A DNA stretch of 64,000 nt, taken from NCBI GenBank assembly GCA_965223325.1, contig CBDCWI010000001.1, forward strand, positions 480,001 to 544,000, read 5' to 3'. A program made the position numbers and the translations under genes. Positions 1 to 64,000 of this stretch are shown in pieces. Numbering within the stretch: the stretch's first letter is position 1; every line of letters starts with the position of its first letter. Source of the DNA: Candidatus Multivoradales bacterium. Its GTDB lineage: Bacteria; Acidobacteriota; Thermoanaerobaculia; Multivoradales; Multivoraceae. A model generated the notes under the pieces. It saw nothing but the letters and a program-made list of their open reading frames with translations. It searched no databases and had not been told where the DNA came from.

Positions 1-13
1 TCATCGACCCGGC

Positions 14-1867
14 CTAGCGACGACGCAACCGCGCTAGCACCAGTGGCCGCAGGTCGTCGAGCGGAATCGATCCTTCGGCGACCATCGCGTCGACGAAGTG
101 TTTCGTCCGGTAGGCGTCGCCGAGCTCTACTCTTGCAGCCTCGTCGATGCGCTGCACCTTCTGTTGGCCCAGCCAATAGCTGGTGATCTGCGGTGCCGAA
201 CTGATCGCCCGCGACCACATGTTGGCGGCAAAGTGCTGGTCCTGGAGCGCCTCGGTCTGGACAAACTCGAGCACTTCGTCGCGGCTCATATCCTCGGTAT
301 GGACGCGGATGTCGACGATCGTGCGCGCGATGTTCTCGAGCTGCTTCTTGAGGTGCGCCAGCCGATCGAGGGGTCCTCCCCAACCGGCATCGAGCATCAC
401 GATCTCGGAGTAGCTCCCCCAGCCTTCTGTCATCACGCCGTCGGAGAACAGGGCGCGCACCTTTCGCGGTGAGCGCGCCGCGACCTTGAGCTGCAGGTAG
501 TGGCCGGGGATCATCTCGTGGGCCGTGATCATGACGTTGAAGTGATGGTTGAAATCTCGAAAGAAGGCGCCGCGTTGTTCGTCGCTGAAGTCGGCCGGCG
601 GGGTCGGCAGGTAGAACAGGGTGTCGGCCTCCGGCGCCCAGGGGCCCGCCGGGTACACACCGCCCACGGCTTGTCCGCTGAAGAACTCGGGTGAAGCGCT
701 GGTCTTGACGGTCAGGGGATCGGGCAGAGTGACGATGTCGGTGCGCCTGGCAAACGCCTCGGCCTCGAGAAGTAGGGCGCGGTAGTCCTCGACGAACTCC
801 TCCACCGTTTCTGCGTGGTCCTCGCCGACCCGTTCGAAGAGCTCTTTGAGGACCTCACGATCAGGCATGTCACCGGGTGGTGCGCGATCGGGAAACACTT
901 CACTCCACACCGAGCGACCGTAATCTGCCGCACGACCCCGGGTTTCGAGAAGCGCTCCCTCGGCCACCTCGAGCACCCGCTCGACATCGGCAAAGCGCGG
1001 CAGCTCACCTGCGGCCGCTCCGATCTCAGCCAGCGGGTCACTGCCGTGGAGGAGCGTGAACAGGCGCTGGTAGTCGTTGCCGAGGCGAAGGGTGCCCTGG
1101 GCCTCTTCCTCGAGCTCACCCAGGCGTTCGACGAGGACCATGAGTGCTGCCGCAGCGGCCTCGCCGCCTACCCGCAACTGCGCTTCGAGCTCGCCACCCC
1201 CCGGGGAACCCTCTGCCCGCCAGGCGGCGAGAATGTCTCGATTCCACAGCGGCACTGCGTTGCGCGCCTGTCGCGCCGCTGAAGCGACGCGCTCAGGTGC
1301 CATCGACTGAGGCTCCCGGGCCAGCGCTACGAGGGCGCTTTCGACGAGCGCCGGCACGAGAGCGGCGCGCTTGGCGATCGAGTTGTAGCGTTGTTCGGCC
1401 GGAAGATCATGGCGGACGAGGAGGAAAACCGGAGCGTTCGAGAGCCGACCGGTCCAGAACGTCGGGTCGCGCTCGGGCTGTCTCCTCTGGCCCCACAGGA
1501 AGATCGTTCGTGAGGCCTGGCGCTCGACGAGGCGCGCATCGATAACCGAGGGATCTTCGGCTGCCAGCGACGACGGCGGCTGAAGCTCGAACGCATCGAG
1601 CCACTCCTGGTTGTAGCGCAGCCACTCGACCCTGGTTTCCTCGTCGAGAACTTCGAGTTGGTCATCGAAATCATGCCGACCAGCCGCCGTAGCGCGACTC
1701 GGAAACGTAGCGAAGTAGCGCTCGATGTAGCCCGTTACTAGTGAGTCGAGTGAGTCCGCGGCGCGCTCGGCGCCGATCCGCGGCTCGTCTCCCTTTCGGC
1801 AACCGAAGGACAGGACCAGCGTGACCAACAGAACCCCCAACACCCGCCAACGGTAGCGACTTCTCAC
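14..1867 (-). CDS. DUF885 family lipoprotein (putative metallopeptidase-like)
   Basis: 617 aa; lipobox-like SFGC; motifs HEMIPGHYLQ, EGWGSYSE, IVDIRVH and PQITSYWLG typical of DUF885. Confidence 0.85.
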   Translation of the reverse strand: MRSRYRWRVLGVLLVTLVLSFGCRKGDEPRIGAERAADSLDSLVTGYIERYFATFPSRATAAGRHDFDDQLEVLDEETRVEWLRYNQEWLDAFELQPPSSLAAEDPSVIDARLVERQASRTIFLWGQRRQPERDPTFWTGRLSNAPVFLLVRHDLPAEQRYNSIAKRAALVPALVESALVALAREPQSMAPERVASAARQARNAVPLWNRDILAAWRAEGSPGGGELEAQLRVGGEAAAAALMVLVERLGELEEEAQGTLRLGNDYQRLFTLLHGSDPLAEIGAAAGELPRFADVERVLEVAEGALLETRGRAADYGRSVWSEVFPDRAPPGDMPDREVLKELFERVGEDHAETVEEFVEDYRALLLEAEAFARRTDIVTLPDPLTVKTSASPEFFSGQAVGGVYPAGPWAPEADTLFYLPTPPADFSDEQRGAFFRDFNHHFNVMITAHEMIPGHYLQLKVAARSPRKVRALFSDGVMTEGWGSYSEIVMLDAGWGGPLDRLAHLKKQLENIARTIVDIRVHTEDMSRDEVLEFVQTEALQDQHFAANMWSRAISSAPQITSYWLGQQKVQRIDEAARVELGDAYRTKHFVDAMVAEGSIPLDDLRPLVLARLRRR

Positions 1868-2751
1868 TGGCCCTGGAACTCGGGTGCGCGCTTCTCGAGG
1901 AAGGCAGCCAGCCCCTCGCGAAAGTCCTGAGAGGCGAACAGGGGGAGTAGCTGAAGGTAGACATGATGCACATGATCCGGAAACTCTTCCGACAAGCCGG
2001 TGCGCATCATGCGCTTCGAAGCCTGCACTGCCAGCGGTGCATTGGCCGCGATATCGCCAGCGAGTGCGTAGGCCTCAGACATCAAGTCGTCGTGCGCGAC
2101 GACCCGATTGACCAGGCCCCACTCGAGGCTTTCGGCAGCGGTCAGGGTGCGCCCTGTGAACACCAGCTCCGACGCCTTCGCCCAGCCAAGAAGCCGTGGC
2201 AGGATCCAGGTGCCACCACTCTCGGGCAGCAGTCCGCGGCGGGTGAAGGCGGCGGCGAGCTTCGCCTTCTCGCTGGCGATCCTGATATCGCAGCCCATCG
2301 CCAGGTCGAGACCGTAGCCGGCCGCACCACCGTTCAAAGCACAAATCGTCGGCGTGTCGATCTCGTGAAGCACAACGGGTGGCGCGTTGCGCAAGTCAAG
2401 GGTTGCCGGGCTGGCACTGCCTTCTGAGCCGATCCCGGAACCGCTGGTTGCCTCTTCGATGTCGAGGCCGGCGCAAAACGCGCGGCCCGTCCCGGTGACA
2501 ACGATCACCCGCACCGACGGGTCGGCATCCGCCTCGAGCAGGCGCTCCGAGAACTGCTGGAGGAGGGCGCGCGAAATCGTGTTCATGCGCTTCGGACGGT
2601 TGAGCGTCAAGGTAGCGACATGGCCTCGGACGCCAAAGAGCAGCGGGTCTTCGGAGGCGGCGGCAGCGGCGGGTGGGGTCTCGATTCCGGCGGTCGTCTG
2701 GTTCATTGCGAGGGTGCTCCTGGCGCGCACTGAGTGCGCGTAGTCATTCAC
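1864..2751 (-). CDS. Enoyl-CoA hydratase/isomerase (crotonase) family protein
   Basis: LTLNRPKRMN, AFCAGLDI, ALNGGAAGYGLDLAMGCDIRIA, AFLEKRAPEFQG; start may be ATG 2706. Confidence 0.92.
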   Translation of the reverse strand: MNDYAHSVRARSTLAMNQTTAGIETPPAAAAASEDPLLFGVRGHVATLTLNRPKRMNTISRALLQQFSERLLEADADPSVRVIVVTGTGRAFCAGLDIEEATSGSGIGSEGSASPATLDLRNAPPVVLHEIDTPTICALNGGAAGYGLDLAMGCDIRIASEKAKLAAAFTRRGLLPESGGTWILPRLLGWAKASELVFTGRTLTAAESLEWGLVNRVVAHDDLMSEAYALAGDIAANAPLAVQASKRMMRTGLSEEFPDHVHHVYLQLLPLFASQDFREGLAAFLEKRAPEFQGQ

Positions 2752-2815
2752 GGGTGGCTTCGGAACCAGCCTACCGCCTCGCGCCCGCCGAGACCCCGCC
2801 CGGAACTGGGTCGCT

Positions 2816-4561
2816 TCAAGCCGAGCGTGGGTTCAGGCGTTCGGCCGCGTCATCCGGTGGTTTTGCGGTGACGGTTGCCGCCGGCCCCCTCGGAAGCCAT
2901 AAGCTGAACCGCGTCCCGCGCCCGGGTTCCGACTCGACCGTCAGTCGACCGTCATGTCGGCGCAAGATCGACGCCGAAGTCGCCAGGCCGAGACCACTGC
3001 CTCGATGTTTGGTCGAGTAGTACGGCTCGAGCACATGCCCGAGGTGCTGCGGGTCGATTCCGGGGCCATCGTCGCGCACCGTGAGGCGATAGTAGGAAGT
3101 GGCGGGGAGCGAATCGGGGGGCTCGTCGCTGGTTTCGATCGCGATTTCCACCGTTCCGCCGCCGGGCATCGCCTCGAGGGCGTTGACCAACAGATTGATC
3201 AGCACCTGCTCGATCTGGCCAGCATCGACCTCGACCAACGGTTCGGTTTCGGACTCCTTGAAAACGACACGGACCCGCGACCCCCGCAAAACCAGTTGAG
3301 TGGCCTGATACGCCAGCTGTTCGAGGTTGACGCGTTCACGTACCGGCGCCGAACCACGGGCGAAGTTCGACAGCTGTTCGGCGAGCCCTTTAGCGCGCAG
3401 CGTGGCACCTTCGACCTCACGCAGCGAACGCTCGAACGTCTCCCGATCGTGATCGAACCGGCGCAGGATCTCGAGGTTGGCCACCACCGCGGTGAGCACG
3501 TTGCGAAAGTCGTGCGCGACGCCACCTGCGATCAGAGAAAGACTGTGAAGGCGCTCGGCCCGCAGCTGAGCGTCAACCGCCTCACGCTCCTTCGAAACGT
3601 CTCGCAGAGCCACCAGGAACCCGACATCGTTCTCGAGCGGGCGACAGAGCAGTTCGAGGTCGCGCTCTGAGCCGCCCTGTTCAATGCGCCTGATGCGCAG
3701 CGGTCGCTGGCAGTCTCCGAGCGTCAGGCCGTCGAGAATCGAAGGCCCAAGCAGACTTTGTAGGGACTTACCGATGGCTTCGTTCTCTTCGAGACCGAGG
3801 AGTTCCTCGAGTCCCGAATTGGCCTCCAGCACCCGCGCTTCTTCATCGAGGCGCGCAAGTCCGTCGAAAGCCGTCTCGAGCAGTCCTACGTAGCGGGCGC
3901 GACTGGTCTGGAGCGCACGTCGGTCGCTCTTGCGAAAGAGATCGTGCAGGAGCACCGCCAGAATGATCGAGCCGGCAGCGAAGGTCATGTCGAACAACAC
4001 GTCGAACGGTCGCTCGAGAGAGCCGGCCGGAGCTCTCCATGCCACCACCCCCGCCATCGCCACGCTGGCGATTGCCAGCGCCACCGCCATCCAGCGCGGC
4101 AGCACCACCGCCGCGAGCACCAGGAGGCCGACGACCACGATCAAGCTCGACTGGAAGTCACCGAGCTCACCGCCCCTGATCGCCAGCCAACCAACCACCA
4201 GAAAGCCCACCGCTCCGGAAACCCGATACCAGCGCGTGCGACTGAGCGTGAAGCAGAGCGCAACGACCGCGAACGCACCAAAGACGCCAAGGAGATGGCC
4301 GCCTTGGACCGAGGGCTCGAGCAGCCAGGTATAGGGAACCGAGACCACTAGCCCCCAGATGCCAATCGCCAGCAGGACCGCACTCACCAGCTCGGCTTGA
4401 AGGCGCTGGCGAGGATCGAGAATCTGTGCCGATGGCCGCACGAACCGTCGCAGAGCGCGTTGGAGGTTCCGCTCTGAACGATGTTCGTCTTGTTGCCGGT
4501 GTTCTTGCGGGTGACTGTCCCGTTCCTGATCAGTCTCCGCCGAAACCAGGGTCTTGGTCAT
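2816..4561 (-). CDS. Membrane PAS-domain sensor histidine kinase (no cognate regulator in view)
   Basis: N-terminal TM helices, PAS-like segment, H-box AHDFRNVL, N-box QVLINLLVNA, DDGPGI, EPYYSTK, GSGLGL. Confidence 0.9.
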   Translation of the reverse strand: MTKTLVSAETDQERDSHPQEHRQQDEHRSERNLQRALRRFVRPSAQILDPRQRLQAELVSAVLLAIGIWGLVVSVPYTWLLEPSVQGGHLLGVFGAFAVVALCFTLSRTRWYRVSGAVGFLVVGWLAIRGGELGDFQSSLIVVVGLLVLAAVVLPRWMAVALAIASVAMAGVVAWRAPAGSLERPFDVLFDMTFAAGSIILAVLLHDLFRKSDRRALQTSRARYVGLLETAFDGLARLDEEARVLEANSGLEELLGLEENEAIGKSLQSLLGPSILDGLTLGDCQRPLRIRRIEQGGSERDLELLCRPLENDVGFLVALRDVSKEREAVDAQLRAERLHSLSLIAGGVAHDFRNVLTAVVANLEILRRFDHDRETFERSLREVEGATLRAKGLAEQLSNFARGSAPVRERVNLEQLAYQATQLVLRGSRVRVVFKESETEPLVEVDAGQIEQVLINLLVNALEAMPGGGTVEIAIETSDEPPDSLPATSYYRLTVRDDGPGIDPQHLGHVLEPYYSTKHRGSGLGLATSASILRRHDGRLTVESEPGRGTRFSLWLPRGPAATVTAKPPDDAAERLNPRSA

Positions 4562-5258
4562 GAGGTGCCTATGCCCACGCGTTATTGACCACGCCGTCCA
4601 TCCGGCTTCTCAGGGAATGGGTCCTACGGCTCGGGTCTTTCCGCTCTTGAAATGTCGGAGAAGAATTGCTGGAGGAATGAAGTTCGCTAACGGTTATTGA
4701 GCAAGGGCCGTGCCAGCCATCCTCAGGCGAAGGTGCTCTCTTCTGCGCCGTCGCGGTACATTCTTCGTGCGGAACGCGTCAACCTGAACCCGCTAGCCGG
4801 TTCGAGTGACTTGCACTCAGCCCGGACGAATGGAGGCAACATGCAAAACACCATGCGCACTCTTCTGGCTCTCTTCATCGCCTCGATATGTGCCGCGCCC
4901 ATGCTGGCGGCCAATCCAGAGTTCGAAGGGATCTGGACGATTGATCTCGAGCGAAGCGATGGAATGGGGCCAGAAGAGCTCAAAATCGACAACACCATCG
5001 AGCTCACCCTCGACGGCGAGAACATCAACGTCAAGCGCACCTTCAAAGCCAACGGGCAAACCGGAGAGATCGACTGGGTGTTTGTCACCGACGGCAAAGC
5101 CCATCTCATCCCTGGCTTTCGAAACGAGCGCAACGCGCGCACGAAATGGAGGAAAAACAAACTGACGGTTGGCTACACCATGTCTCGACAAACCCCGCGC
5201 GGTTCCTTTGATCTTGACGTCACCGAGCAGTGAAAGATCAACAAGAAGGGCGAACTCG
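4109..5258 (+). repeat. Left copy of ~1.15 kb direct repeat (pairs with 20972-22141)
   Basis: Homology starts at CGCCGCGAG (4109/20972) and ends at AAGGGCGAACTCG (5258/22141); covers 5' of kinase gene, divergent intergenic region and 5' of secreted-protein gene. Confidence 0.95.
4841..5258 (+). pseudogene. Truncated copy of secreted beta-barrel/lipocalin-like protein gene (intact copy 21724-22212)
   Basis: Near-identical to the right copy but TGG (Trp) is TGA at 5231-5233 and homology ends at 5258. Confidence 0.88.
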
Positions 5259-5669
5259 CGGCGTGCCGCGCACGGTAGGGGGTAAGTTTTCACGGCATCG
5301 CTGACGTAGGCGCCGCGCCGAAAGCCAGAGCTCTCCATCAGCCTCCTCCAGGACCTCGAGGGGTTGTCGCGAGGGCAGAAACCTCGCCTTCGCCACCCCT
5401 CAACCTCGGCACTCCGCCCGAAAGACGCAGCTCCGCCATCGCACCAGTAGGTGCGTCCCCCTCAACCTCGTCAACCACCTCATAGCCGGCGGCCCGGATC
5501 GTCAGGGACCCCCGCGTGCACCCGGCCCAGGCACTTCCAAGGCCACAAACGGCAGCGGGCTGGGAAGGTCCGGGGCGGAAACCGCGCCTCCAAGTCACCA
5601 CTCCACAGAAGATCCCGTGCCGCGCGATGCGACCGTTGGGCCGGTGGCGAGGCGTGGTCAGGCCGGTTT

Positions 5670-6227
5670 TAGTTCTTCTGCCCCATGCGGCTGACCTACG
5701 CACCCTAGGGTCTGCGCGCAACCAAGCCATCCTTCCTGGGCGCAGGACTTCGCGTCTCGGAGCTCGCCGCCCTCCGGTTGAGTGATGTTCGAGATGACAG
5801 CGAAGGCGGCGCGTTGCTGAGGGTCCAGGGTAAAGGTGGAAAGGGCCGGCTCGTTCCACTCGCTGAAGGCGTCCTTGCTTCGATCGACGGCTACCTCGGA
5901 TCGTCTGGACGAAGACGCGGCAAGGGACAGCGTGGGCCGCTCTTTCTGCCCGAAGACCGCGGCGCGACTGGGAGACCGCTTGCCGCCCTCACGACCCGCG
6001 GCATCAGGAAGGTCATCAACACCGCTGCCGGGTCCGCGGGGATTCAGGGTAAGAGCGTCTCCCCCCACGCCCTGCGACATTCCTTCGCAGTTTGGGCCCT
6101 TCGAGAAGGCGCCAACATCGAACAGCTACGACGCCTCCTCGGTCACTCCACGATCCAGACCACGAAGCGCTATCTGGACCACCTCGAACTCGGCGAGCTC
6201 CGCGAAGCGTTGCCCGAACTCCCTTGA
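5670..6227 (+). pseudogene. Tyrosine recombinase/integrase, catalytic C-terminal fragment
   Basis: GLRVSEL (in frame upstream of 5778), QGKGGK, HALRHSFA, LLGHSTIQTTKRY; RNQAIL lies in another frame near 5720; no N-terminal SAM-like domain; start approximate. Confidence 0.85.
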
Positions 6228-6386
6228 GGCCCCTCACCGACAGATTGGATCCTACAAACCAGCACCTAAGTAGATCACGAGGCTATGCGCCATGCGCGAT
6301 TCGAAACGACTCGCCCTGCCGAGCTGGGCACCCAGCGCGCCAACTACGTCCTTCTCCGGCAACCCTCTGGCACCATCCGGTAGCCA

Positions 6387-6896
6387 TCATTCCGGCGTCT
6401 CGTCTTCGCTCGTCGTAAGAACAACTTCCTCGATTGTTCCTGTCGCCTTCGATCCTTCCCACACGCGAATCGTGACTCGCCCGACGATCACGAAGAACAG
6501 CGCGTCGCACTCAATCGCTGAGTGCTTCAGGATGTGCCGCCAGTTCTTCAGATCTCGGGCCGACGGCGTAGGGTCATCCTCCGGATGCGTGTGCCACTCG
6601 CCGAGGTAGTTCTGCGTTTGACCCGACTCGGACCACGCTTTCACCACTCGCTTCTGAGCAGGGCGTCTAGCCCGGAAGAATGAGAACCGACCGCGGCGGT
6701 CCTCAGTACAGGGAACCGTCACGGCGTCGATCACGACATCGTTGCAGTTCTCTATCAAGCGCCCGATGAGGATGCCTCCGGCTTCTTTCGAGTCTCTGCC
6801 GAGCTGCCGGAACCTATCGAACACCGCCATCGCGCCTGTACCGAGCTGAACCTGGCAGCCTCTCGCCGCTCGGCGGAATCTCAATCCGCCCGGCAT
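6387..6896 (-). CDS. cap3: CBASS Cap3-type JAB/Mov34 isopeptidase
   Basis: EAGGILIG and YLGEWHTHPEDDPTPSARD JAB motif; ATG at 6896 overlaps end of cap2. Confidence 0.9.
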   Translation of the reverse strand: MPGGLRFRRAARGCQVQLGTGAMAVFDRFRQLGRDSKEAGGILIGRLIENCNDVVIDAVTVPCTEDRRGRFSFFRARRPAQKRVVKAWSESGQTQNYLGEWHTHPEDDPTPSARDLKNWRHILKHSAIECDALFFVIVGRVTIRVWEGSKATGTIEEVVLTTSEDETPE

Positions 6897-8644
6897 ACGT
6901 CGCAGTCCGACTGATAAAAGCAAGTCTCTTCCGCGCGGTGCGTCTCTCGCAGCTCTTCCCCACGTCGAGAAAGTGTGAAGCCGCCTGACAGGAAATGTCT
7001 TTCGTCGCTCGCCGACCACGTGACCAACCGCGGTGACGGGCCCGCCATGGCGCGTAGGGCTTGGCGCGTAGTTTCGACAGCAGCCTGGTGAGCGTCGATG
7101 GCACCGAAAGGAGTGAACGTCCCGGCGCAGCCTCCGAGGGTACGCGAAAACTCCTGCCCCGGAGCCGCCAAACTCGCCATGTTGAGGAGCCCGTGCTCCT
7201 CGTCGCGCCTGAAGAGGCACGAAAAGCAACCGCGTCCCACTCCGATCGAAAGCACGTGTCCACCAAGGCCCAGCGGTTCGAGCCAGGCGTGGAGTCGAGG
7301 GGCGTTCGGCCTGTTGGCAGCGAAGTACCGATCGAGTACACGCTCCAGCGTCTCGTCTCCGAGCGCGATCACAACCAGGTCGCAATCGCACACGAGGCCT
7401 GGACTCTCCAAGAGCACTGTTTGGATCTTCTCGTGTGCCGCTTCGAACTCCGTGTGCGGAAACCGGCTCGACAGGACGCTGCTGAGCGCCTTCGCCTTTG
7501 AATGTCCGATCAGGGACGCGCCGAGTACATGGCGGTGTACGTTGCCACCGTCGAGGCTCTCCTGGTCCACGAGAACCAGGCGCCCGAATCCGCTTTCGGC
7601 GAGAAGGGAGGCGGCGTGAGAACCCACCGAACCACAGCCGACCACGGCGACGGACCTCTCATGGAGGGTAAGGTCCGCCCCCCCTCTTTCCAGCAGGAAG
7701 CCGGCGTCCACCCGCGACACATCCCAACGGTTGACCGGCTCGTCGAGCGCAACCGCATGGCGGCGCCAGTTGGGCACCGTCTGGGGTCGGAATCCTCGCT
7801 GGGCCATCCTTTCTGCCGTGCCTCCGAGCTTGGGCACCTCGGCTGCAAAGACGACATCGTGCGCTTCACCGAGCGGCGCCGAGAACATTAGAAGGCTCGG
7901 TGGCCCGTGGGCCTTTAGCCACTGTTCGACCGCACTCTGAACGTCTGCTTCCGCATGAGCGGCGACGAGCCCTAACAGCGAGCGCAAGGTGACGCGCTCG
8001 CCGAAGGCCGGCGGCGAGAAAAGCGTGACCAACCTAACTAGGTACCCACGACGCTGTTTGCCGAGGCGGCACCCGGTCTTCTCTGCCCAGCTTTCTGCCG
8101 CCTCTCTGTCGGGAGCCACCAGAGACTTAGAAAGTCGTCCTATTAGTTCGATTGAGACAACCTCTCCAGAGGTTTGTCGTGGAGCAAGAACCGAGAGCAC
8201 GTCCTGCGCACCCTCGTCGGGCCAGTACGATAGGAACTCATCCTGAATGTCTTTCTGCTGCTGCTCCTCGCTCCTCTCGAACAGAATGTCGGCAGCCAGC
8301 TGGAGCGCATCGCGGACGACCGCCTCCGGCCTGGAGCTGTCGATCAGAGCAGATGATTCTTGGGCGAGGCACAGCTTGCCGGAGCGCTCAAGGTGGGCGC
8401 GCACCCGGGAGTCAGAACGCGCAAGCACTTCGACTCGAGGAAGACAGTCCGGGAAATCGGCTGGGAAGACGACCCTCAGCTCTGCCCACCGCTCAGCGGT
8501 GGAGTCTCCGATTCGCCCGACGAACGCGCCATCCCCCGCTTTCTTGAACGCGCGTTCCGTGAGGAACTCTCTAGCCCGCTGTGTAGCGGCCTCTCGCTCT
8601 TCCTTCATCTGCTGGTCGAGTGTGCGGGGCCGTGCGGGAGTCAC
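6881..8644 (-). CDS. cap2: CBASS Cap2-type E2/E1 (UBC-like + ThiF) protein
   Basis: N-terminal FPADFPDCLP..AHLERSGKLCL E2-like domain; ThiF VAVVGCGSVGS, LVDQE, NVHRH; downstream of CD-NTase. Confidence 0.9.
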   Translation of the reverse strand: MTPARPRTLDQQMKEEREAATQRAREFLTERAFKKAGDGAFVGRIGDSTAERWAELRVVFPADFPDCLPRVEVLARSDSRVRAHLERSGKLCLAQESSALIDSSRPEAVVRDALQLAADILFERSEEQQQKDIQDEFLSYWPDEGAQDVLSVLAPRQTSGEVVSIELIGRLSKSLVAPDREAAESWAEKTGCRLGKQRRGYLVRLVTLFSPPAFGERVTLRSLLGLVAAHAEADVQSAVEQWLKAHGPPSLLMFSAPLGEAHDVVFAAEVPKLGGTAERMAQRGFRPQTVPNWRRHAVALDEPVNRWDVSRVDAGFLLERGGADLTLHERSVAVVGCGSVGSHAASLLAESGFGRLVLVDQESLDGGNVHRHVLGASLIGHSKAKALSSVLSSRFPHTEFEAAHEKIQTVLLESPGLVCDCDLVVIALGDETLERVLDRYFAANRPNAPRLHAWLEPLGLGGHVLSIGVGRGCFSCLFRRDEEHGLLNMASLAAPGQEFSRTLGGCAGTFTPFGAIDAHQAAVETTRQALRAMAGPSPRLVTWSASDERHFLSGGFTLSRRGEELRETHRAEETCFYQSDCDVCRAD

Positions 8645-8651
8645 CCGACGC

Positions 8652-9650
8652 CTACGCGGACGTGCTTGAGATAGTGACAGCGGGTGCCGCGGTCTTCTTA
8701 GCCGTTCTCTCTGGCTTGGGGACGGGGAAGTCCTCTCCGAAGACCTCTCTTAGCTTTTCACATGCCTCGACCGGGTCCGCCGTCTCGCCCGCGAACTGAA
8801 GGGAGTCGGCCAGCGCCGCCAAGTCCGACTTGAACTCGTTCATCTGCCTTTCCGTCAGCCGACGGAACATCTCCTCGAATTCCGGCGTCGGCTTCGGCGC
8901 CGTGACGCGCCCAACGGTCTGGGAGACCCGTCGTGTGAAGTCTTGAAGGGAGACGCGGTCGTCGGACCGGCCGTCGAGGAAAGACCTCCTTGTGAGCTGA
9001 CGCTGCACGGCAAGGAGGACGTAGGCAAGTCCAGCGGGCTTCTCTTCCGCTTCGATCGGAATACGCCTGTCGTTCCATCTCCGCAGGCAACGAATAGCAC
9101 GGCGGAACTGGTCGGTCTTTGTCGCGGAATCTTCGGTGCCTGCGAAGTACCGCGTTCGGTACTCGTCGATGTACTTGACAAGCCCTGGAGGGTCAGCCTC
9201 TCGCCAACCCTTCGTCTTGTGCGCCAGGTGGTAGAGCATGAGGCCCGGCGTTTCCTCGTCTTCGACGTGTGCATAGACCACGAAGTCCAGATGGTATCCC
9301 GCCTCGTAAACGACGCGAATGCATGGGCCTTTGTCGGCGACCTTCTTCGTGTGTCCCTCCACGGCCTCGAGCACCCAGCTTCGCACTTCCTTGGCCGGGT
9401 AGTCCTCCGGCTTGAGGTTGAAGCGCAGCCCGACGTCCATGTCGTACTCGAGCGCGCCGATGGGCTTGGCGCCTGTCTTCATCTTGTAGCTTCCCTGAAG
9501 AAGCACCGTGAAGGAGTGCCCTTTCTCCTCGAGGTGCTTTCGCACTTTGCCAACGAGAAGGTCTCGCTTCTCGCGAAGTTCGTCCGCCATGCCATAGTCG
9601 ACGCGGATTCTCTCGTGGAACTGCTCGAACTGCTTCTGCACATCAGCCAT
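8652..9650 (-). CDS. CD-NTase (cGAS/DncV-like, SMODS) cyclic oligonucleotide synthase
   Basis: QGSYKMKT..EYDMDVG, GPCIRVVY, YHLDFVVY; C-terminal tail ending SSTSA; ATG 9650 overlaps patatin stop. Confidence 0.92.
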   Translation of the reverse strand: MADVQKQFEQFHERIRVDYGMADELREKRDLLVGKVRKHLEEKGHSFTVLLQGSYKMKTGAKPIGALEYDMDVGLRFNLKPEDYPAKEVRSWVLEAVEGHTKKVADKGPCIRVVYEAGYHLDFVVYAHVEDEETPGLMLYHLAHKTKGWREADPPGLVKYIDEYRTRYFAGTEDSATKTDQFRRAIRCLRRWNDRRIPIEAEEKPAGLAYVLLAVQRQLTRRSFLDGRSDDRVSLQDFTRRVSQTVGRVTAPKPTPEFEEMFRRLTERQMNEFKSDLAALADSLQFAGETADPVEACEKLREVFGEDFPVPKPERTAKKTAAPAVTISSTSA

Positions 9651-10624
9651 CTCCCGACTCCTCCAGGATGAGTGGTTTGAGTCGAGCTCGGGTCTCGTTC
9701 GACATCGCTTCTTCGTGCCCCAAGCTCTCAAGGTCTTTCGTGGACTCATCCGTCGCGGAGTCCATTTCCAATCGATGAAAGTTTGTCATCGCCACGCGCT
9801 CGTATCGTGGCGCACCGTCTTCTCCATAGCTCTTCACAATCCGTTCAAGTAACTGATGGGCCATGTTCGAGTTCGAGTCCATCAGGATGTCGGGAAGCCT
9901 CTTTCGCCACGCCCACAAGCTGCGGTCTAGCGGCGGCCGGGTAGCGGTTTGCTCGGACAGGTTCTTTCGCGGCGTCGAGACAGAAAGCACTCGGACATCT
10001 CGCGGCGCAGCCGCGAGCTCCGAGATGGCCTCCGTGTATCCCAGGAGCGCGGGGTGGTTTGCAACGACGCCCCCGTCGCAGAATGCGGCTGTGACTCCGT
10101 CTCTTGGATTCGTCACTTCGACCAATGGAAAGTACGTCGGCGCAGCAGCGCTCGCCATCGCCACGTCGACCAGGGAGAGTTCGGCGTCGCGCGTCAGATT
10201 CGGTGAGTGGTTCGTCTTGAACAGACGCGGCTGACCGGCTGTGACGTTGAACGCGGTAGCGATGACCGACTTGCCCTTGCGCTCTAGGTCGCCGAGAGTC
10301 TTGTCGCCGAACTCCTGCGTGAGCGCCTCCCTTAAAGGCTCGCCATCGTACTTGGCTCGGAAGATCGAACCGCCGAAGGTTCTCCGCTGACCGAACACCT
10401 TCGGTCCCAGCTTCTTGTACAGCCCGACGAGTTCTTCGCCAGACCGCCCGTCGGCAAGCCCTAGAGCCAAGATCGCACCGGTGCTCGTTCCGACGAATAG
10501 GTCGAACCGATCGCTTAGCGCGACTTTGAAGTGCGTCTCGATCCCTCGAATGAACGCGGCCGTAGCGAGGCCGAGATACCCGCCTCCATCCAAGCTCAGA
10601 ACACGAATCGTCTTCCCCTTCCAC
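9643..10624 (-). CDS. capV: CBASS patatin-like phospholipase effector (CapV-like); apparent +1 frameshift in G4 run just after start
   Basis: IRVLSLDGGG, GTSTG nucleophile elbow, DGGVVANHP; AGGA then GTG at 10624 joins the frame if one base of CCCC 10615-10618 is removed. Confidence 0.85.
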
Positions 10625-10810
10625 TTCGATTCCTACCATCGGAGCGGCAGCGAGTCCCGCCCTCCTTCGAAGGGGCATCGGCGGCCCCCAGGGGCTCAGC
10701 GAGCTTCTTCTCTTCGTTTGGTGGGAATCGACTCGAGGTGGACCTCGACCTCCACCCGTCGGCCCACGCACCCGTCTCAGACCCAGCAGTCTCGGGTCCT
10801 TCGGCATGGG

Positions 10811-10945
10811 TCATCGCTTCCTCTTGGGCCGCCCAATGGTCTCGGCAACCGTGGTGGCCGGACGCTTCTCGGCCTGCTTGACGGGGATGAACTTTCCAGT
10901 GCGCGCGTCTCGCCCGATCTTCACGGTCTTCTTCTTGCTAGCCAC
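10811..10945 (-). CDS. 44-aa basic small protein (GRDARTGKFIP...PATTVAE) heading the CBASS operon
   Basis: AAGGAG RBS 9 nt before GTG 10945; same strand as CBASS; resembles a recurrent small-protein family (recollection). Confidence 0.7.
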   Translation of the reverse strand: MASKKKTVKIGRDARTGKFIPVKQAEKRPATTVAETIGRPKRKR

Positions 10946-11067
10946 GAGGGAGGACTCCTTTGAGCCAGATACATTGATATCGACGAGAACAATCATAACG
11001 CCAAACCACAAGGTGTAGCGTTCATTCTTCGCCATCAATGGAACATCTTGTGGTGATATCGCGATTT

Positions 11068-11095
11068 TCCTCCCAGAACCATGGTTCTGGGAGGA
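11068..11095. promoter_or_regulatory. Perfect 28-bp palindrome TCCTCCCAGAACCA|TGGTTCTGGGAGGA overlapping the integrase Shine-Dalgarno
   Basis: Arms are exact reverse complements; lies in the AT-richer divergent region between CBASS and the integrase; function inferred. Confidence 0.7.
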
Positions 11096-11101
11096 CATCT
11101 C

Positions 11102-12141
11102 ATGAGCTCGAAAAACAACAACCCGAAGCCGCTGGAGCTAGAAGTCGTCGAGACCACCCAGGCGATCACCACGCAAGACACCACCGCCAGTGCCCTCGAG
11201 CAGGCCCGCATCACTTCGGACCAATTCCAGGCCTTGCGCGAAGTCCCCGCTGAGGAGGAATGGTTCGCCAACATCCAGAACCCTCACACGCGCCGCGCCT
11301 ACCGCCGCGATCTGGCCGACTTCACCACCTTCCTCGGCATCGAAGAGCGTCAGCAGCTAACCGATGTACGCCCGGCGCACGTCATCGCTTGGCGCCGCGA
11401 GCTCCTCGGGCGGGGCTATGCCGCGGCGACCGTCCGCCGTCGCCTTTCGGCCGTCTCGGCACTCTATGCCTTCCCGCCGAGCGCCAGGTCGTGCTTCAGA
11501 ACCCGGTTCTGGGCGTCTCACGCCCGAACGAGGGCGCGAACGAAGGCAAGACCCCGGCTGCGGCACCGAAACAGGCCCTGGCGCTCCTCGAAGCCCCGGA
11601 CAGGTCAACGCTTCAGGGACTGCGCGATCGCGCAATGCTCTCGGTGCTCCTCTACCACGGCCTGCGCCGTGAGGAGCTCGTTCGGCTGCGCGTGTGCGAC
11701 GCCGAGGAACGCGAAGGCGTCATGCACTTCGTCGTGCACGGGAAGGGCGCAAAGATCCGCTATGTCCCCATCGCTCCCGACACACTCGAGGACCTTGCGG
11801 CCTACCTCGAGGAAGCCGGCCATGGAAACGCTCGCGAACACGCCCTCTTCCAACCGACCCGCCTTGGCAGAGGTGCAGATCCGGGCAAAGGGCTGCACCC
11901 GGATGGGGTCCGACGCCTTGTGAAACGCTACGCCCGCCTGGCTGGCATTCGCGCGGATCGGTTCTCGACCCATTCACTGCGCTCGACGTCAGCCACCGCA
12001 GCGCTCGATGGCGGTGCCGACATCGAGGAAGTGGCCCGCTGGCTAGGCCATGCGAACCCCGCCACGACCAAGCTCTACGACAAGCGTGACCACAAGGCGC
12101 AGAGTTCTCCGACCTTTAAGATCGACTACCGTTCGCGCTGA
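11102..12141 (+). pseudogene. Tyrosine recombinase (XerC/resolvase-like) with one frameshift near 11474 (real or sequencing error)
   Basis: SAM-like N-terminus (HTRRAYRRDL, ATVRRRLSAVS) in ORF 11081; RDRAML, GLRREE, HGKG, HSLRST, WLGHANPATTKLY in ORF 11260. Confidence 0.88.
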
Positions 12142-12194
12142 ACCCACTGCCCATTCCGAATCCAAGAAGTCGGATTGAATTCTCAGGAGGTTCG

Positions 12195-12596
12195 CTGCTT
12201 GAGCACCGGGAACTCGCCTCGGTGCTCGTGGATGAATCGAAACCTCATCGCCGGCGGTCCGAGAAGATCGCCACTGCTTCTTTTAGGATGTCTCGCTCTT
12301 CGCTGACCCGTCGAAGCTCCTGCTTCAGTCGGGCCACCTCATCGTCGCGGCTTCTGCCTTCACCAGGGAATGATCCAGCTGGATCATCGACCAGGTGCTT
12401 CTTCCAACGCCGAAGCATGTCGGGGCGCAGATCCAGGTCCCGAGCAACCTGGCTCAGGCTGTGCCCCCCTTCGGTCACAAGGCGAACTGCTTCCTGCTTG
12501 AACTCTCGGTCGAACTTTCTTCGTCGTCTCGGCATCGAACACCTCCTCGGCCATTCTCAGGCCTTTCGCGGTGTCCACCAAATCCGGGCAAGCTCA
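12195..12596 (-). mobile_element. IS3-family remnant: IRL + orfA + first ~15 codons of orfB
   Basis: IRL TGAGCTTGCCCGGATTTGGTGGACACC from 12596; orfB start MRFRFIHEHRGEFPV then ends. Confidence 0.88.
12245..12535 (-). CDS. IS3 transposase OrfA (HTH + coiled coil)
   Basis: RRKFDREFKQEAVRLV...VARDLDL...ERDILKEAVAIF. Confidence 0.9.
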   Translation of the reverse strand: MPRRRRKFDREFKQEAVRLVTEGGHSLSQVARDLDLRPDMLRRWKKHLVDDPAGSFPGEGRSRDDEVARLKQELRRVSEERDILKEAVAIFSDRRR

Positions 12597-12962
12597 ATCC
12601 ATGTCGATCTCAAGGCCCGCCTCCGAAGCAGCCTGCATCACCTCTGGTGAAAGACGAAAGCCGACAATGTCTTCGCAGAACACGCCGAGAAAGATGTTCA
12701 TCTCGGCAGGAAAGCCAGATCGACGGGCTTCTAAGGCCTGTCCGACTAGCACGGCAAGCTCCCTCTCAAGTGTTGTCGGTGTGCCCTCGACGATGATCAT
12801 CGAGATGTCGTGTGGATAGGAGGCGTAGGTCCGGCCCATAACAACGCGAGGTTCTCCCGCGCGTACGAAACGGTCCGGTTCACGGCCGAAGGCCGCCGCG
12901 AATTCGTTGGGCGCGCTCATCACACGTAGCGCGATGGAGGTTGAGGTGGTCGACTGCTTCAT
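12594..12962 (-). CDS. DUF4279-like protein, candidate orphan toxin immunity protein
   Basis: G.EPD..VRAGE and GFRLSPEVMQAASEAGLEIDMD pattern; stop codon supplied by the IS3 IRL. Confidence 0.55.
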   Translation of the reverse strand: MKQSTTSTSIALRVMSAPNEFAAAFGREPDRFVRAGEPRVVMGRTYASYPHDISMIIVEGTPTTLERELAVLVGQALEARRSGFPAEMNIFLGVFCEDIVGFRLSPEVMQAASEAGLEIDMD

Positions 12963-13112
12963 CTAAATATCGACTCAGACAGAAGTAGTCATCAGCAAGA
13001 TTGCCAAGTATCTCTCCAGTTTCAGGATGGATAGTAGCGCTGCTGGATAGCCATGTTCCGCCAGCGGAATGATCAGGGACGTACAGCGCACCGCCGCCAC
13101 GCCGGGCGTCCC

Positions 13113-13808
13113 TTACCGTGCCTCCTGGTCCCCTTGGAACTCGCGCTCGGGCATCGATACCAACTCAAGCAGCAACCGCCCCAGTGTGGTGATCTGCCGT
13201 TGCTTCTCTTGAGTCTCGACCAGGCCGAGCCTCACCAGGGTCGCGTCGTAGGCGGCCCTAAGAGCACCGCGTCTTACCTCCGATTCCGGCGCCCCGATCT
13301 CTTCGGAAGCAGTCCTCAGAACCTCGGCGTGCTTCACATGAAAGTCCTGGAGGTCTCGGCCGCTGCAGGCGTACGACGTCAAGATGACCACTTCAGGATC
13401 CGACAGCGACGCGACCAATGACAACATCTTCTTCTGAGCCGCGGCGTCGACTTCGTCAGCCGAAAGAGATCTCGCGATGATGTTCGCGATCCGCTTCCGT
13501 GCTTCATCAGACAGGGCTCGAGACGCGAAGAGGAGACCGTCCTCGAAAAGGTCTAGGACCTCTACCGAGTCAAGTCGCGCTCGAACTTCTTCTTGGTCGA
13601 CTCCGAGGGCCGCGAGCCTCTCGTCCAAGATCTTGAGGTACTCGTGCAGACGGTCGATCTTCTGCCCCGGAATCAAGTGGTCCACGGCTTCGACCGCCGC
13701 CGAGCCAACCACCGGCAGAGCACCCACCACGCTTCTGGTCAAGGCCGCTTGGAGGTCCCTACGGCGACCCTTCTTGTCGTCGATGTCGTCGGCGGATCTG
13801 GTCATCAT
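13113..13808 (-). CDS. Abi-alpha/DUF4393-like protein (helical domain + C-terminal winged helix)
   Basis: VGALPVVGSAAVE N-terminus, LSDPEVVIL, LVRLGLV..ITTLGRLLLE wHTH-like end. Confidence 0.55.
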   Translation of the reverse strand: MMTRSADDIDDKKGRRRDLQAALTRSVVGALPVVGSAAVEAVDHLIPGQKIDRLHEYLKILDERLAALGVDQEEVRARLDSVEVLDLFEDGLLFASRALSDEARKRIANIIARSLSADEVDAAAQKKMLSLVASLSDPEVVILTSYACSGRDLQDFHVKHAEVLRTASEEIGAPESEVRRGALRAAYDATLVRLGLVETQEKQRQITTLGRLLLELVSMPEREFQGDQEAR

Positions 13809-14011
13809 CGCCCCTCTTCAAGCGTCCTCGTTGTGGCCACGGCTCCGCTGTCCAGCACGAGAGGTCCACCGAAACGCGCACCTTCGGAGACGACGGAAGA
13901 CAAGGCGTAGACCACCGCGACGCCCTTGCTGTTCCAGCGCCCTCCGGTCTTCTTCGATCCGATACCGCTGAAAGCGCTCTCGGCTCGCGCGCGTGTTGTC
14001 AGGCGCCCGGC

Positions 14012-14500
14012 TCAACGCTGCGCTGTACGGAATCGGATGTCGAACACTGGCGGCATTGCGCCACAGTTCTTGGTTTTGAGGCGAACGAGCGGTCCAGGCC
14101 CAAGGGCCTCAACAGCTGCTTCATCCAGATTCCAGCTGAGGCTAATGCGGGCGGTTAGTCCAGGCGCAACCGATCGCCACTCCGGAGCGCCTCCACCAAC
14201 GAACTCGGCCCCATAGACCTTCTCTCCAACAACGAGATCCGCATCGGTCACCTCACAGGTGCCTTCACCGTGATTTGTCACTCGCAGTTCAAGGCCGACA
14301 TGCTCGCTGCCGATGAGGCCACTGATTCCGGTTGTTTCGAGCACCACCCCTGAAACGTCGGCTGCCCATAGCCCATCAATGGATCGCGTGAGGCCTTGGG
14401 GTGTGTACGCGAAACCCGGATCACAGGCACTGAGAACGAGTGAGAAACCGACAACCGTGACGATTCTGACACCAGACAGCAGTTCATCGTACATAGACAA
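14012..14500 (-). CDS. Lipoprotein, candidate immunity protein of the RHS toxin
   Basis: Lipobox LSAC after a hydrophobic stretch; overlaps the RHS stop codon. Confidence 0.6.
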   Translation of the reverse strand: MSMYDELLSGVRIVTVVGFSLVLSACDPGFAYTPQGLTRSIDGLWAADVSGVVLETTGISGLIGSEHVGLELRVTNHGEGTCEVTDADLVVGEKVYGAEFVGGGAPEWRSVAPGLTARISLSWNLDEAAVEALGPGPLVRLKTKNCGAMPPVFDIRFRTAQR

Positions 14501-17500
14501 GGAACCCCTGTATGAACTGGAGGCCCTTCTTCAGGCCCCCGCTCCGGGCATGTTCTTCAACGTCGGCATTAATCGCCTCGAGATCTGCTTCAGAAAGTGG
14601 CTCCCCCGAGATGAGCTTTTCCAAGATGTCTGGGTGTTGTTGAAGGAAAGTGCGCACACGAGCCTCCGTTTTTCGGGCAAGCTCTTCGAAGACTATTCCG
14701 AGATAGGCCTCGTTATGGCCCGCCCCTTCACCCTTGAATCGATTCTCAAGGTAGTTTCCTACATAGGCGCCGTAGAAGGCACCGCCCACGATTTGGTAGA
14801 AGCGCACATGATCGAGTTCGTGTCCTAGCAGCGCTAGGCCCTCTAGCGTTCGACGTCTGACACCGCTACTCGTCTCTCCGGGCTCCACGAAGACGAAGTT
14901 CCCCAGCGCGATCGCGGTGTTCTTGTTCGGTACAAGTCGACTGTCCAAGAACAGTTGGGTTGATGAGAAGTCGGCGCCGAACCACCTATTGAAGAACTGC
15001 AGCACGTTTGCTTCGAGTGGCTCGAGACCATCGGGATCAACGAAGCTCATGGGGTTGTTATAGCTGTAGATGTAGCGGTTCCAGCTCAGGGTGCGTCCTG
15101 GCTTCCCAGAGATCGGATCTACCGAAACGAATCTCCCCAAGAGCGGCGAACTGTACCTGGCATGCATGTAGTCCAGATCATCCATCACGTTGGTCGTAAT
15201 GGCCTCATCCCGCTCATGAGACGTAAATTTCGTCGTCGCCTTCACCCCGTCGCCACTGGGGCTACTGGGCGTGACCTGCTCCCCAAAGGGAAAGAACTCG
15301 TAGGTCTCGACGACGCTTCCTGAGCTGTCGCGGACCGTCCTCGGTGAGCGGAGGTGGTCGCGGTAGTAGAAGAGCGTTTCGCCATCTTCTTCGACCGACG
15401 CAATGTTGAGGGGACCGGCGTAGATGCTGTCCCGATAGCGGCGCGTATAGCCGCTGCCTGTACTTCCTGGCGGTTCGGACTTCGACCAACACTCCGTGTC
15501 GTCGGTTTCGAAACTGTCCGCGAAAAGCGCTCCCGCGTTGCCACCCGTCGGAAAGCCACACGAGCCCCTGTACTCTCGGATCACCTGCCCGTTGAAGTCC
15601 CTCAAGGTGTATTGATCATCGCCTGGCCGCGCTTCGACGATTCGTTCGTCGTCGGCAGTGTAGACGTAGCTGTGATCCTGGGCACCGGTGGAGAGTTCCA
15701 GCATCGCTCCTAGCAGGTCCCAGGTGTAGCCGACGGAACCGCTCCCCGCATCCGGACGGCTGGTCATGTTGCCCTGCTCGTCATAGGTCCAGGTGCCCGG
15801 CCCGGTCACTCGATTGCTCCCGGTACTGACAGTTACCAAGTTCGGCGCCCACGAGGATCCCGTCCAATTCTCGACATTGGTGCGGTTGCCGAAGTCATCG
15901 TACGTGTAGCGCTGTTGGTTCGTGGATGAACCGAGATCGGCCTCGATCAGCCGACTGGCTCCTCGATAGTAGTACTGCGCACCGCCGACCTGAGTGACGT
16001 TCCCGGCGCCGTCGTAGGCCAGGGTCCATGTCGTTGCTCCGTCTGAGAAGCTGCTGGGGCGTCCCATGCGATTCGGATCGAAGCCGAGGGTGTAGTTCTT
16101 CGAGTTTGCGAGCTGGTACTGGTGAGGCATACCGTTACGGTGAAACAGGAGATTCGTCACGTAATCCTGGTCTGCTGACGTGACCGTCGACAGTGCCCCC
16201 TCATCGTAGGTGAAATCGACTTCTCGTGTGGTCACGGCACAGTCCGTCGAGGCCACACTCGCGACACGACAGGGGTAGACGAGTTTCGAAACACCCCCGA
16301 GTTCATCGTACTCCTGGCGCTGGTAGAAGAAGATCGACGGCTCACCGGGAGGAGCGATCTCGGTGTGTCGGCCATCGGGACGCCCGTCACGGCCTTTGTA
16401 GGTGTAGGTCTCGCTGATGAGGTAGGCGTTCCCACCGGGAAGGTAGGACCAACGCTTCGCCGTCTTCAACTGGCCACGGGCGCCGAGACCGTTGGCGGCG
16501 CTGCTGTTGCCGTAGTACTCGAACTGCTTGTATTTCGTGCCGTTCTGGTGCTCGACGCGATCGAGGCGACCGGCTGCGTCGTAGTAGTACCGGCGCGACT
16601 TGGTCGAGGGTTCGCTGCTGTAGCGCTTCTCGAGAACGTTCCCCCTCGAGTCGTACTTGGCATAGAGGACCTGGCCGGTCTCCGGGTGGGTTTCGCTGGT
16701 GAGAAAACCACGGCCGTCATAGGTCCAACCTCTCGACTGCGCCGGACCGTCCAGGGAGAACCCGTTGTCGTTGTGCGTGGTGTAAGTCGCGTGCTGGAGG
16801 ACTGCGCTCTTGAGTCGCCCTCCCGCATCGTGACCGTAGCTCGCAAATAGATAGTCGCCCGCATTGACATCCCGGAGGCTTTCTCGGGTGCTCACAAGGC
16901 GCCCGTAGCCGTCGTATTGCAAGATCTTCATGCCGCAGAGCCAACCCGAGTTCGACTGCCCGGCCTTGAAGCAGAATGAGCCTGCCTCTCCGGAACGAGG
17001 GCGCATGCGCACGAGGCTGGCAGACCACTGTTCGCCTACATGGGCATAGTCGGTCTGGAAGCCATCTGGTGCGATCGATACTTTCGGCCGACCGTAGCGG
17101 TCGAACCCCGAGAATGTCGTGCTCGAAGAACTCTGGGTACAACCGTTCGCGTGCTCAGAGGTGGACTCGAGCTCGGTAGAGCATGTTGTCCACCCGAGGA
17201 CGTTGCGCTCGATGAGACGCTCAGACGTCACGGTGTTCCCCGGTGATCCGACGCTTGCGACGTTCCGCCGCTCCGCACTGACTGCCCCGTTGCCGTCGAA
17301 GTAGATCGTTTCGGCGGTCGCGATGGCCCCGAGGCAACTCCCGCCGCCTGGCCGTTGATAGCGGTTGATGTGGGCCAGGCCCGAGACTGAGAGAGTGCTG
17401 CCATAGCTCCAAGTCGCACTCTGGTAGTCGATGTCGGTACAGGCGCCTAGTGGGCTCCCGTTGTAGGGGTTCGCCTCCGTCATGCGCCCTAGATCATCGT

Positions 17501-19645
17501 ACTCATAGCGAACCGAGAACCCTTGCGTGTCGTTGTCTTGACGTGCTGAATAGTCTTCTTCCACCAGCCCGGTGCTCGCGTCGATATCGCGGTCGACGAG
17601 CCGGGCACCGTCTCCTACGAAGAAGCTCTTCTTGAGTGCGCCGTACTGGTACTCGTGACTAAGTTCATAGTCGGCTGTCCCGAGCGACGCCGAACAGGTA
17701 TTGCTGGTCGGCACCTGGTCGTTGACGCCGCCGTGGTGCTTCTCGCTGGTGACGAAGCCGCCGCTCTGGCCAAACTCGACGATCACATCCTTCGGGCCGA
17801 GGCTGGTGCCCACGGCGATTCTTCGGGTTCGCTCGAGGAAGCCGTTGCCGGCGTCGAAACAGAACTCGGTCTTGTCGGTGTCGCCGCCCTCGCTGACCTG
17901 GGTGTAGTTGAAGATACCGAGAACCCACTCGCCGCTTAGTGAAGGAGCCGTGCCGCTACAGCCGGAGTCCCAGTCACAACTGTAGGTTGTGCTCACCTTG
18001 TTGAAGTTGCTCGTAGAGACACGCGACGTCGGGGACGCACTGCTGCCGGAGCCCAGGCTGCTGGTGGTGGTTGACGTTCGGAAGTGGCCGAGGCCGTCGT
18101 AGCTCGACCGCTCCGTTTTCGTCCAGGCGCTGTTGCCTCCAGGGCTGCCCCAGTTGTTGCCGTCATCGTCGTCGTGGTAGATGACTTCTTCTTTCAGAAC
18201 ATGAGGGTTCGTCGGGAAATAGGGTCCGGTCGGCGTACTTCGACCGGGTCCGTAGGCATAGCGCACGTAGAACGAACGCAGAGGATTGGCGTGATCCGTC
18301 GCAGAGAATTCTTGCCGCGAGAGAAACAACCCGGAATCGTGAGGTGACGCAAGAGCCCCGCTGGTTGTGAGCGGAAGCCCGCGGCGCGCGTCCTCAGTCT
18401 CGTTCGAGTAGAAGTAATGCTTCGTCAAGTGATTGAGTGGATCGGTAACGTGAACCACTCGCGTGTCGGTCACGACGTTGTTGAAGTTGTCATATTGCCA
18501 GGAGCCCGAACTGGTCCCAAAGCCGCTCCCCTTGTCGTACGGAACCGTCAGCGTACGCATATCGATCGCCGTGACAGTTTCTACCCAGTCTTTTCCGAGC
18601 CCGGCGTTGAGGTCCCAAATCTGGTAGGTCCACTCGTAGGTCGACCCCGTCGGAACCGTCATGCGTTCGAGAAGCCCATTCTTGAACTTGTCTGCCGGTG
18701 CCGATGAGTCGGAACGTAGTCGAACTCAAACCGCTCGGTCTCGGGTAGGTTCAGCTGTTCGAGAAACGAGTAGGTGGTGTGGCCGTTGGTCGAGTCGTGT
18801 GGCTTGTACGTGTCGCGGTTGATGTAGCTGAAGGTGTACGGCGTGGTACCACCCCCGAACTTCGCCAGGTTGACCTGGTTGATTCTCGACTGCCCCGACG
18901 GGTCCGTCGAGAGTGAGACGGTGTGCGTGCGGATCCCGTCATTCACCGTCCACTGCGTGGGTTGGGCCACACCGCCGCTGTAGGTAATCGAGACTTCATT
19001 GCCGAAACGGTCGGCAATCAGGCGGATACGACCCTCGACTGTCTCAAAGTAACGCCTCGTTCCGTCCGCGTGTTCGACCACATGGCAACTGATTGTGAGG
19101 GAACCACAGCTCGAAGAGGGTTGGTTGGTCCTGAGGCGCATGAACGAACCGTCTCGTGTGTAGAGCGTCCACTGACCGCTGGCGCTTCCCTCGGACCCGT
19201 TCGTTGAGTGCCACAGGTCACCCCAGAAGATGCGCTTTGAACCATCGCCGTCGAGAAGCGCCCAGCGATTACCGCTGAAGTCGTTGTTTGCGTCGGGCGC
19301 AAAGAGACGGCCGAACTCGATCATCCAACCAAAGCCGGCATTGGAACGAACGTCGAGCTCAGTGAGCGCGGTCTGACCGTTATCCTCGAACTGCCATGGG
19401 TAGTGGATGTAGACGAGGTTGAAGCGATAGGACAGCGTGCTCGAAACCACGTACTCGATTCCTAGCGGGATCGCGACACTGAGACTGCCATTCGATAGGT
19501 TGACTGAGTCGAGCTGGCCGAACTCGTAGGCCGTGGGGTTGCTGAGGCCTTTGGCCAGATTTGGGTGTTCCTGGGCTGCGGTCGGGGTCGAGAACAAGAC
19601 CAGTGAACCGATGGCGAGCGCAGTGGCAAGGTTTCGACAGTTCAT
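14484..19645 (-). CDS. Signal-peptide RHS/YD-repeat polymorphic toxin (~1720 aa if joined), split by a frameshift near 18713; DUF4157-like HExxH tip
   Basis: ORFs 18659-19645 (signal peptide, DSVNLSNGSL) and 14484-18662 (YD repeats, DHLRSPR, YMHARY..LGRFVSVDP, NNPMSFVDPDG, tip LLGHELDHV); frames join as FDYV/SDSSAPADKFKNGLLERMTVPTG. Confidence 0.88.
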
Positions 19646-20376
19646 TGCAGGTCCTCCACGGCCTCGACCAGCACTCCTCGAAAGGTTTTTGTGTCAAAGA
19701 AGAGGACTCGATCGCCTTCGAGAATCTCTCGGAGCCTCTCGTTGGGCCTCGTCTCCCCTCTTGGCTTCAGGCTGGTCAGGGGGACGGTTAGTTGGGCGTT
19801 CTCCTCGAGGTCCATGTCGTCCTCGCCGCCATCGCGAAACTCCCTCGCCCAACTCCCAACTCCTGGCCGGATCCAGACGACCTCGAGGCGCTTTCCTTCG
19901 TACCTGATCTGTACCGGCGCATTGGCCTCGCTCGGCCTACGGAAGGTGATTCCGTCTATGTCGGGGAGCCGAAGTTCTCGTCCACCGGATACTTCGACAC
20001 CGCTATCGCCACGCTCGAGATCAATAGCAAGCCACACTGTGGCCCCGTCGTAGCTCCTATCGAGGTCGATCGCAGCGAAACCGGACGCGTCGGCGGTAGC
20101 CGTCTCATGAAGTCGATGGGTCTCGAGCCAAGTGCCTTCGATCAGCTCTTTGATGTACCCGAAGAAGAATGTTCTCGCTCCTGCAACAAGGCCAGATGCC
20201 GAGACACGCTCGGTCGGCACGTCGAACGTGACCTGAACCGGCCCCTGAGGCGGCGGAGCGGACGCGTCGGGAAGCTTGAAAAGCGAGTCGAATGGCACTG
20301 AACCTGCGCCACCCTGAGCCGACACTCCGGTCGTCGCAACGATCGCCAGAATGACAAAAGACAGCAGCTGTTTCAT
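19642..20376 (-). CDS. Secreted hypothetical protein coupled to the RHS gene
   Basis: AAAGGAGA RBS, signal peptide MKQLLSFVILAIVATTGVSA; stop overlaps RHS ATG. Confidence 0.75.
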   Translation of the reverse strand: MKQLLSFVILAIVATTGVSAQGGAGSVPFDSLFKLPDASAPPPQGPVQVTFDVPTERVSASGLVAGARTFFFGYIKELIEGTWLETHRLHETATADASGFAAIDLDRSYDGATVWLAIDLERGDSGVEVSGGRELRLPDIDGITFRRPSEANAPVQIRYEGKRLEVVWIRPGVGSWAREFRDGGEDDMDLEENAQLTVPLTSLKPRGETRPNERLREILEGDRVLFFDTKTFRGVLVEAVEDLQ

Positions 20377-20650
20377 GCGATCTCCTTTGGGTCTCGCGTG
20401 GACCCACAGGGGCGAACAAGGCAACTCGCGCGAGGTCAGAATCGCGAGTTCGGTCGCCGGAAAAGACGCTGGCTGCTGTCTCGACATCAGGCTAGCACAC
20501 GCCCTCGAAGAACGGAACGAGCGGGCCGCATCCGGTGGAAGACCCGCGGAAACGCCGTCACCGAGGCCGGGTTCAGTTTCAGGCGCGCCTAGGCTCTGCG
20601 GCCCTACTCCTCGGAGACCTCACCGAAAAAGACGCCGGTGATGGGGGCCG

Positions 20651-21445
20651 TCATGGTGTGTCGCACGAAGTGATGGTCGTGACCCCAACGATCGAAGGCC
20701 GCGGATCACGAATCGAAACCGTCCGTCGGACAACATCGCACCCATGGGTGATACAGGACCGATGCTTGACCGTCACGGATCGGGGGTAGCTCGAGAACGT
20801 CGGCACCTCCCACGCCCCATCCTGTGTCGACGCATCCCAGACGCCGTCATCTTCGAAGTCCCACTTCCAGCCCGTCGGGTCGCCGCTCGAGCCGTCCGTC
20901 AGGGTGACCGTCGTCCCCCCATAGATTCTTCCAGGAACCTCGAAGTCCGCCCGCGGCGGTCTTCCTGCGAGCGCCGCGAGTACCAGAAGGTCGACGACCA
21001 CGATCAAGCTCGACTGGAAGTCACCGAGTTCGCCGCCCCTGATCGCCAGCCAACCAACCACCAGAAAGCCAACCGCTCCCGAGACCTGGTACCAGCGCGT
21101 GCGACTGACTGTGAAGCAGAGCGCGACCACCACGAGAGCACCAAGGACGCCAAGGAGATGGTCGCTCCGAACCGAAGGCTCGAGCAGCCAGGTATAGGGA
21201 ACCGAGACCACCAGCCCCCAGATGCCAATCGCCAGCAGGACCGCACTGACCAGCTCGGCTTGTAGGCGCTGGCGGGGATCGAGAATCTCTGGCGATGGCC
21301 GCACAAACCGTCGCAGAGTGCGTTGGAGCCCCCGCTGCAGAACGTGTGAGAACTGCCCCCGGTGTGGCTCTGAACGATGTTCGTCTTGTTGCCGGTGACT
21401 GTCTCGTTCCTGATCGGTCCCGGCCGAAACCACGGTTTTGGTCAT
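20651..21445 (-). pseudogene. Chimeric ORF: kinase N-terminal TM segment fused to a PKD-like domain
   Basis: N-terminal part matches the 2816-4561 kinase; after 20972 reads PPRADF..VTLTDGSSGDPTGWKWDFEDDG (PKD signature). Confidence 0.7.
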
Positions 21446-22141
21446 GAGGTGCCTGTGCCCATGCGGTGTTGACCACGCCGCCATCAGGCCTTCCCAGGGA
21501 ATGGGTCCTATGGCTCAGGTCTTTCCGATCCCGAAATGTCGGAAAAGAACGTTGGAGGGTTGAAGTTCGCTAGCTGCTAATGAGCAAGGGCCGTGCCAGG
21601 CTTCTTCAGGCCAAGGTGCTCTGTTCTGCGTCGTCGCGGTACATTCTTCGATCGGAACGCGTCAACCTGAACCCGCAAGCCGGTTCGAGTGACTTGCACT
21701 CAGCCCGGACGAATGGAGGCAACATGCAAAACACCATGCGCACTCTTCTGGCTCTCTTCATCGCCTCGATATGTGCCGCGCCCATGCTGGCGGCCAATCC
21801 AGAGTTCGAAGGGATCTGGACGATTGATCTCGAGCGAAGCGATGGAATGGGGCCAGAAGAGCTCAAAATCGACAACACCATGGAGCTCACCCTCGACGGC
21901 GAGAACGTCAACGTCAAGCGCACCTTCAAAGCCAACGGGCAAACCGGAGAGATCGACTGGGTGTTTGTCACCGACGGCAAAGCCCATCTCATCCCTGGCT
22001 TTCGAAACGAGCGCAACGCGCGCACGAAATGGAGGAAAAACAAGCTGACGGTTGGCTACACGATGTCGCGACAAACCCCGCGCGGTTCCTTTGATCTTGA
22101 CGTCACCGAGCAGTGGAAGATCAACAAGAAGGGCGAACTCG
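20972..22141 (+). repeat. Right copy of ~1.15 kb direct repeat
   Basis: Matches 4109-5258; kinase part diverged with indels, secreted-protein part nearly identical. Confidence 0.95.
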
Positions 22142-22212
22142 AGATCGTCTACTCCACGCGCGTCGGCGAACGCAACATGATCCGCACCGAGATCTACACC
22201 CGCGCTCGATAG
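21724..22212 (+). CDS. Secreted hypothetical protein, lipocalin-like beta-barrel
   Basis: GGAGG RBS, signal peptide, FEGIWTIDLERS motif, ends IYTRAR. Confidence 0.75.
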   Translation: MQNTMRTLLALFIASICAAPMLAANPEFEGIWTIDLERSDGMGPEELKIDNTMELTLDGENVNVKRTFKANGQTGEIDWVFVTDGKAHLIPGFRNERNARTKWRKNKLTVGYTMSRQTPRGSFDLDVTEQWKINKKGELEIVYSTRVGERNMIRTEIYTRAR

Positions 22213-22238
22213 AGCTGCGCCTGCCAGCGCACGGAGAG

Positions 22239-23528
22239 TCAGGCGGCCGGCAGACCGCGTTCGAGCACGCCCTCCATCGCTTCTCGAAAGCGATCCACTT
22301 CATCGATCGTCGAGTAGACGCTCGGGCTCACCCGCAGACCCTCGAACTCGTCGTGCTTGATCGCCACCACGAAGATGCGGTGTTCCTCCCACAGATAGTC
22401 CGCCAGCGCACGGCTTTCGATGCCCTCGATCTGCACGTTGCCAATGCCGCACGCGAAGCCCGGTTTTTGACTGGTGTGTAGGCGCACCCGGTGGTGCTCG
22501 CGCAGCCGGTTCGCCCACCGGTCGCGGAGATAGACCAGCCGAGCCGCCTTGCGCTCCGCGCCGATTCCCTCATGGAAGGTGAGCGCCTCGGCAATCGCCA
22601 GGAAGTTCGGGCACGGATGGGTGCCGATCTCTTCGAACTTCCGAATGTCGTCGCCTTGCGACTCTTGTGCCGCCATCAGTGGCCACAGGTCTCTGATGTG
22701 CTCGCGCCGCACATAGAGCATGCCGGTTCCGAACGGAGCGAACAGCCACTTGTGGAGGCTCGAGGCGTAGTAGTCGCAGTCGAGGTCGCGATGGTCGAAC
22801 GGGAAATGGGCGAAGGCGTGGGCACCGTCGACGATCACGGGGATACCCCTCTTGCGCGCCATGTGCACGACTTCTTTGACCGGCAGGATCTGGCCCGTGA
22901 GGTTGATCATGTGACACATCAGAATCACCCGCGTTCGCGGGCTGATCTCGGCTTCGAACCGTCTTACGACCTCGGCCGGGTCTTCGGCTGGAATCGGAAT
23001 CTCGAACTGTTTGAGGACAATGCGATCGCGGCGCTCTCGCTGCTTGAAGGTCGTCACCATGCGGCCGTAGTCCTGGGTCGTGGTCAGGACTTCATCGCCA
23101 GGCTCGAGGTCGATGCCCAACTGACAGATCTGCAGGCTCTCCGAGGCGTTGCGGGTGATCGCCATCTCTTCCGCGTCGCACCCGAAGGCCTTGGCAAGCC
23201 GCTGGCGCACGGTTTCCTTGCCCGGCTCGAGCACCTTCCACATCGTGCGCGCCGGTGCCTCGTTGGCGTAGGCCAGGTACCGTGAGAGTGCCTCCTGCAC
23301 GACGCGGGGTGAAGGACTCACCCCGCCGTTGTTGAAGTTGACCATCGAGCGATCGACAGTGAAGGCCTGTTGCACTTCCGACCACAGGGCTTCGTTGCGC
23401 GCGGAAACCTCGGGCGCTTCCGTCTCGCGGCTGAGGTTTCGGCCAATCGCCGCGGCACGCCCCGGCTTCAGATAGGAAGCCAGAGCCGCCGCGGGGGCGA
23501 ACGAGAGCAGAGTTCGGCGGTTCAGCAT
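22239..23528 (-). CDS. Class V PLP-dependent aminotransferase (isopenicillin N epimerase/cysteine desulfurase-like) with Tat-like signal
   Basis: NRRTLL leader; FNNGGVSPSP, RNASE, VDGAH, SLHKWL. Confidence 0.88.
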   Translation of the reverse strand: MLNRRTLLSFAPAAALASYLKPGRAAAIGRNLSRETEAPEVSARNEALWSEVQQAFTVDRSMVNFNNGGVSPSPRVVQEALSRYLAYANEAPARTMWKVLEPGKETVRQRLAKAFGCDAEEMAITRNASESLQICQLGIDLEPGDEVLTTTQDYGRMVTTFKQRERRDRIVLKQFEIPIPAEDPAEVVRRFEAEISPRTRVILMCHMINLTGQILPVKEVVHMARKRGIPVIVDGAHAFAHFPFDHRDLDCDYYASSLHKWLFAPFGTGMLYVRREHIRDLWPLMAAQESQGDDIRKFEEIGTHPCPNFLAIAEALTFHEGIGAERKAARLVYLRDRWANRLREHHRVRLHTSQKPGFACGIGNVQIEGIESRALADYLWEEHRIFVVAIKHDEFEGLRVSPSVYSTIDEVDRFREAMEGVLERGLPAA

Positions 23529-23607
23529 GCAGCCACGATACAACCCTGGGACGAATTGACAGAATGACGACGCCCGCCGCCCAACGCCAACAGAGGAGAC
23601 TCACCCT

Positions 23608-24192
23608 ATGCCCACCTTCTTCGAGGCAGCCGAAGACTGGAGGAAGTGGCTCGAGAAAAACCACACCAAGAGCGACGAGCTGTGGGTCGGGTACTGGAAG
23701 AAACACACCGGTAAACCGAGCCTGACCTGGCCCGAGTCCGTTGACGAGGCGCTGTGCTTCGGTTGGATCGACGGCCTGCGGCGCCGCATTGATGAGGAGA
23801 CCTACCAGATTCGGTTTACCCCGCGCCGCCCCAGGAGCATCTGGAGTGCGGTCAATATCGAGCGCTTCGACGCCCTCCTCGAGGCCGGCCGCATGACCGA
23901 GAGCGGGCGCGCAGCCTTCGACAAGAAGACCAGGGAGCGCTCGAAGGTCTACGCCTACGAGCGTCAGAATGCCAGGCTCTCGGACGAGTTCGAGAAGAGG
24001 CTTCAGAACGAACCCAGGGCCGCCCGCTTCTGGTCGTCGCTCCCCGCCTACTACAAGAAGGTCACAAGCCACTGGGTGATGAGCGCCAAACGCGAGTCCA
24101 CCCGCGAACGCCGCCTCGAAGCGCTGATCTCTACCTGCGCCGCCGAGGAACGGCTGCCCCAGTTCGAATCGAAGAAGACCCGCGGGAAGTAG
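23608..24192 (+). CDS. YdeI/OmpD-associated family protein
   Basis: WRKWLEKNH, EALCFGWIDG, FTPRRPRSIWS, SAKRESTRERRL. Confidence 0.9.
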   Translation: MPTFFEAAEDWRKWLEKNHTKSDELWVGYWKKHTGKPSLTWPESVDEALCFGWIDGLRRRIDEETYQIRFTPRRPRSIWSAVNIERFDALLEAGRMTESGRAAFDKKTRERSKVYAYERQNARLSDEFEKRLQNEPRAARFWSSLPAYYKKVTSHWVMSAKRESTRERRLEALISTCAAEERLPQFESKKTRGK

Positions 24193-24245
24193 AGGCCCGT
24201 CCGATGCCGGCGGGGATGGGAACGAAGGTCACGAATCTCTAGATA

Positions 24246-24274
24246 TTGAAGATATTGTCGTATTTCTATACAAT
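24246..24274 (+). promoter_or_regulatory. Sigma70-type promoter TTGAAG-N17-TACAAT with AGATATTG direct repeat
   Basis: Near-consensus hexamers with 17-bp spacer in an AT-rich patch ~110 bp upstream of ATG 24382. Confidence 0.6.
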
Positions 24275-24381
24275 GAGGGTTGTCTGTTCGCCTGGGCCCG
24301 CGTGGGCCCGCGGCGGCGCTGTCTATCGCTGGCTCATCGCGAGCCAGGCGGCGCCTTCTTCAACTCCAAGGTCTCTTGACG

Positions 24382-26037
24382 ATGGCGGTTCGATCCTCTT
24401 CACCGGCGGTCTGCACCCTCGCTGCAGCTCTCGCGCTCGCCCTCTCCCCAGTCGCTACCGCGCAGCAACCTGACGCGACCACCGGATCGTTCGCCACCCC
24501 CGCTGCCAGCGCGCGCGCCGACTCGCTCACTACAGTGCACCGCGAACCGGTGATGGTGCGCGAGATCAACCCGCGCCACAACCCACTCGCCTCCGAGGCA
24601 GGCCGCGGTGAGGCGACCTGGGATCGTACCGACACGCCAGTCGATCCGCTGGTTGGCGCGTCGAGCAACCGCTCGCGCACCGCCGTGCCGCTCAATAGTT
24701 GGGAATCGACCGACGCTACGACGGGCTGCGGCGGATGCTCACCTCCCGACATGGCAGGCGACGTCGGTCCGAACCATTACGTCCACATGGTCAACGCCAC
24801 CAAGGTCGCAGTCTTCAGTAAAGACGGTTCGGAAACTCTGGCCGGCCCCTTCAGCTTCGGTGACCTCTGGGACTCGGGGCCCTGCTCGAGCAACGCCGGC
24901 GACCCGATCGTGGTCTACGACGAGCTCGCCGACCGCTTCGTGCTCTCCCAGTTCGCCCAACCGACTCACATGTGTTTTGCGGTCTCCCAGACCCCCGACC
25001 CAACCGGCGCGTACCACGTCTACACATTCGACGTTGGCGCGTTCCCCGACTACTTCAAGCTCGGCGTGTGGCCGGACGCGTACTACATGTCGGCCAACGA
25101 GGCGACCTACACTGCCTACGCCTTCGATCGCGACAAGATGTTGGCCGGCGAAACTGCATCGTTCGTGAAGTTCACCAGCCTGCCGAACCTGGCGCTGCCG
25201 GCAGACATCGACGGTTCCGAGGGCCCCGCAGAGGGCACGCCGGGGCTGTTCTACACCTTTCTCGACGAGACCTTCCACACCGTCAGTAACGACATGCTGC
25301 GTCTCTACGAAATGGTTCCCGACTTCGCCACGCCTGAAAACTCGACCTTCGACATGCTCCAGGAGATCGAGCTCAGCAACTTCAGCTATACCGTTTGCGG
25401 CTTCTTCAACTTCAACTGCCTCAAACAGCTCGAAACGACGCAGACTTTCGACACCATCTCGGAGTGGCCACTGCAGCGCTTTCCCTACCGCAACTTCGGC
25501 GATCACGAGTCGCTACTGGGCGTCTTCGGGATCGGCGGCGGCCTCGGTGAGAAGGGCGCGGCTCTGCGCTGGTTCGAGCTGCGCAACAGCGGCGAAGGCT
25601 GGGAGCTCCACCAGGAAGGCACTCACGACCCGGGCGACGGGCATGACCGCGCCGTCGGCTCGATCGCCATGGACCAACAGGGCAACATCGCCCTCGGCTA
25701 CACGACCACCAGCAGCACCATCCATCCGCGCATCGACTACGTGTCGCGCAAGGCGGACGACCCCTACGGCACGATGGGTAGCGAACTGACCCTGGTCGCC
25801 GGCGCCAACTCGAACACCCACACCGCGCGCTGGGGCGACTACTCCGCGTTGTCGATCGATCCAGCCGACGGCTGCACGTTCTTCTTCACGAGTCTCTACT
25901 ACGACGACTCACCGACCAGCTGGCAGACGCGCATTGGCTCGTTCAAGGTCGACGGTTGCGAGCCTCCCGTTCCCGCGCTCTTCGAAGACGACTTCGAGTC
26001 CGAGGACACTCTTCTCTGGACAACGTCCAAGCCCTGA
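24382..26037 (+). CDS. Secreted putative beta-propeller protein with C-terminal FEDDFE tail
   Basis: Signal peptide; PPD..GDVGPNHYV, GDPIVVYD, RWGDYS, DPADGCTF; ends LFEDDFESEDTLLW; paralog of 57405-59021. Confidence 0.75.
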   Translation: MAVRSSSPAVCTLAAALALALSPVATAQQPDATTGSFATPAASARADSLTTVHREPVMVREINPRHNPLASEAGRGEATWDRTDTPVDPLVGASSNRSRTAVPLNSWESTDATTGCGGCSPPDMAGDVGPNHYVHMVNATKVAVFSKDGSETLAGPFSFGDLWDSGPCSSNAGDPIVVYDELADRFVLSQFAQPTHMCFAVSQTPDPTGAYHVYTFDVGAFPDYFKLGVWPDAYYMSANEATYTAYAFDRDKMLAGETASFVKFTSLPNLALPADIDGSEGPAEGTPGLFYTFLDETFHTVSNDMLRLYEMVPDFATPENSTFDMLQEIELSNFSYTVCGFFNFNCLKQLETTQTFDTISEWPLQRFPYRNFGDHESLLGVFGIGGGLGEKGAALRWFELRNSGEGWELHQEGTHDPGDGHDRAVGSIAMDQQGNIALGYTTTSSTIHPRIDYVSRKADDPYGTMGSELTLVAGANSNTHTARWGDYSALSIDPADGCTFFFTSLYYDDSPTSWQTRIGSFKVDGCEPPVPALFEDDFESEDTLLWTTSKP

Positions 26038-26055
26038 CCAGAGGGCCAAAGCCCT

Positions 26056-28896
26056 CTAAGGCAGAAGCGATTGCGCCCCAGCGCGCAGCCGGGGATCGCT
26101 GGACTCTTTCACCTTGACGAGCGTTGCCGAATCGAGCTCGAGGGCCACAACGAGCTCCCGCAAGAGAGCCACTACGTCGAGGTCCGCGAGGCGCAAGAGC
26201 CGTCGCAGCTCACCGTCGGGGAGAATGTCGTCTCGACGCTTGACCCGCGTCGAGCGCTCACCGCGCAGCTTCACACGGACAAGGCGTCGCCCGGACCCAT
26301 CGCGCAGATGCACCTCGAGCCGCTCTTCGTCGACCATGAGCCCTGGAGCGGGGCGCTCGTAGGAGGCCGCGGGATCGACGTACTTGAAGGTCTTCAGCCA
26401 GGAGTGAGCGTCAACAGCAACGGCGGCCAGCGGTGTTTCGGCGAGCCCCGAATCAGCCAGCGCGTGGCGTAGCGCGAGGAGGCGGGGGTCCAGCGCACCG
26501 CCGGCGACCTGACGGGCACGTTCGTCCGACCACCCACCTGCTCGGTGGAGACTCTCTCGCTCTGTCGGGCTCCCGTAGCGTTCAACCGCGCGCCCTGCGC
26601 GCCAGGCCACCAGCGGGTCGGTGTCGGTGCGTGCGATCACAAGCAGGAGCTCGGCGTCCGACAGTGCCCGCACGGCCTCCTCCCGAATGACCGGGTCTGA
26701 GTCAGAACGGGCGAGTTCGCGGAACAGGTCCCGGTCCGGGCTGAGGTCGACCAGGCGCCGAAGTGCTGTTCGGCGAACGCTCTGGTCTGGATCCTTCTGC
26801 GCCCAGCGCGACAGGGTCTCGGTCGATGACAGCCGCGCGACCAGGGCGCGGCGAACGCGCCTTCCGGAGTCGCCCTCAGAAAGCTCAGCCTCGGCTCGCT
26901 CGGCTAGTTCCGCCAGCACCCGAGGAGCAGACACCTGTTCGATCGCCGCAGCGCGGACCTGATCAGAAGATGCCTGGCGGGCGAGGTCTTCGATGATTCG
27001 AGGCGAGCGCACCCTCGCCACCAGGGCCGCCCGCACCTCGGCGGAGTCGTCGCCTTCGATCCACGCCAACAGCCATTCGGGGTCAGACTCGCCGCTCGGC
27101 GCGCGCGGCAACCGTTTGGCCGCCGCAACGCGCTCGGCAACCGGTCGACTCGAGGTCACCAGAGCACGCAGGCGACCAGCGTCAGCCGGGAGCTGCGCTC
27201 CCACCGAGGCCTCGGTACTTTCTTCGGCATGCTTCGTTTCTCCCAGCGCGACGAGCCGCGCGTGCACCGCCGCACGCAGCTCGGGCAGTTCGAGGCCGCT
27301 CTTGGCGAGACTGGACAGCCGTTCGGTGTCGCTGAGCAAGTGAACCGCCTGCAGCCGGTGTGCAATCCAGAATGGACCGCGAACGAAGTCGAAGAGCAGG
27401 TCGGGATCTTCGAGACCCGCCAGGGCCGCTTCGATGACCTCATCGTCGTGACGGAGGTCATCATCAGAGATGCGCGCGATCTGAGCCAACACAGGCTGGG
27501 CTTTGATTCGACGCGTGGCCGCCAGTCGCACGTCGCGGTCCGGGTCCTCGGTCGCCAGGCGGGCAAGCACCGTCGGCGACGTGATGCGGGTGGCCGCCAG
27601 CATGCGAAGGTGCCAATAGTGCTCAGGGAGAGCAAGCGCCTCGAGTACGGCCTCTGACGTGATGGCCGAAACGGCTTCGGTGCGCACTCCGAGATCACCG
27701 GTTCTTCGTGCGACATGCGCCCGGTCGGTGTCGTCTCGAAGCGCGCGCACGGCGACGCGACGGGCGGCGGCGTCGGGGTCTCCAAGCGCCGCCGCTAGGA
27801 GCACCTCCCGGTCCTTGACGCGAGCGAGTGCCGCACGGCGCACGCTGGCCGCCGGGTCGCGGCGAGCGAGCTGCGCCACGAGGTCGAGGTCTACGAGATG
27901 CGGCACGATCAAGGCCCGCAGGCGCTCGTCGTGGCTCTCCGCTACAACTTCTAGAAGGCGATCGTTGGCCTCCGGCAGGGCGCGCAGAGCGACGACCCGC
28001 ACCGCAGGATCGCTGTCGCTCTCGCTGATGTCCTCGAGTGCCTGGTCAATCGCTCTCGACGGAGTCGGGGCGGTTTCACGCAGCCGCGTCACCGCCCGCT
28101 CGCGCACGGCCGCTCTTTCGTCGTGCAGCGCGGTTTCTAGGATCAGGCCGGGGTCGCGAAGGTGACCCAGCATCCAGCGTCGCACCTCGGAATCCGGATC
28201 GCTCCGCACGACCGTTCGAACGAGTGCTTCGTTCAAAAGCCCGAGATCTAGGAGGCGTTCGAGTGCTGCACGGCGCACCCTAGCGTCACCCTCCCTGCCA
28301 TAGATCGTCGCCAGCGTGTCGGCAGTCGCAAGTCGCCCGATGATCGCTCCTTTTACCTCCGGATCGGTCTCCCGACCAAAAAGACGCATCAGGTCCGACT
28401 CTCTATCCATGAGTCCAGCCGCCGCCAGCCTCACCGCCGCCGCGCGCTCGACCAGCGCCCGCTCGAGAGCGATGTCGGGGTCCGCGAGGCGCTCGAGTGC
28501 TGCGATCCGAACACCGGAGTCTTCATCCTCTTCGAGAAGACGAAGGAGAGCCCGGCGCTCGCGGGCCTTGGCGGGATTGAGCTGGGTAGCCGCGACGCGA
28601 CGTATCTTCCAGTCGCGCGATCGCGCCAGCACCTCCGGCCGCTCTTCTCTAGCGCCTGCGGCCGGAGAGCTGGTCGCACTGTCCTGAGCCACCAACGGGC
28701 CTCCGCCGATGCCGCCACTCGCCAGGAGCAGCGCGACCAAAAGGGCGGTCGCAGGCACCTGGCAGAAAGCGGACAGCGTTGGCAAGGGAAGGGCCTCGCG
28801 AGGAAGTGTCTTAAGCGAGTGTCGCAAGGGGGCGGCGGGAAGAGTGGCCGTCAGGACGACGGGATCGGCGAGTCGATGCTCAGGAAAGCGCGCCAA
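26056..28896 (-). CDS. HEAT/LRV-like repeat protein, probably exported
   Basis: Many ~25-aa DxDxxVRxAAxxxL repeats; hydrophobic leader; true start probably downstream of 28896. Confidence 0.75.
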   Translation of the reverse strand: MARFPEHRLADPVVLTATLPAAPLRHSLKTLPREALPLPTLSAFCQVPATALLVALLLASGGIGGGPLVAQDSATSSPAAGAREERPEVLARSRDWKIRRVAATQLNPAKARERRALLRLLEEDEDSGVRIAALERLADPDIALERALVERAAAVRLAAAGLMDRESDLMRLFGRETDPEVKGAIIGRLATADTLATIYGREGDARVRRAALERLLDLGLLNEALVRTVVRSDPDSEVRRWMLGHLRDPGLILETALHDERAAVRERAVTRLRETAPTPSRAIDQALEDISESDSDPAVRVVALRALPEANDRLLEVVAESHDERLRALIVPHLVDLDLVAQLARRDPAASVRRAALARVKDREVLLAAALGDPDAAARRVAVRALRDDTDRAHVARRTGDLGVRTEAVSAITSEAVLEALALPEHYWHLRMLAATRITSPTVLARLATEDPDRDVRLAATRRIKAQPVLAQIARISDDDLRHDDEVIEAALAGLEDPDLLFDFVRGPFWIAHRLQAVHLLSDTERLSSLAKSGLELPELRAAVHARLVALGETKHAEESTEASVGAQLPADAGRLRALVTSSRPVAERVAAAKRLPRAPSGESDPEWLLAWIEGDDSAEVRAALVARVRSPRIIEDLARQASSDQVRAAAIEQVSAPRVLAELAERAEAELSEGDSGRRVRRALVARLSSTETLSRWAQKDPDQSVRRTALRRLVDLSPDRDLFRELARSDSDPVIREEAVRALSDAELLLVIARTDTDPLVAWRAGRAVERYGSPTERESLHRAGGWSDERARQVAGGALDPRLLALRHALADSGLAETPLAAVAVDAHSWLKTFKYVDPAASYERPAPGLMVDEERLEVHLRDGSGRRLVRVKLRGERSTRVKRRDDILPDGELRRLLRLADLDVVALLRELVVALELDSATLVKVKESSDPRLRAGAQSLLP

Positions 28897-29045
28897 CGAA
28901 GAGGAGGGACTGAACCAGCAAGAAGCCGATCCGGGAGCCCGACTCTTCCTGAACCGTCCGCTGAACGCAAGAAGCCCGCAGCGCAGAACTCTGCACTGCG
29001 GGCATCAGCCAGATGAGGTAACGAGCTCGAGGCCCGCAAAAGCCC

Positions 29046-30377
29046 CTACTCGACGGGGTCGAGAATCGCTTCGTAGGCGAGCTTCTTGCTCATCAGTCGA
29101 GCCTTGTTGGCCCCGGCGCCGCCGCGGTTCTGAATCATCCCCAGAACCACCAGGTCCTGCGTTGGGTTGACACCGAACCAGGTGCCGCCAATCCCGAACC
29201 ACCAGAACTCGCTCTTGGCCAGCGGGCTCTCGGTCTTCGGGTTCGGCTTGTTGACGATTGCGAAGTCGAGTCCGAACTGGTGGCCAGGAAAGAACATCGT
29301 GCCGGGAATCGAGTCGGGCAGATGGTTGGTCGCCATCAGAGCGACGGTCTCGGGCTCGAGGATGCGCGCGCCACCGAACTCACCACCATTGGCGAGCATT
29401 TGCGCGAACTTGATGTAGTCAACAGCCGTTGAGACCAGACCGCCACCACCGGAGAGCAGGTTCGGCTTGGTCATGTACTCGTCTTCAGGCTGCGGCTCGA
29501 GCACCCCGTCGGAGTTGGGAACGTAGAGGCGCGCAAAACGATCGCGTTTCGATTCTTCGACCCAGAACGCCGTGTCTTTCATTCCCAGGGGCTTGAAGAT
29601 GCGCTCTTCGAGGACTTGGTCGAACGGCTTGCCAGCCAGGACCTCGACCAGGCGCCCCTGGACGTCAACCGACACGCTGTACTGCCAGCGCGTCCCAGGC
29701 TGCGACATGAGGGGAATGTCGGCCAGCTTGGTGACCATCTCCGCGAGCGTCGAATCGCGATCGAGAATCCCGCGTTTGACGTAGAGCTGGTCGACCTGGG
29801 TGCGCGAGAACAGCCCGTAGGTCAAGCCGCCGGTGTGACTCATGAGCTCGCGGATGGTCATGGGATGGACAGGGTCTTCGACCACCGGCATGCCATCCGG
29901 TCCGTCTTCCTTGGCCACCTTGAGTTTGGCGAACTCAGGCAGGTACTTCTCGACCGGATCATCGAGTTTGAACTTGCCCTCTTCCCACAGAGTCATGAGC
30001 GCAACGCCGGCGACTGGCTTGGTCATCGAGTAGATGCGCACGATGGTGTCTTCGTCGATCGGCTCGCCGGTCGCCAGATCGCGCTTTCCGTGTGCCTGGT
30101 TGTAGACCATCTTGCCGTGCCTGGTGATCATCATCACCACACCGGCGAGTTCACCGCTGTCGACGAGGGCCTTCATCGCCGCGTCGACCTTGGCGATGCC
30201 TTCCGAGCTCATGCCGACGGATTCGGGCTTGACCAACTCGAGGTCACGCGTTGCATTCTCACTGTCAGCGGCAGCCGCTGCCTGCGCGCTGAGCGCGGCC
30301 GGTGCGAGCGCGCTGGCGACGAAGAGCGCAATGAGTACGAGAGCAAGGGGGAACAGGTTCCTGGTGCGATGCTTCAT
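29046..30377 (-). CDS. Serine hydrolase, beta-lactamase class C-like, secreted
   Basis: RIYSMTK (SxxK), LMSHTGG, WQYS, SGGGGLVST; signal peptide. Confidence 0.9.
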   Translation of the reverse strand: MKHRTRNLFPLALVLIALFVASALAPAALSAQAAAAADSENATRDLELVKPESVGMSSEGIAKVDAAMKALVDSGELAGVVMMITRHGKMVYNQAHGKRDLATGEPIDEDTIVRIYSMTKPVAGVALMTLWEEGKFKLDDPVEKYLPEFAKLKVAKEDGPDGMPVVEDPVHPMTIRELMSHTGGLTYGLFSRTQVDQLYVKRGILDRDSTLAEMVTKLADIPLMSQPGTRWQYSVSVDVQGRLVEVLAGKPFDQVLEERIFKPLGMKDTAFWVEESKRDRFARLYVPNSDGVLEPQPEDEYMTKPNLLSGGGGLVSTAVDYIKFAQMLANGGEFGGARILEPETVALMATNHLPDSIPGTMFFPGHQFGLDFAIVNKPNPKTESPLAKSEFWWFGIGGTWFGVNPTQDLVVLGMIQNRGGAGANKARLMSKKLAYEAILDPVE

Positions 30378-30525
30378 TTCTTCTCCTCCCCTTTTCGTCT
30401 TCACGCTCAAGGGGCAGTGGGAGTTTTAGCTGGTGGCGCGATGTGGCAACGCTATCGCACTTGGCCAACCGGTCAGTTCACACCGTCTAGCGGCCCGGAC
30501 CGCGCGGCCGCTAGGCTCAACCGGC

Positions 30526-31134
30526 ATGACCTCTGTTGACCACCTCCCCGAGTGCCAGCGTCTCGAATGGCGCCAGGCGACCCGTGACCGCCTGAGAGCA
30601 GCGCGCGCCCTGTACGACGCCTCCTTAGGGCGCCGGGCATCCGAAGAGGTGTGCCGACACCTCGAGGTCGAGCTGCGCACCATCGGCGAAGGGTCCGTCG
30701 TGGCGCTCTACTGGTCGGTTCGTGGCGAAATCGACGTGCGAACGCTAGCGAGTTCGCCACGCCTTGCCGGACTTCAGTTCGCGCTTCCCGTGGTCAGCGA
30801 GAAGGCGCGTCCGCTCGAGTTCCGACACTGGGCGCCGGGTGATCCGATGGCGCGTGGAAGTCTCGGCGTTCCGGTCCCACAGAGAGGTTCCGTGGTTCGC
30901 CCCAACTGCCTGGTCATTCCAATCGTCGCTTTCGACCGCGCCGGCCACCGTCTCGGCCAGGGAGGGGGCTACTACGACCGCACCCTGGCGCAGCCCGAGC
31001 TTTCGGGCAGCCTCACGCTTGGTGCCGCGTACGCCGCTGCGGAAGTCGAAACGACCTACCCGGGCCCGCACGACCAGGCTCTCGACCAGATCTTCACCGA
31101 GCGTGGCCGGCGAGTTCCGGCATCGGGGAACTGA
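30526..31134 (+). CDS. 5-formyltetrahydrofolate cyclo-ligase
   Basis: YWSVRGEID, PIVAFDRAGHRLGQGGGYYDRTL, HDQALD. Confidence 0.9.
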   Translation: MTSVDHLPECQRLEWRQATRDRLRAARALYDASLGRRASEEVCRHLEVELRTIGEGSVVALYWSVRGEIDVRTLASSPRLAGLQFALPVVSEKARPLEFRHWAPGDPMARGSLGVPVPQRGSVVRPNCLVIPIVAFDRAGHRLGQGGGYYDRTLAQPELSGSLTLGAAYAAAEVETTYPGPHDQALDQIFTERGRRVPASGN

Positions 31135-31246
31135 TCCGGCAAGAAAGGGCGAAAGTCCTCACGTGCGGTAGCGTTCCGGCACCAGATCAACCCATGAGTA
31201 GTGCACCCCGCAACTGACCTCGGCACCCGAGCCGCTCGGACCTCAT

Positions 31247-32992
31247 ATGCAAGAACAGAATCCAGCCACACCACCGGTCGCGACCAACGCTGGAGGAACG
31301 GCCTCAGAGGAAGCCGCCGAAGTCAGCGTGGGGCTGGCAGAACGCGCTGAGCGCGCCATCTCCCAACTCACCACCGACGACTTGATCTTCTTGTCGATCG
31401 AGCTCGGGCTGGTCCTGGTCGCCTTTGTGGTGGTCGCGTTTCTCTTGCGACGGCTTCTCGCGGCCGTTTCGAAGATGCCGGCCGCAAAACGCGGGCAGCC
31501 GATGCTGCTTTCCTTTCGCCGCAACCTGCGTTCTTTGACCGTCCTTCTCTGGTTCGTCTCATCGGTCACCGTCATTGCCGCCAACGTTTGGCTGCTGCTC
31601 TCCGGGCGCGGCCTGCGCGCCGGGACTCTGGACTACCTGCGTTCGATTCCCTCCGAAGTCTGGACGCGCCTCCTGATCGGTGCCGGCCAGGCTCTCGGGC
31701 TCGCCCTCCTGGTCTACTTCGCGCTCCGCATCGTTCGCCGACTGCTCGACGCAGCACGCCTCAAGGTGCACAGCCTCGAGAACGAAACTGCCAACGACGA
31801 GGCCATCGACCACTTCTTCTTCTCGCTCACTCGAGTGGTCGAACGCGCAGCCTGGTTGTTCGTGTTGGCGATCTCCCTCCACCTGCTCGGCCTGCCCGAA
31901 AGCGTCTCGGGGTTCGCCGTCTTGTTGGTGAAGGTCTATCTAACGATCGGCCTCGGCATCGTCATCTGGCGAGCCTTGGACGCAGTGATCGAAAGCCTCG
32001 ACGCACTCAGCCATCGCTACTCGCGCGAAGACAATCTGCTGCGCTTCTACGCCAGGTTCGCCCATCTGGTGCCGCTCCTGCGACGAGCACTCGAGTGGGC
32101 GATCTACGTTTCAGTCGCCGGGCTGGTGGTCATGCAGATCGAACCGATCTCGCCAATGGCGAGCTGGGCATCGCGCATCATTTCGATCATCGGCGTGCTC
32201 TTCTTGAGTCGCGTGTTCGTCGAGGCTACATCGCTGGCCGCCGAAGAGTTGTTGATCAACCGCGCCAACCTCGACGGCCAGCAGGCGCAACGCCGCCGCA
32301 CGATCGTGCCCATCATCCAAATGGGCCTCAAGTACGCGGTCTATTTCTGCGCCGCGATCATCGTGCTCAAGCAGCTCGGCATCAATCCAACTCCCGTCCT
32401 GGCCGGCGCCGGCATCGTCGGTCTTGCGGTCGGGCTGGGGGCTCAGAACCTGATCAATGACCTGGTCTCGGGTTTCTTCATTCTGTTCGAGGACTACTAC
32501 CTGGTTGGCGACTTCATCTGCGTCGACGACGCCGAGGGGTTCGTCGAGCAAATCGACCTGCGCACCACTCGCATTCGTGATGACGACGGCCGTCTGCACA
32601 TTGTTCGCAACGGCAACATCGAAAAGGTCCTGCACTACTCGAAGGGCTATTCGGTTGCGGTGGTCGAGCTGCGGGTCTCCTACGAAGCAAACCTCGACCA
32701 GGTTTTCGACACCCTCGAAGCGATCTCAGCCGAGATGCTCGAGTCCCATCCGGATGTCCTGGAGCCATCAGAGATTCGCGGCCTCGAAGACTTCGGCGAG
32801 TCGGCGATGATTCTCGAAATCGAAACCAAGGTCACACCCGCCCACCACCTCGACGTGGCGCGTGACATGCGCCGGCGCATCAAAACGCGCTTCGATGAGC
32901 TCGGCATTCGCATGCCCTACGCCAAGCGAGTGCTGCTCACCCAGGACGACGATGGCGGGGTCGTCCTCGCCAGTCCCACGCGACCTTCGTAG
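31247..32992 (+). CDS. MscS-family mechanosensitive channel with extended N-terminal TM region
   Basis: AGAGIVGLAVGLGAQNLINDLVSGFFI, GFVEQIDLRTTRIR. Confidence 0.9.
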   Translation: MQEQNPATPPVATNAGGTASEEAAEVSVGLAERAERAISQLTTDDLIFLSIELGLVLVAFVVVAFLLRRLLAAVSKMPAAKRGQPMLLSFRRNLRSLTVLLWFVSSVTVIAANVWLLLSGRGLRAGTLDYLRSIPSEVWTRLLIGAGQALGLALLVYFALRIVRRLLDAARLKVHSLENETANDEAIDHFFFSLTRVVERAAWLFVLAISLHLLGLPESVSGFAVLLVKVYLTIGLGIVIWRALDAVIESLDALSHRYSREDNLLRFYARFAHLVPLLRRALEWAIYVSVAGLVVMQIEPISPMASWASRIISIIGVLFLSRVFVEATSLAAEELLINRANLDGQQAQRRRTIVPIIQMGLKYAVYFCAAIIVLKQLGINPTPVLAGAGIVGLAVGLGAQNLINDLVSGFFILFEDYYLVGDFICVDDAEGFVEQIDLRTTRIRDDDGRLHIVRNGNIEKVLHYSKGYSVAVVELRVSYEANLDQVFDTLEAISAEMLESHPDVLEPSEIRGLEDFGESAMILEIETKVTPAHHLDVARDMRRRIKTRFDELGIRMPYAKRVLLTQDDDGGVVLASPTRPS

Positions 32993-33012
32993 GCGCTGGG
33001 CTGCCGAAGCCG

Positions 33013-34494
33013 TTAGCGCGATGGGAGGGGCGGCTTCTGGTCTTTCGGAATCGGTGAAACGTAAGGCTCGCCGCCGGTTTTCTGACGGTGAAAGGCCTGC
33101 GCCGCTTCCAGAAGCTCGGCATCGGTCAAGAGGTCCATCGCAGTCAGAGCCAGCACACGTGCTGCGATCTGCGCTGCGCGCGCCGCCTCGGGGCGCCCGT
33201 GCGACGCCGAGGTCGCCCAGCTGTGCCAAGGCAGACCGGTGCCGGCCGAGGCCACGTTGATGCTGACGGTGGGTGTGATCCAACTGACTTCGGCAACGTC
33301 GGTCGAGCCACCCAAGGGCGGCTCCGGCCCCGAAGCGAGCGGCTTGACCTCGGTCGCCAGCCCCTTCTCGTCGACCTTCAGGTACGCCTGCAGCTGGCGC
33401 GCCCAGGCATGCTCGGCCGGGGCGTACAGCGGGCCACCGACGCGCTCGAAGTTGGCCTGCGCAGCTTCTTGGAGCGGACGGTTGAGGAGCGACTCGTGTA
33501 CCCCGCTGGTCAGTGTCACCTCGTATTCGGTTCGGGTGGCCATCGCCGCCCCGGCTGCGATATCGAGAATCCAGGCGTAGTTGCGCTCGACCTTGGTTCG
33601 GTCAATGTCACGAACGTAGTACCAGACGCGCGCATAGTCGGGAACTACATTCGGCGCCTCGCCGCCGTTTTGAATCACGTAGTGAATGCGCGCCGTGGGT
33701 TCGATGTGCTCGCGCATCATGTTGACACCGTAGTTGAGCATCTCGACGGCATCGAGAGCGGAGCGACCGTTCCAGGGGTCGAACGCTCCATGCGCCGACT
33801 GGCCGCGAAACTCGACGGTGAAGTTGTTGAGCGCCTGACCGGTCTGGTTGGCAACTCCGTTCTCGACAAACGGGTGCCAGTCGAGGGCTGCGTCGAGATC
33901 GTTGAACAGATCTGCATTGGCCATGTAGACCTTGCCAACGACGGTCTCCTCGGCCGGCGAACCGTAGAGCCTGATCGTGCCCGCGAGACCACTCTCCTCC
34001 ATCACCTCACGCACCGCCATTGCTGCGCCGACCGAACCCGCACCGAAGAGGTTGTGACCGCAACCATGACCGTGCGGGTGCCCATCGGAACGTTTCACCT
34101 TCTCGGGAACCGGCTCGTTACCGATGTTGGGTAGCGCATCGTACTCGGCCAGAATGCCCAGGATCGGCCGGCCGCTTCCCCACTCGGCAACAAAGGCCGT
34201 CGGCATGCCCGCCACGCCTCGTTCGACCCGGAAACCCGCTTCCTCGAGAACCTCAGCCAGGAGAGCTGCAGACTGCGTTTCCTCGAGGGCGATCTCGGCA
34301 TGCTTCCAGAGCGCCGCCGCCATCGCCGCAATCTCGCCGTCGCGGGTTTCGACGGCACGGAGCGCCGCACTCCGCACCTCCTCGTCGCCGGCTAGAGCGG
34401 CGTCGCTGGAGAAGAAGGGCGCCACGGCAAGGGTCGACAGAAGAAGTAGGACGGGAGCCCGACTCGGTGAAGCGACAAATGGATCTCTGCGCAT
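33013..34494 (-). CDS. M20 amidohydrolase, AbgB-like (p-aminobenzoyl-glutamate hydrolase subunit B family)
   Basis: AEYDALP, GHGCGHNL, PAEE, GSTDVAEVSW; signal-peptide-like N-terminus. Confidence 0.85.
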   Translation of the reverse strand: MRRDPFVASPSRAPVLLLLSTLAVAPFFSSDAALAGDEEVRSAALRAVETRDGEIAAMAAALWKHAEIALEETQSAALLAEVLEEAGFRVERGVAGMPTAFVAEWGSGRPILGILAEYDALPNIGNEPVPEKVKRSDGHPHGHGCGHNLFGAGSVGAAMAVREVMEESGLAGTIRLYGSPAEETVVGKVYMANADLFNDLDAALDWHPFVENGVANQTGQALNNFTVEFRGQSAHGAFDPWNGRSALDAVEMLNYGVNMMREHIEPTARIHYVIQNGGEAPNVVPDYARVWYYVRDIDRTKVERNYAWILDIAAGAAMATRTEYEVTLTSGVHESLLNRPLQEAAQANFERVGGPLYAPAEHAWARQLQAYLKVDEKGLATEVKPLASGPEPPLGGSTDVAEVSWITPTVSINVASAGTGLPWHSWATSASHGRPEAARAAQIAARVLALTAMDLLTDAELLEAAQAFHRQKTGGEPYVSPIPKDQKPPLPSR

Positions 34495-34580
34495 GATTGG
34501 TCTCCGGTTCTCAGATCGCCCAGAAAGGGCCCACAGGGCGCAGCTATACCACGCCTGATCAAGGGCCGAACGGCGCCGCC

Positions 34581-36350
34581 TCATTGCCCGGTCCTCGACC
34601 AGGCCGCGAAATCGCCAGCCTCGAAGTCGTCACAGAAGAGGCAATCGCAGCGCACTCGCGGGCAGGCCTCGTCGGCGCCGATATCGGGTGCTGGCCCGTA
34701 CGGTCTGACCTCGCCGTCGATGTCGCGCAGAACTGTGGCGTTTTCAAGGGCCTGATCCCGAGCGCAGGTGTCGTCGCCTGCGAGATGAAAGTCGCCGGGT
34801 CCTCGCCACACCGGCGTGCATTCGCGCGACGAGCGATCCTGGCCTTGCTCGCTCTGCCAGGTGTCGACCGGGGTGAGCTCCGGCCAGTGGAAACCGGGAC
34901 CGCCCGAGAAGACGTTCCTGTCTGAACTGAACTCCGCCGGCAGCGGACCCTGCCAGCCGCTCCAGGACATTGAGTAGTAGCCGTCGCGAAGGTCAGAGAA
35001 GATGTTGTTGGCGACCCGTACCTCGTTGAGCTCGAACGGGAAGTCCTCCGCGCATTGATCAACCCGCAGACCGAAGCGAAACCCGGTGATGGTGTTGTGG
35101 TCGATCACAAAGCGGTTGGTAAAGGCGTCGGGGTGCCCGGACGAGACGAAAATGGCGGAACCGTCGGTCTCCCCGCCCGAGAACTGAATCGCGTTGTTGC
35201 GCAGAACAACGTCCTCGACGGCCAGAGCCGCACCGTTCTCTTGCGAGCGCGGGCTACAGTCCTTGATCGCCACCATTGAAGCGTAGCGGTTGCACACCAC
35301 CGAACTGCTGCGGATGACGTTGCCCTCGACCCGGTGATGGGCGTTCTTGCGCTCACCGAACCGGCTGTCGGTTCCCAGGGTGATCGCGGTGACGCAGTTC
35401 TCGAACACGTTGTCCTCGATGACGCCGTGCTGGACATCGTTCGAGAACGACACCGCCGCCTGAGACGTGCAGCCGTCCTCGTTCGGCTGGCGACCGCTAC
35501 CGTCACACAGGAACACGTTGTCGGCCACGGTCAGGCGATCAACTGAGGCACCCCAGGCTTTCAAACCGGTGCTTACAACTTCCACCAGGTTGCGCCGAAA
35601 GGTAATGTCGTGGCCACCGAAGTAGCGCATCACGAAGCCGCCAATGTCACGAAACTCATTGTCCTCGACCAGCAGGCGGTTGGCGCCAGACGGCATGATC
35701 GCGATGTGAGCAGAGCCGCTGGTCGTCCAGTCGCAACCCGGCGCCAGAGTCTCGAAGCGGTTGTGGTGGAGCCACCAGTCGTCGCCTCCTGAGCCCCACG
35801 GGAAGGCGACGAACTGAACGTTGCCACCACAGCCGGTCGCCGAGTCGTAGTTGCGGAAGTGGAGGTAGGAAACCTCGACGTTGTCGGGCTTGGGGATGCC
35901 GAGGGTCAACGCAACGCTTCTCGTGTTCTCGCCGTCGAGGACGAAGGATTCGTCATCGAGTCTGCCATCGTGATCGGTGTCCCACGCTGTCAGTCGGTTG
36001 CGGCGGTCGCCCGATGGGCCTCCCGTATGGACTGTCAGCTGTTCGTGGAACACTCCCCGCCCTCTGCACTCGAAGGGCCCGGCCGCCTCCTGCCAGCGAT
36101 CGAGACACTCCTGGAGCGTCGCGAGGGGCAGCTGCTCGGTGCCCGGCTGGTTGTCGCCTCCGGCCTCGGCGTCGACAAAGAGGATCGTCCGAACCTCGCC
36201 GTTCGGAGGTGCTAGGGCGTCCAGGGCGGAGCCGAGCGACAAGAGCGCCGCTGACAGCGTCAACAAGCGTAGATTCGCTCTGAACCTGGAGCGCCGCGTT
36301 TCGGTGGGTGGCCGTGCGCCGCTCTTGGACCTTGGCCCAGCCTGGGTCAA
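34581..36350 (-). CDS. Secreted right-handed beta-helix protein with choice-of-anchor Q-like end and FCDDFE tail
   Basis: Parallel beta-helix repeats (xxxxNxF); DFHL..DIDGEVRP.GPAPDIGADE; ends LFCDDFEAGDFAAWS; TTG 36350 overlaps upstream stop (start uncertain). Confidence 0.75.
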   Translation of the reverse strand: MTQAGPRSKSGARPPTETRRSRFRANLRLLTLSAALLSLGSALDALAPPNGEVRTILFVDAEAGGDNQPGTEQLPLATLQECLDRWQEAAGPFECRGRGVFHEQLTVHTGGPSGDRRNRLTAWDTDHDGRLDDESFVLDGENTRSVALTLGIPKPDNVEVSYLHFRNYDSATGCGGNVQFVAFPWGSGGDDWWLHHNRFETLAPGCDWTTSGSAHIAIMPSGANRLLVEDNEFRDIGGFVMRYFGGHDITFRRNLVEVVSTGLKAWGASVDRLTVADNVFLCDGSGRQPNEDGCTSQAAVSFSNDVQHGVIEDNVFENCVTAITLGTDSRFGERKNAHHRVEGNVIRSSSVVCNRYASMVAIKDCSPRSQENGAALAVEDVVLRNNAIQFSGGETDGSAIFVSSGHPDAFTNRFVIDHNTITGFRFGLRVDQCAEDFPFELNEVRVANNIFSDLRDGYYSMSWSGWQGPLPAEFSSDRNVFSGGPGFHWPELTPVDTWQSEQGQDRSSRECTPVWRGPGDFHLAGDDTCARDQALENATVLRDIDGEVRPYGPAPDIGADEACPRVRCDCLFCDDFEAGDFAAWSRTGQ

Positions 36351-36727
36351 GAACCGGTCTCGTCGAGGAGCCATCGCGTCAGGCTGCGGAGTTCGTCTGA
36401 TGTTCCCGTCCACGGCACGGTGTGGCGCGTCCCGCGCCCGTCACGGCGCTCCTCGAGCAGCTTTTCGATCTGCTCTTGGCTCCACCCCGCGGTCCCTCGT
36501 TTGAGGACGTAGCCGCGTGTACGAGGGGCGCTGATCTCCTTCGTTCCGTCGCGTCGCTCGACCGAGTGGCAACGCTGGCACTTGTGGTCGACGAAGATCT
36601 CCTCGGCAGCGGCGGCGGTGCCCGTGGTGGGCTCCTCGAGCGCAGTCAGGGTACTCGCAACGATGGCAACCGCCAAAACGGCGAGGAGGTGGCACAGCTT
36701 GCTTCGTCTTGTCACCGCATGGGTCAC
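36347..36727 (-). CDS. Small monoheme c-type cytochrome
   Basis: Signal peptide, CQRCH heme motif; follows nosY. Confidence 0.75.
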   Translation of the reverse strand: MTHAVTRRSKLCHLLAVLAVAIVASTLTALEEPTTGTAAAAEEIFVDHKCQRCHSVERRDGTKEISAPRTRGYVLKRGTAGWSQEQIEKLLEERRDGRGTRHTVPWTGTSDELRSLTRWLLDETGS

Positions 36728-36898
36728 GAAATCGTTCTCCTACGCCCTCGCGTGCGTCGGGGCGTTCTCGAAAGAAGGCCTGAGGACTCTGGGAAGCCCT
36801 TAGTCTACGCGCCTCGACATCGGTTCGCGCCTGCCGGGGAGGTAGCGGCCGGCCTTGCGGGCGACGAACGACCGCTCGAGTCGAGCAGACGATCCGAT

Positions 36899-37795
36899 CT
36901 ACCAGTTGATTTGACTGTGCCTGAACCCCCCGGCGGCAAGCGACAACGGAACGACCAACCAGGCTGCCCAACCAAGGGCGAGCAATGCGGCGGGCACCCG
37001 CAGACCCAGCGGGGGAAGAGAGTCACGCAGTCCGGGTGCCATCGACAAGACGGTGAGCCGAAAGAGGCTCACCGGTGACGTGGACATCGACCACGGCGCA
37101 ACCCTCGCTCCTCTCGAGCCTGCACCCGTTGGCGCCGCGAGCTCGGAGTGACCGCGACCGCCAACCTCGACCGCCTGCGGTGCCTCGGTGGCCACGAGAC
37201 CCGCGAGCAGCATGGCATCGATCGCAAACACGAGCACCATCCAGGCAACCAACGCCGCACCAAAAGAACGCAACCGCGTCTGGCCGAGTACTCCAACCAG
37301 ACAACCCAGGCCGCCACAGACCAGGGCGAGTAACCAGGTCGCCACACACAGCGCGAGGTAGTCGCTTCCACCGTCCCGGCCCCTGACCAGAAGAACCACC
37401 AGCGCCGCAGAGCCAAAGGCAACGAGAAAGGCCACCGAGAAGACCACCAATCGCCCCAGACATTTCCCTGCCAGGAGCGCGGTGCGCGAGATCGGCAACA
37501 GGAGAAGGGCGAGGAGTGAGTGGTCCTCGAACTCGCCCGCTATGGTTTCCGCACCGGTCAAGAGCGCGAGCAACGGAATCGTCACCCCGAGCACGGCGAG
37601 GGCCAGGGGCACCAAATCGTCGAAGGCCGCGATCGCGACCCTGCCCTGGCGAAGCGGCACCAAGATGACCGGCAACCAGGCCAGGACTGCGAGCACCATG
37701 AGTGCCCGCCGAACGATCCGGCTGCGTAGAAGCAGGCGCACTTCGCGCCGCGCCACCAGTAGGGCATGGTGAACCTGAAGACGTGCACTGCTCAT
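36899..37795 (-). CDS. nosY: NosY ABC permease
   Basis: Multi-TM, IAGEFED..L..LL.LPISR..LLAGK; downstream of nosF. Confidence 0.82.
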   Translation of the reverse strand: MSSARLQVHHALLVARREVRLLLRSRIVRRALMVLAVLAWLPVILVPLRQGRVAIAAFDDLVPLALAVLGVTIPLLALLTGAETIAGEFEDHSLLALLLLPISRTALLAGKCLGRLVVFSVAFLVAFGSAALVVLLVRGRDGGSDYLALCVATWLLALVCGGLGCLVGVLGQTRLRSFGAALVAWMVLVFAIDAMLLAGLVATEAPQAVEVGGRGHSELAAPTGAGSRGARVAPWSMSTSPVSLFRLTVLSMAPGLRDSLPPLGLRVPAALLALGWAAWLVVPLSLAAGGFRHSQINW

Positions 37796-38529
37796 GGTGC
37801 CGCCTCCTCCTGGGCGTCTTGCCCTTCTTGGACGGCCTTCTGTGTCGCGAGAGCAAAAAGCGCCCGACAGGACGATGCAGAGGAATCGAACCGCGCCAAC
37901 AAGCGACCGTCGTCGAGGACAACGAGGGTGTTCGCTAACTGGTCGAGAACTTCGAACTCGTGACTCGCCACGACCACCGTCGCGCCACCCTGCGCGCGCT
38001 GACGCAAGGCCTCGACCACCCGCTCGAGGGTCGCCAGATCGAGCCCGACGAACGGCTCGTCGAAGAGCAGCAGCTCAGTGGGTTCGAGCAGCGCGACGGC
38101 CAGCCCCACCCGCCTCCGCCAGCCGCTCGACAAATGTCCAACGCGTCGGTTTTCGACCTCTCTCAGTCCAGCGACCGAACACACGTTTGTGCGCGCTTGC
38201 TGGGAGGCGCCGCGCGCCGCACAGGCAAAGCTGAGCACCTCCGCCACGGTGAGGAGTGGTGAAACCCCCGGACGCTCCGGCAAGTAGGCCGTTCCCGGGA
38301 GAACCTCTGGCGGCGCCACCTCCTGGGCGCGGAAACGTACCGACCCTTCGCTGGCGCGCACAAGACCAGCGGCCAGGGCGAGAGCGGTCGACTTGCCGGC
38401 CCCGTTGGCACCAACGAGCGCGGTCACCTCGCCGGGTCGACACACGAGGTCGAAACGTCGGAGCGCCGGCCGACTCGTACTGCCTAGGAAGCGGTGGGTT
38501 ACCGCTCTGAACTCGAGTCCCTCACCCAT
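37792..38529 (-). CDS. nosF: NosF ABC ATPase
   Basis: GANGAGKST, LSSGWRRR, LLFDEP, H-loop SHE; between nosD and nosY. Confidence 0.85.
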   Translation of the reverse strand: MGEGLEFRAVTHRFLGSTSRPALRRFDLVCRPGEVTALVGANGAGKSTALALAAGLVRASEGSVRFRAQEVAPPEVLPGTAYLPERPGVSPLLTVAEVLSFACAARGASQQARTNVCSVAGLREVENRRVGHLSSGWRRRVGLAVALLEPTELLLFDEPFVGLDLATLERVVEALRQRAQGGATVVVASHEFEVLDQLANTLVVLDDGRLLARFDSSASSCRALFALATQKAVQEGQDAQEEAAP

Positions 38530-39772
38530 CGAGCGACCGGCGGCTTGTGACCAGGGGGCGAGAGTCCACAGGGCTTTCCTCGCTGAGCAGATTCGACTGC
38601 CACCAGTCGAGGAGTGCAAGAAGTGGGCTGGACCAGAACCAACGTGCAGCGGGATAGCGAGCGAGCAGGGCCGAGGCCGTTGTCTCCAGCCGGTAGGGAG
38701 TGTCGCCTACTCCATCGCCATTCCAGTCGAATCCCCTGTAGTCGCTCCAATAGTTGCCCAACCCTTCGACTGACCAACGGTTGTCGACCGGACGTCGGGC
38801 ATAGACCTGCACGACATTGCCATCGAAGTCATTCGCCCAGAGCGAGTTCGCCTCGGAGCCGGCGGTCAAGTAGACACCGACCCCGTTGGCCAAAAGACTG
38901 TTCCGGGTGAGGTCGTTATTGGCCGAATTCTCGAGGAACAGACCGCGACCGTTGCGCGCCAGGACGTTCTCTCGAACTGTCGACCCCTCGAGTTGCAGGC
39001 AGAGGATGCCGAACCGTTCGTTTTCAGCCGCCCGATTGCCGCGGATCACGTTGTTCATCGAGTACATGAGCGCGAAACCACCGACGGAGCGATCGAAGCG
39101 ATTGCCGCTCAACTCGTTGCGCTCGGAGTACATGTAGTGAATGCCGTAGCGCAGCCCCTCACCGTTGTTACTTTCAATGCGGTTGTCGTGAGCAAAGGAC
39201 AGGTAGATCCCGTCCCGTACGTCGACCAGCTGGTTGGCGAGAATCTGGTTGCGGCTGGTGTGCCAGAGGTGGATGCCGTTCCCTCGTCGCTCCCGCTCAG
39301 TGCTTCGGTCTCCAGTGATCACATTGCCAACGACCTGATGGCCGCTACCGGCGCGCAGGTAGATGCCGAACGCGCGCGCTTCGATCTGACAGTCGCGCAC
39401 CTCTCCTCGTTCGACCTCCTCGAAGAGCACAACCGCATCGTCTGCCGACAAGTCGGCGCCCGAGCCGCGAATCGTGAGACCGCAGAGCTGGACGCCGTCG
39501 GCGGTCACCCGGACTGTGGTGCCGTGACCCCCGCCATCGATCACGACACCCTCGCCGCCAGAAATCACAAGCCTCTTCTCGATCGTTAGCGGGCCCGGGT
39601 GAACGCCGGGCTCGAGCTGCAGGTGATCGCCGTCCTGCGCGTTTTCGAGCGCCACGCCGAGTTCCCCGGGTGCGACTCGAACGATGGCGGAGGTGGCCTC
39701 TCCTCTTGTCTCCGCAAACAGACCTTCGGCTGCCAGCCAGGTCAACAGAATCGCGGTCCTCAGGCTAGCCAC
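38522..39772 (-). CDS. nosD: NosD nitrous oxide reductase maturation protein
   Basis: RGNGIHLW, RDGIY, LRYGIHYMYS, GNYWSDYRGFDWNGDGVGD; GTG start 39772. Confidence 0.92.
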   Translation of the reverse strand: MASLRTAILLTWLAAEGLFAETRGEATSAIVRVAPGELGVALENAQDGDHLQLEPGVHPGPLTIEKRLVISGGEGVVIDGGGHGTTVRVTADGVQLCGLTIRGSGADLSADDAVVLFEEVERGEVRDCQIEARAFGIYLRAGSGHQVVGNVITGDRSTERERRGNGIHLWHTSRNQILANQLVDVRDGIYLSFAHDNRIESNNGEGLRYGIHYMYSERNELSGNRFDRSVGGFALMYSMNNVIRGNRAAENERFGILCLQLEGSTVRENVLARNGRGLFLENSANNDLTRNSLLANGVGVYLTAGSEANSLWANDFDGNVVQVYARRPVDNRWSVEGLGNYWSDYRGFDWNGDGVGDTPYRLETTASALLARYPAARWFWSSPLLALLDWWQSNLLSEESPVDSRPLVTSRRSLDG

Positions 39773-41247
39773 TTCGAGGTGCCCGCCAGGAAGCGAAAGG
39801 CGAGGTCGGTGACGACGCGCTCGTTGCCGGTCAGAATGAGCCCGCCAACCAGAAACAAGAGCGCCGCGCTCACCGCCCGCAAGGCGCGCGTGAACGCCAT
39901 GCGCCTCGCGAGTGTCGGCTGAATGCGCGCGAAGCCCAGCGCGATCATCATCATCGGCACGGCAATGCCGAGCGAGTACAAGGTGAGGGTGATGAGCCCG
40001 GTGTACCAGGAGGTAATGCCGGCATAGACCAGCAGCGGATAGAGCACCGCCCCACCCATGCAGGTGAGACAGGCTGACGACAAGCCCATGCCGACCAGAA
40101 ACGAGTCGCGGGCCCGCAGGCCCTCGCCGTTGCGGGCGCGCTGCTGGCTCTCGAGCCGCCAACGTTTCAAGAGCCCTCCAGGCCGTGGCCCCGTGGGCTC
40201 ACCCCGCCGCCTCAATAGAGCAGGAAACCGATCGAGCAGACCGGAAACCCGAAGCGCAAAGTAGAGGATCAAGCTTCCACCGAAGACCTGGAAGATCTCG
40301 CCGTACTCGCCGAAAGGTCGCCGGACTCCTTCACCAATCAGGCCCACCGTCGCTCCGGAGACCGCATAGAGCAGGGTGAAGCCCACAACAAAAGCCGTGA
40401 GATTCGCAAGGACCTGGCGCTCTCGCCATCGCGCGCGGCCACCCGTACCGATAGAGAACGAACCGCGGGCCGATGGCTCCGAAGCATCGGCAGCGGTCAC
40501 GGTGCAAGCGATGATCGCGCTGTAGTAGAGGCTGAGCTCGAGGGCGCAGGGAGAAAGCACCACCAGAAGGGCACTGACCAACGCCAGGAACAGCGCCACG
40601 CGCACCGCCCAGCTCGTGCTGCCGGTGCCGGAAGTTTCAGGCAGGGGTAGCTGCCACTCGAAACGCCTCACCGGTGTCAGTCCCAGGTTGGTGGCTTCGA
40701 TCGAGAGGACCCCTTCGCTCTGGCGGAGGAAGAGCTCCCCAACCTGATCGCGAGCCGGAAACAGCACGAGGTAGGCGTTGTGATGCTGCGAGAGGACGAT
40801 CGGCTCGCTGAGCGACGGGTACCGCTGCCCCGACGGCCCAACGAGCGACAAGGTGTTGGGAAGGTGATGCATGTGCTCGATCGTGCCGGTGTGGGTGTTG
40901 AGCCCCACCAGGACCGGCAGCACCGTCTGCGGGTCACGCTCGCCGAGATAGCGCTCGAGTTTTCGGCTCTCGAGGAAACTCGGAGTGACCAGGGTGAGAT
41001 CGAGGTAGAGGTCGTCAAAGCCCGCACGGTCGGCATCACTTCGCTGCAACTCCGACGGCGGATGGGCAGCCTGAAAGCGCGGAATGAAGACCAGCCCAGC
41101 GAGAAACAGAAGCACCATGATGAGCAGTCCGCCGCACACGGCGAGCCAGGCGCCACGGCCCCGCCGGGGGTTCTCTTCTGGCTCGACGGCCGGCGGAGGC
41201 TTTTCTGTCCCGGGACCCAGCGGCTCGGAGCGTACAGGTAGAGTCAC
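39760..41247 (-). CDS. His-rich periplasmic domain fused to CcdA/DsbD-type transmembrane thiol reductase
   Basis: NTHTG, HMHH, SQHH; TM domain with LSPC, FVVGFTLLY, CLTCMG, YSLGIAVPM. Confidence 0.72.
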   Translation of the reverse strand: MTLPVRSEPLGPGTEKPPPAVEPEENPRRGRGAWLAVCGGLLIMVLLFLAGLVFIPRFQAAHPPSELQRSDADRAGFDDLYLDLTLVTPSFLESRKLERYLGERDPQTVLPVLVGLNTHTGTIEHMHHLPNTLSLVGPSGQRYPSLSEPIVLSQHHNAYLVLFPARDQVGELFLRQSEGVLSIEATNLGLTPVRRFEWQLPLPETSGTGSTSWAVRVALFLALVSALLVVLSPCALELSLYYSAIIACTVTAADASEPSARGSFSIGTGGRARWRERQVLANLTAFVVGFTLLYAVSGATVGLIGEGVRRPFGEYGEIFQVFGGSLILYFALRVSGLLDRFPALLRRRGEPTGPRPGGLLKRWRLESQQRARNGEGLRARDSFLVGMGLSSACLTCMGGAVLYPLLVYAGITSWYTGLITLTLYSLGIAVPMMMIALGFARIQPTLARRMAFTRALRAVSAALLFLVGGLILTGNERVVTDLAFRFLAGTSKWLA

Positions 41248-41879
41248 GGCGCGCTCCCGGCGGCGGCACCGCGGCGGCGCGAGCCGAACAAGAAGCAGGC
41301 GGTCATGACAAGCGCTCCCAAGAGTGACCAGCCGCCAGCTCCGAGACTCATCCAGGCGTCGAAGTTCGCCACCTGAACATGCCCCAGGATTGGCGGCGTG
41401 AAGTTCTCGACTCCCTCCATGACTTCGTCGGCGCGCTCGTGCCCCATCTGATACAGCCGATACTGGAGAACCGCTGCGGCACAACCTGAAACGGCCAATC
41501 CCAGAAGAAGGAGCGCCGCCGCGGCTCGCGGCAACAGACGGCGGGGTGCTCCTGCTGTCAGAAATGCCAGGACGGCAAGCAGTCCGAGCGCCCAGGGCAA
41601 AAGGCGCGTTTCGGGACCGTCCAACGGCAAGACGACGCCGACGTACTGGTTGAGGATGTCAATCTCCTGGAGATCACCCTCGATGCGGCCCGCCGACACC
41701 GTCACGGAAAGCGCTTCATCACCGCGGTACTGAGGGGCAACCATCTGAGTCCTCCAGAGCGGTAGAAAACAGCTGAGCACAAACAGTACCGCGGCGGTGA
41801 TCAACCAGGACCGGCCGCCCCTCGCGGCGCGGACGATCCAGGGAACAGGCTCGGAGCTCTCGCTGTCGTTAGCGGCCAC
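41244..41879 (-). CDS. nosB: NosB-like membrane protein of clade II nos clusters
   Basis: PLWRTQMVAPQY, DLQEIDILNQYVG, LQYRLYQMGH, PPILG..QVANF; directly after nosZ. Confidence 0.72.
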   Translation of the reverse strand: MAANDSESSEPVPWIVRAARGGRSWLITAAVLFVLSCFLPLWRTQMVAPQYRGDEALSVTVSAGRIEGDLQEIDILNQYVGVVLPLDGPETRLLPWALGLLAVLAFLTAGAPRRLLPRAAAALLLLGLAVSGCAAAVLQYRLYQMGHERADEVMEGVENFTPPILGHVQVANFDAWMSLGAGGWSLLGALVMTACFLFGSRRRGAAAGSAP

Positions 41880-43677
41880 CACCGGCCGCCTCACCGCCCG
41901 CACTATGCGGCTCGACCAGCATGCGCCCCCTCATCTCGAGGTGAAGCGCCGAGCAGAACCAGGTGCAGTAGTACCAGAACGTCCCCGGCCGATCGGCAAC
42001 GAACGTCACGTCTCGTGTCTGGCCGGGGTCGAGCGCGACGTTGATGCCATAGGAGTCGATGGCCAGACCGTGCGACATGTCGCGAATGGTCTCGATATTG
42101 GTCGTGCGGATCGTCACCGTGTCGCCCTCTTTGACGGTGAACGACGGCAGCCCGTACTTCGAACGAATCGCCGTCATGTAGACCATGACCTCGTTCGGTC
42201 CGACCCGCTCGATTCGGCTCTCGCCTTCGGCAACCGCCTCGGGGCTCAACTCCTCGGTCTGGATCACATGCGGCGTCAGATCCGAGGCCAGCATGAACAC
42301 CGCATCGTGCGGTTCGGGCTCCGCCGGAAACGAGCTCAGAAGGCGCATCTGGCTGCCCGAGATGTCGATCAACTCCTGATTCTCGGGCATCGTCGGCCCG
42401 ACCGGGAGAAACATGTCCTTCGAGAGCTTGTTGAGAGCCAACAGATACTCGCCGGTGGGATGCATGGTCTCGGCGAGGGTCGCCTGGGTGTGGCCGACGT
42501 TGTAGTGTACATCGACACGATCGAGAATGTAGTCCGGATCAGCTGCCACCGCCTTGTCGATGTTCCACTTGACGATCTGCGAGTCGACGAACAGCGACGT
42601 GTAGGCGTTGCCTTCTCCGTCGAAGGTCGTATGCAAGGGGCCGAGGCCGACCTCGGCCTCAGCGGCGATCGCCAGGCGCGTGTTCTCCACTTTGTCGATC
42701 TGCGAGATGTCGATGATGGTGACCGTCGGCGAGAGTTTTCCCGACCCGATGACGTAGCGGCCGGTCGGGTCGACGTCGCACCCGTGGGGGTTCTTGGGCA
42801 CCGGAATCACGTAGAGAATCTTAGAGCTCGTCGCGCGCGGATCGAGGACACGCACGCCGTCGATCTCTTCGTACTCGCGGCGATCGAGGGCGTCTTCGGC
42901 GGCGCGAATGTCGATCGCGATGATCGCGTCTTCATCGAGGCGAATCATCTCTTCGACGGTCAGCCCTCCCTCGAGGTTGTAGACCGTGGCAAAGGCCCAG
43001 CGCCCGTCTTTGCTCGAATCGTTGATGTCGGCATTGCCGGGCAGCAGCACCTCGAACTCGACCGCCAGGCTCTCGGGCTCGAGAAACGCCATCACTGCGC
43101 CGTAGCCTTCGTCGTCGGTCTTGTTGCGCGGGATCTCGGCGCGGAACTCACCGTTGACGATGATGTACGAGGTGTCGGGCGACACCACCGCGATCCCGTG
43201 GGTACCGTAGAGATTCGGAATCTTCTCGATGGCAGCGGTTTCGAACGTATCGAGCTCGATCCGTGCAATGCGACTGTTGGCCTTGTCGTTGATCCACAGC
43301 CAGCGGCCGTCGTAGTCGCCCGCCGTCTCCGAAAGGATCGGGTGATGGGTATCTCCCCAGAACGGACCGCTGGCTCTCAAGCGCTCATAGGTCTCGGTTC
43401 CCGGCACGTTGGCGTAGCCGTAGCCGGCGCGCGGTTCGAACACCGGGATCTGGCGCAGGTAGCGACCCGACGGCAGGCCATAGACATAGACCGACCCGCT
43501 CTGCCCGCCGGAGAGGAAAGCGTAGTACTTGTCCCACTCGCCCACCGGCACATAGACGTCGGCGGCCAGGTCTCCACTCGGCGCCGCGTGCTCCTCTGGT
43601 GGTCCTCCACATCCCGCGAGCGCGAGCACCGCGAGCGCGACGAAGGCCGGGAGGATCCTGGTGCTTGGTTCGTTCAT
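41869..43677 (-). CDS. nosZ: Clade II (Sec-dependent) nitrous oxide reductase, lipoprotein
   Basis: YAFLSGGQSG..VYGLPSGR; CuZ His motifs DTHHP, THG, PHGC, GPLHT, VGH, EPHD; CuA SHG..CTWFCSALHLEM; LAGC lipobox, no twin-arginine. Confidence 0.95.
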   Translation of the reverse strand: MNEPSTRILPAFVALAVLALAGCGGPPEEHAAPSGDLAADVYVPVGEWDKYYAFLSGGQSGSVYVYGLPSGRYLRQIPVFEPRAGYGYANVPGTETYERLRASGPFWGDTHHPILSETAGDYDGRWLWINDKANSRIARIELDTFETAAIEKIPNLYGTHGIAVVSPDTSYIIVNGEFRAEIPRNKTDDEGYGAVMAFLEPESLAVEFEVLLPGNADINDSSKDGRWAFATVYNLEGGLTVEEMIRLDEDAIIAIDIRAAEDALDRREYEEIDGVRVLDPRATSSKILYVIPVPKNPHGCDVDPTGRYVIGSGKLSPTVTIIDISQIDKVENTRLAIAAEAEVGLGPLHTTFDGEGNAYTSLFVDSQIVKWNIDKAVAADPDYILDRVDVHYNVGHTQATLAETMHPTGEYLLALNKLSKDMFLPVGPTMPENQELIDISGSQMRLLSSFPAEPEPHDAVFMLASDLTPHVIQTEELSPEAVAEGESRIERVGPNEVMVYMTAIRSKYGLPSFTVKEGDTVTIRTTNIETIRDMSHGLAIDSYGINVALDPGQTRDVTFVADRPGTFWYYCTWFCSALHLEMRGRMLVEPHSAGGEAAGGGR

Positions 43678-44876
43678 CCCGCAGGCTCCACGATGAGAGT
43701 GCCGTTCATGTTTGGGTGTAGCGGCCCGGTGCTGCACTGCGAGGCGCAATAGAAGACAAAGGTACCCGCCTTATCGGCCACAAAAGTCACCGACTTGGGG
43801 CGCTGCACCATCGCGCCGTTGATGAACGCCGCACGGTCGTAGCCGTCGATTGCAAAGCCGTGGCCTGCACCAACACCGTTGTCGGTCGGCTGGAAGTTGA
43901 TCCGCACGACCTGCCCCTCCTGCACACGAATCTCGTTCGGTACGAACTTCCAGTTGCGTTCCAGAAGCTCGACGACCACGTCCGGCTCCCCTAGCGACTC
44001 ACCCTGAACCGCCGCGGCCGGAGTTCCGGTCGAGGACATCTTGTGCTCCGCGAAGCTCATCACGTAGGCCGCCAGGTCCCAGATCTGCTCGGGCTCGTAG
44101 GCGAAGTGAAACGACGGCATGGGCGTACCGTTGTTGCCTGTATGAATCGTGAGCGCAACGTCGGAAAGTGTGTAGCCGCGCTTGAACTGGCCGATCTTGT
44201 GGAAGTTACGAGGCAGGAGAGGATTCCCGAAGTCGTCTTCGATCTCGGCTGCCGACGGCCCATCTCCGTAGCCCAGGGCACCGTGGCACTTGTCACAGTT
44301 GGCTTCGAGATAGAGCGCCCTACCTCGTTCGATGGCCTCGTCTGTGAGTTCCGGTGGCGAGCCCAGCTCGACGATGTCATCGATGGGATCCTCGAAGTAC
44401 TCCGAGAACTTCTTGATGTAGTGCACCACCGCCCAACGGTCCTCCTCGCTCAAGAGGAACTGCCATGGCGGCATACCGGTCCCGTGAAGCCCCGCGGAGA
44501 CCGTTCGAAACAGATCCTGATCCGTGGGCATCTGCTCCTCAGCCGTGGTCTTGAAACGAAACAGTCCGGAGGTAAAGTCGCGTGGCTGGGGCGACATGAA
44601 AGGGGCGCAGACTCCCCCGCCTTCACCTCCCTCACCGTGGCAGGCTGCACAGTTCTCGAGGTACACCTGCTCGCCGCGTTCGAGATCAGGATCAGGTGCT
44701 TCGACCGCCGGAGTCGCGAGCCCGGTCCACGAAATGCGGGTGCCAGCTGGCTCGGCGGTTCTACCGGTCGACACCGCAGACGGCTCGGCTTCGCAGGCGA
44801 GCAGCAAGAGAATCGCCAGCACTGAAAAAACGGCTACAGGCTTCGTCGGCAATCCCAACGCTTCTCTCGGCCGCAT
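43674..44876 (-). CDS. Lipoprotein diheme cytochrome c fused to CuA-like cupredoxin domain
   Basis: LLAC lipobox; CAACH and CDKCH; C-terminal GHGF..CASQCSTGPLHPNM; stop overlaps nosZ ATG. Confidence 0.82.
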   Translation of the reverse strand: MRPREALGLPTKPVAVFSVLAILLLLACEAEPSAVSTGRTAEPAGTRISWTGLATPAVEAPDPDLERGEQVYLENCAACHGEGGEGGGVCAPFMSPQPRDFTSGLFRFKTTAEEQMPTDQDLFRTVSAGLHGTGMPPWQFLLSEEDRWAVVHYIKKFSEYFEDPIDDIVELGSPPELTDEAIERGRALYLEANCDKCHGALGYGDGPSAAEIEDDFGNPLLPRNFHKIGQFKRGYTLSDVALTIHTGNNGTPMPSFHFAYEPEQIWDLAAYVMSFAEHKMSSTGTPAAAVQGESLGEPDVVVELLERNWKFVPNEIRVQEGQVVRINFQPTDNGVGAGHGFAIDGYDRAAFINGAMVQRPKSVTFVADKAGTFVFYCASQCSTGPLHPNMNGTLIVEPAG

Positions 44877-45066
44877 GACCCTGAGCTCCTGTGGGCATTG
44901 AAGGGAGGTTCTCAACAGGCTAGACAGGTGCCATCGCGGGGGATAGCTGCGGATTCCCGCAGGCAGTCGCAACCGACACCCAAGTCGATCCTCGACCGAT
45001 CGGGACCACAATCGCCACCCCAGGCGCGAAAGCACCGTCAGGTGAGTCCGCTACGATTCGGCTGAC

Positions 45067-46059
45067 GTGGGCATCGCAGCACCAGTTCAGAGGGCATTGT
45101 TGTCCGGGGCTCTATTCTCGTTCGCCGCTCTGTGGACGCTGGTTGCGGGCGTGTCCGCAGCTGAAACCGACACCACCGCGGCACCGCGCACCGCCGCTGG
45201 CAAGCCGGACCTCGACGGGCTCTGGGACTTCTCCACCCCGGTGCCACTCGAACGACCCGAAGAGGTGGGCGACCGCGCGCTTCTCACTGACGAGGAAGCG
45301 GCGGAGGTCGAAGCGCGCGCCGCAAATGCCCCGCGCGGAGTCTGGTCGGAAGAGACCGCAGGACTTTCTGGCGATCGCCGCACCTCGCTGATCTCAGATC
45401 CTCCGAACGGCCGTTTGCCCGCGACTCGTCCCGGCGTGGTGGTTCAGAGACCGGAGGAGGCCCTCGCGGTCTCGGCGCCCGTTCGCATCAAGGTCGGCGG
45501 CATCGGCACCGACGGGCCCGAGAACCGCGGGCTCTCAGAACGCTGCCTCCTGGGCTTCAACGCCGGACCGCCGATCGTGCCGGGTTTCTACAACCAGAAC
45601 CTCCGTATTGTCCAAAGCGACGACCACGTGGTGCTCTTGACCGAGATGATCCACGATGCACGCATCGTTCCCCTCGCCGACTCGCCGGCAGTCGAGCCAC
45701 TACCGCAGCCGAGGCGCTGGATGGGTACATCCGTCGGCTATTGGGATGGCGACACCCTGGTGGTCGAGACGCTGGGCTGGAAGGACCAAGTCGGCAGTTT
45801 TTCACCGACCCCGTTCGCTGCGACTGGATCGGCGCGCGACATGCACCTCACCGAGCGACTACGTCGGCTCGACCGCGATCGCTTGCGCTACGAGTTCACC
45901 GTCGATGATCCCGCAACCTGGGAGCGTCCGTTCACTGGCGTGCTCCTTTTGAAGCGCAGCACACAGCGAATCTACGAGTACGCCTGTCATGAGGGCAACT
46001 ATCCGCTTCGTCACATTCTGCAGGCGGCGAGAGCGCTCGAGAAGGAGGTTCCACCATGA
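45067..46059 (+). CDS. Secreted hypothetical protein (GKPDL.G.W ... EYACHEGN family)
   Basis: Signal peptide; PRT..GKPDLDGLW, ERCL, GYWDGDTLVVET, EYACHEGN. Confidence 0.75.
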   Translation: MGIAAPVQRALLSGALFSFAALWTLVAGVSAAETDTTAAPRTAAGKPDLDGLWDFSTPVPLERPEEVGDRALLTDEEAAEVEARAANAPRGVWSEETAGLSGDRRTSLISDPPNGRLPATRPGVVVQRPEEALAVSAPVRIKVGGIGTDGPENRGLSERCLLGFNAGPPIVPGFYNQNLRIVQSDDHVVLLTEMIHDARIVPLADSPAVEPLPQPRRWMGTSVGYWDGDTLVVETLGWKDQVGSFSPTPFAATGSARDMHLTERLRRLDRDRLRYEFTVDDPATWERPFTGVLLLKRSTQRIYEYACHEGNYPLRHILQAARALEKEVPP

Positions 46060-47006
46060 GCTCGGTTCTGCGCCTCCTTAGCGCGATTGTCATCACCGGG
46101 TGCATCTTCGCAACCGCTGTCGGCTCGGCACTGCCGGCACAAAGCGAAGACGAGGAGGTCGACTGGACACAGTTCGTCCAGCGAACGACCCTCGACGGCC
46201 GGCGACTGCACTACGTCCTGCACCCACAACGAGATGTAGAGGCAACCGCTGCGCACGGACCGGCGATCGTTCTGGTTCCGGGCTGGGCCTCGAACAGCTG
46301 GGCGTGGCACAAGCAGAGCCTCACCTTGAGCGACATCGGCCTACCGGTGATCTCGTTTGCGCCGCCGGGTTCAGGGTCCTCACAGGCCCCTCCCGACCCG
46401 CTGACCACCTACACGCTCGACTTCCTGGTCGACGGCGTCAAGAAGGTTCTCGACCACAGCGGCCACCAGCGAGCGATCGTGATGGGTCACTCCAACGGCG
46501 CAGCGGTGGCGCAGCGCTTCTATCGGCGCTTCCCCGAGAAGACGGCCGCCATCGTGTCGATCGACGGCGCCCTACAACCGCTGCTCGAACAGGCGACAGT
46601 CGAGCAGATGGTCGAGCCGCTGCGCTCCGACTCCTGGCGTGAATTCGTCACCCAGATGATCGGCTCGATGCAGACCAGCGCACTTACCGAAGACGAGCGC
46701 CAGGGCCTCGTGACCATGGCGACCCACTACGGCCCCGAGATCCTGGTTGCCACCGCCCTCACCGCCGCGGACCCTCAGATGTGGGGCGACGAACCGATTA
46801 CGGTACCCGTTCTGGCGATCAAGGCGAAGCAACCGACCTGGTCGGCTGCCTACGAAGCAGAGGTACGCGCCCTGGCACCAAAACTGGACTATCGGGTCTG
46901 GGAAGGAGTCGGCCACTTCATCCAACTCGAACGACCCGATGAACTCGAGGCGGCGCTCAGGGAGTTTCTCGTCGACTACGAGTTCATCGAGGGCAACCCG
47001 AACTAG
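46056..47006 (+). CDS. Secreted alpha/beta hydrolase
   Basis: LVPGW, GHSNG nucleophile elbow, GHFIQLERP. Confidence 0.88.
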   Translation: MSSVLRLLSAIVITGCIFATAVGSALPAQSEDEEVDWTQFVQRTTLDGRRLHYVLHPQRDVEATAAHGPAIVLVPGWASNSWAWHKQSLTLSDIGLPVISFAPPGSGSSQAPPDPLTTYTLDFLVDGVKKVLDHSGHQRAIVMGHSNGAAVAQRFYRRFPEKTAAIVSIDGALQPLLEQATVEQMVEPLRSDSWREFVTQMIGSMQTSALTEDERQGLVTMATHYGPEILVATALTAADPQMWGDEPITVPVLAIKAKQPTWSAAYEAEVRALAPKLDYRVWEGVGHFIQLERPDELEAALREFLVDYEFIEGNPN

Positions 47007-47050
47007 CTCGCCGAAGAGACGGTGAGTCGCCGGGTTGCTACGATTCCTGG

Positions 47051-48859
47051 ATGGCGACGAGATCTTCGGGCGGACAGTTCCGGGCGTGCCGAGCACGGCG
47101 CGCCGTGCTCGTGGGGGCGACCATCCTGCTGGTCGCCGGCGGACCTTCAGGTCTCGGCGCGCAGGCTTGCGATTTCCGCTCGCTCGCCTCTCCGTGGCCC
47201 GGCTGGGTTCCCGACTGGCCCGGGCAGGGCCGAAACGCCAACGGCAAGACGTCATTTCGAGTCTTCGCCTCCGGGTCAGAGATCGAGAACCTCCACGTCG
47301 AGACACTCGACGCCACCGCAGTCGTGCTGGCGTGGTCGACGGCGGGCGACACCGACTCGGCGGTCGCCTGGTCGTCTGAGCCCACGGGCTGCGAAGTCGG
47401 CTTCCAGCGCAGCGGCGGCCGCCAGCTCCACCGCATGGTCCTTGCACCGCTTGCCCCGAACACGACCTACTGGGCGACGGTGCGGTCTCGCGACGAGAAC
47501 AGCCAGGACACTGAACAGATCTCATTCACCACGCCTCTGCGATCGCCAGCCACCACCCTCAGCTCGTGCCAGGCGATCACCGAGCCCGGCAGCTACCGGG
47601 TCGACAGGAACCTCATCGCACCCTGCACCTGCTTCACCCTCGGCGACGTAGAAGGGGTTGCCATCGACTTCGACTGGCACACCATCCGCTACGCACAGTC
47701 AGATGCAGCGAACGAGTGCCACGCCGTCGAGGTGAGCTACAACACGCGCGATGTCGCAATGCGTAACGGCGTCCTGGTGCAAGGCGACGCCGGCGGCGCA
47801 ACCTACAGCGATGCGATCTTCAACAACTCAGGTGCCGAGATGCTCTTCGAGCGCCTGTGGATCCACGTCTCGAAGTCGGACGCTTCGGGGATCAGGAGCA
47901 TCTTCTCCAACGGCACCATCGCCCGCGACCTGATCGTCGCTTCCGAGGTTCCACACGTGACCAACCGTCACTACCCGGGAAACGCCGGGTTGTTTCTCAG
48001 CGGTTTCCGTACCGATGACAGCGATGACGCCGCCGACCTCTTCTCCATGGAGGTCCACGACAACTTCCTGTTCGGCTTCCCGCAGTGGGGGATCATTCTC
48101 TTCGGTGGTAACCCGCGCAACACCGCGCCACCCGCCGGCGCCCTGCGCGAGGTCTACAACAACCACCTGTTCGGCAACATGATTGCCTCGAACGGCTACG
48201 GCATCGCCGCCTACATCAACCGCGTTGCGATTCACCACAACGAGATCAGGCCGCCCTACAACGGGCGCGGCATCCACCTCACCCACACCGGCTCCACAGT
48301 CACCAAGAACATCGTGCAGACGCTAGAGCGCATTCAAGGCGATCCGGCCGAAGGCTACGTCGACTATTCAGACAAGCACGACGACGCGTCACCCCACGGC
48401 GCCGACGTCTGCGAGTGGCTTCCCGGCCACGGCATTCGCGTCGAAGACGGACGCTACGCCACGATCACCGCCAACGAAGTCCTGGTCGAGACCCTTCCGC
48501 GGGTCACCCTGGGCGCCGTCGGCCTCGACGTGAGCATCTACCCCGAGAACGGCGGACCACTGTCGGGAAGCCAGGTCAACGCCTCGAACAACCATTTCGT
48601 CGCCTGTCGAGCCGAGGGCATGATCTCCTGCCCACGGGAGATTCCGATCTTCGCCGGTTGGTACTGGGGTGAGGCGCCGCTCAGTGCCGGTACGGTCACC
48701 GGAAACCGCTTTCAATCGAATGCCACACCCCTCGAAATCGAACCGGGGCTCGCCAGCGCATCGGGCAACACGCTGGTGAGCGAGAATTGCATCGTGCCCA
48801 TCATGTCGAGCGGTTTCGAGACCGGCGCGCCCGACCGCTGGAGCCGCACGGTTCCGTAG
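47051..48859 (+). CDS. Secreted FN3-like + beta-helix protein with C-terminal SGFE tail
   Basis: Signal peptide; LAPNTTYW FN3-like segment; ITEPGSY and beta-helix repeats; ends IMSSGFETGAPDRWS. Confidence 0.72.
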   Translation: MATRSSGGQFRACRARRAVLVGATILLVAGGPSGLGAQACDFRSLASPWPGWVPDWPGQGRNANGKTSFRVFASGSEIENLHVETLDATAVVLAWSTAGDTDSAVAWSSEPTGCEVGFQRSGGRQLHRMVLAPLAPNTTYWATVRSRDENSQDTEQISFTTPLRSPATTLSSCQAITEPGSYRVDRNLIAPCTCFTLGDVEGVAIDFDWHTIRYAQSDAANECHAVEVSYNTRDVAMRNGVLVQGDAGGATYSDAIFNNSGAEMLFERLWIHVSKSDASGIRSIFSNGTIARDLIVASEVPHVTNRHYPGNAGLFLSGFRTDDSDDAADLFSMEVHDNFLFGFPQWGIILFGGNPRNTAPPAGALREVYNNHLFGNMIASNGYGIAAYINRVAIHHNEIRPPYNGRGIHLTHTGSTVTKNIVQTLERIQGDPAEGYVDYSDKHDDASPHGADVCEWLPGHGIRVEDGRYATITANEVLVETLPRVTLGAVGLDVSIYPENGGPLSGSQVNASNNHFVACRAEGMISCPREIPIFAGWYWGEAPLSAGTVTGNRFQSNATPLEIEPGLASASGNTLVSENCIVPIMSSGFETGAPDRWSRTVP

Positions 48860-48945
48860 CACCCACAACTCCGCAGCGCTTTTTCACAGCCACGCCGCTC
48901 GCACCCGCGAACGCGAACGAACTGCGTGGTTCATGATCTATCGCA

Positions 48946-49035
48946 GCCACTCCTCCCGAAATCGAACCGGGGCTCGCAGGCGCATCAGGGCAACACCTTG
49001 GTGAAGAAAACCGCATCGTGGCCATCATGTCGAGC
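48946..49035 (+). repeat. Degenerate tandem copy of 48722-48811 (3' end of preceding gene)
   Basis: Shared blocks CGAAATCGAACCGGGGCTCGC, GGGCAACAC, GCATCGTG, CCATCATGTCGAGC with substitutions and indels. Confidence 0.8.
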
Positions 49036-49672
49036 TGGTCGGAAGCGGTCGCCGTCCCGTCGCGGCGAACACGCGCCCGCCGTGAATGTGCGGCGAACCC
49101 GCGAGGAACTGGAGCTCGAAGTTCTCTGAGCAGGCCTCGAGGGGCTCCCAGACCTTGCGGCGGAGATCGGCCCGCGCAACGAGCTCCACCCAGAGTGTCT
49201 GCGGAACGCGCTTCTCGGCCCAGACGTCCATGATCAGAAACTGACCCCCGGGACGCAAGAAACCGAACATCTTCTCGAAGACCGACTCCCAATCTGGCAG
49301 GACGCACAAACCGAGAAAGCTCACCACGTAGTCGACCTGACCCACACCAGAGGTGGTCGTCCTCAGGTGTTCTCGCTCGATCGTGCGCGCGTCAGCCTCG
49401 ATGAGCGCGACCTTCTCCTGCCACCCGCAACGCGCTACGCGACGCCGGGCACGCGCGAGCATGCCGGCCGATCCATCGATTCCGATGATCCGTGCCTCGT
49501 CGCCGAGCCTTTCGAGCAACTGAGGAAAGGCCTGACCAGTTCCGCAAGGTAGATCGAGCACGGTTGTCCCGACACCAGGGTCGAGACGGGTAACAGCCTT
49601 GTCGCGGTACGACCGGTAAACGCGCTCGGTTGCCAGGTCGTAGCCATGCGAAAAGTATTCGTACCAGCCCAT
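49025..49672 (-). CDS. Class I SAM-dependent methyltransferase
   Basis: VLDLPCGTG, GIDGSAGML, EADA, LRPGG. Confidence 0.9.
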   Translation of the reverse strand: MGWYEYFSHGYDLATERVYRSYRDKAVTRLDPGVGTTVLDLPCGTGQAFPQLLERLGDEARIIGIDGSAGMLARARRRVARCGWQEKVALIEADARTIEREHLRTTTSGVGQVDYVVSFLGLCVLPDWESVFEKMFGFLRPGGQFLIMDVWAEKRVPQTLWVELVARADLRRKVWEPLEACSENFELQFLAGSPHIHGGRVFAATGRRPLPTSST

Positions 49673-49788
49673 CGCCAGATCATCTCCTGTTCCATCTCCT
49701 TGACCGAGCCACGCTTGCTCGAGGTCTCCCCCGCTGGAAGAATTCAGCCACTCTCACCCGAGGGTAACTGAGCGCCGGGCTCAGATCC

Positions 49789-51144
49789 TTGGATCCGAGA
49801 AACGATTTGACCACCACCAATCTACAAAGAATGCGCTTGCCGGGTTGCCTGAGCGTGCCCATCCTGGTTCTCCTCCTGGCCGGACTGGTCGTCCTCGCCG
49901 TTTCGCCGGGCTTGATCCTCAAGCGGGCACGAGAGGATGTTCGTGATGTTCCGCTGGCGAGTTGGGAGTCGCCGTACCCAACCAATGAGCCCTCGCGGGC
50001 CGAAGCGCCGAAGGCGTCTCCGAAGTTCCCGAGCGACCGCATGAGCGCCGAAGAGGCGCCCGACTTCGAGCCCGATCCGCGCTGGGTCCCGTCCGGAGCC
50101 CTCGCTGGCGGGAAAGGTATCTCCCGGGTCGTAACCCTACCGACCAGGTCGGGCAGCGGCTTCAGACTCACGATCGAGTACGAGAACGAGCATTTGCTCG
50201 AAGTTCGTGATCCCAAGCCCGACAGCTTCCAGCAACCCCTCGCCTACGACAACTACCGCACCAACCGGCCAACCGGACTCGTTCGCGTCGAGGGGCTCGA
50301 AGAGAGCGAGGGCGAGCGCCTCGCCTTTGCCGTCCGTTGGCGAAGTGGCAAAGGCGAGACCTATCTCATCCAGAGTCATGACTCTCGCGCTCGCTCGGAC
50401 GAGCGAATCTGCCCGTGGTTACGGGAGCGGAGAAAGAGTCACCCCGAACCTGGGCGCCGCTGGCCGCTCCTCAGTGACGCGGCGGCATTGCTGTGCGGTG
50501 CGCGCCGCGTAGGCAACGGCGTCTACGACCTCCGTGCAACGATCGACTTCACCGCCAACCTGGCTGCCGACCCGAAGAAGGCCCTACCGCCCGCCGAGGC
50601 CCTGCCGCCCTATCGAGGGTCTCCAGCTGAGGCCCCACCACGGCCACCGCCACCCGCCGAGGCGCCTGTTGCGAACGCTGGAGACGCGCGCCCCTGGCTC
50701 TTGATCGCGACGCTCTACTCTGGTCGTTCTGGGACCAGCCCAACCGTGAGAATCGAAACCCGCGTCGGCGACCTGGTCATCGACGACCTGGAAGGCGATG
50801 GGGCCGGACCAAAGCTGCGACGCTTCGAGCCCTACGATCAATTGACAGGCCGATTCATCGTGCAGGGAACAGCCCCTGGAGAGTCAGGCCAGCCGCACGG
50901 AGTGGCGCTCGGCGCCATGTGGCTCGATCAGCAGGTCGCGGTACGGATGTTGAAGAGCCAGGGCCTTCCCAACCGGCCCTATCTCTGTGCGCAGCCGGCG
51001 ATCGACTTCGATGAGCAGCTCCTGAGGTCTCCGGACGTGGACACCCTGGCGACCCTTCTCTGCGCCAGTCAGTTCTTCCCCGACGGCGAGTACGACCTGA
51101 GTGCGCTCCCGCAGTTTGGAGTCTCTGGTGCGGGGACGCCCTGA
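49789..51144 (+). CDS. Membrane-anchored hypothetical protein with two repeated unknown domains
   Basis: N-terminal TM; domains ending LLCGARRVGNGVYDLRA and LLCASQFFPDGEYDLSA, Pro-rich linker. Confidence 0.65.
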   Translation: MDPRNDLTTTNLQRMRLPGCLSVPILVLLLAGLVVLAVSPGLILKRAREDVRDVPLASWESPYPTNEPSRAEAPKASPKFPSDRMSAEEAPDFEPDPRWVPSGALAGGKGISRVVTLPTRSGSGFRLTIEYENEHLLEVRDPKPDSFQQPLAYDNYRTNRPTGLVRVEGLEESEGERLAFAVRWRSGKGETYLIQSHDSRARSDERICPWLRERRKSHPEPGRRWPLLSDAAALLCGARRVGNGVYDLRATIDFTANLAADPKKALPPAEALPPYRGSPAEAPPRPPPPAEAPVANAGDARPWLLIATLYSGRSGTSPTVRIETRVGDLVIDDLEGDGAGPKLRRFEPYDQLTGRFIVQGTAPGESGQPHGVALGAMWLDQQVAVRMLKSQGLPNRPYLCAQPAIDFDEQLLRSPDVDTLATLLCASQFFPDGEYDLSALPQFGVSGAGTP

Positions 51145-51171
51145 TCAAGCGATCCGCTAGAGTGCGTTTCC

Positions 51172-52800
<1,629 letters not shown>

Positions 52801-52834
52801 AGTCCCGACGGCTCAGTTTGAAAGGAGTGGCGCA

Positions 52835-54958
52835 ATGACAGTGGCCGGGGGCACGCTTAGAAAGCACACCTTCTGTCGAGTCTGTGAACCGGCCTGCGGC
52901 CTGGTGGCGACGGTCGAAGACGGCGAGTTGGTCAAGCTGCGCCCAGACAAAGACCACCCGGTCACGCGCGGATTTGCCTGCCACAAAGGCCTCGCCGGCC
53001 TGGACATCCATCACGATCCGGACCGCGTCAACCATCCCCTGAAGCGCACCGCCAACGGCACCTTCGAGCGCATTTCGTGGGAGCAAGCGCTGGCGGAGAT
53101 CAGCGAGCGACTGCGCACCATCGTCGACACCTCGGGGCCGGAAGCGGTCACCGCCTATGTGGGCAACCCCTCGGCGTTCAACTCCCTGGCCCGGCCTGCG
53201 ATCTCGCGCTTTCTCGGCAGTCTCGGAGTGCGTGAGACCTTCACCTCCGGCACCCAGGACTGTATGAACAAGTTCGCCGGCAGCGAGGCAGTCTTCGGCT
53301 CGAGCACCATCCACCCGATCCCCGACCTCGAGCACACTGACTATCTACTCATCCTGGGAGAGAACCCGGCCGTCTCGCACATGAGCTTTTTGGGTATCGC
53401 CGATCCGATGGCGGCTCTGCGGCGCGCGAAGCGGCGCGGTGCGACGATCCGCTTCGTCGATCCTCGGCGACATGAGTCGGCGAGGCCTTCGGTTGGTGAC
53501 GTCATCCGAATCAAGCCCGACACCGACCTCTACTTTCTGGCAGCCGTCATCGGAGAGATCGATCGCACCGCGGGGTTCGACAAAGAAGCGATCGAGAAAC
53601 ACGGCGCCAACATCGACCAGCTGCGCGAGTTCATCGCCCGCTTTCCGGTCGAGCGGGCCAGCCGCATCACCGGTATCGAAGCAGACGAGATCCGGCGCGT
53701 CGCGGCAGGGTTCGCAGCCGCGCCGCGTGCGTCGGTTCACATGTCAACCGGCGTCAACATGGGGCGCCAAGGGACGCTCTGCTACTGGCTCCTCCACATG
53801 CTGAGCTTTGCAACCGGCAACCTCGACCGGCGCGGCGGCAACGTACTCTCGGAGGGTTTCTACCTGAGCGCCAAAGCCGGCCGCGCCGACGCCTCGAAGA
53901 ACCGGCGCACCACCCGCTGGGGCGAGCTGCGCAACGGTCCACTGCCGGGCAACTTGATGGCGGAGGCGATCCTCGACTCCGAACAGCCGATGCGAGCGAT
54001 GTTCGTCGTCGCCGGCAACCCGGTGCTCTCGATCGCCGGCGAGGAAGAGCTACAACGCGCCTTTCTATCGCTCGAGCTCCTGGTGTGCGTCGACATTTAT
54101 CGCAGCGCAACGGGTGAGCTGGCGGACTATGTCCTGCCCTCTACCGACATGTTCGAACGTCCTGACATCACACTCGCGGGCCTCGGCCTTCAACACCAGC
54201 CTTACGCGCAGTGGACCGATCGCGTGGTCGCACCGCGTGCGGAGCGGCGCGAAGAGTGGTGGATTTTCGAGGCCCTGGCGCAAGCGATGGGGCTGGACTC
54301 TCTCCTCGATCTTTCTGAGGAAGAGCAAGAAAGACGGCTCTGGGGCCGCTTCGAGCACATGCTCACAACCCGCGGCCAGAGCCTCGAGGCGCTCTACACC
54401 CCGCCACACTGTGTGACCTACGGTGACCACCAGCCGGGGCGCTTCTTCACCCAGCACATCCAGACCGAAACTGCGAAGGTCGACTGCTGCCCTCCGGTCT
54501 TCGAAGAGGCTCTAAAGCGCGCTCGGAACATTGCCAGAGAGCTCGAAGAGCGCCCCGAAGACGTACTCCTCCTGATCACGCGACGCGACAAGTACAGCCA
54601 CAACAGCTGGTACGCCAACCTGCCAAAGCTCCGCCCTGACAACCACAACACCACCTACCTCTACATCCACCCTGTCGATGCAAGTGAACGCGGACTCAGC
54701 GAGGGAGCGCTGGCGAAAGTCGAGAACAGCGGCGGCAAGATCACTGCGACGGTTCGCTTCGACGACGACCTGATGCGGGGCGTGGTTGCAGTGCCCCACG
54801 GTTGGGGGCACCAGAAGGCCCCCGGCATGCGCGTCGCCAGCCAGTTTCCAGGTGACAACGTGAACCGCCTGCTTCCGCGTGGCCCCGACAGCTTCGAACC
54901 TCTCTCGAGCCAGGCACACATGACCGGCATCGAGGTCGCGGTATCAGCAACAACCTAA
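52835..54958 (+). CDS. Stand-alone molybdopterin (DMSO reductase family) oxidoreductase
   Basis: CRVCEPACG..CHKG 4Fe-4S motif, GENPAVSH, ADYVLP, C-terminal molydop-binding domain; no Tat signal. Confidence 0.88.
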   Translation: MTVAGGTLRKHTFCRVCEPACGLVATVEDGELVKLRPDKDHPVTRGFACHKGLAGLDIHHDPDRVNHPLKRTANGTFERISWEQALAEISERLRTIVDTSGPEAVTAYVGNPSAFNSLARPAISRFLGSLGVRETFTSGTQDCMNKFAGSEAVFGSSTIHPIPDLEHTDYLLILGENPAVSHMSFLGIADPMAALRRAKRRGATIRFVDPRRHESARPSVGDVIRIKPDTDLYFLAAVIGEIDRTAGFDKEAIEKHGANIDQLREFIARFPVERASRITGIEADEIRRVAAGFAAAPRASVHMSTGVNMGRQGTLCYWLLHMLSFATGNLDRRGGNVLSEGFYLSAKAGRADASKNRRTTRWGELRNGPLPGNLMAEAILDSEQPMRAMFVVAGNPVLSIAGEEELQRAFLSLELLVCVDIYRSATGELADYVLPSTDMFERPDITLAGLGLQHQPYAQWTDRVVAPRAERREEWWIFEALAQAMGLDSLLDLSEEEQERRLWGRFEHMLTTRGQSLEALYTPPHCVTYGDHQPGRFFTQHIQTETAKVDCCPPVFEEALKRARNIARELEERPEDVLLLITRRDKYSHNSWYANLPKLRPDNHNTTYLYIHPVDASERGLSEGALAKVENSGGKITATVRFDDDLMRGVVAVPHGWGHQKAPGMRVASQFPGDNVNRLLPRGPDSFEPLSSQAHMTGIEVAVSATT

Positions 54959-54978
54959 ACCTCCCGAGGAACAGCCGC

Positions 54979-56256
54979 ATGATGCACTCAACGACTCTTC
55001 TGATGGCTCTTCTCCTGGCCCTTCCAGGAGCAGCCGACGACAGCGCCAACCGTGACTGGCCCGAGTGGCGCGGCCCCGAACAAAACGGCGTGGCCTCCGT
55101 GGGTGAGCCGCTCCCCGCATCTCTGGCTCCGGACGCGGCGCGCTGGACGACCAACATTCCCGGCGAGAGTACGTCGACCCCGATTGTCGTGGGTAACCAG
55201 ATCATCCTGACGTCGCAACTCGGCACCGCGCCGCTCGCCCAGGCTCGCGACGGTGAACCGCGCATGGGAGACGACGAAGTCACCTTTGTGGTGCTAGCCC
55301 TCGCCCTGGAAGACGGCCGCGAGCTGTGGCGCTACTCCTTGCGCTCGGACGGGGTCCTGCCTTCGGTGCACGTCAAACACAATCTCGCCAGCCCCAGCGT
55401 GGTCTCGGACGGTGAGCGCCTGATTGCCTGGTTTGGCACCGGCCAGCTGGTCAGCTTGACGCTTTCCGGTGAGCTCGAATGGCAGCGCCACCTCGGGCGG
55501 GAGATCGGGCCATTCGAAGTGCGCTGGGCGCACGGTAGTTCACCAGCGCTCGACGCCGACCGCATCTTCCTGCTTTGCGACCACGCGCCGCAGAGCTACC
55601 TGCTGGCGGTGGACAAGACCTCGGGTGAAACCTTGTGGAAGGCCGATCGCGGAAGCGGCAAACGGTCCTATTCGACGCCGCTGGTGATTCCACGCGGCGA
55701 TAGCACCGCGGTCATCATCAACTCCAATGAGGCGATCGAAGCCTACGACCCACAAAGCGGCGAGGTGTTGTGGAAGGTCGGGCAGCCCATCCGCGTCCCG
55801 GTGTCGACCCCGGTGTGGCACGACGGCATCCTCTACAGCAGTCGCGGCTATCGCAGCGGCCCCTACCTGGCGGTGCGTACCGGCGGTTCAGGCGACGTCT
55901 CAGACAGTCACCTCCTGTGGAGAAACAAGACTGGGGCGCCGTACGTCTCGTCACTGCTCTACTACGACGGGCTGGTCTACATGGCAACCGAAACCGGAGT
56001 CGCCTCGGCGATCGACGCGGCGAACGGGGAACTGGTCTGGCGAGAGCGACTCGGCGGTGACTTCTCTGCCTCACCCTTCGCCGCAGACGGCAAGATCGTG
56101 CTCGCCAACGAAGAAGGCGAACTGTTCGTGATCAAGGCTGGGCGAGAGTACGAACTCCTCTCGAAGACCGAGTACCCCGAGCGCATCATGGCCTCACCTG
56201 TGCACGCCGGAGGCACCTATCTGATTCGCACCGACTCGAAGCTCTACGCCTTCTGA
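54979..56256 (+). CDS. Secreted PQQ-like beta-propeller protein
   Basis: DWPEWRGP, repeated G...W motifs, SSP/STP repeats. Confidence 0.88.
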   Translation: MMHSTTLLMALLLALPGAADDSANRDWPEWRGPEQNGVASVGEPLPASLAPDAARWTTNIPGESTSTPIVVGNQIILTSQLGTAPLAQARDGEPRMGDDEVTFVVLALALEDGRELWRYSLRSDGVLPSVHVKHNLASPSVVSDGERLIAWFGTGQLVSLTLSGELEWQRHLGREIGPFEVRWAHGSSPALDADRIFLLCDHAPQSYLLAVDKTSGETLWKADRGSGKRSYSTPLVIPRGDSTAVIINSNEAIEAYDPQSGEVLWKVGQPIRVPVSTPVWHDGILYSSRGYRSGPYLAVRTGGSGDVSDSHLLWRNKTGAPYVSSLLYYDGLVYMATETGVASAIDAANGELVWRERLGGDFSASPFAADGKIVLANEEGELFVIKAGREYELLSKTEYPERIMASPVHAGGTYLIRTDSKLYAF

Positions 56257-57200
56257 GCGCGGGCTCGAACGACGCGGTCAGACCAGCCCACCGAAAACGC
56301 TGTTGCGGGGTCGACGACCACCTCGGTGAGCGGCCCCCAGCCGCGGCGCATGATCGATCCGGCAGTCTCCCGAGCGATGCCGGCGCTGGCCGCCGCTACG
56401 TGCGCTCTTCGGACGAGGACGTTCTCGAGCCGTGTCTCCTCGCCTTCGAAGTAGAGGTCGCGGGCGCCGAAAAGGTGCAGGATTTCGTGGGCAACGACCT
56501 GCGCCTCACTGTTCTCGGCGCAGACACAGTATTCGCGCGCGCCGTTGTGCCGCGCCTGGCGGGCATAAGAGCGGTGCTCGACATGGCTGAGGACCACCAG
56601 GAAGAACTCGCGACCCGGCCGAGCACTCCAGATGGGGAGCCGCATCAGCTTCTCATCGAGCAGCCTCAACTGTCGGGGCGAGGGCAGGTCGTCGGCGCGC
56701 CGGGCCTGTAGTTTGCGAAAGGGAACAACGAGCGGTTCACCGGCCGACTGAAAGCGCAGCTGCCGTCCATAGCGCTCGGCTTCCCGAGTGAGGTAGCCAA
56801 GCCCCTCGGCCAGCCGCTCCAGCTTCTCGGTTTCGTCGGCCACACATCTGTTGCGGCCGACCAAGAAGACGACACGGTAGTCGATCTCGCCGACCAACCG
56901 TCCGGCGGTCCCGACGTCGCGGCGGGCGCCGAAGAACGCGTCGAGATAGCTCTGTTGCATCCAGCGATAGGTGAGCCAGCCCCAGGCGGGGAGGCTCACC
57001 ACGAGCGCTGCGAGAGCCACCGGCCACCCCACGGAGACAGCGAGAGCGAGACTCGCCACCACGAAAGCGACGAGCTGTCGACGTACCCGGCGCTGCCGGC
57101 GCCCCTGGCCCGCGGCGCCGAAGACCTCGAGCTCGCTCGCCTGCAGCTCGCGGTGGACACGATCAAAGGGCGACTCTGACTTTGGGTGAGAGGTCGTCAT
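56244..57200 (-). CDS. Membrane-anchored putative zinc metallopeptidase
   Basis: Two N-terminal TM helices; AHEILHLFGARDLY (HExxHxxGxxD). Confidence 0.65.
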   Translation of the reverse strand: MTTSHPKSESPFDRVHRELQASELEVFGAAGQGRRQRRVRRQLVAFVVASLALAVSVGWPVALAALVVSLPAWGWLTYRWMQQSYLDAFFGARRDVGTAGRLVGEIDYRVVFLVGRNRCVADETEKLERLAEGLGYLTREAERYGRQLRFQSAGEPLVVPFRKLQARRADDLPSPRQLRLLDEKLMRLPIWSARPGREFFLVVLSHVEHRSYARQARHNGAREYCVCAENSEAQVVAHEILHLFGARDLYFEGEETRLENVLVRRAHVAAASAGIARETAGSIMRRGWGPLTEVVVDPATAFSVGWSDRVVRARAQKA

Positions 57201-57404
57201 CGGCTGGTGTACGGGCCGGAAAAGAGGGCCATTCGGATCGGGAGAGACTAGAAAAAAAGGTTTTTGGGGCTACTGAGCCCGAAAAGGAGGCGAGCTGTAA
57301 CAAACCGTCTCCATCTCGGAAGGAGTTTCTACGCGCGCCGATTCTCCGCAACAGCGCGGCGTTCGGAGCCCTTCACCCGCCGAAGTTTCCTGGAGCCACT
57401 TCTC

Positions 57405-59021
57405 ATGTTCTCGATTCAAAACCCCGGCCTTTCTTCGATCACACGAGTCGGCATCACATGCCTTCTTTCGGTCCCGTTCGCTTTCTTGATCGCGTCGCCA
57501 GCAACGGCCCACGAGAACTCGAGCACCTCGCGTCAGGCACACCTGGACGGCCTGGTCGACTTTCGCGTCGTCCATGCCGGTAAGGGCTCCGGCTCGATCA
57601 CCGAGACCCGCAACGGCTCCACCGAAAGGACCAACGACCGTCCCTTCACGTCGCCGCACAGCAACATCTCGGGCGCGACCAGCACCGGCTCAGTGGTCAG
57701 CGACCTGGCCTTCGCCGTCGGTCGCCGTCACATCGTGCAGGGCGTCACCAGTGCCGGCGGCACAGCGCCTACGTTCCGTATCTACTCGAAGGAGAACAAG
57801 ACGTTGATCGCGGTCCTCGAGATGGACGATCTGGCGATTTCGAACGCCTGCCTCCAGGACTCTGCTGGCACACCCCTGGCGGCCTACGACCACCTTCGCG
57901 ATCGCTTCGTACTGGCCACGATGGCGCGTGGCTTCAAGATCTGCCTGTTCGCGGCAGAGGACGCCAGCCCGGTCACCACGCGCTGGTTCAACTACACCCT
58001 CGAGACGGAAGCAGAAGATTTCACCCTGCCCCGCATGACGGTGTGGGACAACGCGGTGGTGATCAGTACCGGCACGCCCGACCCGACGGTCTACATCCTC
58101 GAAACAGCCCAGGCAATCCGTGGCGAGCCCATGTCGTGGTTCGACTTGAGCTGGCCCGACGTGCCGGGAATGGCAGGCACCTGGGGCGCGCTGTTCACCG
58201 TTTCGAACCTCACCGGCGACACGGCCGATGGTCGCAACATGACTCTCGTGCGCATCATCGACGAAGAGCTCACGCCCCACGACAGGCACGAAAACTATGA
58301 CCTGCTCGAGGTCGTCGACGTGCGCGCCAACTGGCACGACGGAAGCGTCAGCTACTCGAACCCCTACCGCATCAAGACCTACGAGTTCCGCTCGAAGCTC
58401 TGCGACGCCAACGGGCAGTGCGTTCTCCAACCACACGGCGAGCCGCTGTATGCCAACGAGCGCGTCCTCTCGGAGCTTTCCTACCGCCGCTTCAGCCATC
58501 ACGAGAGTCTTGTAGGTTCGTTCACCGTCGACTGGAGTGCTGGCTACGATCTACCCGGCATTCGTTTCTTCGAGTTGCGTCGCGAATCCCCCACGGCAGA
58601 CTGGGAGCTACACTTCGAGGGTATCCACAACAGCCAGGAGAAGGACCGCTTTCTATCGTCGATCGCCTTGGACCAGTACGGCAACCTGGCGATGGCCTAC
58701 GTCGAGAGCGGCCTCCAGTCGTATCCGAGCCTGGCGTACGCCGGCTGGCAAAAATCGTCCCAGCTGGGTTATGCCTTCGTAGGCAACCGCACGATCGGAG
58801 CCGGCGGCCAACCATCGCCTACGCCCTGGTTCGGGCGCTTCACCCACCTCGAGGTCGACCCGATCGACCAGTGCCTCTTCTGGGTGACCGGCCAGTACCA
58901 GAAGAACCAGAACTGGGCGACACGCATCGCTTCGTTCAAGCACCCGCAGTGCAAGCGCGAGATCTTCGCCAGCGACTTCGAGAGCGGCATCGCGGGCTGG
59001 TCGGGGGGTATGGGCCGCTAG
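57405..59021 (+). CDS. Secreted putative beta-propeller protein (paralog of 24382-26037) with FASDFE tail
   Basis: Signal peptide; AVGRRHIVQ, YDHLRDRF, IRFFELR, SIALDQYGN, DPIDQCLFW; ends IFASDFESGIAGWS. Confidence 0.72.
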   Translation: MFSIQNPGLSSITRVGITCLLSVPFAFLIASPATAHENSSTSRQAHLDGLVDFRVVHAGKGSGSITETRNGSTERTNDRPFTSPHSNISGATSTGSVVSDLAFAVGRRHIVQGVTSAGGTAPTFRIYSKENKTLIAVLEMDDLAISNACLQDSAGTPLAAYDHLRDRFVLATMARGFKICLFAAEDASPVTTRWFNYTLETEAEDFTLPRMTVWDNAVVISTGTPDPTVYILETAQAIRGEPMSWFDLSWPDVPGMAGTWGALFTVSNLTGDTADGRNMTLVRIIDEELTPHDRHENYDLLEVVDVRANWHDGSVSYSNPYRIKTYEFRSKLCDANGQCVLQPHGEPLYANERVLSELSYRRFSHHESLVGSFTVDWSAGYDLPGIRFFELRRESPTADWELHFEGIHNSQEKDRFLSSIALDQYGNLAMAYVESGLQSYPSLAYAGWQKSSQLGYAFVGNRTIGAGGQPSPTPWFGRFTHLEVDPIDQCLFWVTGQYQKNQNWATRIASFKHPQCKREIFASDFESGIAGWSGGMGR

Positions 59022-59183
59022 TACCCCGTACCATTGAAACGGATGGTGGCTGAGCGGATGATCGTGCTCGAGATCAAGGCGTCACGACGCAGGCATATTG
59101 GTGATCTGTCGAGGAGTGACAACACAGAGATCGAGCGCGAGGACCGCGCAGACGCTGTGCGTTTCAATGGTACGGGGTACTAG
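59018..59183. mobile_element. MITE-like element: 24-bp perfect inverted repeats including flanking CTAG
   Basis: CTAGTACCCCGTACCATTGAAACG (59018-59041) and CGTTTCAATGGTACGGGGTACTAG (59160-59183); no coding capacity. Confidence 0.85.
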
Positions 59184-59267
59184 GAGCGCGCGCCTTTCTC
59201 AGGGTTTGTCAGGCCGCGTTGCAACCAACGGCAGCGTCGCCTCGTCATGACAGAGAGAGGTACCGCC

Positions 59268-60972
59268 CCTGGAAACCACGAGAACCACACTCCGCCCGAC
59301 GCTCGAGCTCTACGGCAAGCGGCTGCAAACGCCCGGCGCGCGATTCTGGATCTTGTGTGCTACCGCGCTGGTCGTGGTGATGGCAACCGCTGAGGCGGCG
59401 GCGTGGGGTCTACGTCGCCTCCTTCCTTGCCCAGGACCAGGCCACCCGGGTGGTGGCCGCGCTCACCGTCGCCCTGTCGGTCTTCGCCGTCATCTGGATT
59501 CTCGACGCCACCTTCCTGACCCTCGACACCAAGCGAGCACACTACGACGAAGCTCTGCGACCGGAGGCCCCCGCGAACGCGACCTTCGAGCGAGCTCGCT
59601 TCTGGGCCGGCCTCCTGGGCCGACTGGGCCTGGTCCTCGGCTCGCTCTACCTCTCGGCGCCGTTCGTCGCGCAGTGGTCTTCCGGACTGACGTGGATTCT
59701 CGGATCGCGGCTCAGAACTCCGAGCAGATCGCTACACAGCGAACGGTTCTGGCGCAGGGTTTCGAATCAGAGATCGAGGCGATCAAGGCGCTCAGCCGCG
59801 ACGTCGAGCGCCAGCGCATTGCCGAGGCCGCCGGCCTGGGACCCTCCGGGCGTTATGGGCGCGGGCCGGCCGTCCGAACGATCGAACTGCGCCTCGAAGA
59901 ACTCCGCCAGGAGACCGAAGAACGCCGGAGAGCCCGCGAACAGGCCCTCGCCGAGTACGACCGACTCACTCCTCGAGAGGCGGATCAGCGCTACGGCCTG
60001 GGCCTCTCGGGAAACGGACTGAGGGCCCGCGGTGTCGTCCTCGACGAGATTCTCGAGGAGGACTCCCACCGCCACGCCGAAACAGCCATTCGCGCCTTCC
60101 TGGCCTTCCTGTTCCTCGCTCTCGTCATCCTGAAGCTCTTTCAGCCTCGGAGCGTCGAGATCTACTTCAGCGAACAGCTGCAGAGCCTCTACGATCGCTA
60201 TCTCGCCGGCGCCTTCGATGGGTTGCTTCCCGATCTCGAGCGCTCGAGCGGCCCTCTTCCAATGGACGCACTTTGTTTCGAGGCATGGTGCCTCAGCACC
60301 TACGGCACTCAACGCATCGACGAGAGCGAGCAGCATTCCCGAGCCAGGAGGGCCGCACGGCACGAGGAGCGGATCGCGTCACTGCGCCGGGTCGCCCAGG
60401 ACACAAGCAACGAGCTCGAGCCGCTCAGACAGCGACGCAGAAAGCGCAACACCAGAATCGGCGAGCTCGGCGTCGAGCTCGAACGCCTCACTCGCGAGGT
60501 CGAAGAAGGCCACCGGAGGCTCGAGCGGCAGTGTCGGCGACTTGCCGCGATCGAAGACACGCTTCGAAACGGCGAACTCAACGACAACGCCTTCCAGTCC
60601 GCCGCCCGCATCCGCCAGGAGATCGTGGAAGCCAGCGACGAGCTCGCCAGGAGCCTACGCAGTCTGCAATCCGAAGAGGCCCGCCTGGCGCGTGAACGGG
60701 AGAGTCTGATCTCGCAACAGAGCGACCTCGAGCAGGAGCTTGCCGGAGGCCAGAGCCTGCTCCATGAGATCGAGTCGAGAATCCGAAGCGCCCGCCAGGA
60801 CTGGATCGATCGGGAAGCCCCCGAGCTCGCGGGAGCGCGAGAGCCGAATGCCAGTGACGGCGCTCGCGGTCTGGCCCAGAACGGCCCGATCGGCCCGGTG
60901 GCGTTGGAGCGAGATTCTCGACTTTCCATGCAACCGAGACCACGGCAGACTGGTATGGACCACAGAGAGTGA
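59268..60972 (+). CDS. DUF4407-like membrane/coiled-coil protein with two compensating frameshifts (~59408, ~59674)
   Basis: TM segments split between ORFs 59353 and 59450; EAAGLGPSGRYGRGP motif; long coiled coil; start uncertain. Confidence 0.62.
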
Positions 60973-61032
60973 TCGCCGCTTGCCGAAAGAACCGCCTTCT
61001 CGGGCCTTCTCGAAACGACCACATCCGCACCG

Positions 61033-61704
61033 ATGACCGCTGACAACACCCTGGCGCTACCCATCCTCAATGGCCTGGCCAAACTGGCCCTAAGGTCGTC
61101 CGGCCCCGCGGCATCGATCTATGCGCTGGCGGACGAAGACCTCATGCAACGCGTCGCCACCGGAGATCAAGACGCTTTTGCCGTTCTCTATCACCGCTTC
61201 GAGCGCCCAGTGTTCAGTCTCATCTTGCGCATGACCCGCAATCGCGCGGTCGCCGAAGAACTCCTCCAGGAAGCCTTCACGCGCGTGTGGTTGGGCGCCG
61301 ACAGCCACGACCCTGCGCGAGGTGCGACAAGATCTTGGATCTTCGCGATTGCGCTCAACACGACGCGCACCGAGCTCGGTCGCAAGCGCTACAGAACCCG
61401 ACACGTTGCAATAGACGATCTGACGCAGGATCTCGAGGGCGAAGGCGCATCGGAGCTCGGACGCCGTGTCGAGGATGCCGAGCACGAACAGCTGGTTGCC
61501 GATGCGCTTCGTACGCTGCCCGACTTCATGCAGGAGGTCGTGATCCTGCGTTGCAGCCGTGAAATGACTTTCGATGAGATCTCGCAGCTGACCAGAACCC
61601 CGACCGGCACCCTCAAATCGAGGTTTCATCGCGCGGTCAAAGCGATCCGCCTCGCCATCGAGGAACGGCAAAGGCCTCAATCTGGCGGGCGGGGGTGGTC
61701 ATGA
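61033..61704 (+). CDS. ECF RNA polymerase sigma factor
   Basis: GDQDAFAVLY, AEELLQEAF, SWIFAIALN, GTLKSRFHRA. Confidence 0.92.
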   Translation: MTADNTLALPILNGLAKLALRSSGPAASIYALADEDLMQRVATGDQDAFAVLYHRFERPVFSLILRMTRNRAVAEELLQEAFTRVWLGADSHDPARGATRSWIFAIALNTTRTELGRKRYRTRHVAIDDLTQDLEGEGASELGRRVEDAEHEQLVADALRTLPDFMQEVVILRCSREMTFDEISQLTRTPTGTLKSRFHRAVKAIRLAIEERQRPQSGGRGWS

Positions 61705-62147
61705 ACGCCGGCAGGCTCTCCTGCCGACACGATGTGTCTGAGCAAGCGCTGTTCGAGATTCACTTCGGCGAAGCGCCCGACCCGGACTCAGGCCAGCTGC
61801 TCTCCCATGTCGATGAGTGCGCCGCCTGCGCGGCCTTTCTCGCCGAACTTCAGTGCCTGGAACTTGCCGTCGGATACGGCCTGGACGAGACTCCTCCGGC
61901 GCTCGGCATGGAGCGCGTGCTCGCCCGGGTCGATGAGCTCGATCTCGGCCGAGCCCACAGGGCCGCATCGAACCAGCCCTACCCGCTACGATCGCTACTG
62001 CCCAGCCTGGCCGTCATAGCCCTCGGCGCCGTCGCCGCCTACAAAGGGGGCCTTCTTGGCGCCGTTTCCTTCTTCCTCGCTGGCACGCTCATCACTCTCG
62101 CGATTGCCCCGGTTCTCATCCTCGACTCACAGCGGAGAGCGTCATGA
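61701..62147 (+). CDS. Zinc-finger (HxxxCxxC) transmembrane anti-sigma factor
   Basis: HVDECAAC; two C-terminal TM helices; ATGA overlap with sigma gene. Confidence 0.8.
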   Translation: MNAGRLSCRHDVSEQALFEIHFGEAPDPDSGQLLSHVDECAACAAFLAELQCLELAVGYGLDETPPALGMERVLARVDELDLGRAHRAASNQPYPLRSLLPSLAVIALGAVAAYKGGLLGAVSFFLAGTLITLAIAPVLILDSQRRAS

Positions 62148-63229
62148 GCAGAAAGAAGCAACTGATTGCAAAACTGGCCCGCTTCATCGGAGGCGCAGCC
62201 CTCCTGGCGCTCGCCGCCGCTCTCCTGGGTCTGGTCCTCGAGCAGGTCGAACGCGCCCGCTGGTTGGACAGAAGGCAAGACCATCGTGCGCAGATCTTCG
62301 AGCAATCACAGGCGTATCTCACCGAACTCGCCACCACCATCGACTCCGTTCCCATCGATCCAAGGTTTGCAAGTGAAGTCGAGGCGCGGTACTTCGAGGA
62401 GTTCGACAACGGTCCGATGGCCGTCTGGGCGATGGCCACCGATGGAACATTTCTCTTCGGCGTTCCGCGTGAGACCTTCAGCCGAATGAACGCGATCTAC
62501 GACCGAGAAATCACCCCGCGCCTCGAGGACGGCGTCTTCTTCGATCGCCAGACGTTCTTTCTCGGCCACCTCGAAGGCGGCCAGGCGTCTCTGGCACCCG
62601 GAGAGTTGAGCACGCTCGTCATCGAGCAGGCCGAAGCAGACGGGAATGGCCACGAACAGTTCGAGTTCCTCCGTCAACTGAACGACTCCCGCCACCACTC
62701 GGAAGGCAGCTTCGTCCTTTCAGCTCCGGTAAGCGACTCCGCCGGCGAAGCGCTCGGAAGCTTGTATCTCAAGCGCTCGGTCGATTCCGAATACTTCCAT
62801 CCGAGCACCGTCACTGCCCTTCCGCAGGCCGCGGCGGGCCTTCTAGGTGGCTTGTCACTCCTCTTCCTCTGGATCTTGCTTCCCAGCTGGGTCTACGTCG
62901 ATGCGCGCGAGCGCGAGCTGCCGCGCGCCACGCTGTTCGCTGTACTGACCGCGCTTTCCTCGCTGATCGGCTTGCTCGTCTATTTGATCGTGCGCCCCGA
63001 GCGTATGGTCGAGGTCCAGTGCCCCCGCTGCGAGACCGAGGTGAGCGACGCCTCCTTTTGTCCCCATTGTGGGCAGGACCTGTCGACCTCAGCCTGTCGG
63101 AACTGCCGCCATCCACTCGAGCAGGGTTGGTCGTATTGTCCTTCGTGCCGGACGGCCATCGCCGCCGCGGTCGAGGTCGAGGAAGCACCAGCGCAGACGC
63201 CGGCCGAGGGGCTGCCCGAACCCGGCTAA
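62144..63229 (+). CDS. Membrane protein with periplasmic domain and C-terminal double zinc ribbon
   Basis: WVYVDARER..IGLLVYLIVRP followed by four CxxC motifs. Confidence 0.8.
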   Translation: MSRKKQLIAKLARFIGGAALLALAAALLGLVLEQVERARWLDRRQDHRAQIFEQSQAYLTELATTIDSVPIDPRFASEVEARYFEEFDNGPMAVWAMATDGTFLFGVPRETFSRMNAIYDREITPRLEDGVFFDRQTFFLGHLEGGQASLAPGELSTLVIEQAEADGNGHEQFEFLRQLNDSRHHSEGSFVLSAPVSDSAGEALGSLYLKRSVDSEYFHPSTVTALPQAAAGLLGGLSLLFLWILLPSWVYVDARERELPRATLFAVLTALSSLIGLLVYLIVRPERMVEVQCPRCETEVSDASFCPHCGQDLSTSACRNCRHPLEQGWSYCPSCRTAIAAAVEVEEAPAQTPAEGLPEPG

Positions 63230-63246
63230 GGGCACGCCTGTCGACT

Positions 63247-64000
63247 CTATGGATCGAGCAGCGTCGCGAGCGCTTCGTGGCCGGCGTGGCGGGCCCAACC
63301 CGCCGGGGGACTCGAATGAACGGGATCCTTCTTCGCCCCGTCGGCACCCTCCTCGAGCAGCCAAAGAGCCATCTCCGACCACCCCGCCCAGGCGGCGGCG
63401 TGGAGAGGCGTGACCTCGGCCGGCCCCCAGAAGCGCAAACCGTTGATGTCTGCCCCCTCGGCGAGCGCCCAGCGCGCAACCTCGAGCTCGCCGTTGACGG
63501 CGGCGGCCAGCAGAACATCCTGGAGGAGATCGGCTGGCGTTGTTGTCGTCCGCCCGGGCCGATGATGTTGCATGTAGCGGTCGGCGAGAGGTCGCGGCGT
63601 TCCGCCGTTCCAGAACTCCCGAACCACCTCCAGGTCGCCGAAGCAGGCCGCAAAGCACATGTCGACCTGATGACCCTGCCGAAGGAGGAGCGCGGCTGCT
63701 TCGCGCTGCCGCGGGCTCTCGACGACGTGGTAAAGCGCACCCCACATCAAGCTGCCCGACCCGGTGGCATCGATCGCCGCGCCCCGTTCCACGAGCAGGT
63801 CGAAGAGTGCTTCGGTGTGGCCTCGCTCGAGAGCCTGACGCCCCGACACCAGGAGCCCGAGGGTGGTTGCGCCACCGCTGTTGGGCTGCACCGGGCCACC
63901 GCCGCAGGGTGCATCGACTGCTGCGCCGGCGTCGAGCAGAAGGCGGGTGACGTCGGTGACGTTCTCGGGCATTGACCGCTCGCGGTACGGGTTCCCCGCC
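63247..64000 (-). CDS. Ankyrin-repeat protein (5' end outside window)
   Basis: LLLDAGAAVD, TPLHAAAWAG, LLEEGAD; frame open to window edge. Confidence 0.85.
   Translation of the reverse strand, partial: AGNPYRERSMPENVTDVTRLLLDAGAAVDAPCGGGPVQPNSGGATTLGLLVSGRQALERGHTEALFDLLVERGAAIDATGSGSLMWGALYHVVESPRQREAAALLLRQGHQVDMCFAACFGDLEVVREFWNGGTPRPLADRYMQHHRPGRTTTTPADLLQDVLLAAAVNGELEVARWALAEGADINGLRFWGPAEVTPLHAAAWAGWSEMALWLLEEGADGAKKDPVHSSPPAGWARHAGHEALATLLDP

Follow-up and report, generated by a model that had tools for sequence, protein, structure and literature searches.

The window analysed here, a 64,000-nucleotide stretch of a Candidatus Multivoradales genome (Acidobacteriota), is the part of that genome in which a short peptide tag is most densely represented, with five tagged genes in 50 kb. 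Four of these encode proteins with the tag at the C-terminus, ending 4-5 residues past its W[ST]. The first (24382..26037, plus strand; ORF 24280/24382-26037) is an exported protein with no Pfam family, 551 aa long when read from the Met yielding a signal peptide; its tag, LFEDDFESEDTLLWTTSKP, lies at 25978..26034 (plus strand), is followed directly by the stop codon, and covers positions 7-30 in an alignment to the intact-domain HMM described below. The second (34581..36413, minus strand) is a right-handed beta-helix protein (Pfam Beta_helix/NosD) ending in LFCDDFEAGDFAAWSRTGQ (34584..34640, minus strand), and the third (47051..48859, plus strand) is a beta-helix protein with a purple-acid-phosphatase-N-like domain, ending in IMSSGFETGAPDRWSRTVP (48800..48856, plus strand). 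The fourth (57405..59021, plus strand; ORF 57264/57405-59021) is a further exported protein without a Pfam family, 538 aa long, whose tag IFASDFESGIAGWSGGMGR (58962..59018, plus strand) is one residue shorter between E and W. The fifth gene (14484..18662, minus strand) encodes an RHS protein with RHS repeats, an Rhs-associated core and an eCIS_core/DUF4157-type C-terminal domain, and here the tag copy, LFADSFETDDTECWS (15483..15527, minus strand), is internal: it lies 328-332 residues ahead of the stop, within an insertion of about 35 residues, flanked by two Cys, that five RHS paralogues in this genome do not have.

A preliminary description of this DNA had reported these five motifs, four of them at the extreme C-terminus and the RHS copy internal, and all are present in the sequence where it had placed them. 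It had also counted four secreted proteins. Cargo is unrelated across the genome; within the window, the proteins at 24382-26037 and 57405-59021 (both 585-aa ORFs) share 28% identity (E 5e-40) and are paralogues, so that the window holds three cargo families, not four. The choice-of-anchor Q domain that had been assigned to the protein at 34581-36413 is not found there by NCBIfam at E<=0.01.

Genome-wide, the tag has a consensus of about 19 residues, h-L-F-x-D-[DG]-F-E-[ST]-G-x-T-x-x-W-[ST]-x-x-x-P-COOH, followed by the stop. When the 6.69 Mb genome was translated in six frames and all its ORFs were scanned with the regular expression [LIVMF][FMLC].[DSGNE].FE.{3,8}W[ST], there were 57 matches, 53 of them no more than 10 residues from the stop; reversed ORFs gave one match and three shuffles two, three and one, so the frequency of the motif is far above chance. 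With an HMM built from the tails, the genome-wide count that had been proposed as a check came to 89 ORFs of at least 60 aa with the tag as their C-terminal end (93 matches in a separate six-frame search), corresponding to about 2% of genes. Among 60 tails, F17, E18 and W25 do not vary, conservation of F13 and D15 is at least 90%, and there is no conservation upstream. The distance from Trp to the end is 5 residues in 45/85 tails, and the last residue is Pro in 36/89, with tails reading S/T-x-x-P or G; DNA-pattern matches in other genomes have the stop 13-20 codons past the first Phe in 112/128 cases, and exactly 18 codons past it in 77. The reported placement of the motif shortly after a Cys does not generalize: a Cys occurs within 15 residues upstream in 20/74 tails, versus about 17% expected. 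No Pfam or NCBIfam model covers the tag, and no paper describing it was found in the literature. In one metagenomic example (L255) the protein continues past the tag with a hydrophobic stretch and a basic tail, an arrangement that suggests it is able to precede other anchors.

Pfam families are recognizable in 57 of 79 tagged proteins and include peptidases (seven S8, M10, M14, M36, M6, C25, trypsin and reprolysin), a GH9 cellulase, CotH and lyase-like beta-helices; an MtrC-like multihaem cytochrome and four Tat-type DUF1501 proteins are likewise tagged. The tagged cargo is a typical secretome, predicted to be Sec- or Tat-exported, and the suggested enrichment for signal peptides is borne out (43/75 tagged proteins versus 726/3048 others), all of these calls being made by a crude heuristic.

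One possibility is that the motif belongs to the structure of each cargo protein, as a strand of its last domain: it is beta-strand-like, and sometimes follows a Cys, as noted above. The cargo domains are unrelated, however, nothing upstream of the tag is conserved, and untagged orthologues and paralogues stop cleanly at the domain boundary. Among 30 DUF1501 loci fetched, the tag is at the end in 19, all from tag-bearing genomes, and in six loci from tag-free genomes the protein stops right past the domain. Complete M36 proteins carry the tag in 8/9 cases in tag-rich genomes versus 0/2 in the tag-free G025 (G numbers denote compared genomes, G000 being the source genome), and in the source genome seven of eight C25 modules are tagged and the eighth stops at the domain. 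In an AlphaFold2 model of a tagged DUF1501 protein, pLDDT drops to 56/50/35 across the final 30 residues and the tail is unpacked. The tag is thus an appendage following a variable linker, not a part of the cargo domain; the structural-strand explanation, which the preliminary description had named as one that would count against its proposal, is already contradicted and would now be very surprising.

A second possibility is that the tag acts as a signal for export or sorting, read by an outer-membrane translocon or sortase-like enzyme. Like the tripartite signals (PEP-CTERM/exosortase, GlyGly-CTERM/rhombosortase, MYXO-CTERM/myxosortase, LPXTG/sortase), it is C-terminal, occurs in many copies per genome, has invariant motif residues, and is carried by proteins that have N-terminal signal peptides and are unrelated to one another; these are five of the seven attributes of C-terminal sorting signals set out in section 5 of the preprint 10.1101/2023.06.07.544157. 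It also follows the same pre-anchor domains: choice-of-anchor Q (NCBIfam) occurs in four tagged proteins of the genome, directly before the tag in three, and choice-of-anchor J and X likewise precede it. The tagged M36 peptidase is a member of the same family for which NCBIfam distinguishes forms dependent on myxosortase, rhombosortase and T9SS, so that the argument from interchangeable signals holds genome-wide, with proteins other than the one for which it was made. The all-or-none distribution of the tag among relatives, and the presence of folded Tat substrates and an MtrC-like cytochrome among the tagged proteins, also fit a sorting signal. Unlike the tripartite signals, the tag has neither a hydrophobic helix nor a basic (Arg-rich) cluster, because the protein ends 5 residues past the Trp; the earlier statements that the tag has no transmembrane helix or basic tail and is not PEP-CTERM, LPXTG or GlyGly-CTERM therefore stand.

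The T9SS C-terminal domain of Bacteroidota, which works with PorU and PorV, is similar in lacking a membrane anchor and in being carried by a very similar spectrum of Sec-exported proteins (hydrolases and adhesins, C25 and M36 peptidases among them), but the type A domain (TIGR04183/PF18962) is a beta-sandwich of 70-100 aa, versus 19 residues for the tag. In the source genome TIGR04183 has no match at E<=0.01 and PorV (NF033710) none, no such Pfam family occurs in the 79 tagged proteins, and the SprA model TIGR04189 has no match, its control likewise matching nowhere. PorU-like C25 modules exist below the cut-off, with a distribution that does not track the tag: they are absent from the tag-rich G186 and present in the tag-free G315 and G068. 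T1SS substrates also have a C-terminal signal, but lack an N-terminal signal peptide and are exported in one step, whereas the tagged proteins are of Sec/Tat type by the heuristic.

The phylogenetic profiling proposed for finding classical machinery failed throughout: no candidate tested tracks the tag. The secretin is present in 31/31 genomes regardless of the tag, as is its cohesin-like extension (31/31), a gene of unknown function in the T2SS operon occurs in tag-free genomes, PQQ_2 propellers show no correlation, and the PEP-CTERM model TIGR02595 has 0 matches in the source genome and matches in only 3/31 relatives. Two further points argue against a sorting signal: the tag-free G025 retains M36 and C25 proteins, so a genome can have such enzymes without the tail, and the tag occurs in tandem in some proteins, which would be odd for a cleaved signal. 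With the jelly-roll protein described below as a periplasmic adaptor or shuttle, or as something unrelated, this explanation appears unlikely.

A different origin for the tag is indicated by a global search in which the motif opens a repeated domain of 200-290 aa, present in several copies in 133 of the best 150 of 6237 matches. The motif-led domain aligns to Pfam Polysacc_lyase from profile position 1 and to CBM_4_9 from positions 2-4, and on an HMM built from 229 intact units the tags align from position 4 to positions 31-32. On these alignments, the tag corresponds to the detached N-terminal strand segment of a jelly roll of sugar-binding type, ConA-like/polysaccharide-lyase-like (neighborhood of PF14099, PF21340 and CBM_4_9). 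Two or three tags stand in tandem at the C-terminus in 17 of the best 150 matches, an arrangement that suits a binding module.

The same HMM recovers a candidate acceptor outside the window, a 209-aa protein with a signal peptide (G000:C2:3491491-3492120, minus strand), which matches positions 33-207 (iE 2.5e-23) beginning at its first mature residue: the signal-peptide cleavage site is exactly the domain position at which the tags end. It is encoded once in the genome, versus about 90 tagged proteins, and its orthologues (209-241 aa) likewise have a signal peptide, their mature N-terminus being conserved. The AlphaFold2 model (pLDDT 87) is an all-beta jelly roll with PL20, PL14, PL7 and PL18 lyases as best Foldseek matches (query TM-scores 0.47-0.66); Pfam jelly-roll models give no significant match in the source genome. 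From profile and model together, the acceptor corresponds to the remainder of the jelly-roll fold whose first strand is the tag. At 20 acceptor loci, no tag lies within 1.5 kb.

Among compared genomes, the acceptor is found in 15/16 with at least 17 tags versus 1/15 with 0-1 tags, counts that include out-of-sample genomes (G186 positive; G315, G052 and G068 negative) and that come from related genomes, so that they are not independent samples. Across 301 sampled genomes of the phylum, the acceptor is found in 7/7 multi-tag genomes versus 5/294 others. The exceptions are G029, with 141 tags and no acceptor match by protein or profile (97% complete, 150 contigs), and G014 (79% complete), which has an acceptor-like gene and in which no tag is matched. 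The acceptor matches of G005 and G008 lie within larger ORFs and begin at model position 40, and the “tag” matches of G155, G154 and G204 are the N-termini of intact domains. Because tag and acceptor come from one domain family, their co-occurrence may partly reflect shared ancestry. The preliminary description had proposed a lineage-specific export or docking tag with its machinery outside the window: lineage restriction and a partner elsewhere in the genome are both upheld, but the evidence favors a binding partner over a sorting enzyme or translocon.

The tail might instead be an evolutionary remnant with no partner in trans, a truncated jelly-roll start retained as a C-terminal cap that protects against carboxypeptidases or self-associates weakly. 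This would be in keeping with the motif being the start of a common domain, with the frequent terminal Pro, a residue that would resist carboxypeptidases, and with the position of the L255 tag before a hydrophobic stretch and basic tail. Not expected of a remnant are its independent addition to about 90 unrelated families, five near-invariant residues with a fixed distance of 5 residues from Trp to end, an all-or-none pattern that is sharp even between sister genomes, and a co-occurring stand-alone protein that starts exactly at the break point; a remnant therefore seems improbable.

The suggested co-folding of the tag with candidate partners gave a positive result for the acceptor. With acceptor residues 18-209 and a 30-aa tail as input, the pair scored 0.78 in three runs, versus 0.02 for the best of three controls, on a scale where the pass mark is reached by 116/157 solved complexes and 2/215 mismatched pairs. 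The runs have at least 97% of contacts in common and a partner pLDDT of at least 78, with the tightest contacts running from the conserved residues of the tag to V23, F47-D51 and F201-F204 of the acceptor. Since a predictor that has learned intact jelly rolls may let the two parts of a split one pass, this indicates fit rather than binding in trans; the acceptor also folds confidently alone in AlphaFold2, so that it may not need a donor strand.

The favored explanation, with a probability of about 0.6, is that the tag docks non-covalently in the acceptor by beta-strand complementation and that one acceptor serves all tagged exoproteins. The tag being the first strand of a domain whose remainder is encoded separately, as a secreted protein, the two would probably snap into one fold: the tag would insert into the strand-deficient acceptor, pairing with its last strand and its conserved YVQDD strand, and the single acceptor could capture any tagged exoprotein. 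The complex may serve to retain or organize secreted enzymes, either on a glycan or at the surface of the cell; alternatively, it might pass them to a secretion step.

Dockerins, modules of about 70 residues with a duplicated calcium-binding loop-helix, dock cellulosomal enzymes onto cohesin. The proposed pair would resemble them in having a short C-terminal module on many unrelated secreted enzymes, non-covalent binding, a beta-sandwich acceptor and tandem duplication of the donor module, and the order's T2SS-type secretin has a Pfam Cohesin match. The tag differs in its 19 residues, in lacking EF-hand-type calcium loops, in completing (as proposed) the acceptor's fold rather than binding its surface, and in having one single-domain acceptor rather than a multi-cohesin scaffoldin; no Pfam dockerin match was found in the tails, and 60 tails at E<=10 gave only two stray matches. 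In chaperone-usher pili, a pilin fold lacking one beta-strand is completed in trans by the N-terminal extension of the next subunit. There too the strand comes from another polypeptide and chain-end position matters, but the pilin is Ig-like rather than a jelly roll; here the donor would be a C-terminal enzyme tag, and the scheme involves no known chaperone or usher and does not imply a polymer. SpyTag/SpyCatcher is an engineered split domain (CnaB2) in which peptide and catcher rebuild the fold, whereas tag and acceptor are natural, the fold is a jelly roll, and no isopeptide chemistry is indicated.

A broader form of this model is tentative, at somewhat short of even odds: a natural split-domain “tag and catcher,” in which one secreted, strand-deficient lectin/lyase-like jelly roll and 50-150 tagged exoproteins per genome would form an exoproteome that is cell-associated and resembles a cellulosome, in Acidobacteriota of the Thermoanaerobaculia/Holophagae type and probably also in some Pseudomonadota. 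In its boldest version, the acceptor would couple cargo to the order's T2SS secretin through the dockerin-like or cell-wall-binding extensions of some acceptors and the secretin's cohesin-like domain, and a type II-like pathway would thereby have its first linear targeting tag.

Shared C-terminal secretome tags have repeatedly led to new envelope machinery, including sortases, exosortases and T9SS. The present tag, found in a little-studied and mostly uncultured group of Acidobacteriota and without a database model, has in the acceptor a concrete, testable partner. If the pairing is real, it would be a natural case of domain splitting used for protein docking, could account for the retention and organization of dozens of hydrolases in these bacteria, and might provide a small natural peptide/acceptor pair for protein engineering. 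Annotation would benefit too, since 19 residues could suffice to mark hundreds of “hypothetical” proteins as exported or cell-associated. In the acceptor family, some variants (G014 type) carry dockerin-like repeats, as judged by eye.

Translation bears out the five copies of the motif that the preliminary description had reported in the window (G000:C1:480001-544000, within a 6.69 Mb genome, G000, of 64% G+C and two contigs). Four are extreme C-termini, followed directly by a stop: those of the ORFs at 24280/24382-26037 (+; ...ALFEDDFESEDTLLWTTSKP), 34581-36413 (-; ...CLFCDDFEAGDFAAWSRTGQ), 47051-48859 (+; ...IMSSGFETGAPDRWSRTVP) and 57264/57405-59021 (+; ...IFASDFESGIAGWSGGMGR). The fifth, LFADSFETDDTECWS, is internal to an RHS ORF (14484-18662, -), about 330 residues ahead of its stop. 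Two 585-aa ORFs of the window are paralogues of each other; its two beta-helix proteins have no detectable similarity to each other. The window is the densest 50 kb of the genome for tags, and the finding is real and large: a motif regex run on all six-frame ORFs gave 57 matches, 53 of them within 10 residues of a stop, against 1 match in reversed ORFs and 2, 3 and 1 in three shuffles. The genome-wide HMM count that had been proposed, with a model built from 53 tails, yields 89 ORFs (60 aa or longer) ending in the tag, and another six-frame search counts 93. In a 60-tail alignment F17, E18 and W25 never vary, F13 and D15 are conserved to 90% or more, and no conservation is seen upstream of the tag. 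Exactly five residues follow the Trp in 45/85 tails, and Pro is the final residue in 36/89. The Cys said to stand shortly before each motif fares less well: one lies within 15 residues upstream in 20 of 74 tails, with about 17% expected, and Cys is therefore not part of the tag.

The cargo is varied. Pfam families (E<=1e-4) were found in 57 of 79 tagged proteins scanned, including peptidases (seven subtilases; M10, M14, M36, M6, C25, trypsin, reprolysin), a GH9 cellulase, CotH/LTD proteins, about eleven right-handed beta-helices together with PKD/DUF11/DUF7933 adhesin-like repeats, an MtrC-like multihaem cytochrome, purple acid phosphatase, GSDH, a legume-type lectin and copper amine oxidase; four tagged DUF1501 proteins have twin-arginine leaders. 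By the stricter version of a crude signal-peptide heuristic, 43/75 tagged genes score positive vs 726/3,048 other long ORFs (odds ratio 4.3). Five of the six giant ORFs of the genome (3,755-4,573 aa; e.g. C1:999740-1013461 and C1:265722-277904) end in the tag. The three scanned (4,012-4,551 aa) consist of 14-22 SdrD_B (prealbumin-like) repeats, then a C25 peptidase, then the tag, and the remaining tagged giants have the same C25 module and tag at their C-terminal end; every one of the genome's eight C25 modules retains the GHG...TC dyad. Choice-of-anchor Q scores above the NCBIfam cut-off in four tagged proteins, directly before the tag in three of them, and NCBIfam also finds one tagged protein with choice-of-anchor X and another with a J-like domain. 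The M36 peptidase family is known for swapped C-terminal signals; the tagged member here matches the myxosortase-, rhombosortase- and T9SS-dependent M36 families of NCBIfam. The genome also encodes eight S41 tail-specific proteases.

One possibility is that the tail is simply a structural strand of the last cargo domain. This is contradicted by comparison of tagged and untagged homologues and by structure prediction. DUF1501 proteins end in ...FPGY..Y.PLGVV.G.DLP... plus the tag at 19/30 fetched loci, all 19 in tag-bearing genomes, and just past FPGW.G... at six loci of tag-free genomes (two in G025, one each in G007, G002, G004 and G009; G numbers other than G000 denote relatives or sampled Acidobacteriota), as do untagged DUF1501 paralogues. 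M36 proteins of tag-rich genomes (at least 17 tags) have the tag at their end in 8/9 complete cases, and both of those in tag-free G025 end at the domain preceding the tag position. Of the eight C25 modules in G000, seven are followed by a linker and tag; the eighth ends ...GDPALLLPEDQ. AlphaFold2 modelled one tagged DUF1501 protein (27-sequence alignment, mean pLDDT 81) with pLDDT dropping to 56, 50 and 35 across its final 30 residues, which are unpacked against the domain. Even the internal RHS copy sits in a Cys-flanked insertion of about 35 residues that is missing from five RHS paralogues of the genome. The same RHS protein (14484-18662) has an eCIS_core match (PF13699/DUF4157) in its C-terminal domain, after the Rhs-associated core, and the two ORFs upstream of its gene (18659-19645 and 19642-20487), with 4-base overlaps each, match no Pfam family.

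The tag belongs to no known sorting-signal family. Among 60 tails, NCBIfam gave no match even at E<=10, and Pfam at the same threshold gave two, both stray. PEP-CTERM is essentially absent from all genomes compared, and neither the T9SS C-terminal domain nor PorV was found in G000. In the passages of 10.1101/2023.06.07.544157 that list seven attributes of tripartite sorting signals, position, multiplicity, an invariant motif, a signal peptide and unrelated cargo are shared by the tag, whereas the transmembrane helix and basic cluster are absent from it. In one protein of a metagenome-assembled genome contig (L255), a hydrophobic stretch and basic tail (…WSTVIPALFGDGPLVNGMLLVLMVAGAAVMRLKER, stop) come after the tag, which looks as if it had been placed ahead of a classical tripartite anchor. 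A full-text literature search turned up neither the motif strings nor a matching description in any paper, and no account of the tag in print.

Its probable origin emerges from a profile search of 1.84 billion representatives, which returned 6,237 proteins at E<=0.001, in a ranking that favours multi-copy proteins. Among the best 150 of the 6,237, 133 have 2-5 motif copies, mostly 200-225 or 275-300 residues apart, and in these the motif is the start of a repeated domain; all 17 single-copy proteins have it at the C-terminus, and 17 of the 150 end in tandem tags (two or three). In the repeat-domain proteins, Polysacc_lyase (PF14099) aligns at the motif from profile position 1 and CBM_4_9 from positions 2-4; neither model has a significant match in G000. 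A unit HMM of 257 positions, built from 229 intact units (consensus ...iFaDGFESGdlsaWssavtdggdlsvqsaaalsGsyg...), was searched against every ORF of G000. It places the tags at positions 4-31 and one ORF at positions 33-207 (86 bits, iE 2.5e-23). This ORF, here called the acceptor, encodes a 209-aa protein (G000:C2:3491491-3492120, -) with the leader MTIALSGLLCLAGAAVA; its alignment to the unit HMM starts at D18, where the mature protein begins. As aligned, tag and acceptor are exact complements of one predicted domain with the break between positions 32 and 33, since the tags occupy 4-31 and the acceptor 33-207, beginning at D18. Orthologues in relatives (209-241 aa) have a signal peptide, begin their mature part with [DNT]xL[DSE]V..., conserve a YVQDD[ST]P strand and usually end in D.F.SFRTL.P. 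For the acceptor, AlphaFold2 predicts an all-beta jelly roll (pLDDT 87) whose closest structures are PL20, PL14, PL7 and PL18 lyases. Homologues in a large protein collection are nameless or "hypothetical protein", none with a precomputed Pfam domain; the Atlas has clusters of similar proteins, 217-255 aa long, from Pseudomonadota and Acidobacteriota, and in some of these 48% of members carry PF21340 Polysacc_lyase-like. A PDB sequence search with the acceptor profile gave nothing useful, and no tag lies within ±1.5 kb of 20 acceptor loci.

The tag is all-or-none among 30 relatives: 17-147 copies in 15 genomes, 4-5 in three (low-tag) and 0-1 in twelve (tag-free), some of the last being complete genomes in a single contig (4.6-6.8 Mb). 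In a 301-genome phylum sample, 23 have any tag match (E<=1e-4) and only seven have at least 8 copies, these being members of the same order plus G186 (another family, same class). A degenerate DNA pattern for FxDGFE[ST]GDT hit at least 127 loci. Among the matches listed, most are in Thermoanaerobaculia, Holophagae or Acidobacteriota MAGs, with a few in Deltaproteobacteria-labelled MAGs, Polyangiaceae and Crocinitomicaceae, and one cultured strain, Acanthopleuribacter pedis, whose copy is internal. Among 128 matches listed, a stop follows 13-20 codons past the first Phe in 112 (exactly 18 in 77), and ten extend beyond the fetched flank.

Acceptor and tag occur together. A protein query found the acceptor in 14/15 tag-rich relatives (the exception, G029, was negative by profile as well), in low-tag G006 and in one of twelve tag-free relatives (G014, 79% complete). 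A profile query added G155 and tag-rich G186 (a 223-aa ORF), found no acceptor in tag-free G315, G052, G068, G025 or G028, and in low-tag G005 and G008 matched from model position 40, within larger ORFs. With G000 counted among the tag-rich, the acceptor is present in 15/16 genomes with at least 17 tags and 1/15 with 0-1, counts that come from related, non-independent genomes and include contrasts within at least three families (f1, f5, f17). In the 301-genome sample its profile matches 7/7 multi-tag genomes and 5/294 others, three of which have 1-3 tag matches. In G204 and G154 a tag match stands directly ahead of the jelly-roll domain, an arrangement that is the intact ancestral state.

Co-folding of the tag with a candidate partner, as the preliminary description had suggested, was done with acceptor residues 18-209 (16-row alignment) and a 30-residue tail (60-row alignment). 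Three runs scored 0.78, and none of three controls rose above 0.02; the pass mark is reached by 116/157 solved complexes and 2/215 mismatched pairs. The runs have at least 97% of contacts in common and a partner pLDDT of at least 78. In the predicted complex, tag L11-G16 lies against acceptor F201-F204 (the last strand), tag W25-V29 against F47-D51 (the YVQDD strand), and F17 of the tag touches the invariant V23 of the acceptor. The acceptor N-terminus meets the tag C-terminus, a geometry that would explain the fixed distance from Trp to chain end. Because tag and acceptor are halves of one domain, the co-fold shows fit rather than binding, and the pass may stem from the model's memory of intact jelly rolls. 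We put the probability that the tag pairs with the acceptor, its specific candidate partner in G000, at roughly 0.6.

Other machinery fared poorly. The preliminary description had looked to co-occurring outer-membrane, T2SS or protease genes; across genomes, PEP-CTERM, secretins, an unassigned T2SS-operon protein, C25 and a PorU-like module all failed to track the tag. Pfam Peptidase_C25 is present in tag-free G025, G028 and G004 and missing from low-tag G006 and G008. The PorU-like 820-aa module separated the first set (15/15 vs 2/16), yet failed out of sample, being missing from tag-rich G186 and found in tag-free G315 and G068. Secretins occur in 31/31 genomes whatever their tag status, and the cohesin-like C-terminal extension of the T2SS-type secretin is kept in all 31. 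A 352-aa protein of the T2SS operon is in 5/5 test genomes, three of them tag-free; a 238-aa ORF adjoining the secretin is in 0/5, and is probably not a gene. Nothing recurrent was found within ±3 genes of tagged genes in G000, or in 111 kb (91 ORFs) around those of low-tag G005, G006 and G008. A strand-less partner sought via the MAM-like domains of two tagged proteins was not found, and a search for SprA gave no match, its control likewise matching nowhere. PQQ_2-type beta-propellers (40 genes in G000, one in the window at 54979-56256) have counts unlinked to the tag (67 in G007, 43-51 in genus g11, 0 in tag-rich G022); in G000, untagged ones lie within ±3 genes of tagged genes in 12 cases vs 3.5 expected (p about 1e-4).

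As to function, we favour non-covalent docking, in which tagged exoenzymes would be held on the acceptor and so kept or organised. This reading is favoured by the kinds of cargo, the giant proteins with stalk and peptidase, the tags in tandem, the tails that end in Pro, the untagged M36 and C25 enzymes still present in tag-free G025, and the lectin/lyase-like fold of the acceptor. Surface docking as the role is a less secure proposition than the pairing itself. Alternatively, the acceptor may be a periplasmic adaptor for secretion. The T2SS-type secretin (974 aa; G000:C2:3239714-3242638, -; L139:10717-13638), encoded outside the window, has a Pfam Cohesin match at residues 814-907, in its extension past the secretin domain, and this match in so conserved an extension makes an acceptor-secretin link conceivable; no cohesin-like domain is known to us from any secretin described so far. 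Beside the docking reading stand acceptor variants with C-terminal extensions recognised by eye: three SLH-like repeats in G026, FN3-like repeats in G010 and G015, and two dockerin-like repeats in a 310-383-aa form (metagenome proteins P0159, P0162 and P0166, and locus L309 of G014), with the pattern LD.DGNG....LTDGLL.LR..FGF. Searched against PDB sequences, the fusion proteins of G026 and G014 gave nothing useful, so the SLH-like and dockerin-like assignments are a matter of sequence reading.

A near-duplicate 1385-aa ORF lies near the start of both contigs (G000:C1:16315-20472 and C2:39256-43413), with a partial jelly-roll unit match (HMM positions 63-219, iE 0.003-0.011) and, about 3 kb away, a 117-aa tagged small protein (C1:12795-13148 and C2:46573-46926). 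Candidate explanations are a second, dedicated tag/acceptor pair and a repeat common to both replicons. In the window, a nitrous-oxide reductase cluster (36899-45035) lies between tagged genes and comprises NosY-like (36899-37795) and NosF-like (37792-38619) ABC parts, NosD (38522-40162), NosZ (41869-43749) and a c-type cytochrome/cupredoxin protein (43674-45035). The window also contains an integrase-like gene (11081-11923) and a CBASS-like pair (6881-9749), in which a DncV-like nucleotidyltransferase (8652-9749) adjoins an E1/E2-type protein with ThiF and Prok-E2_B domains (6881-8644).
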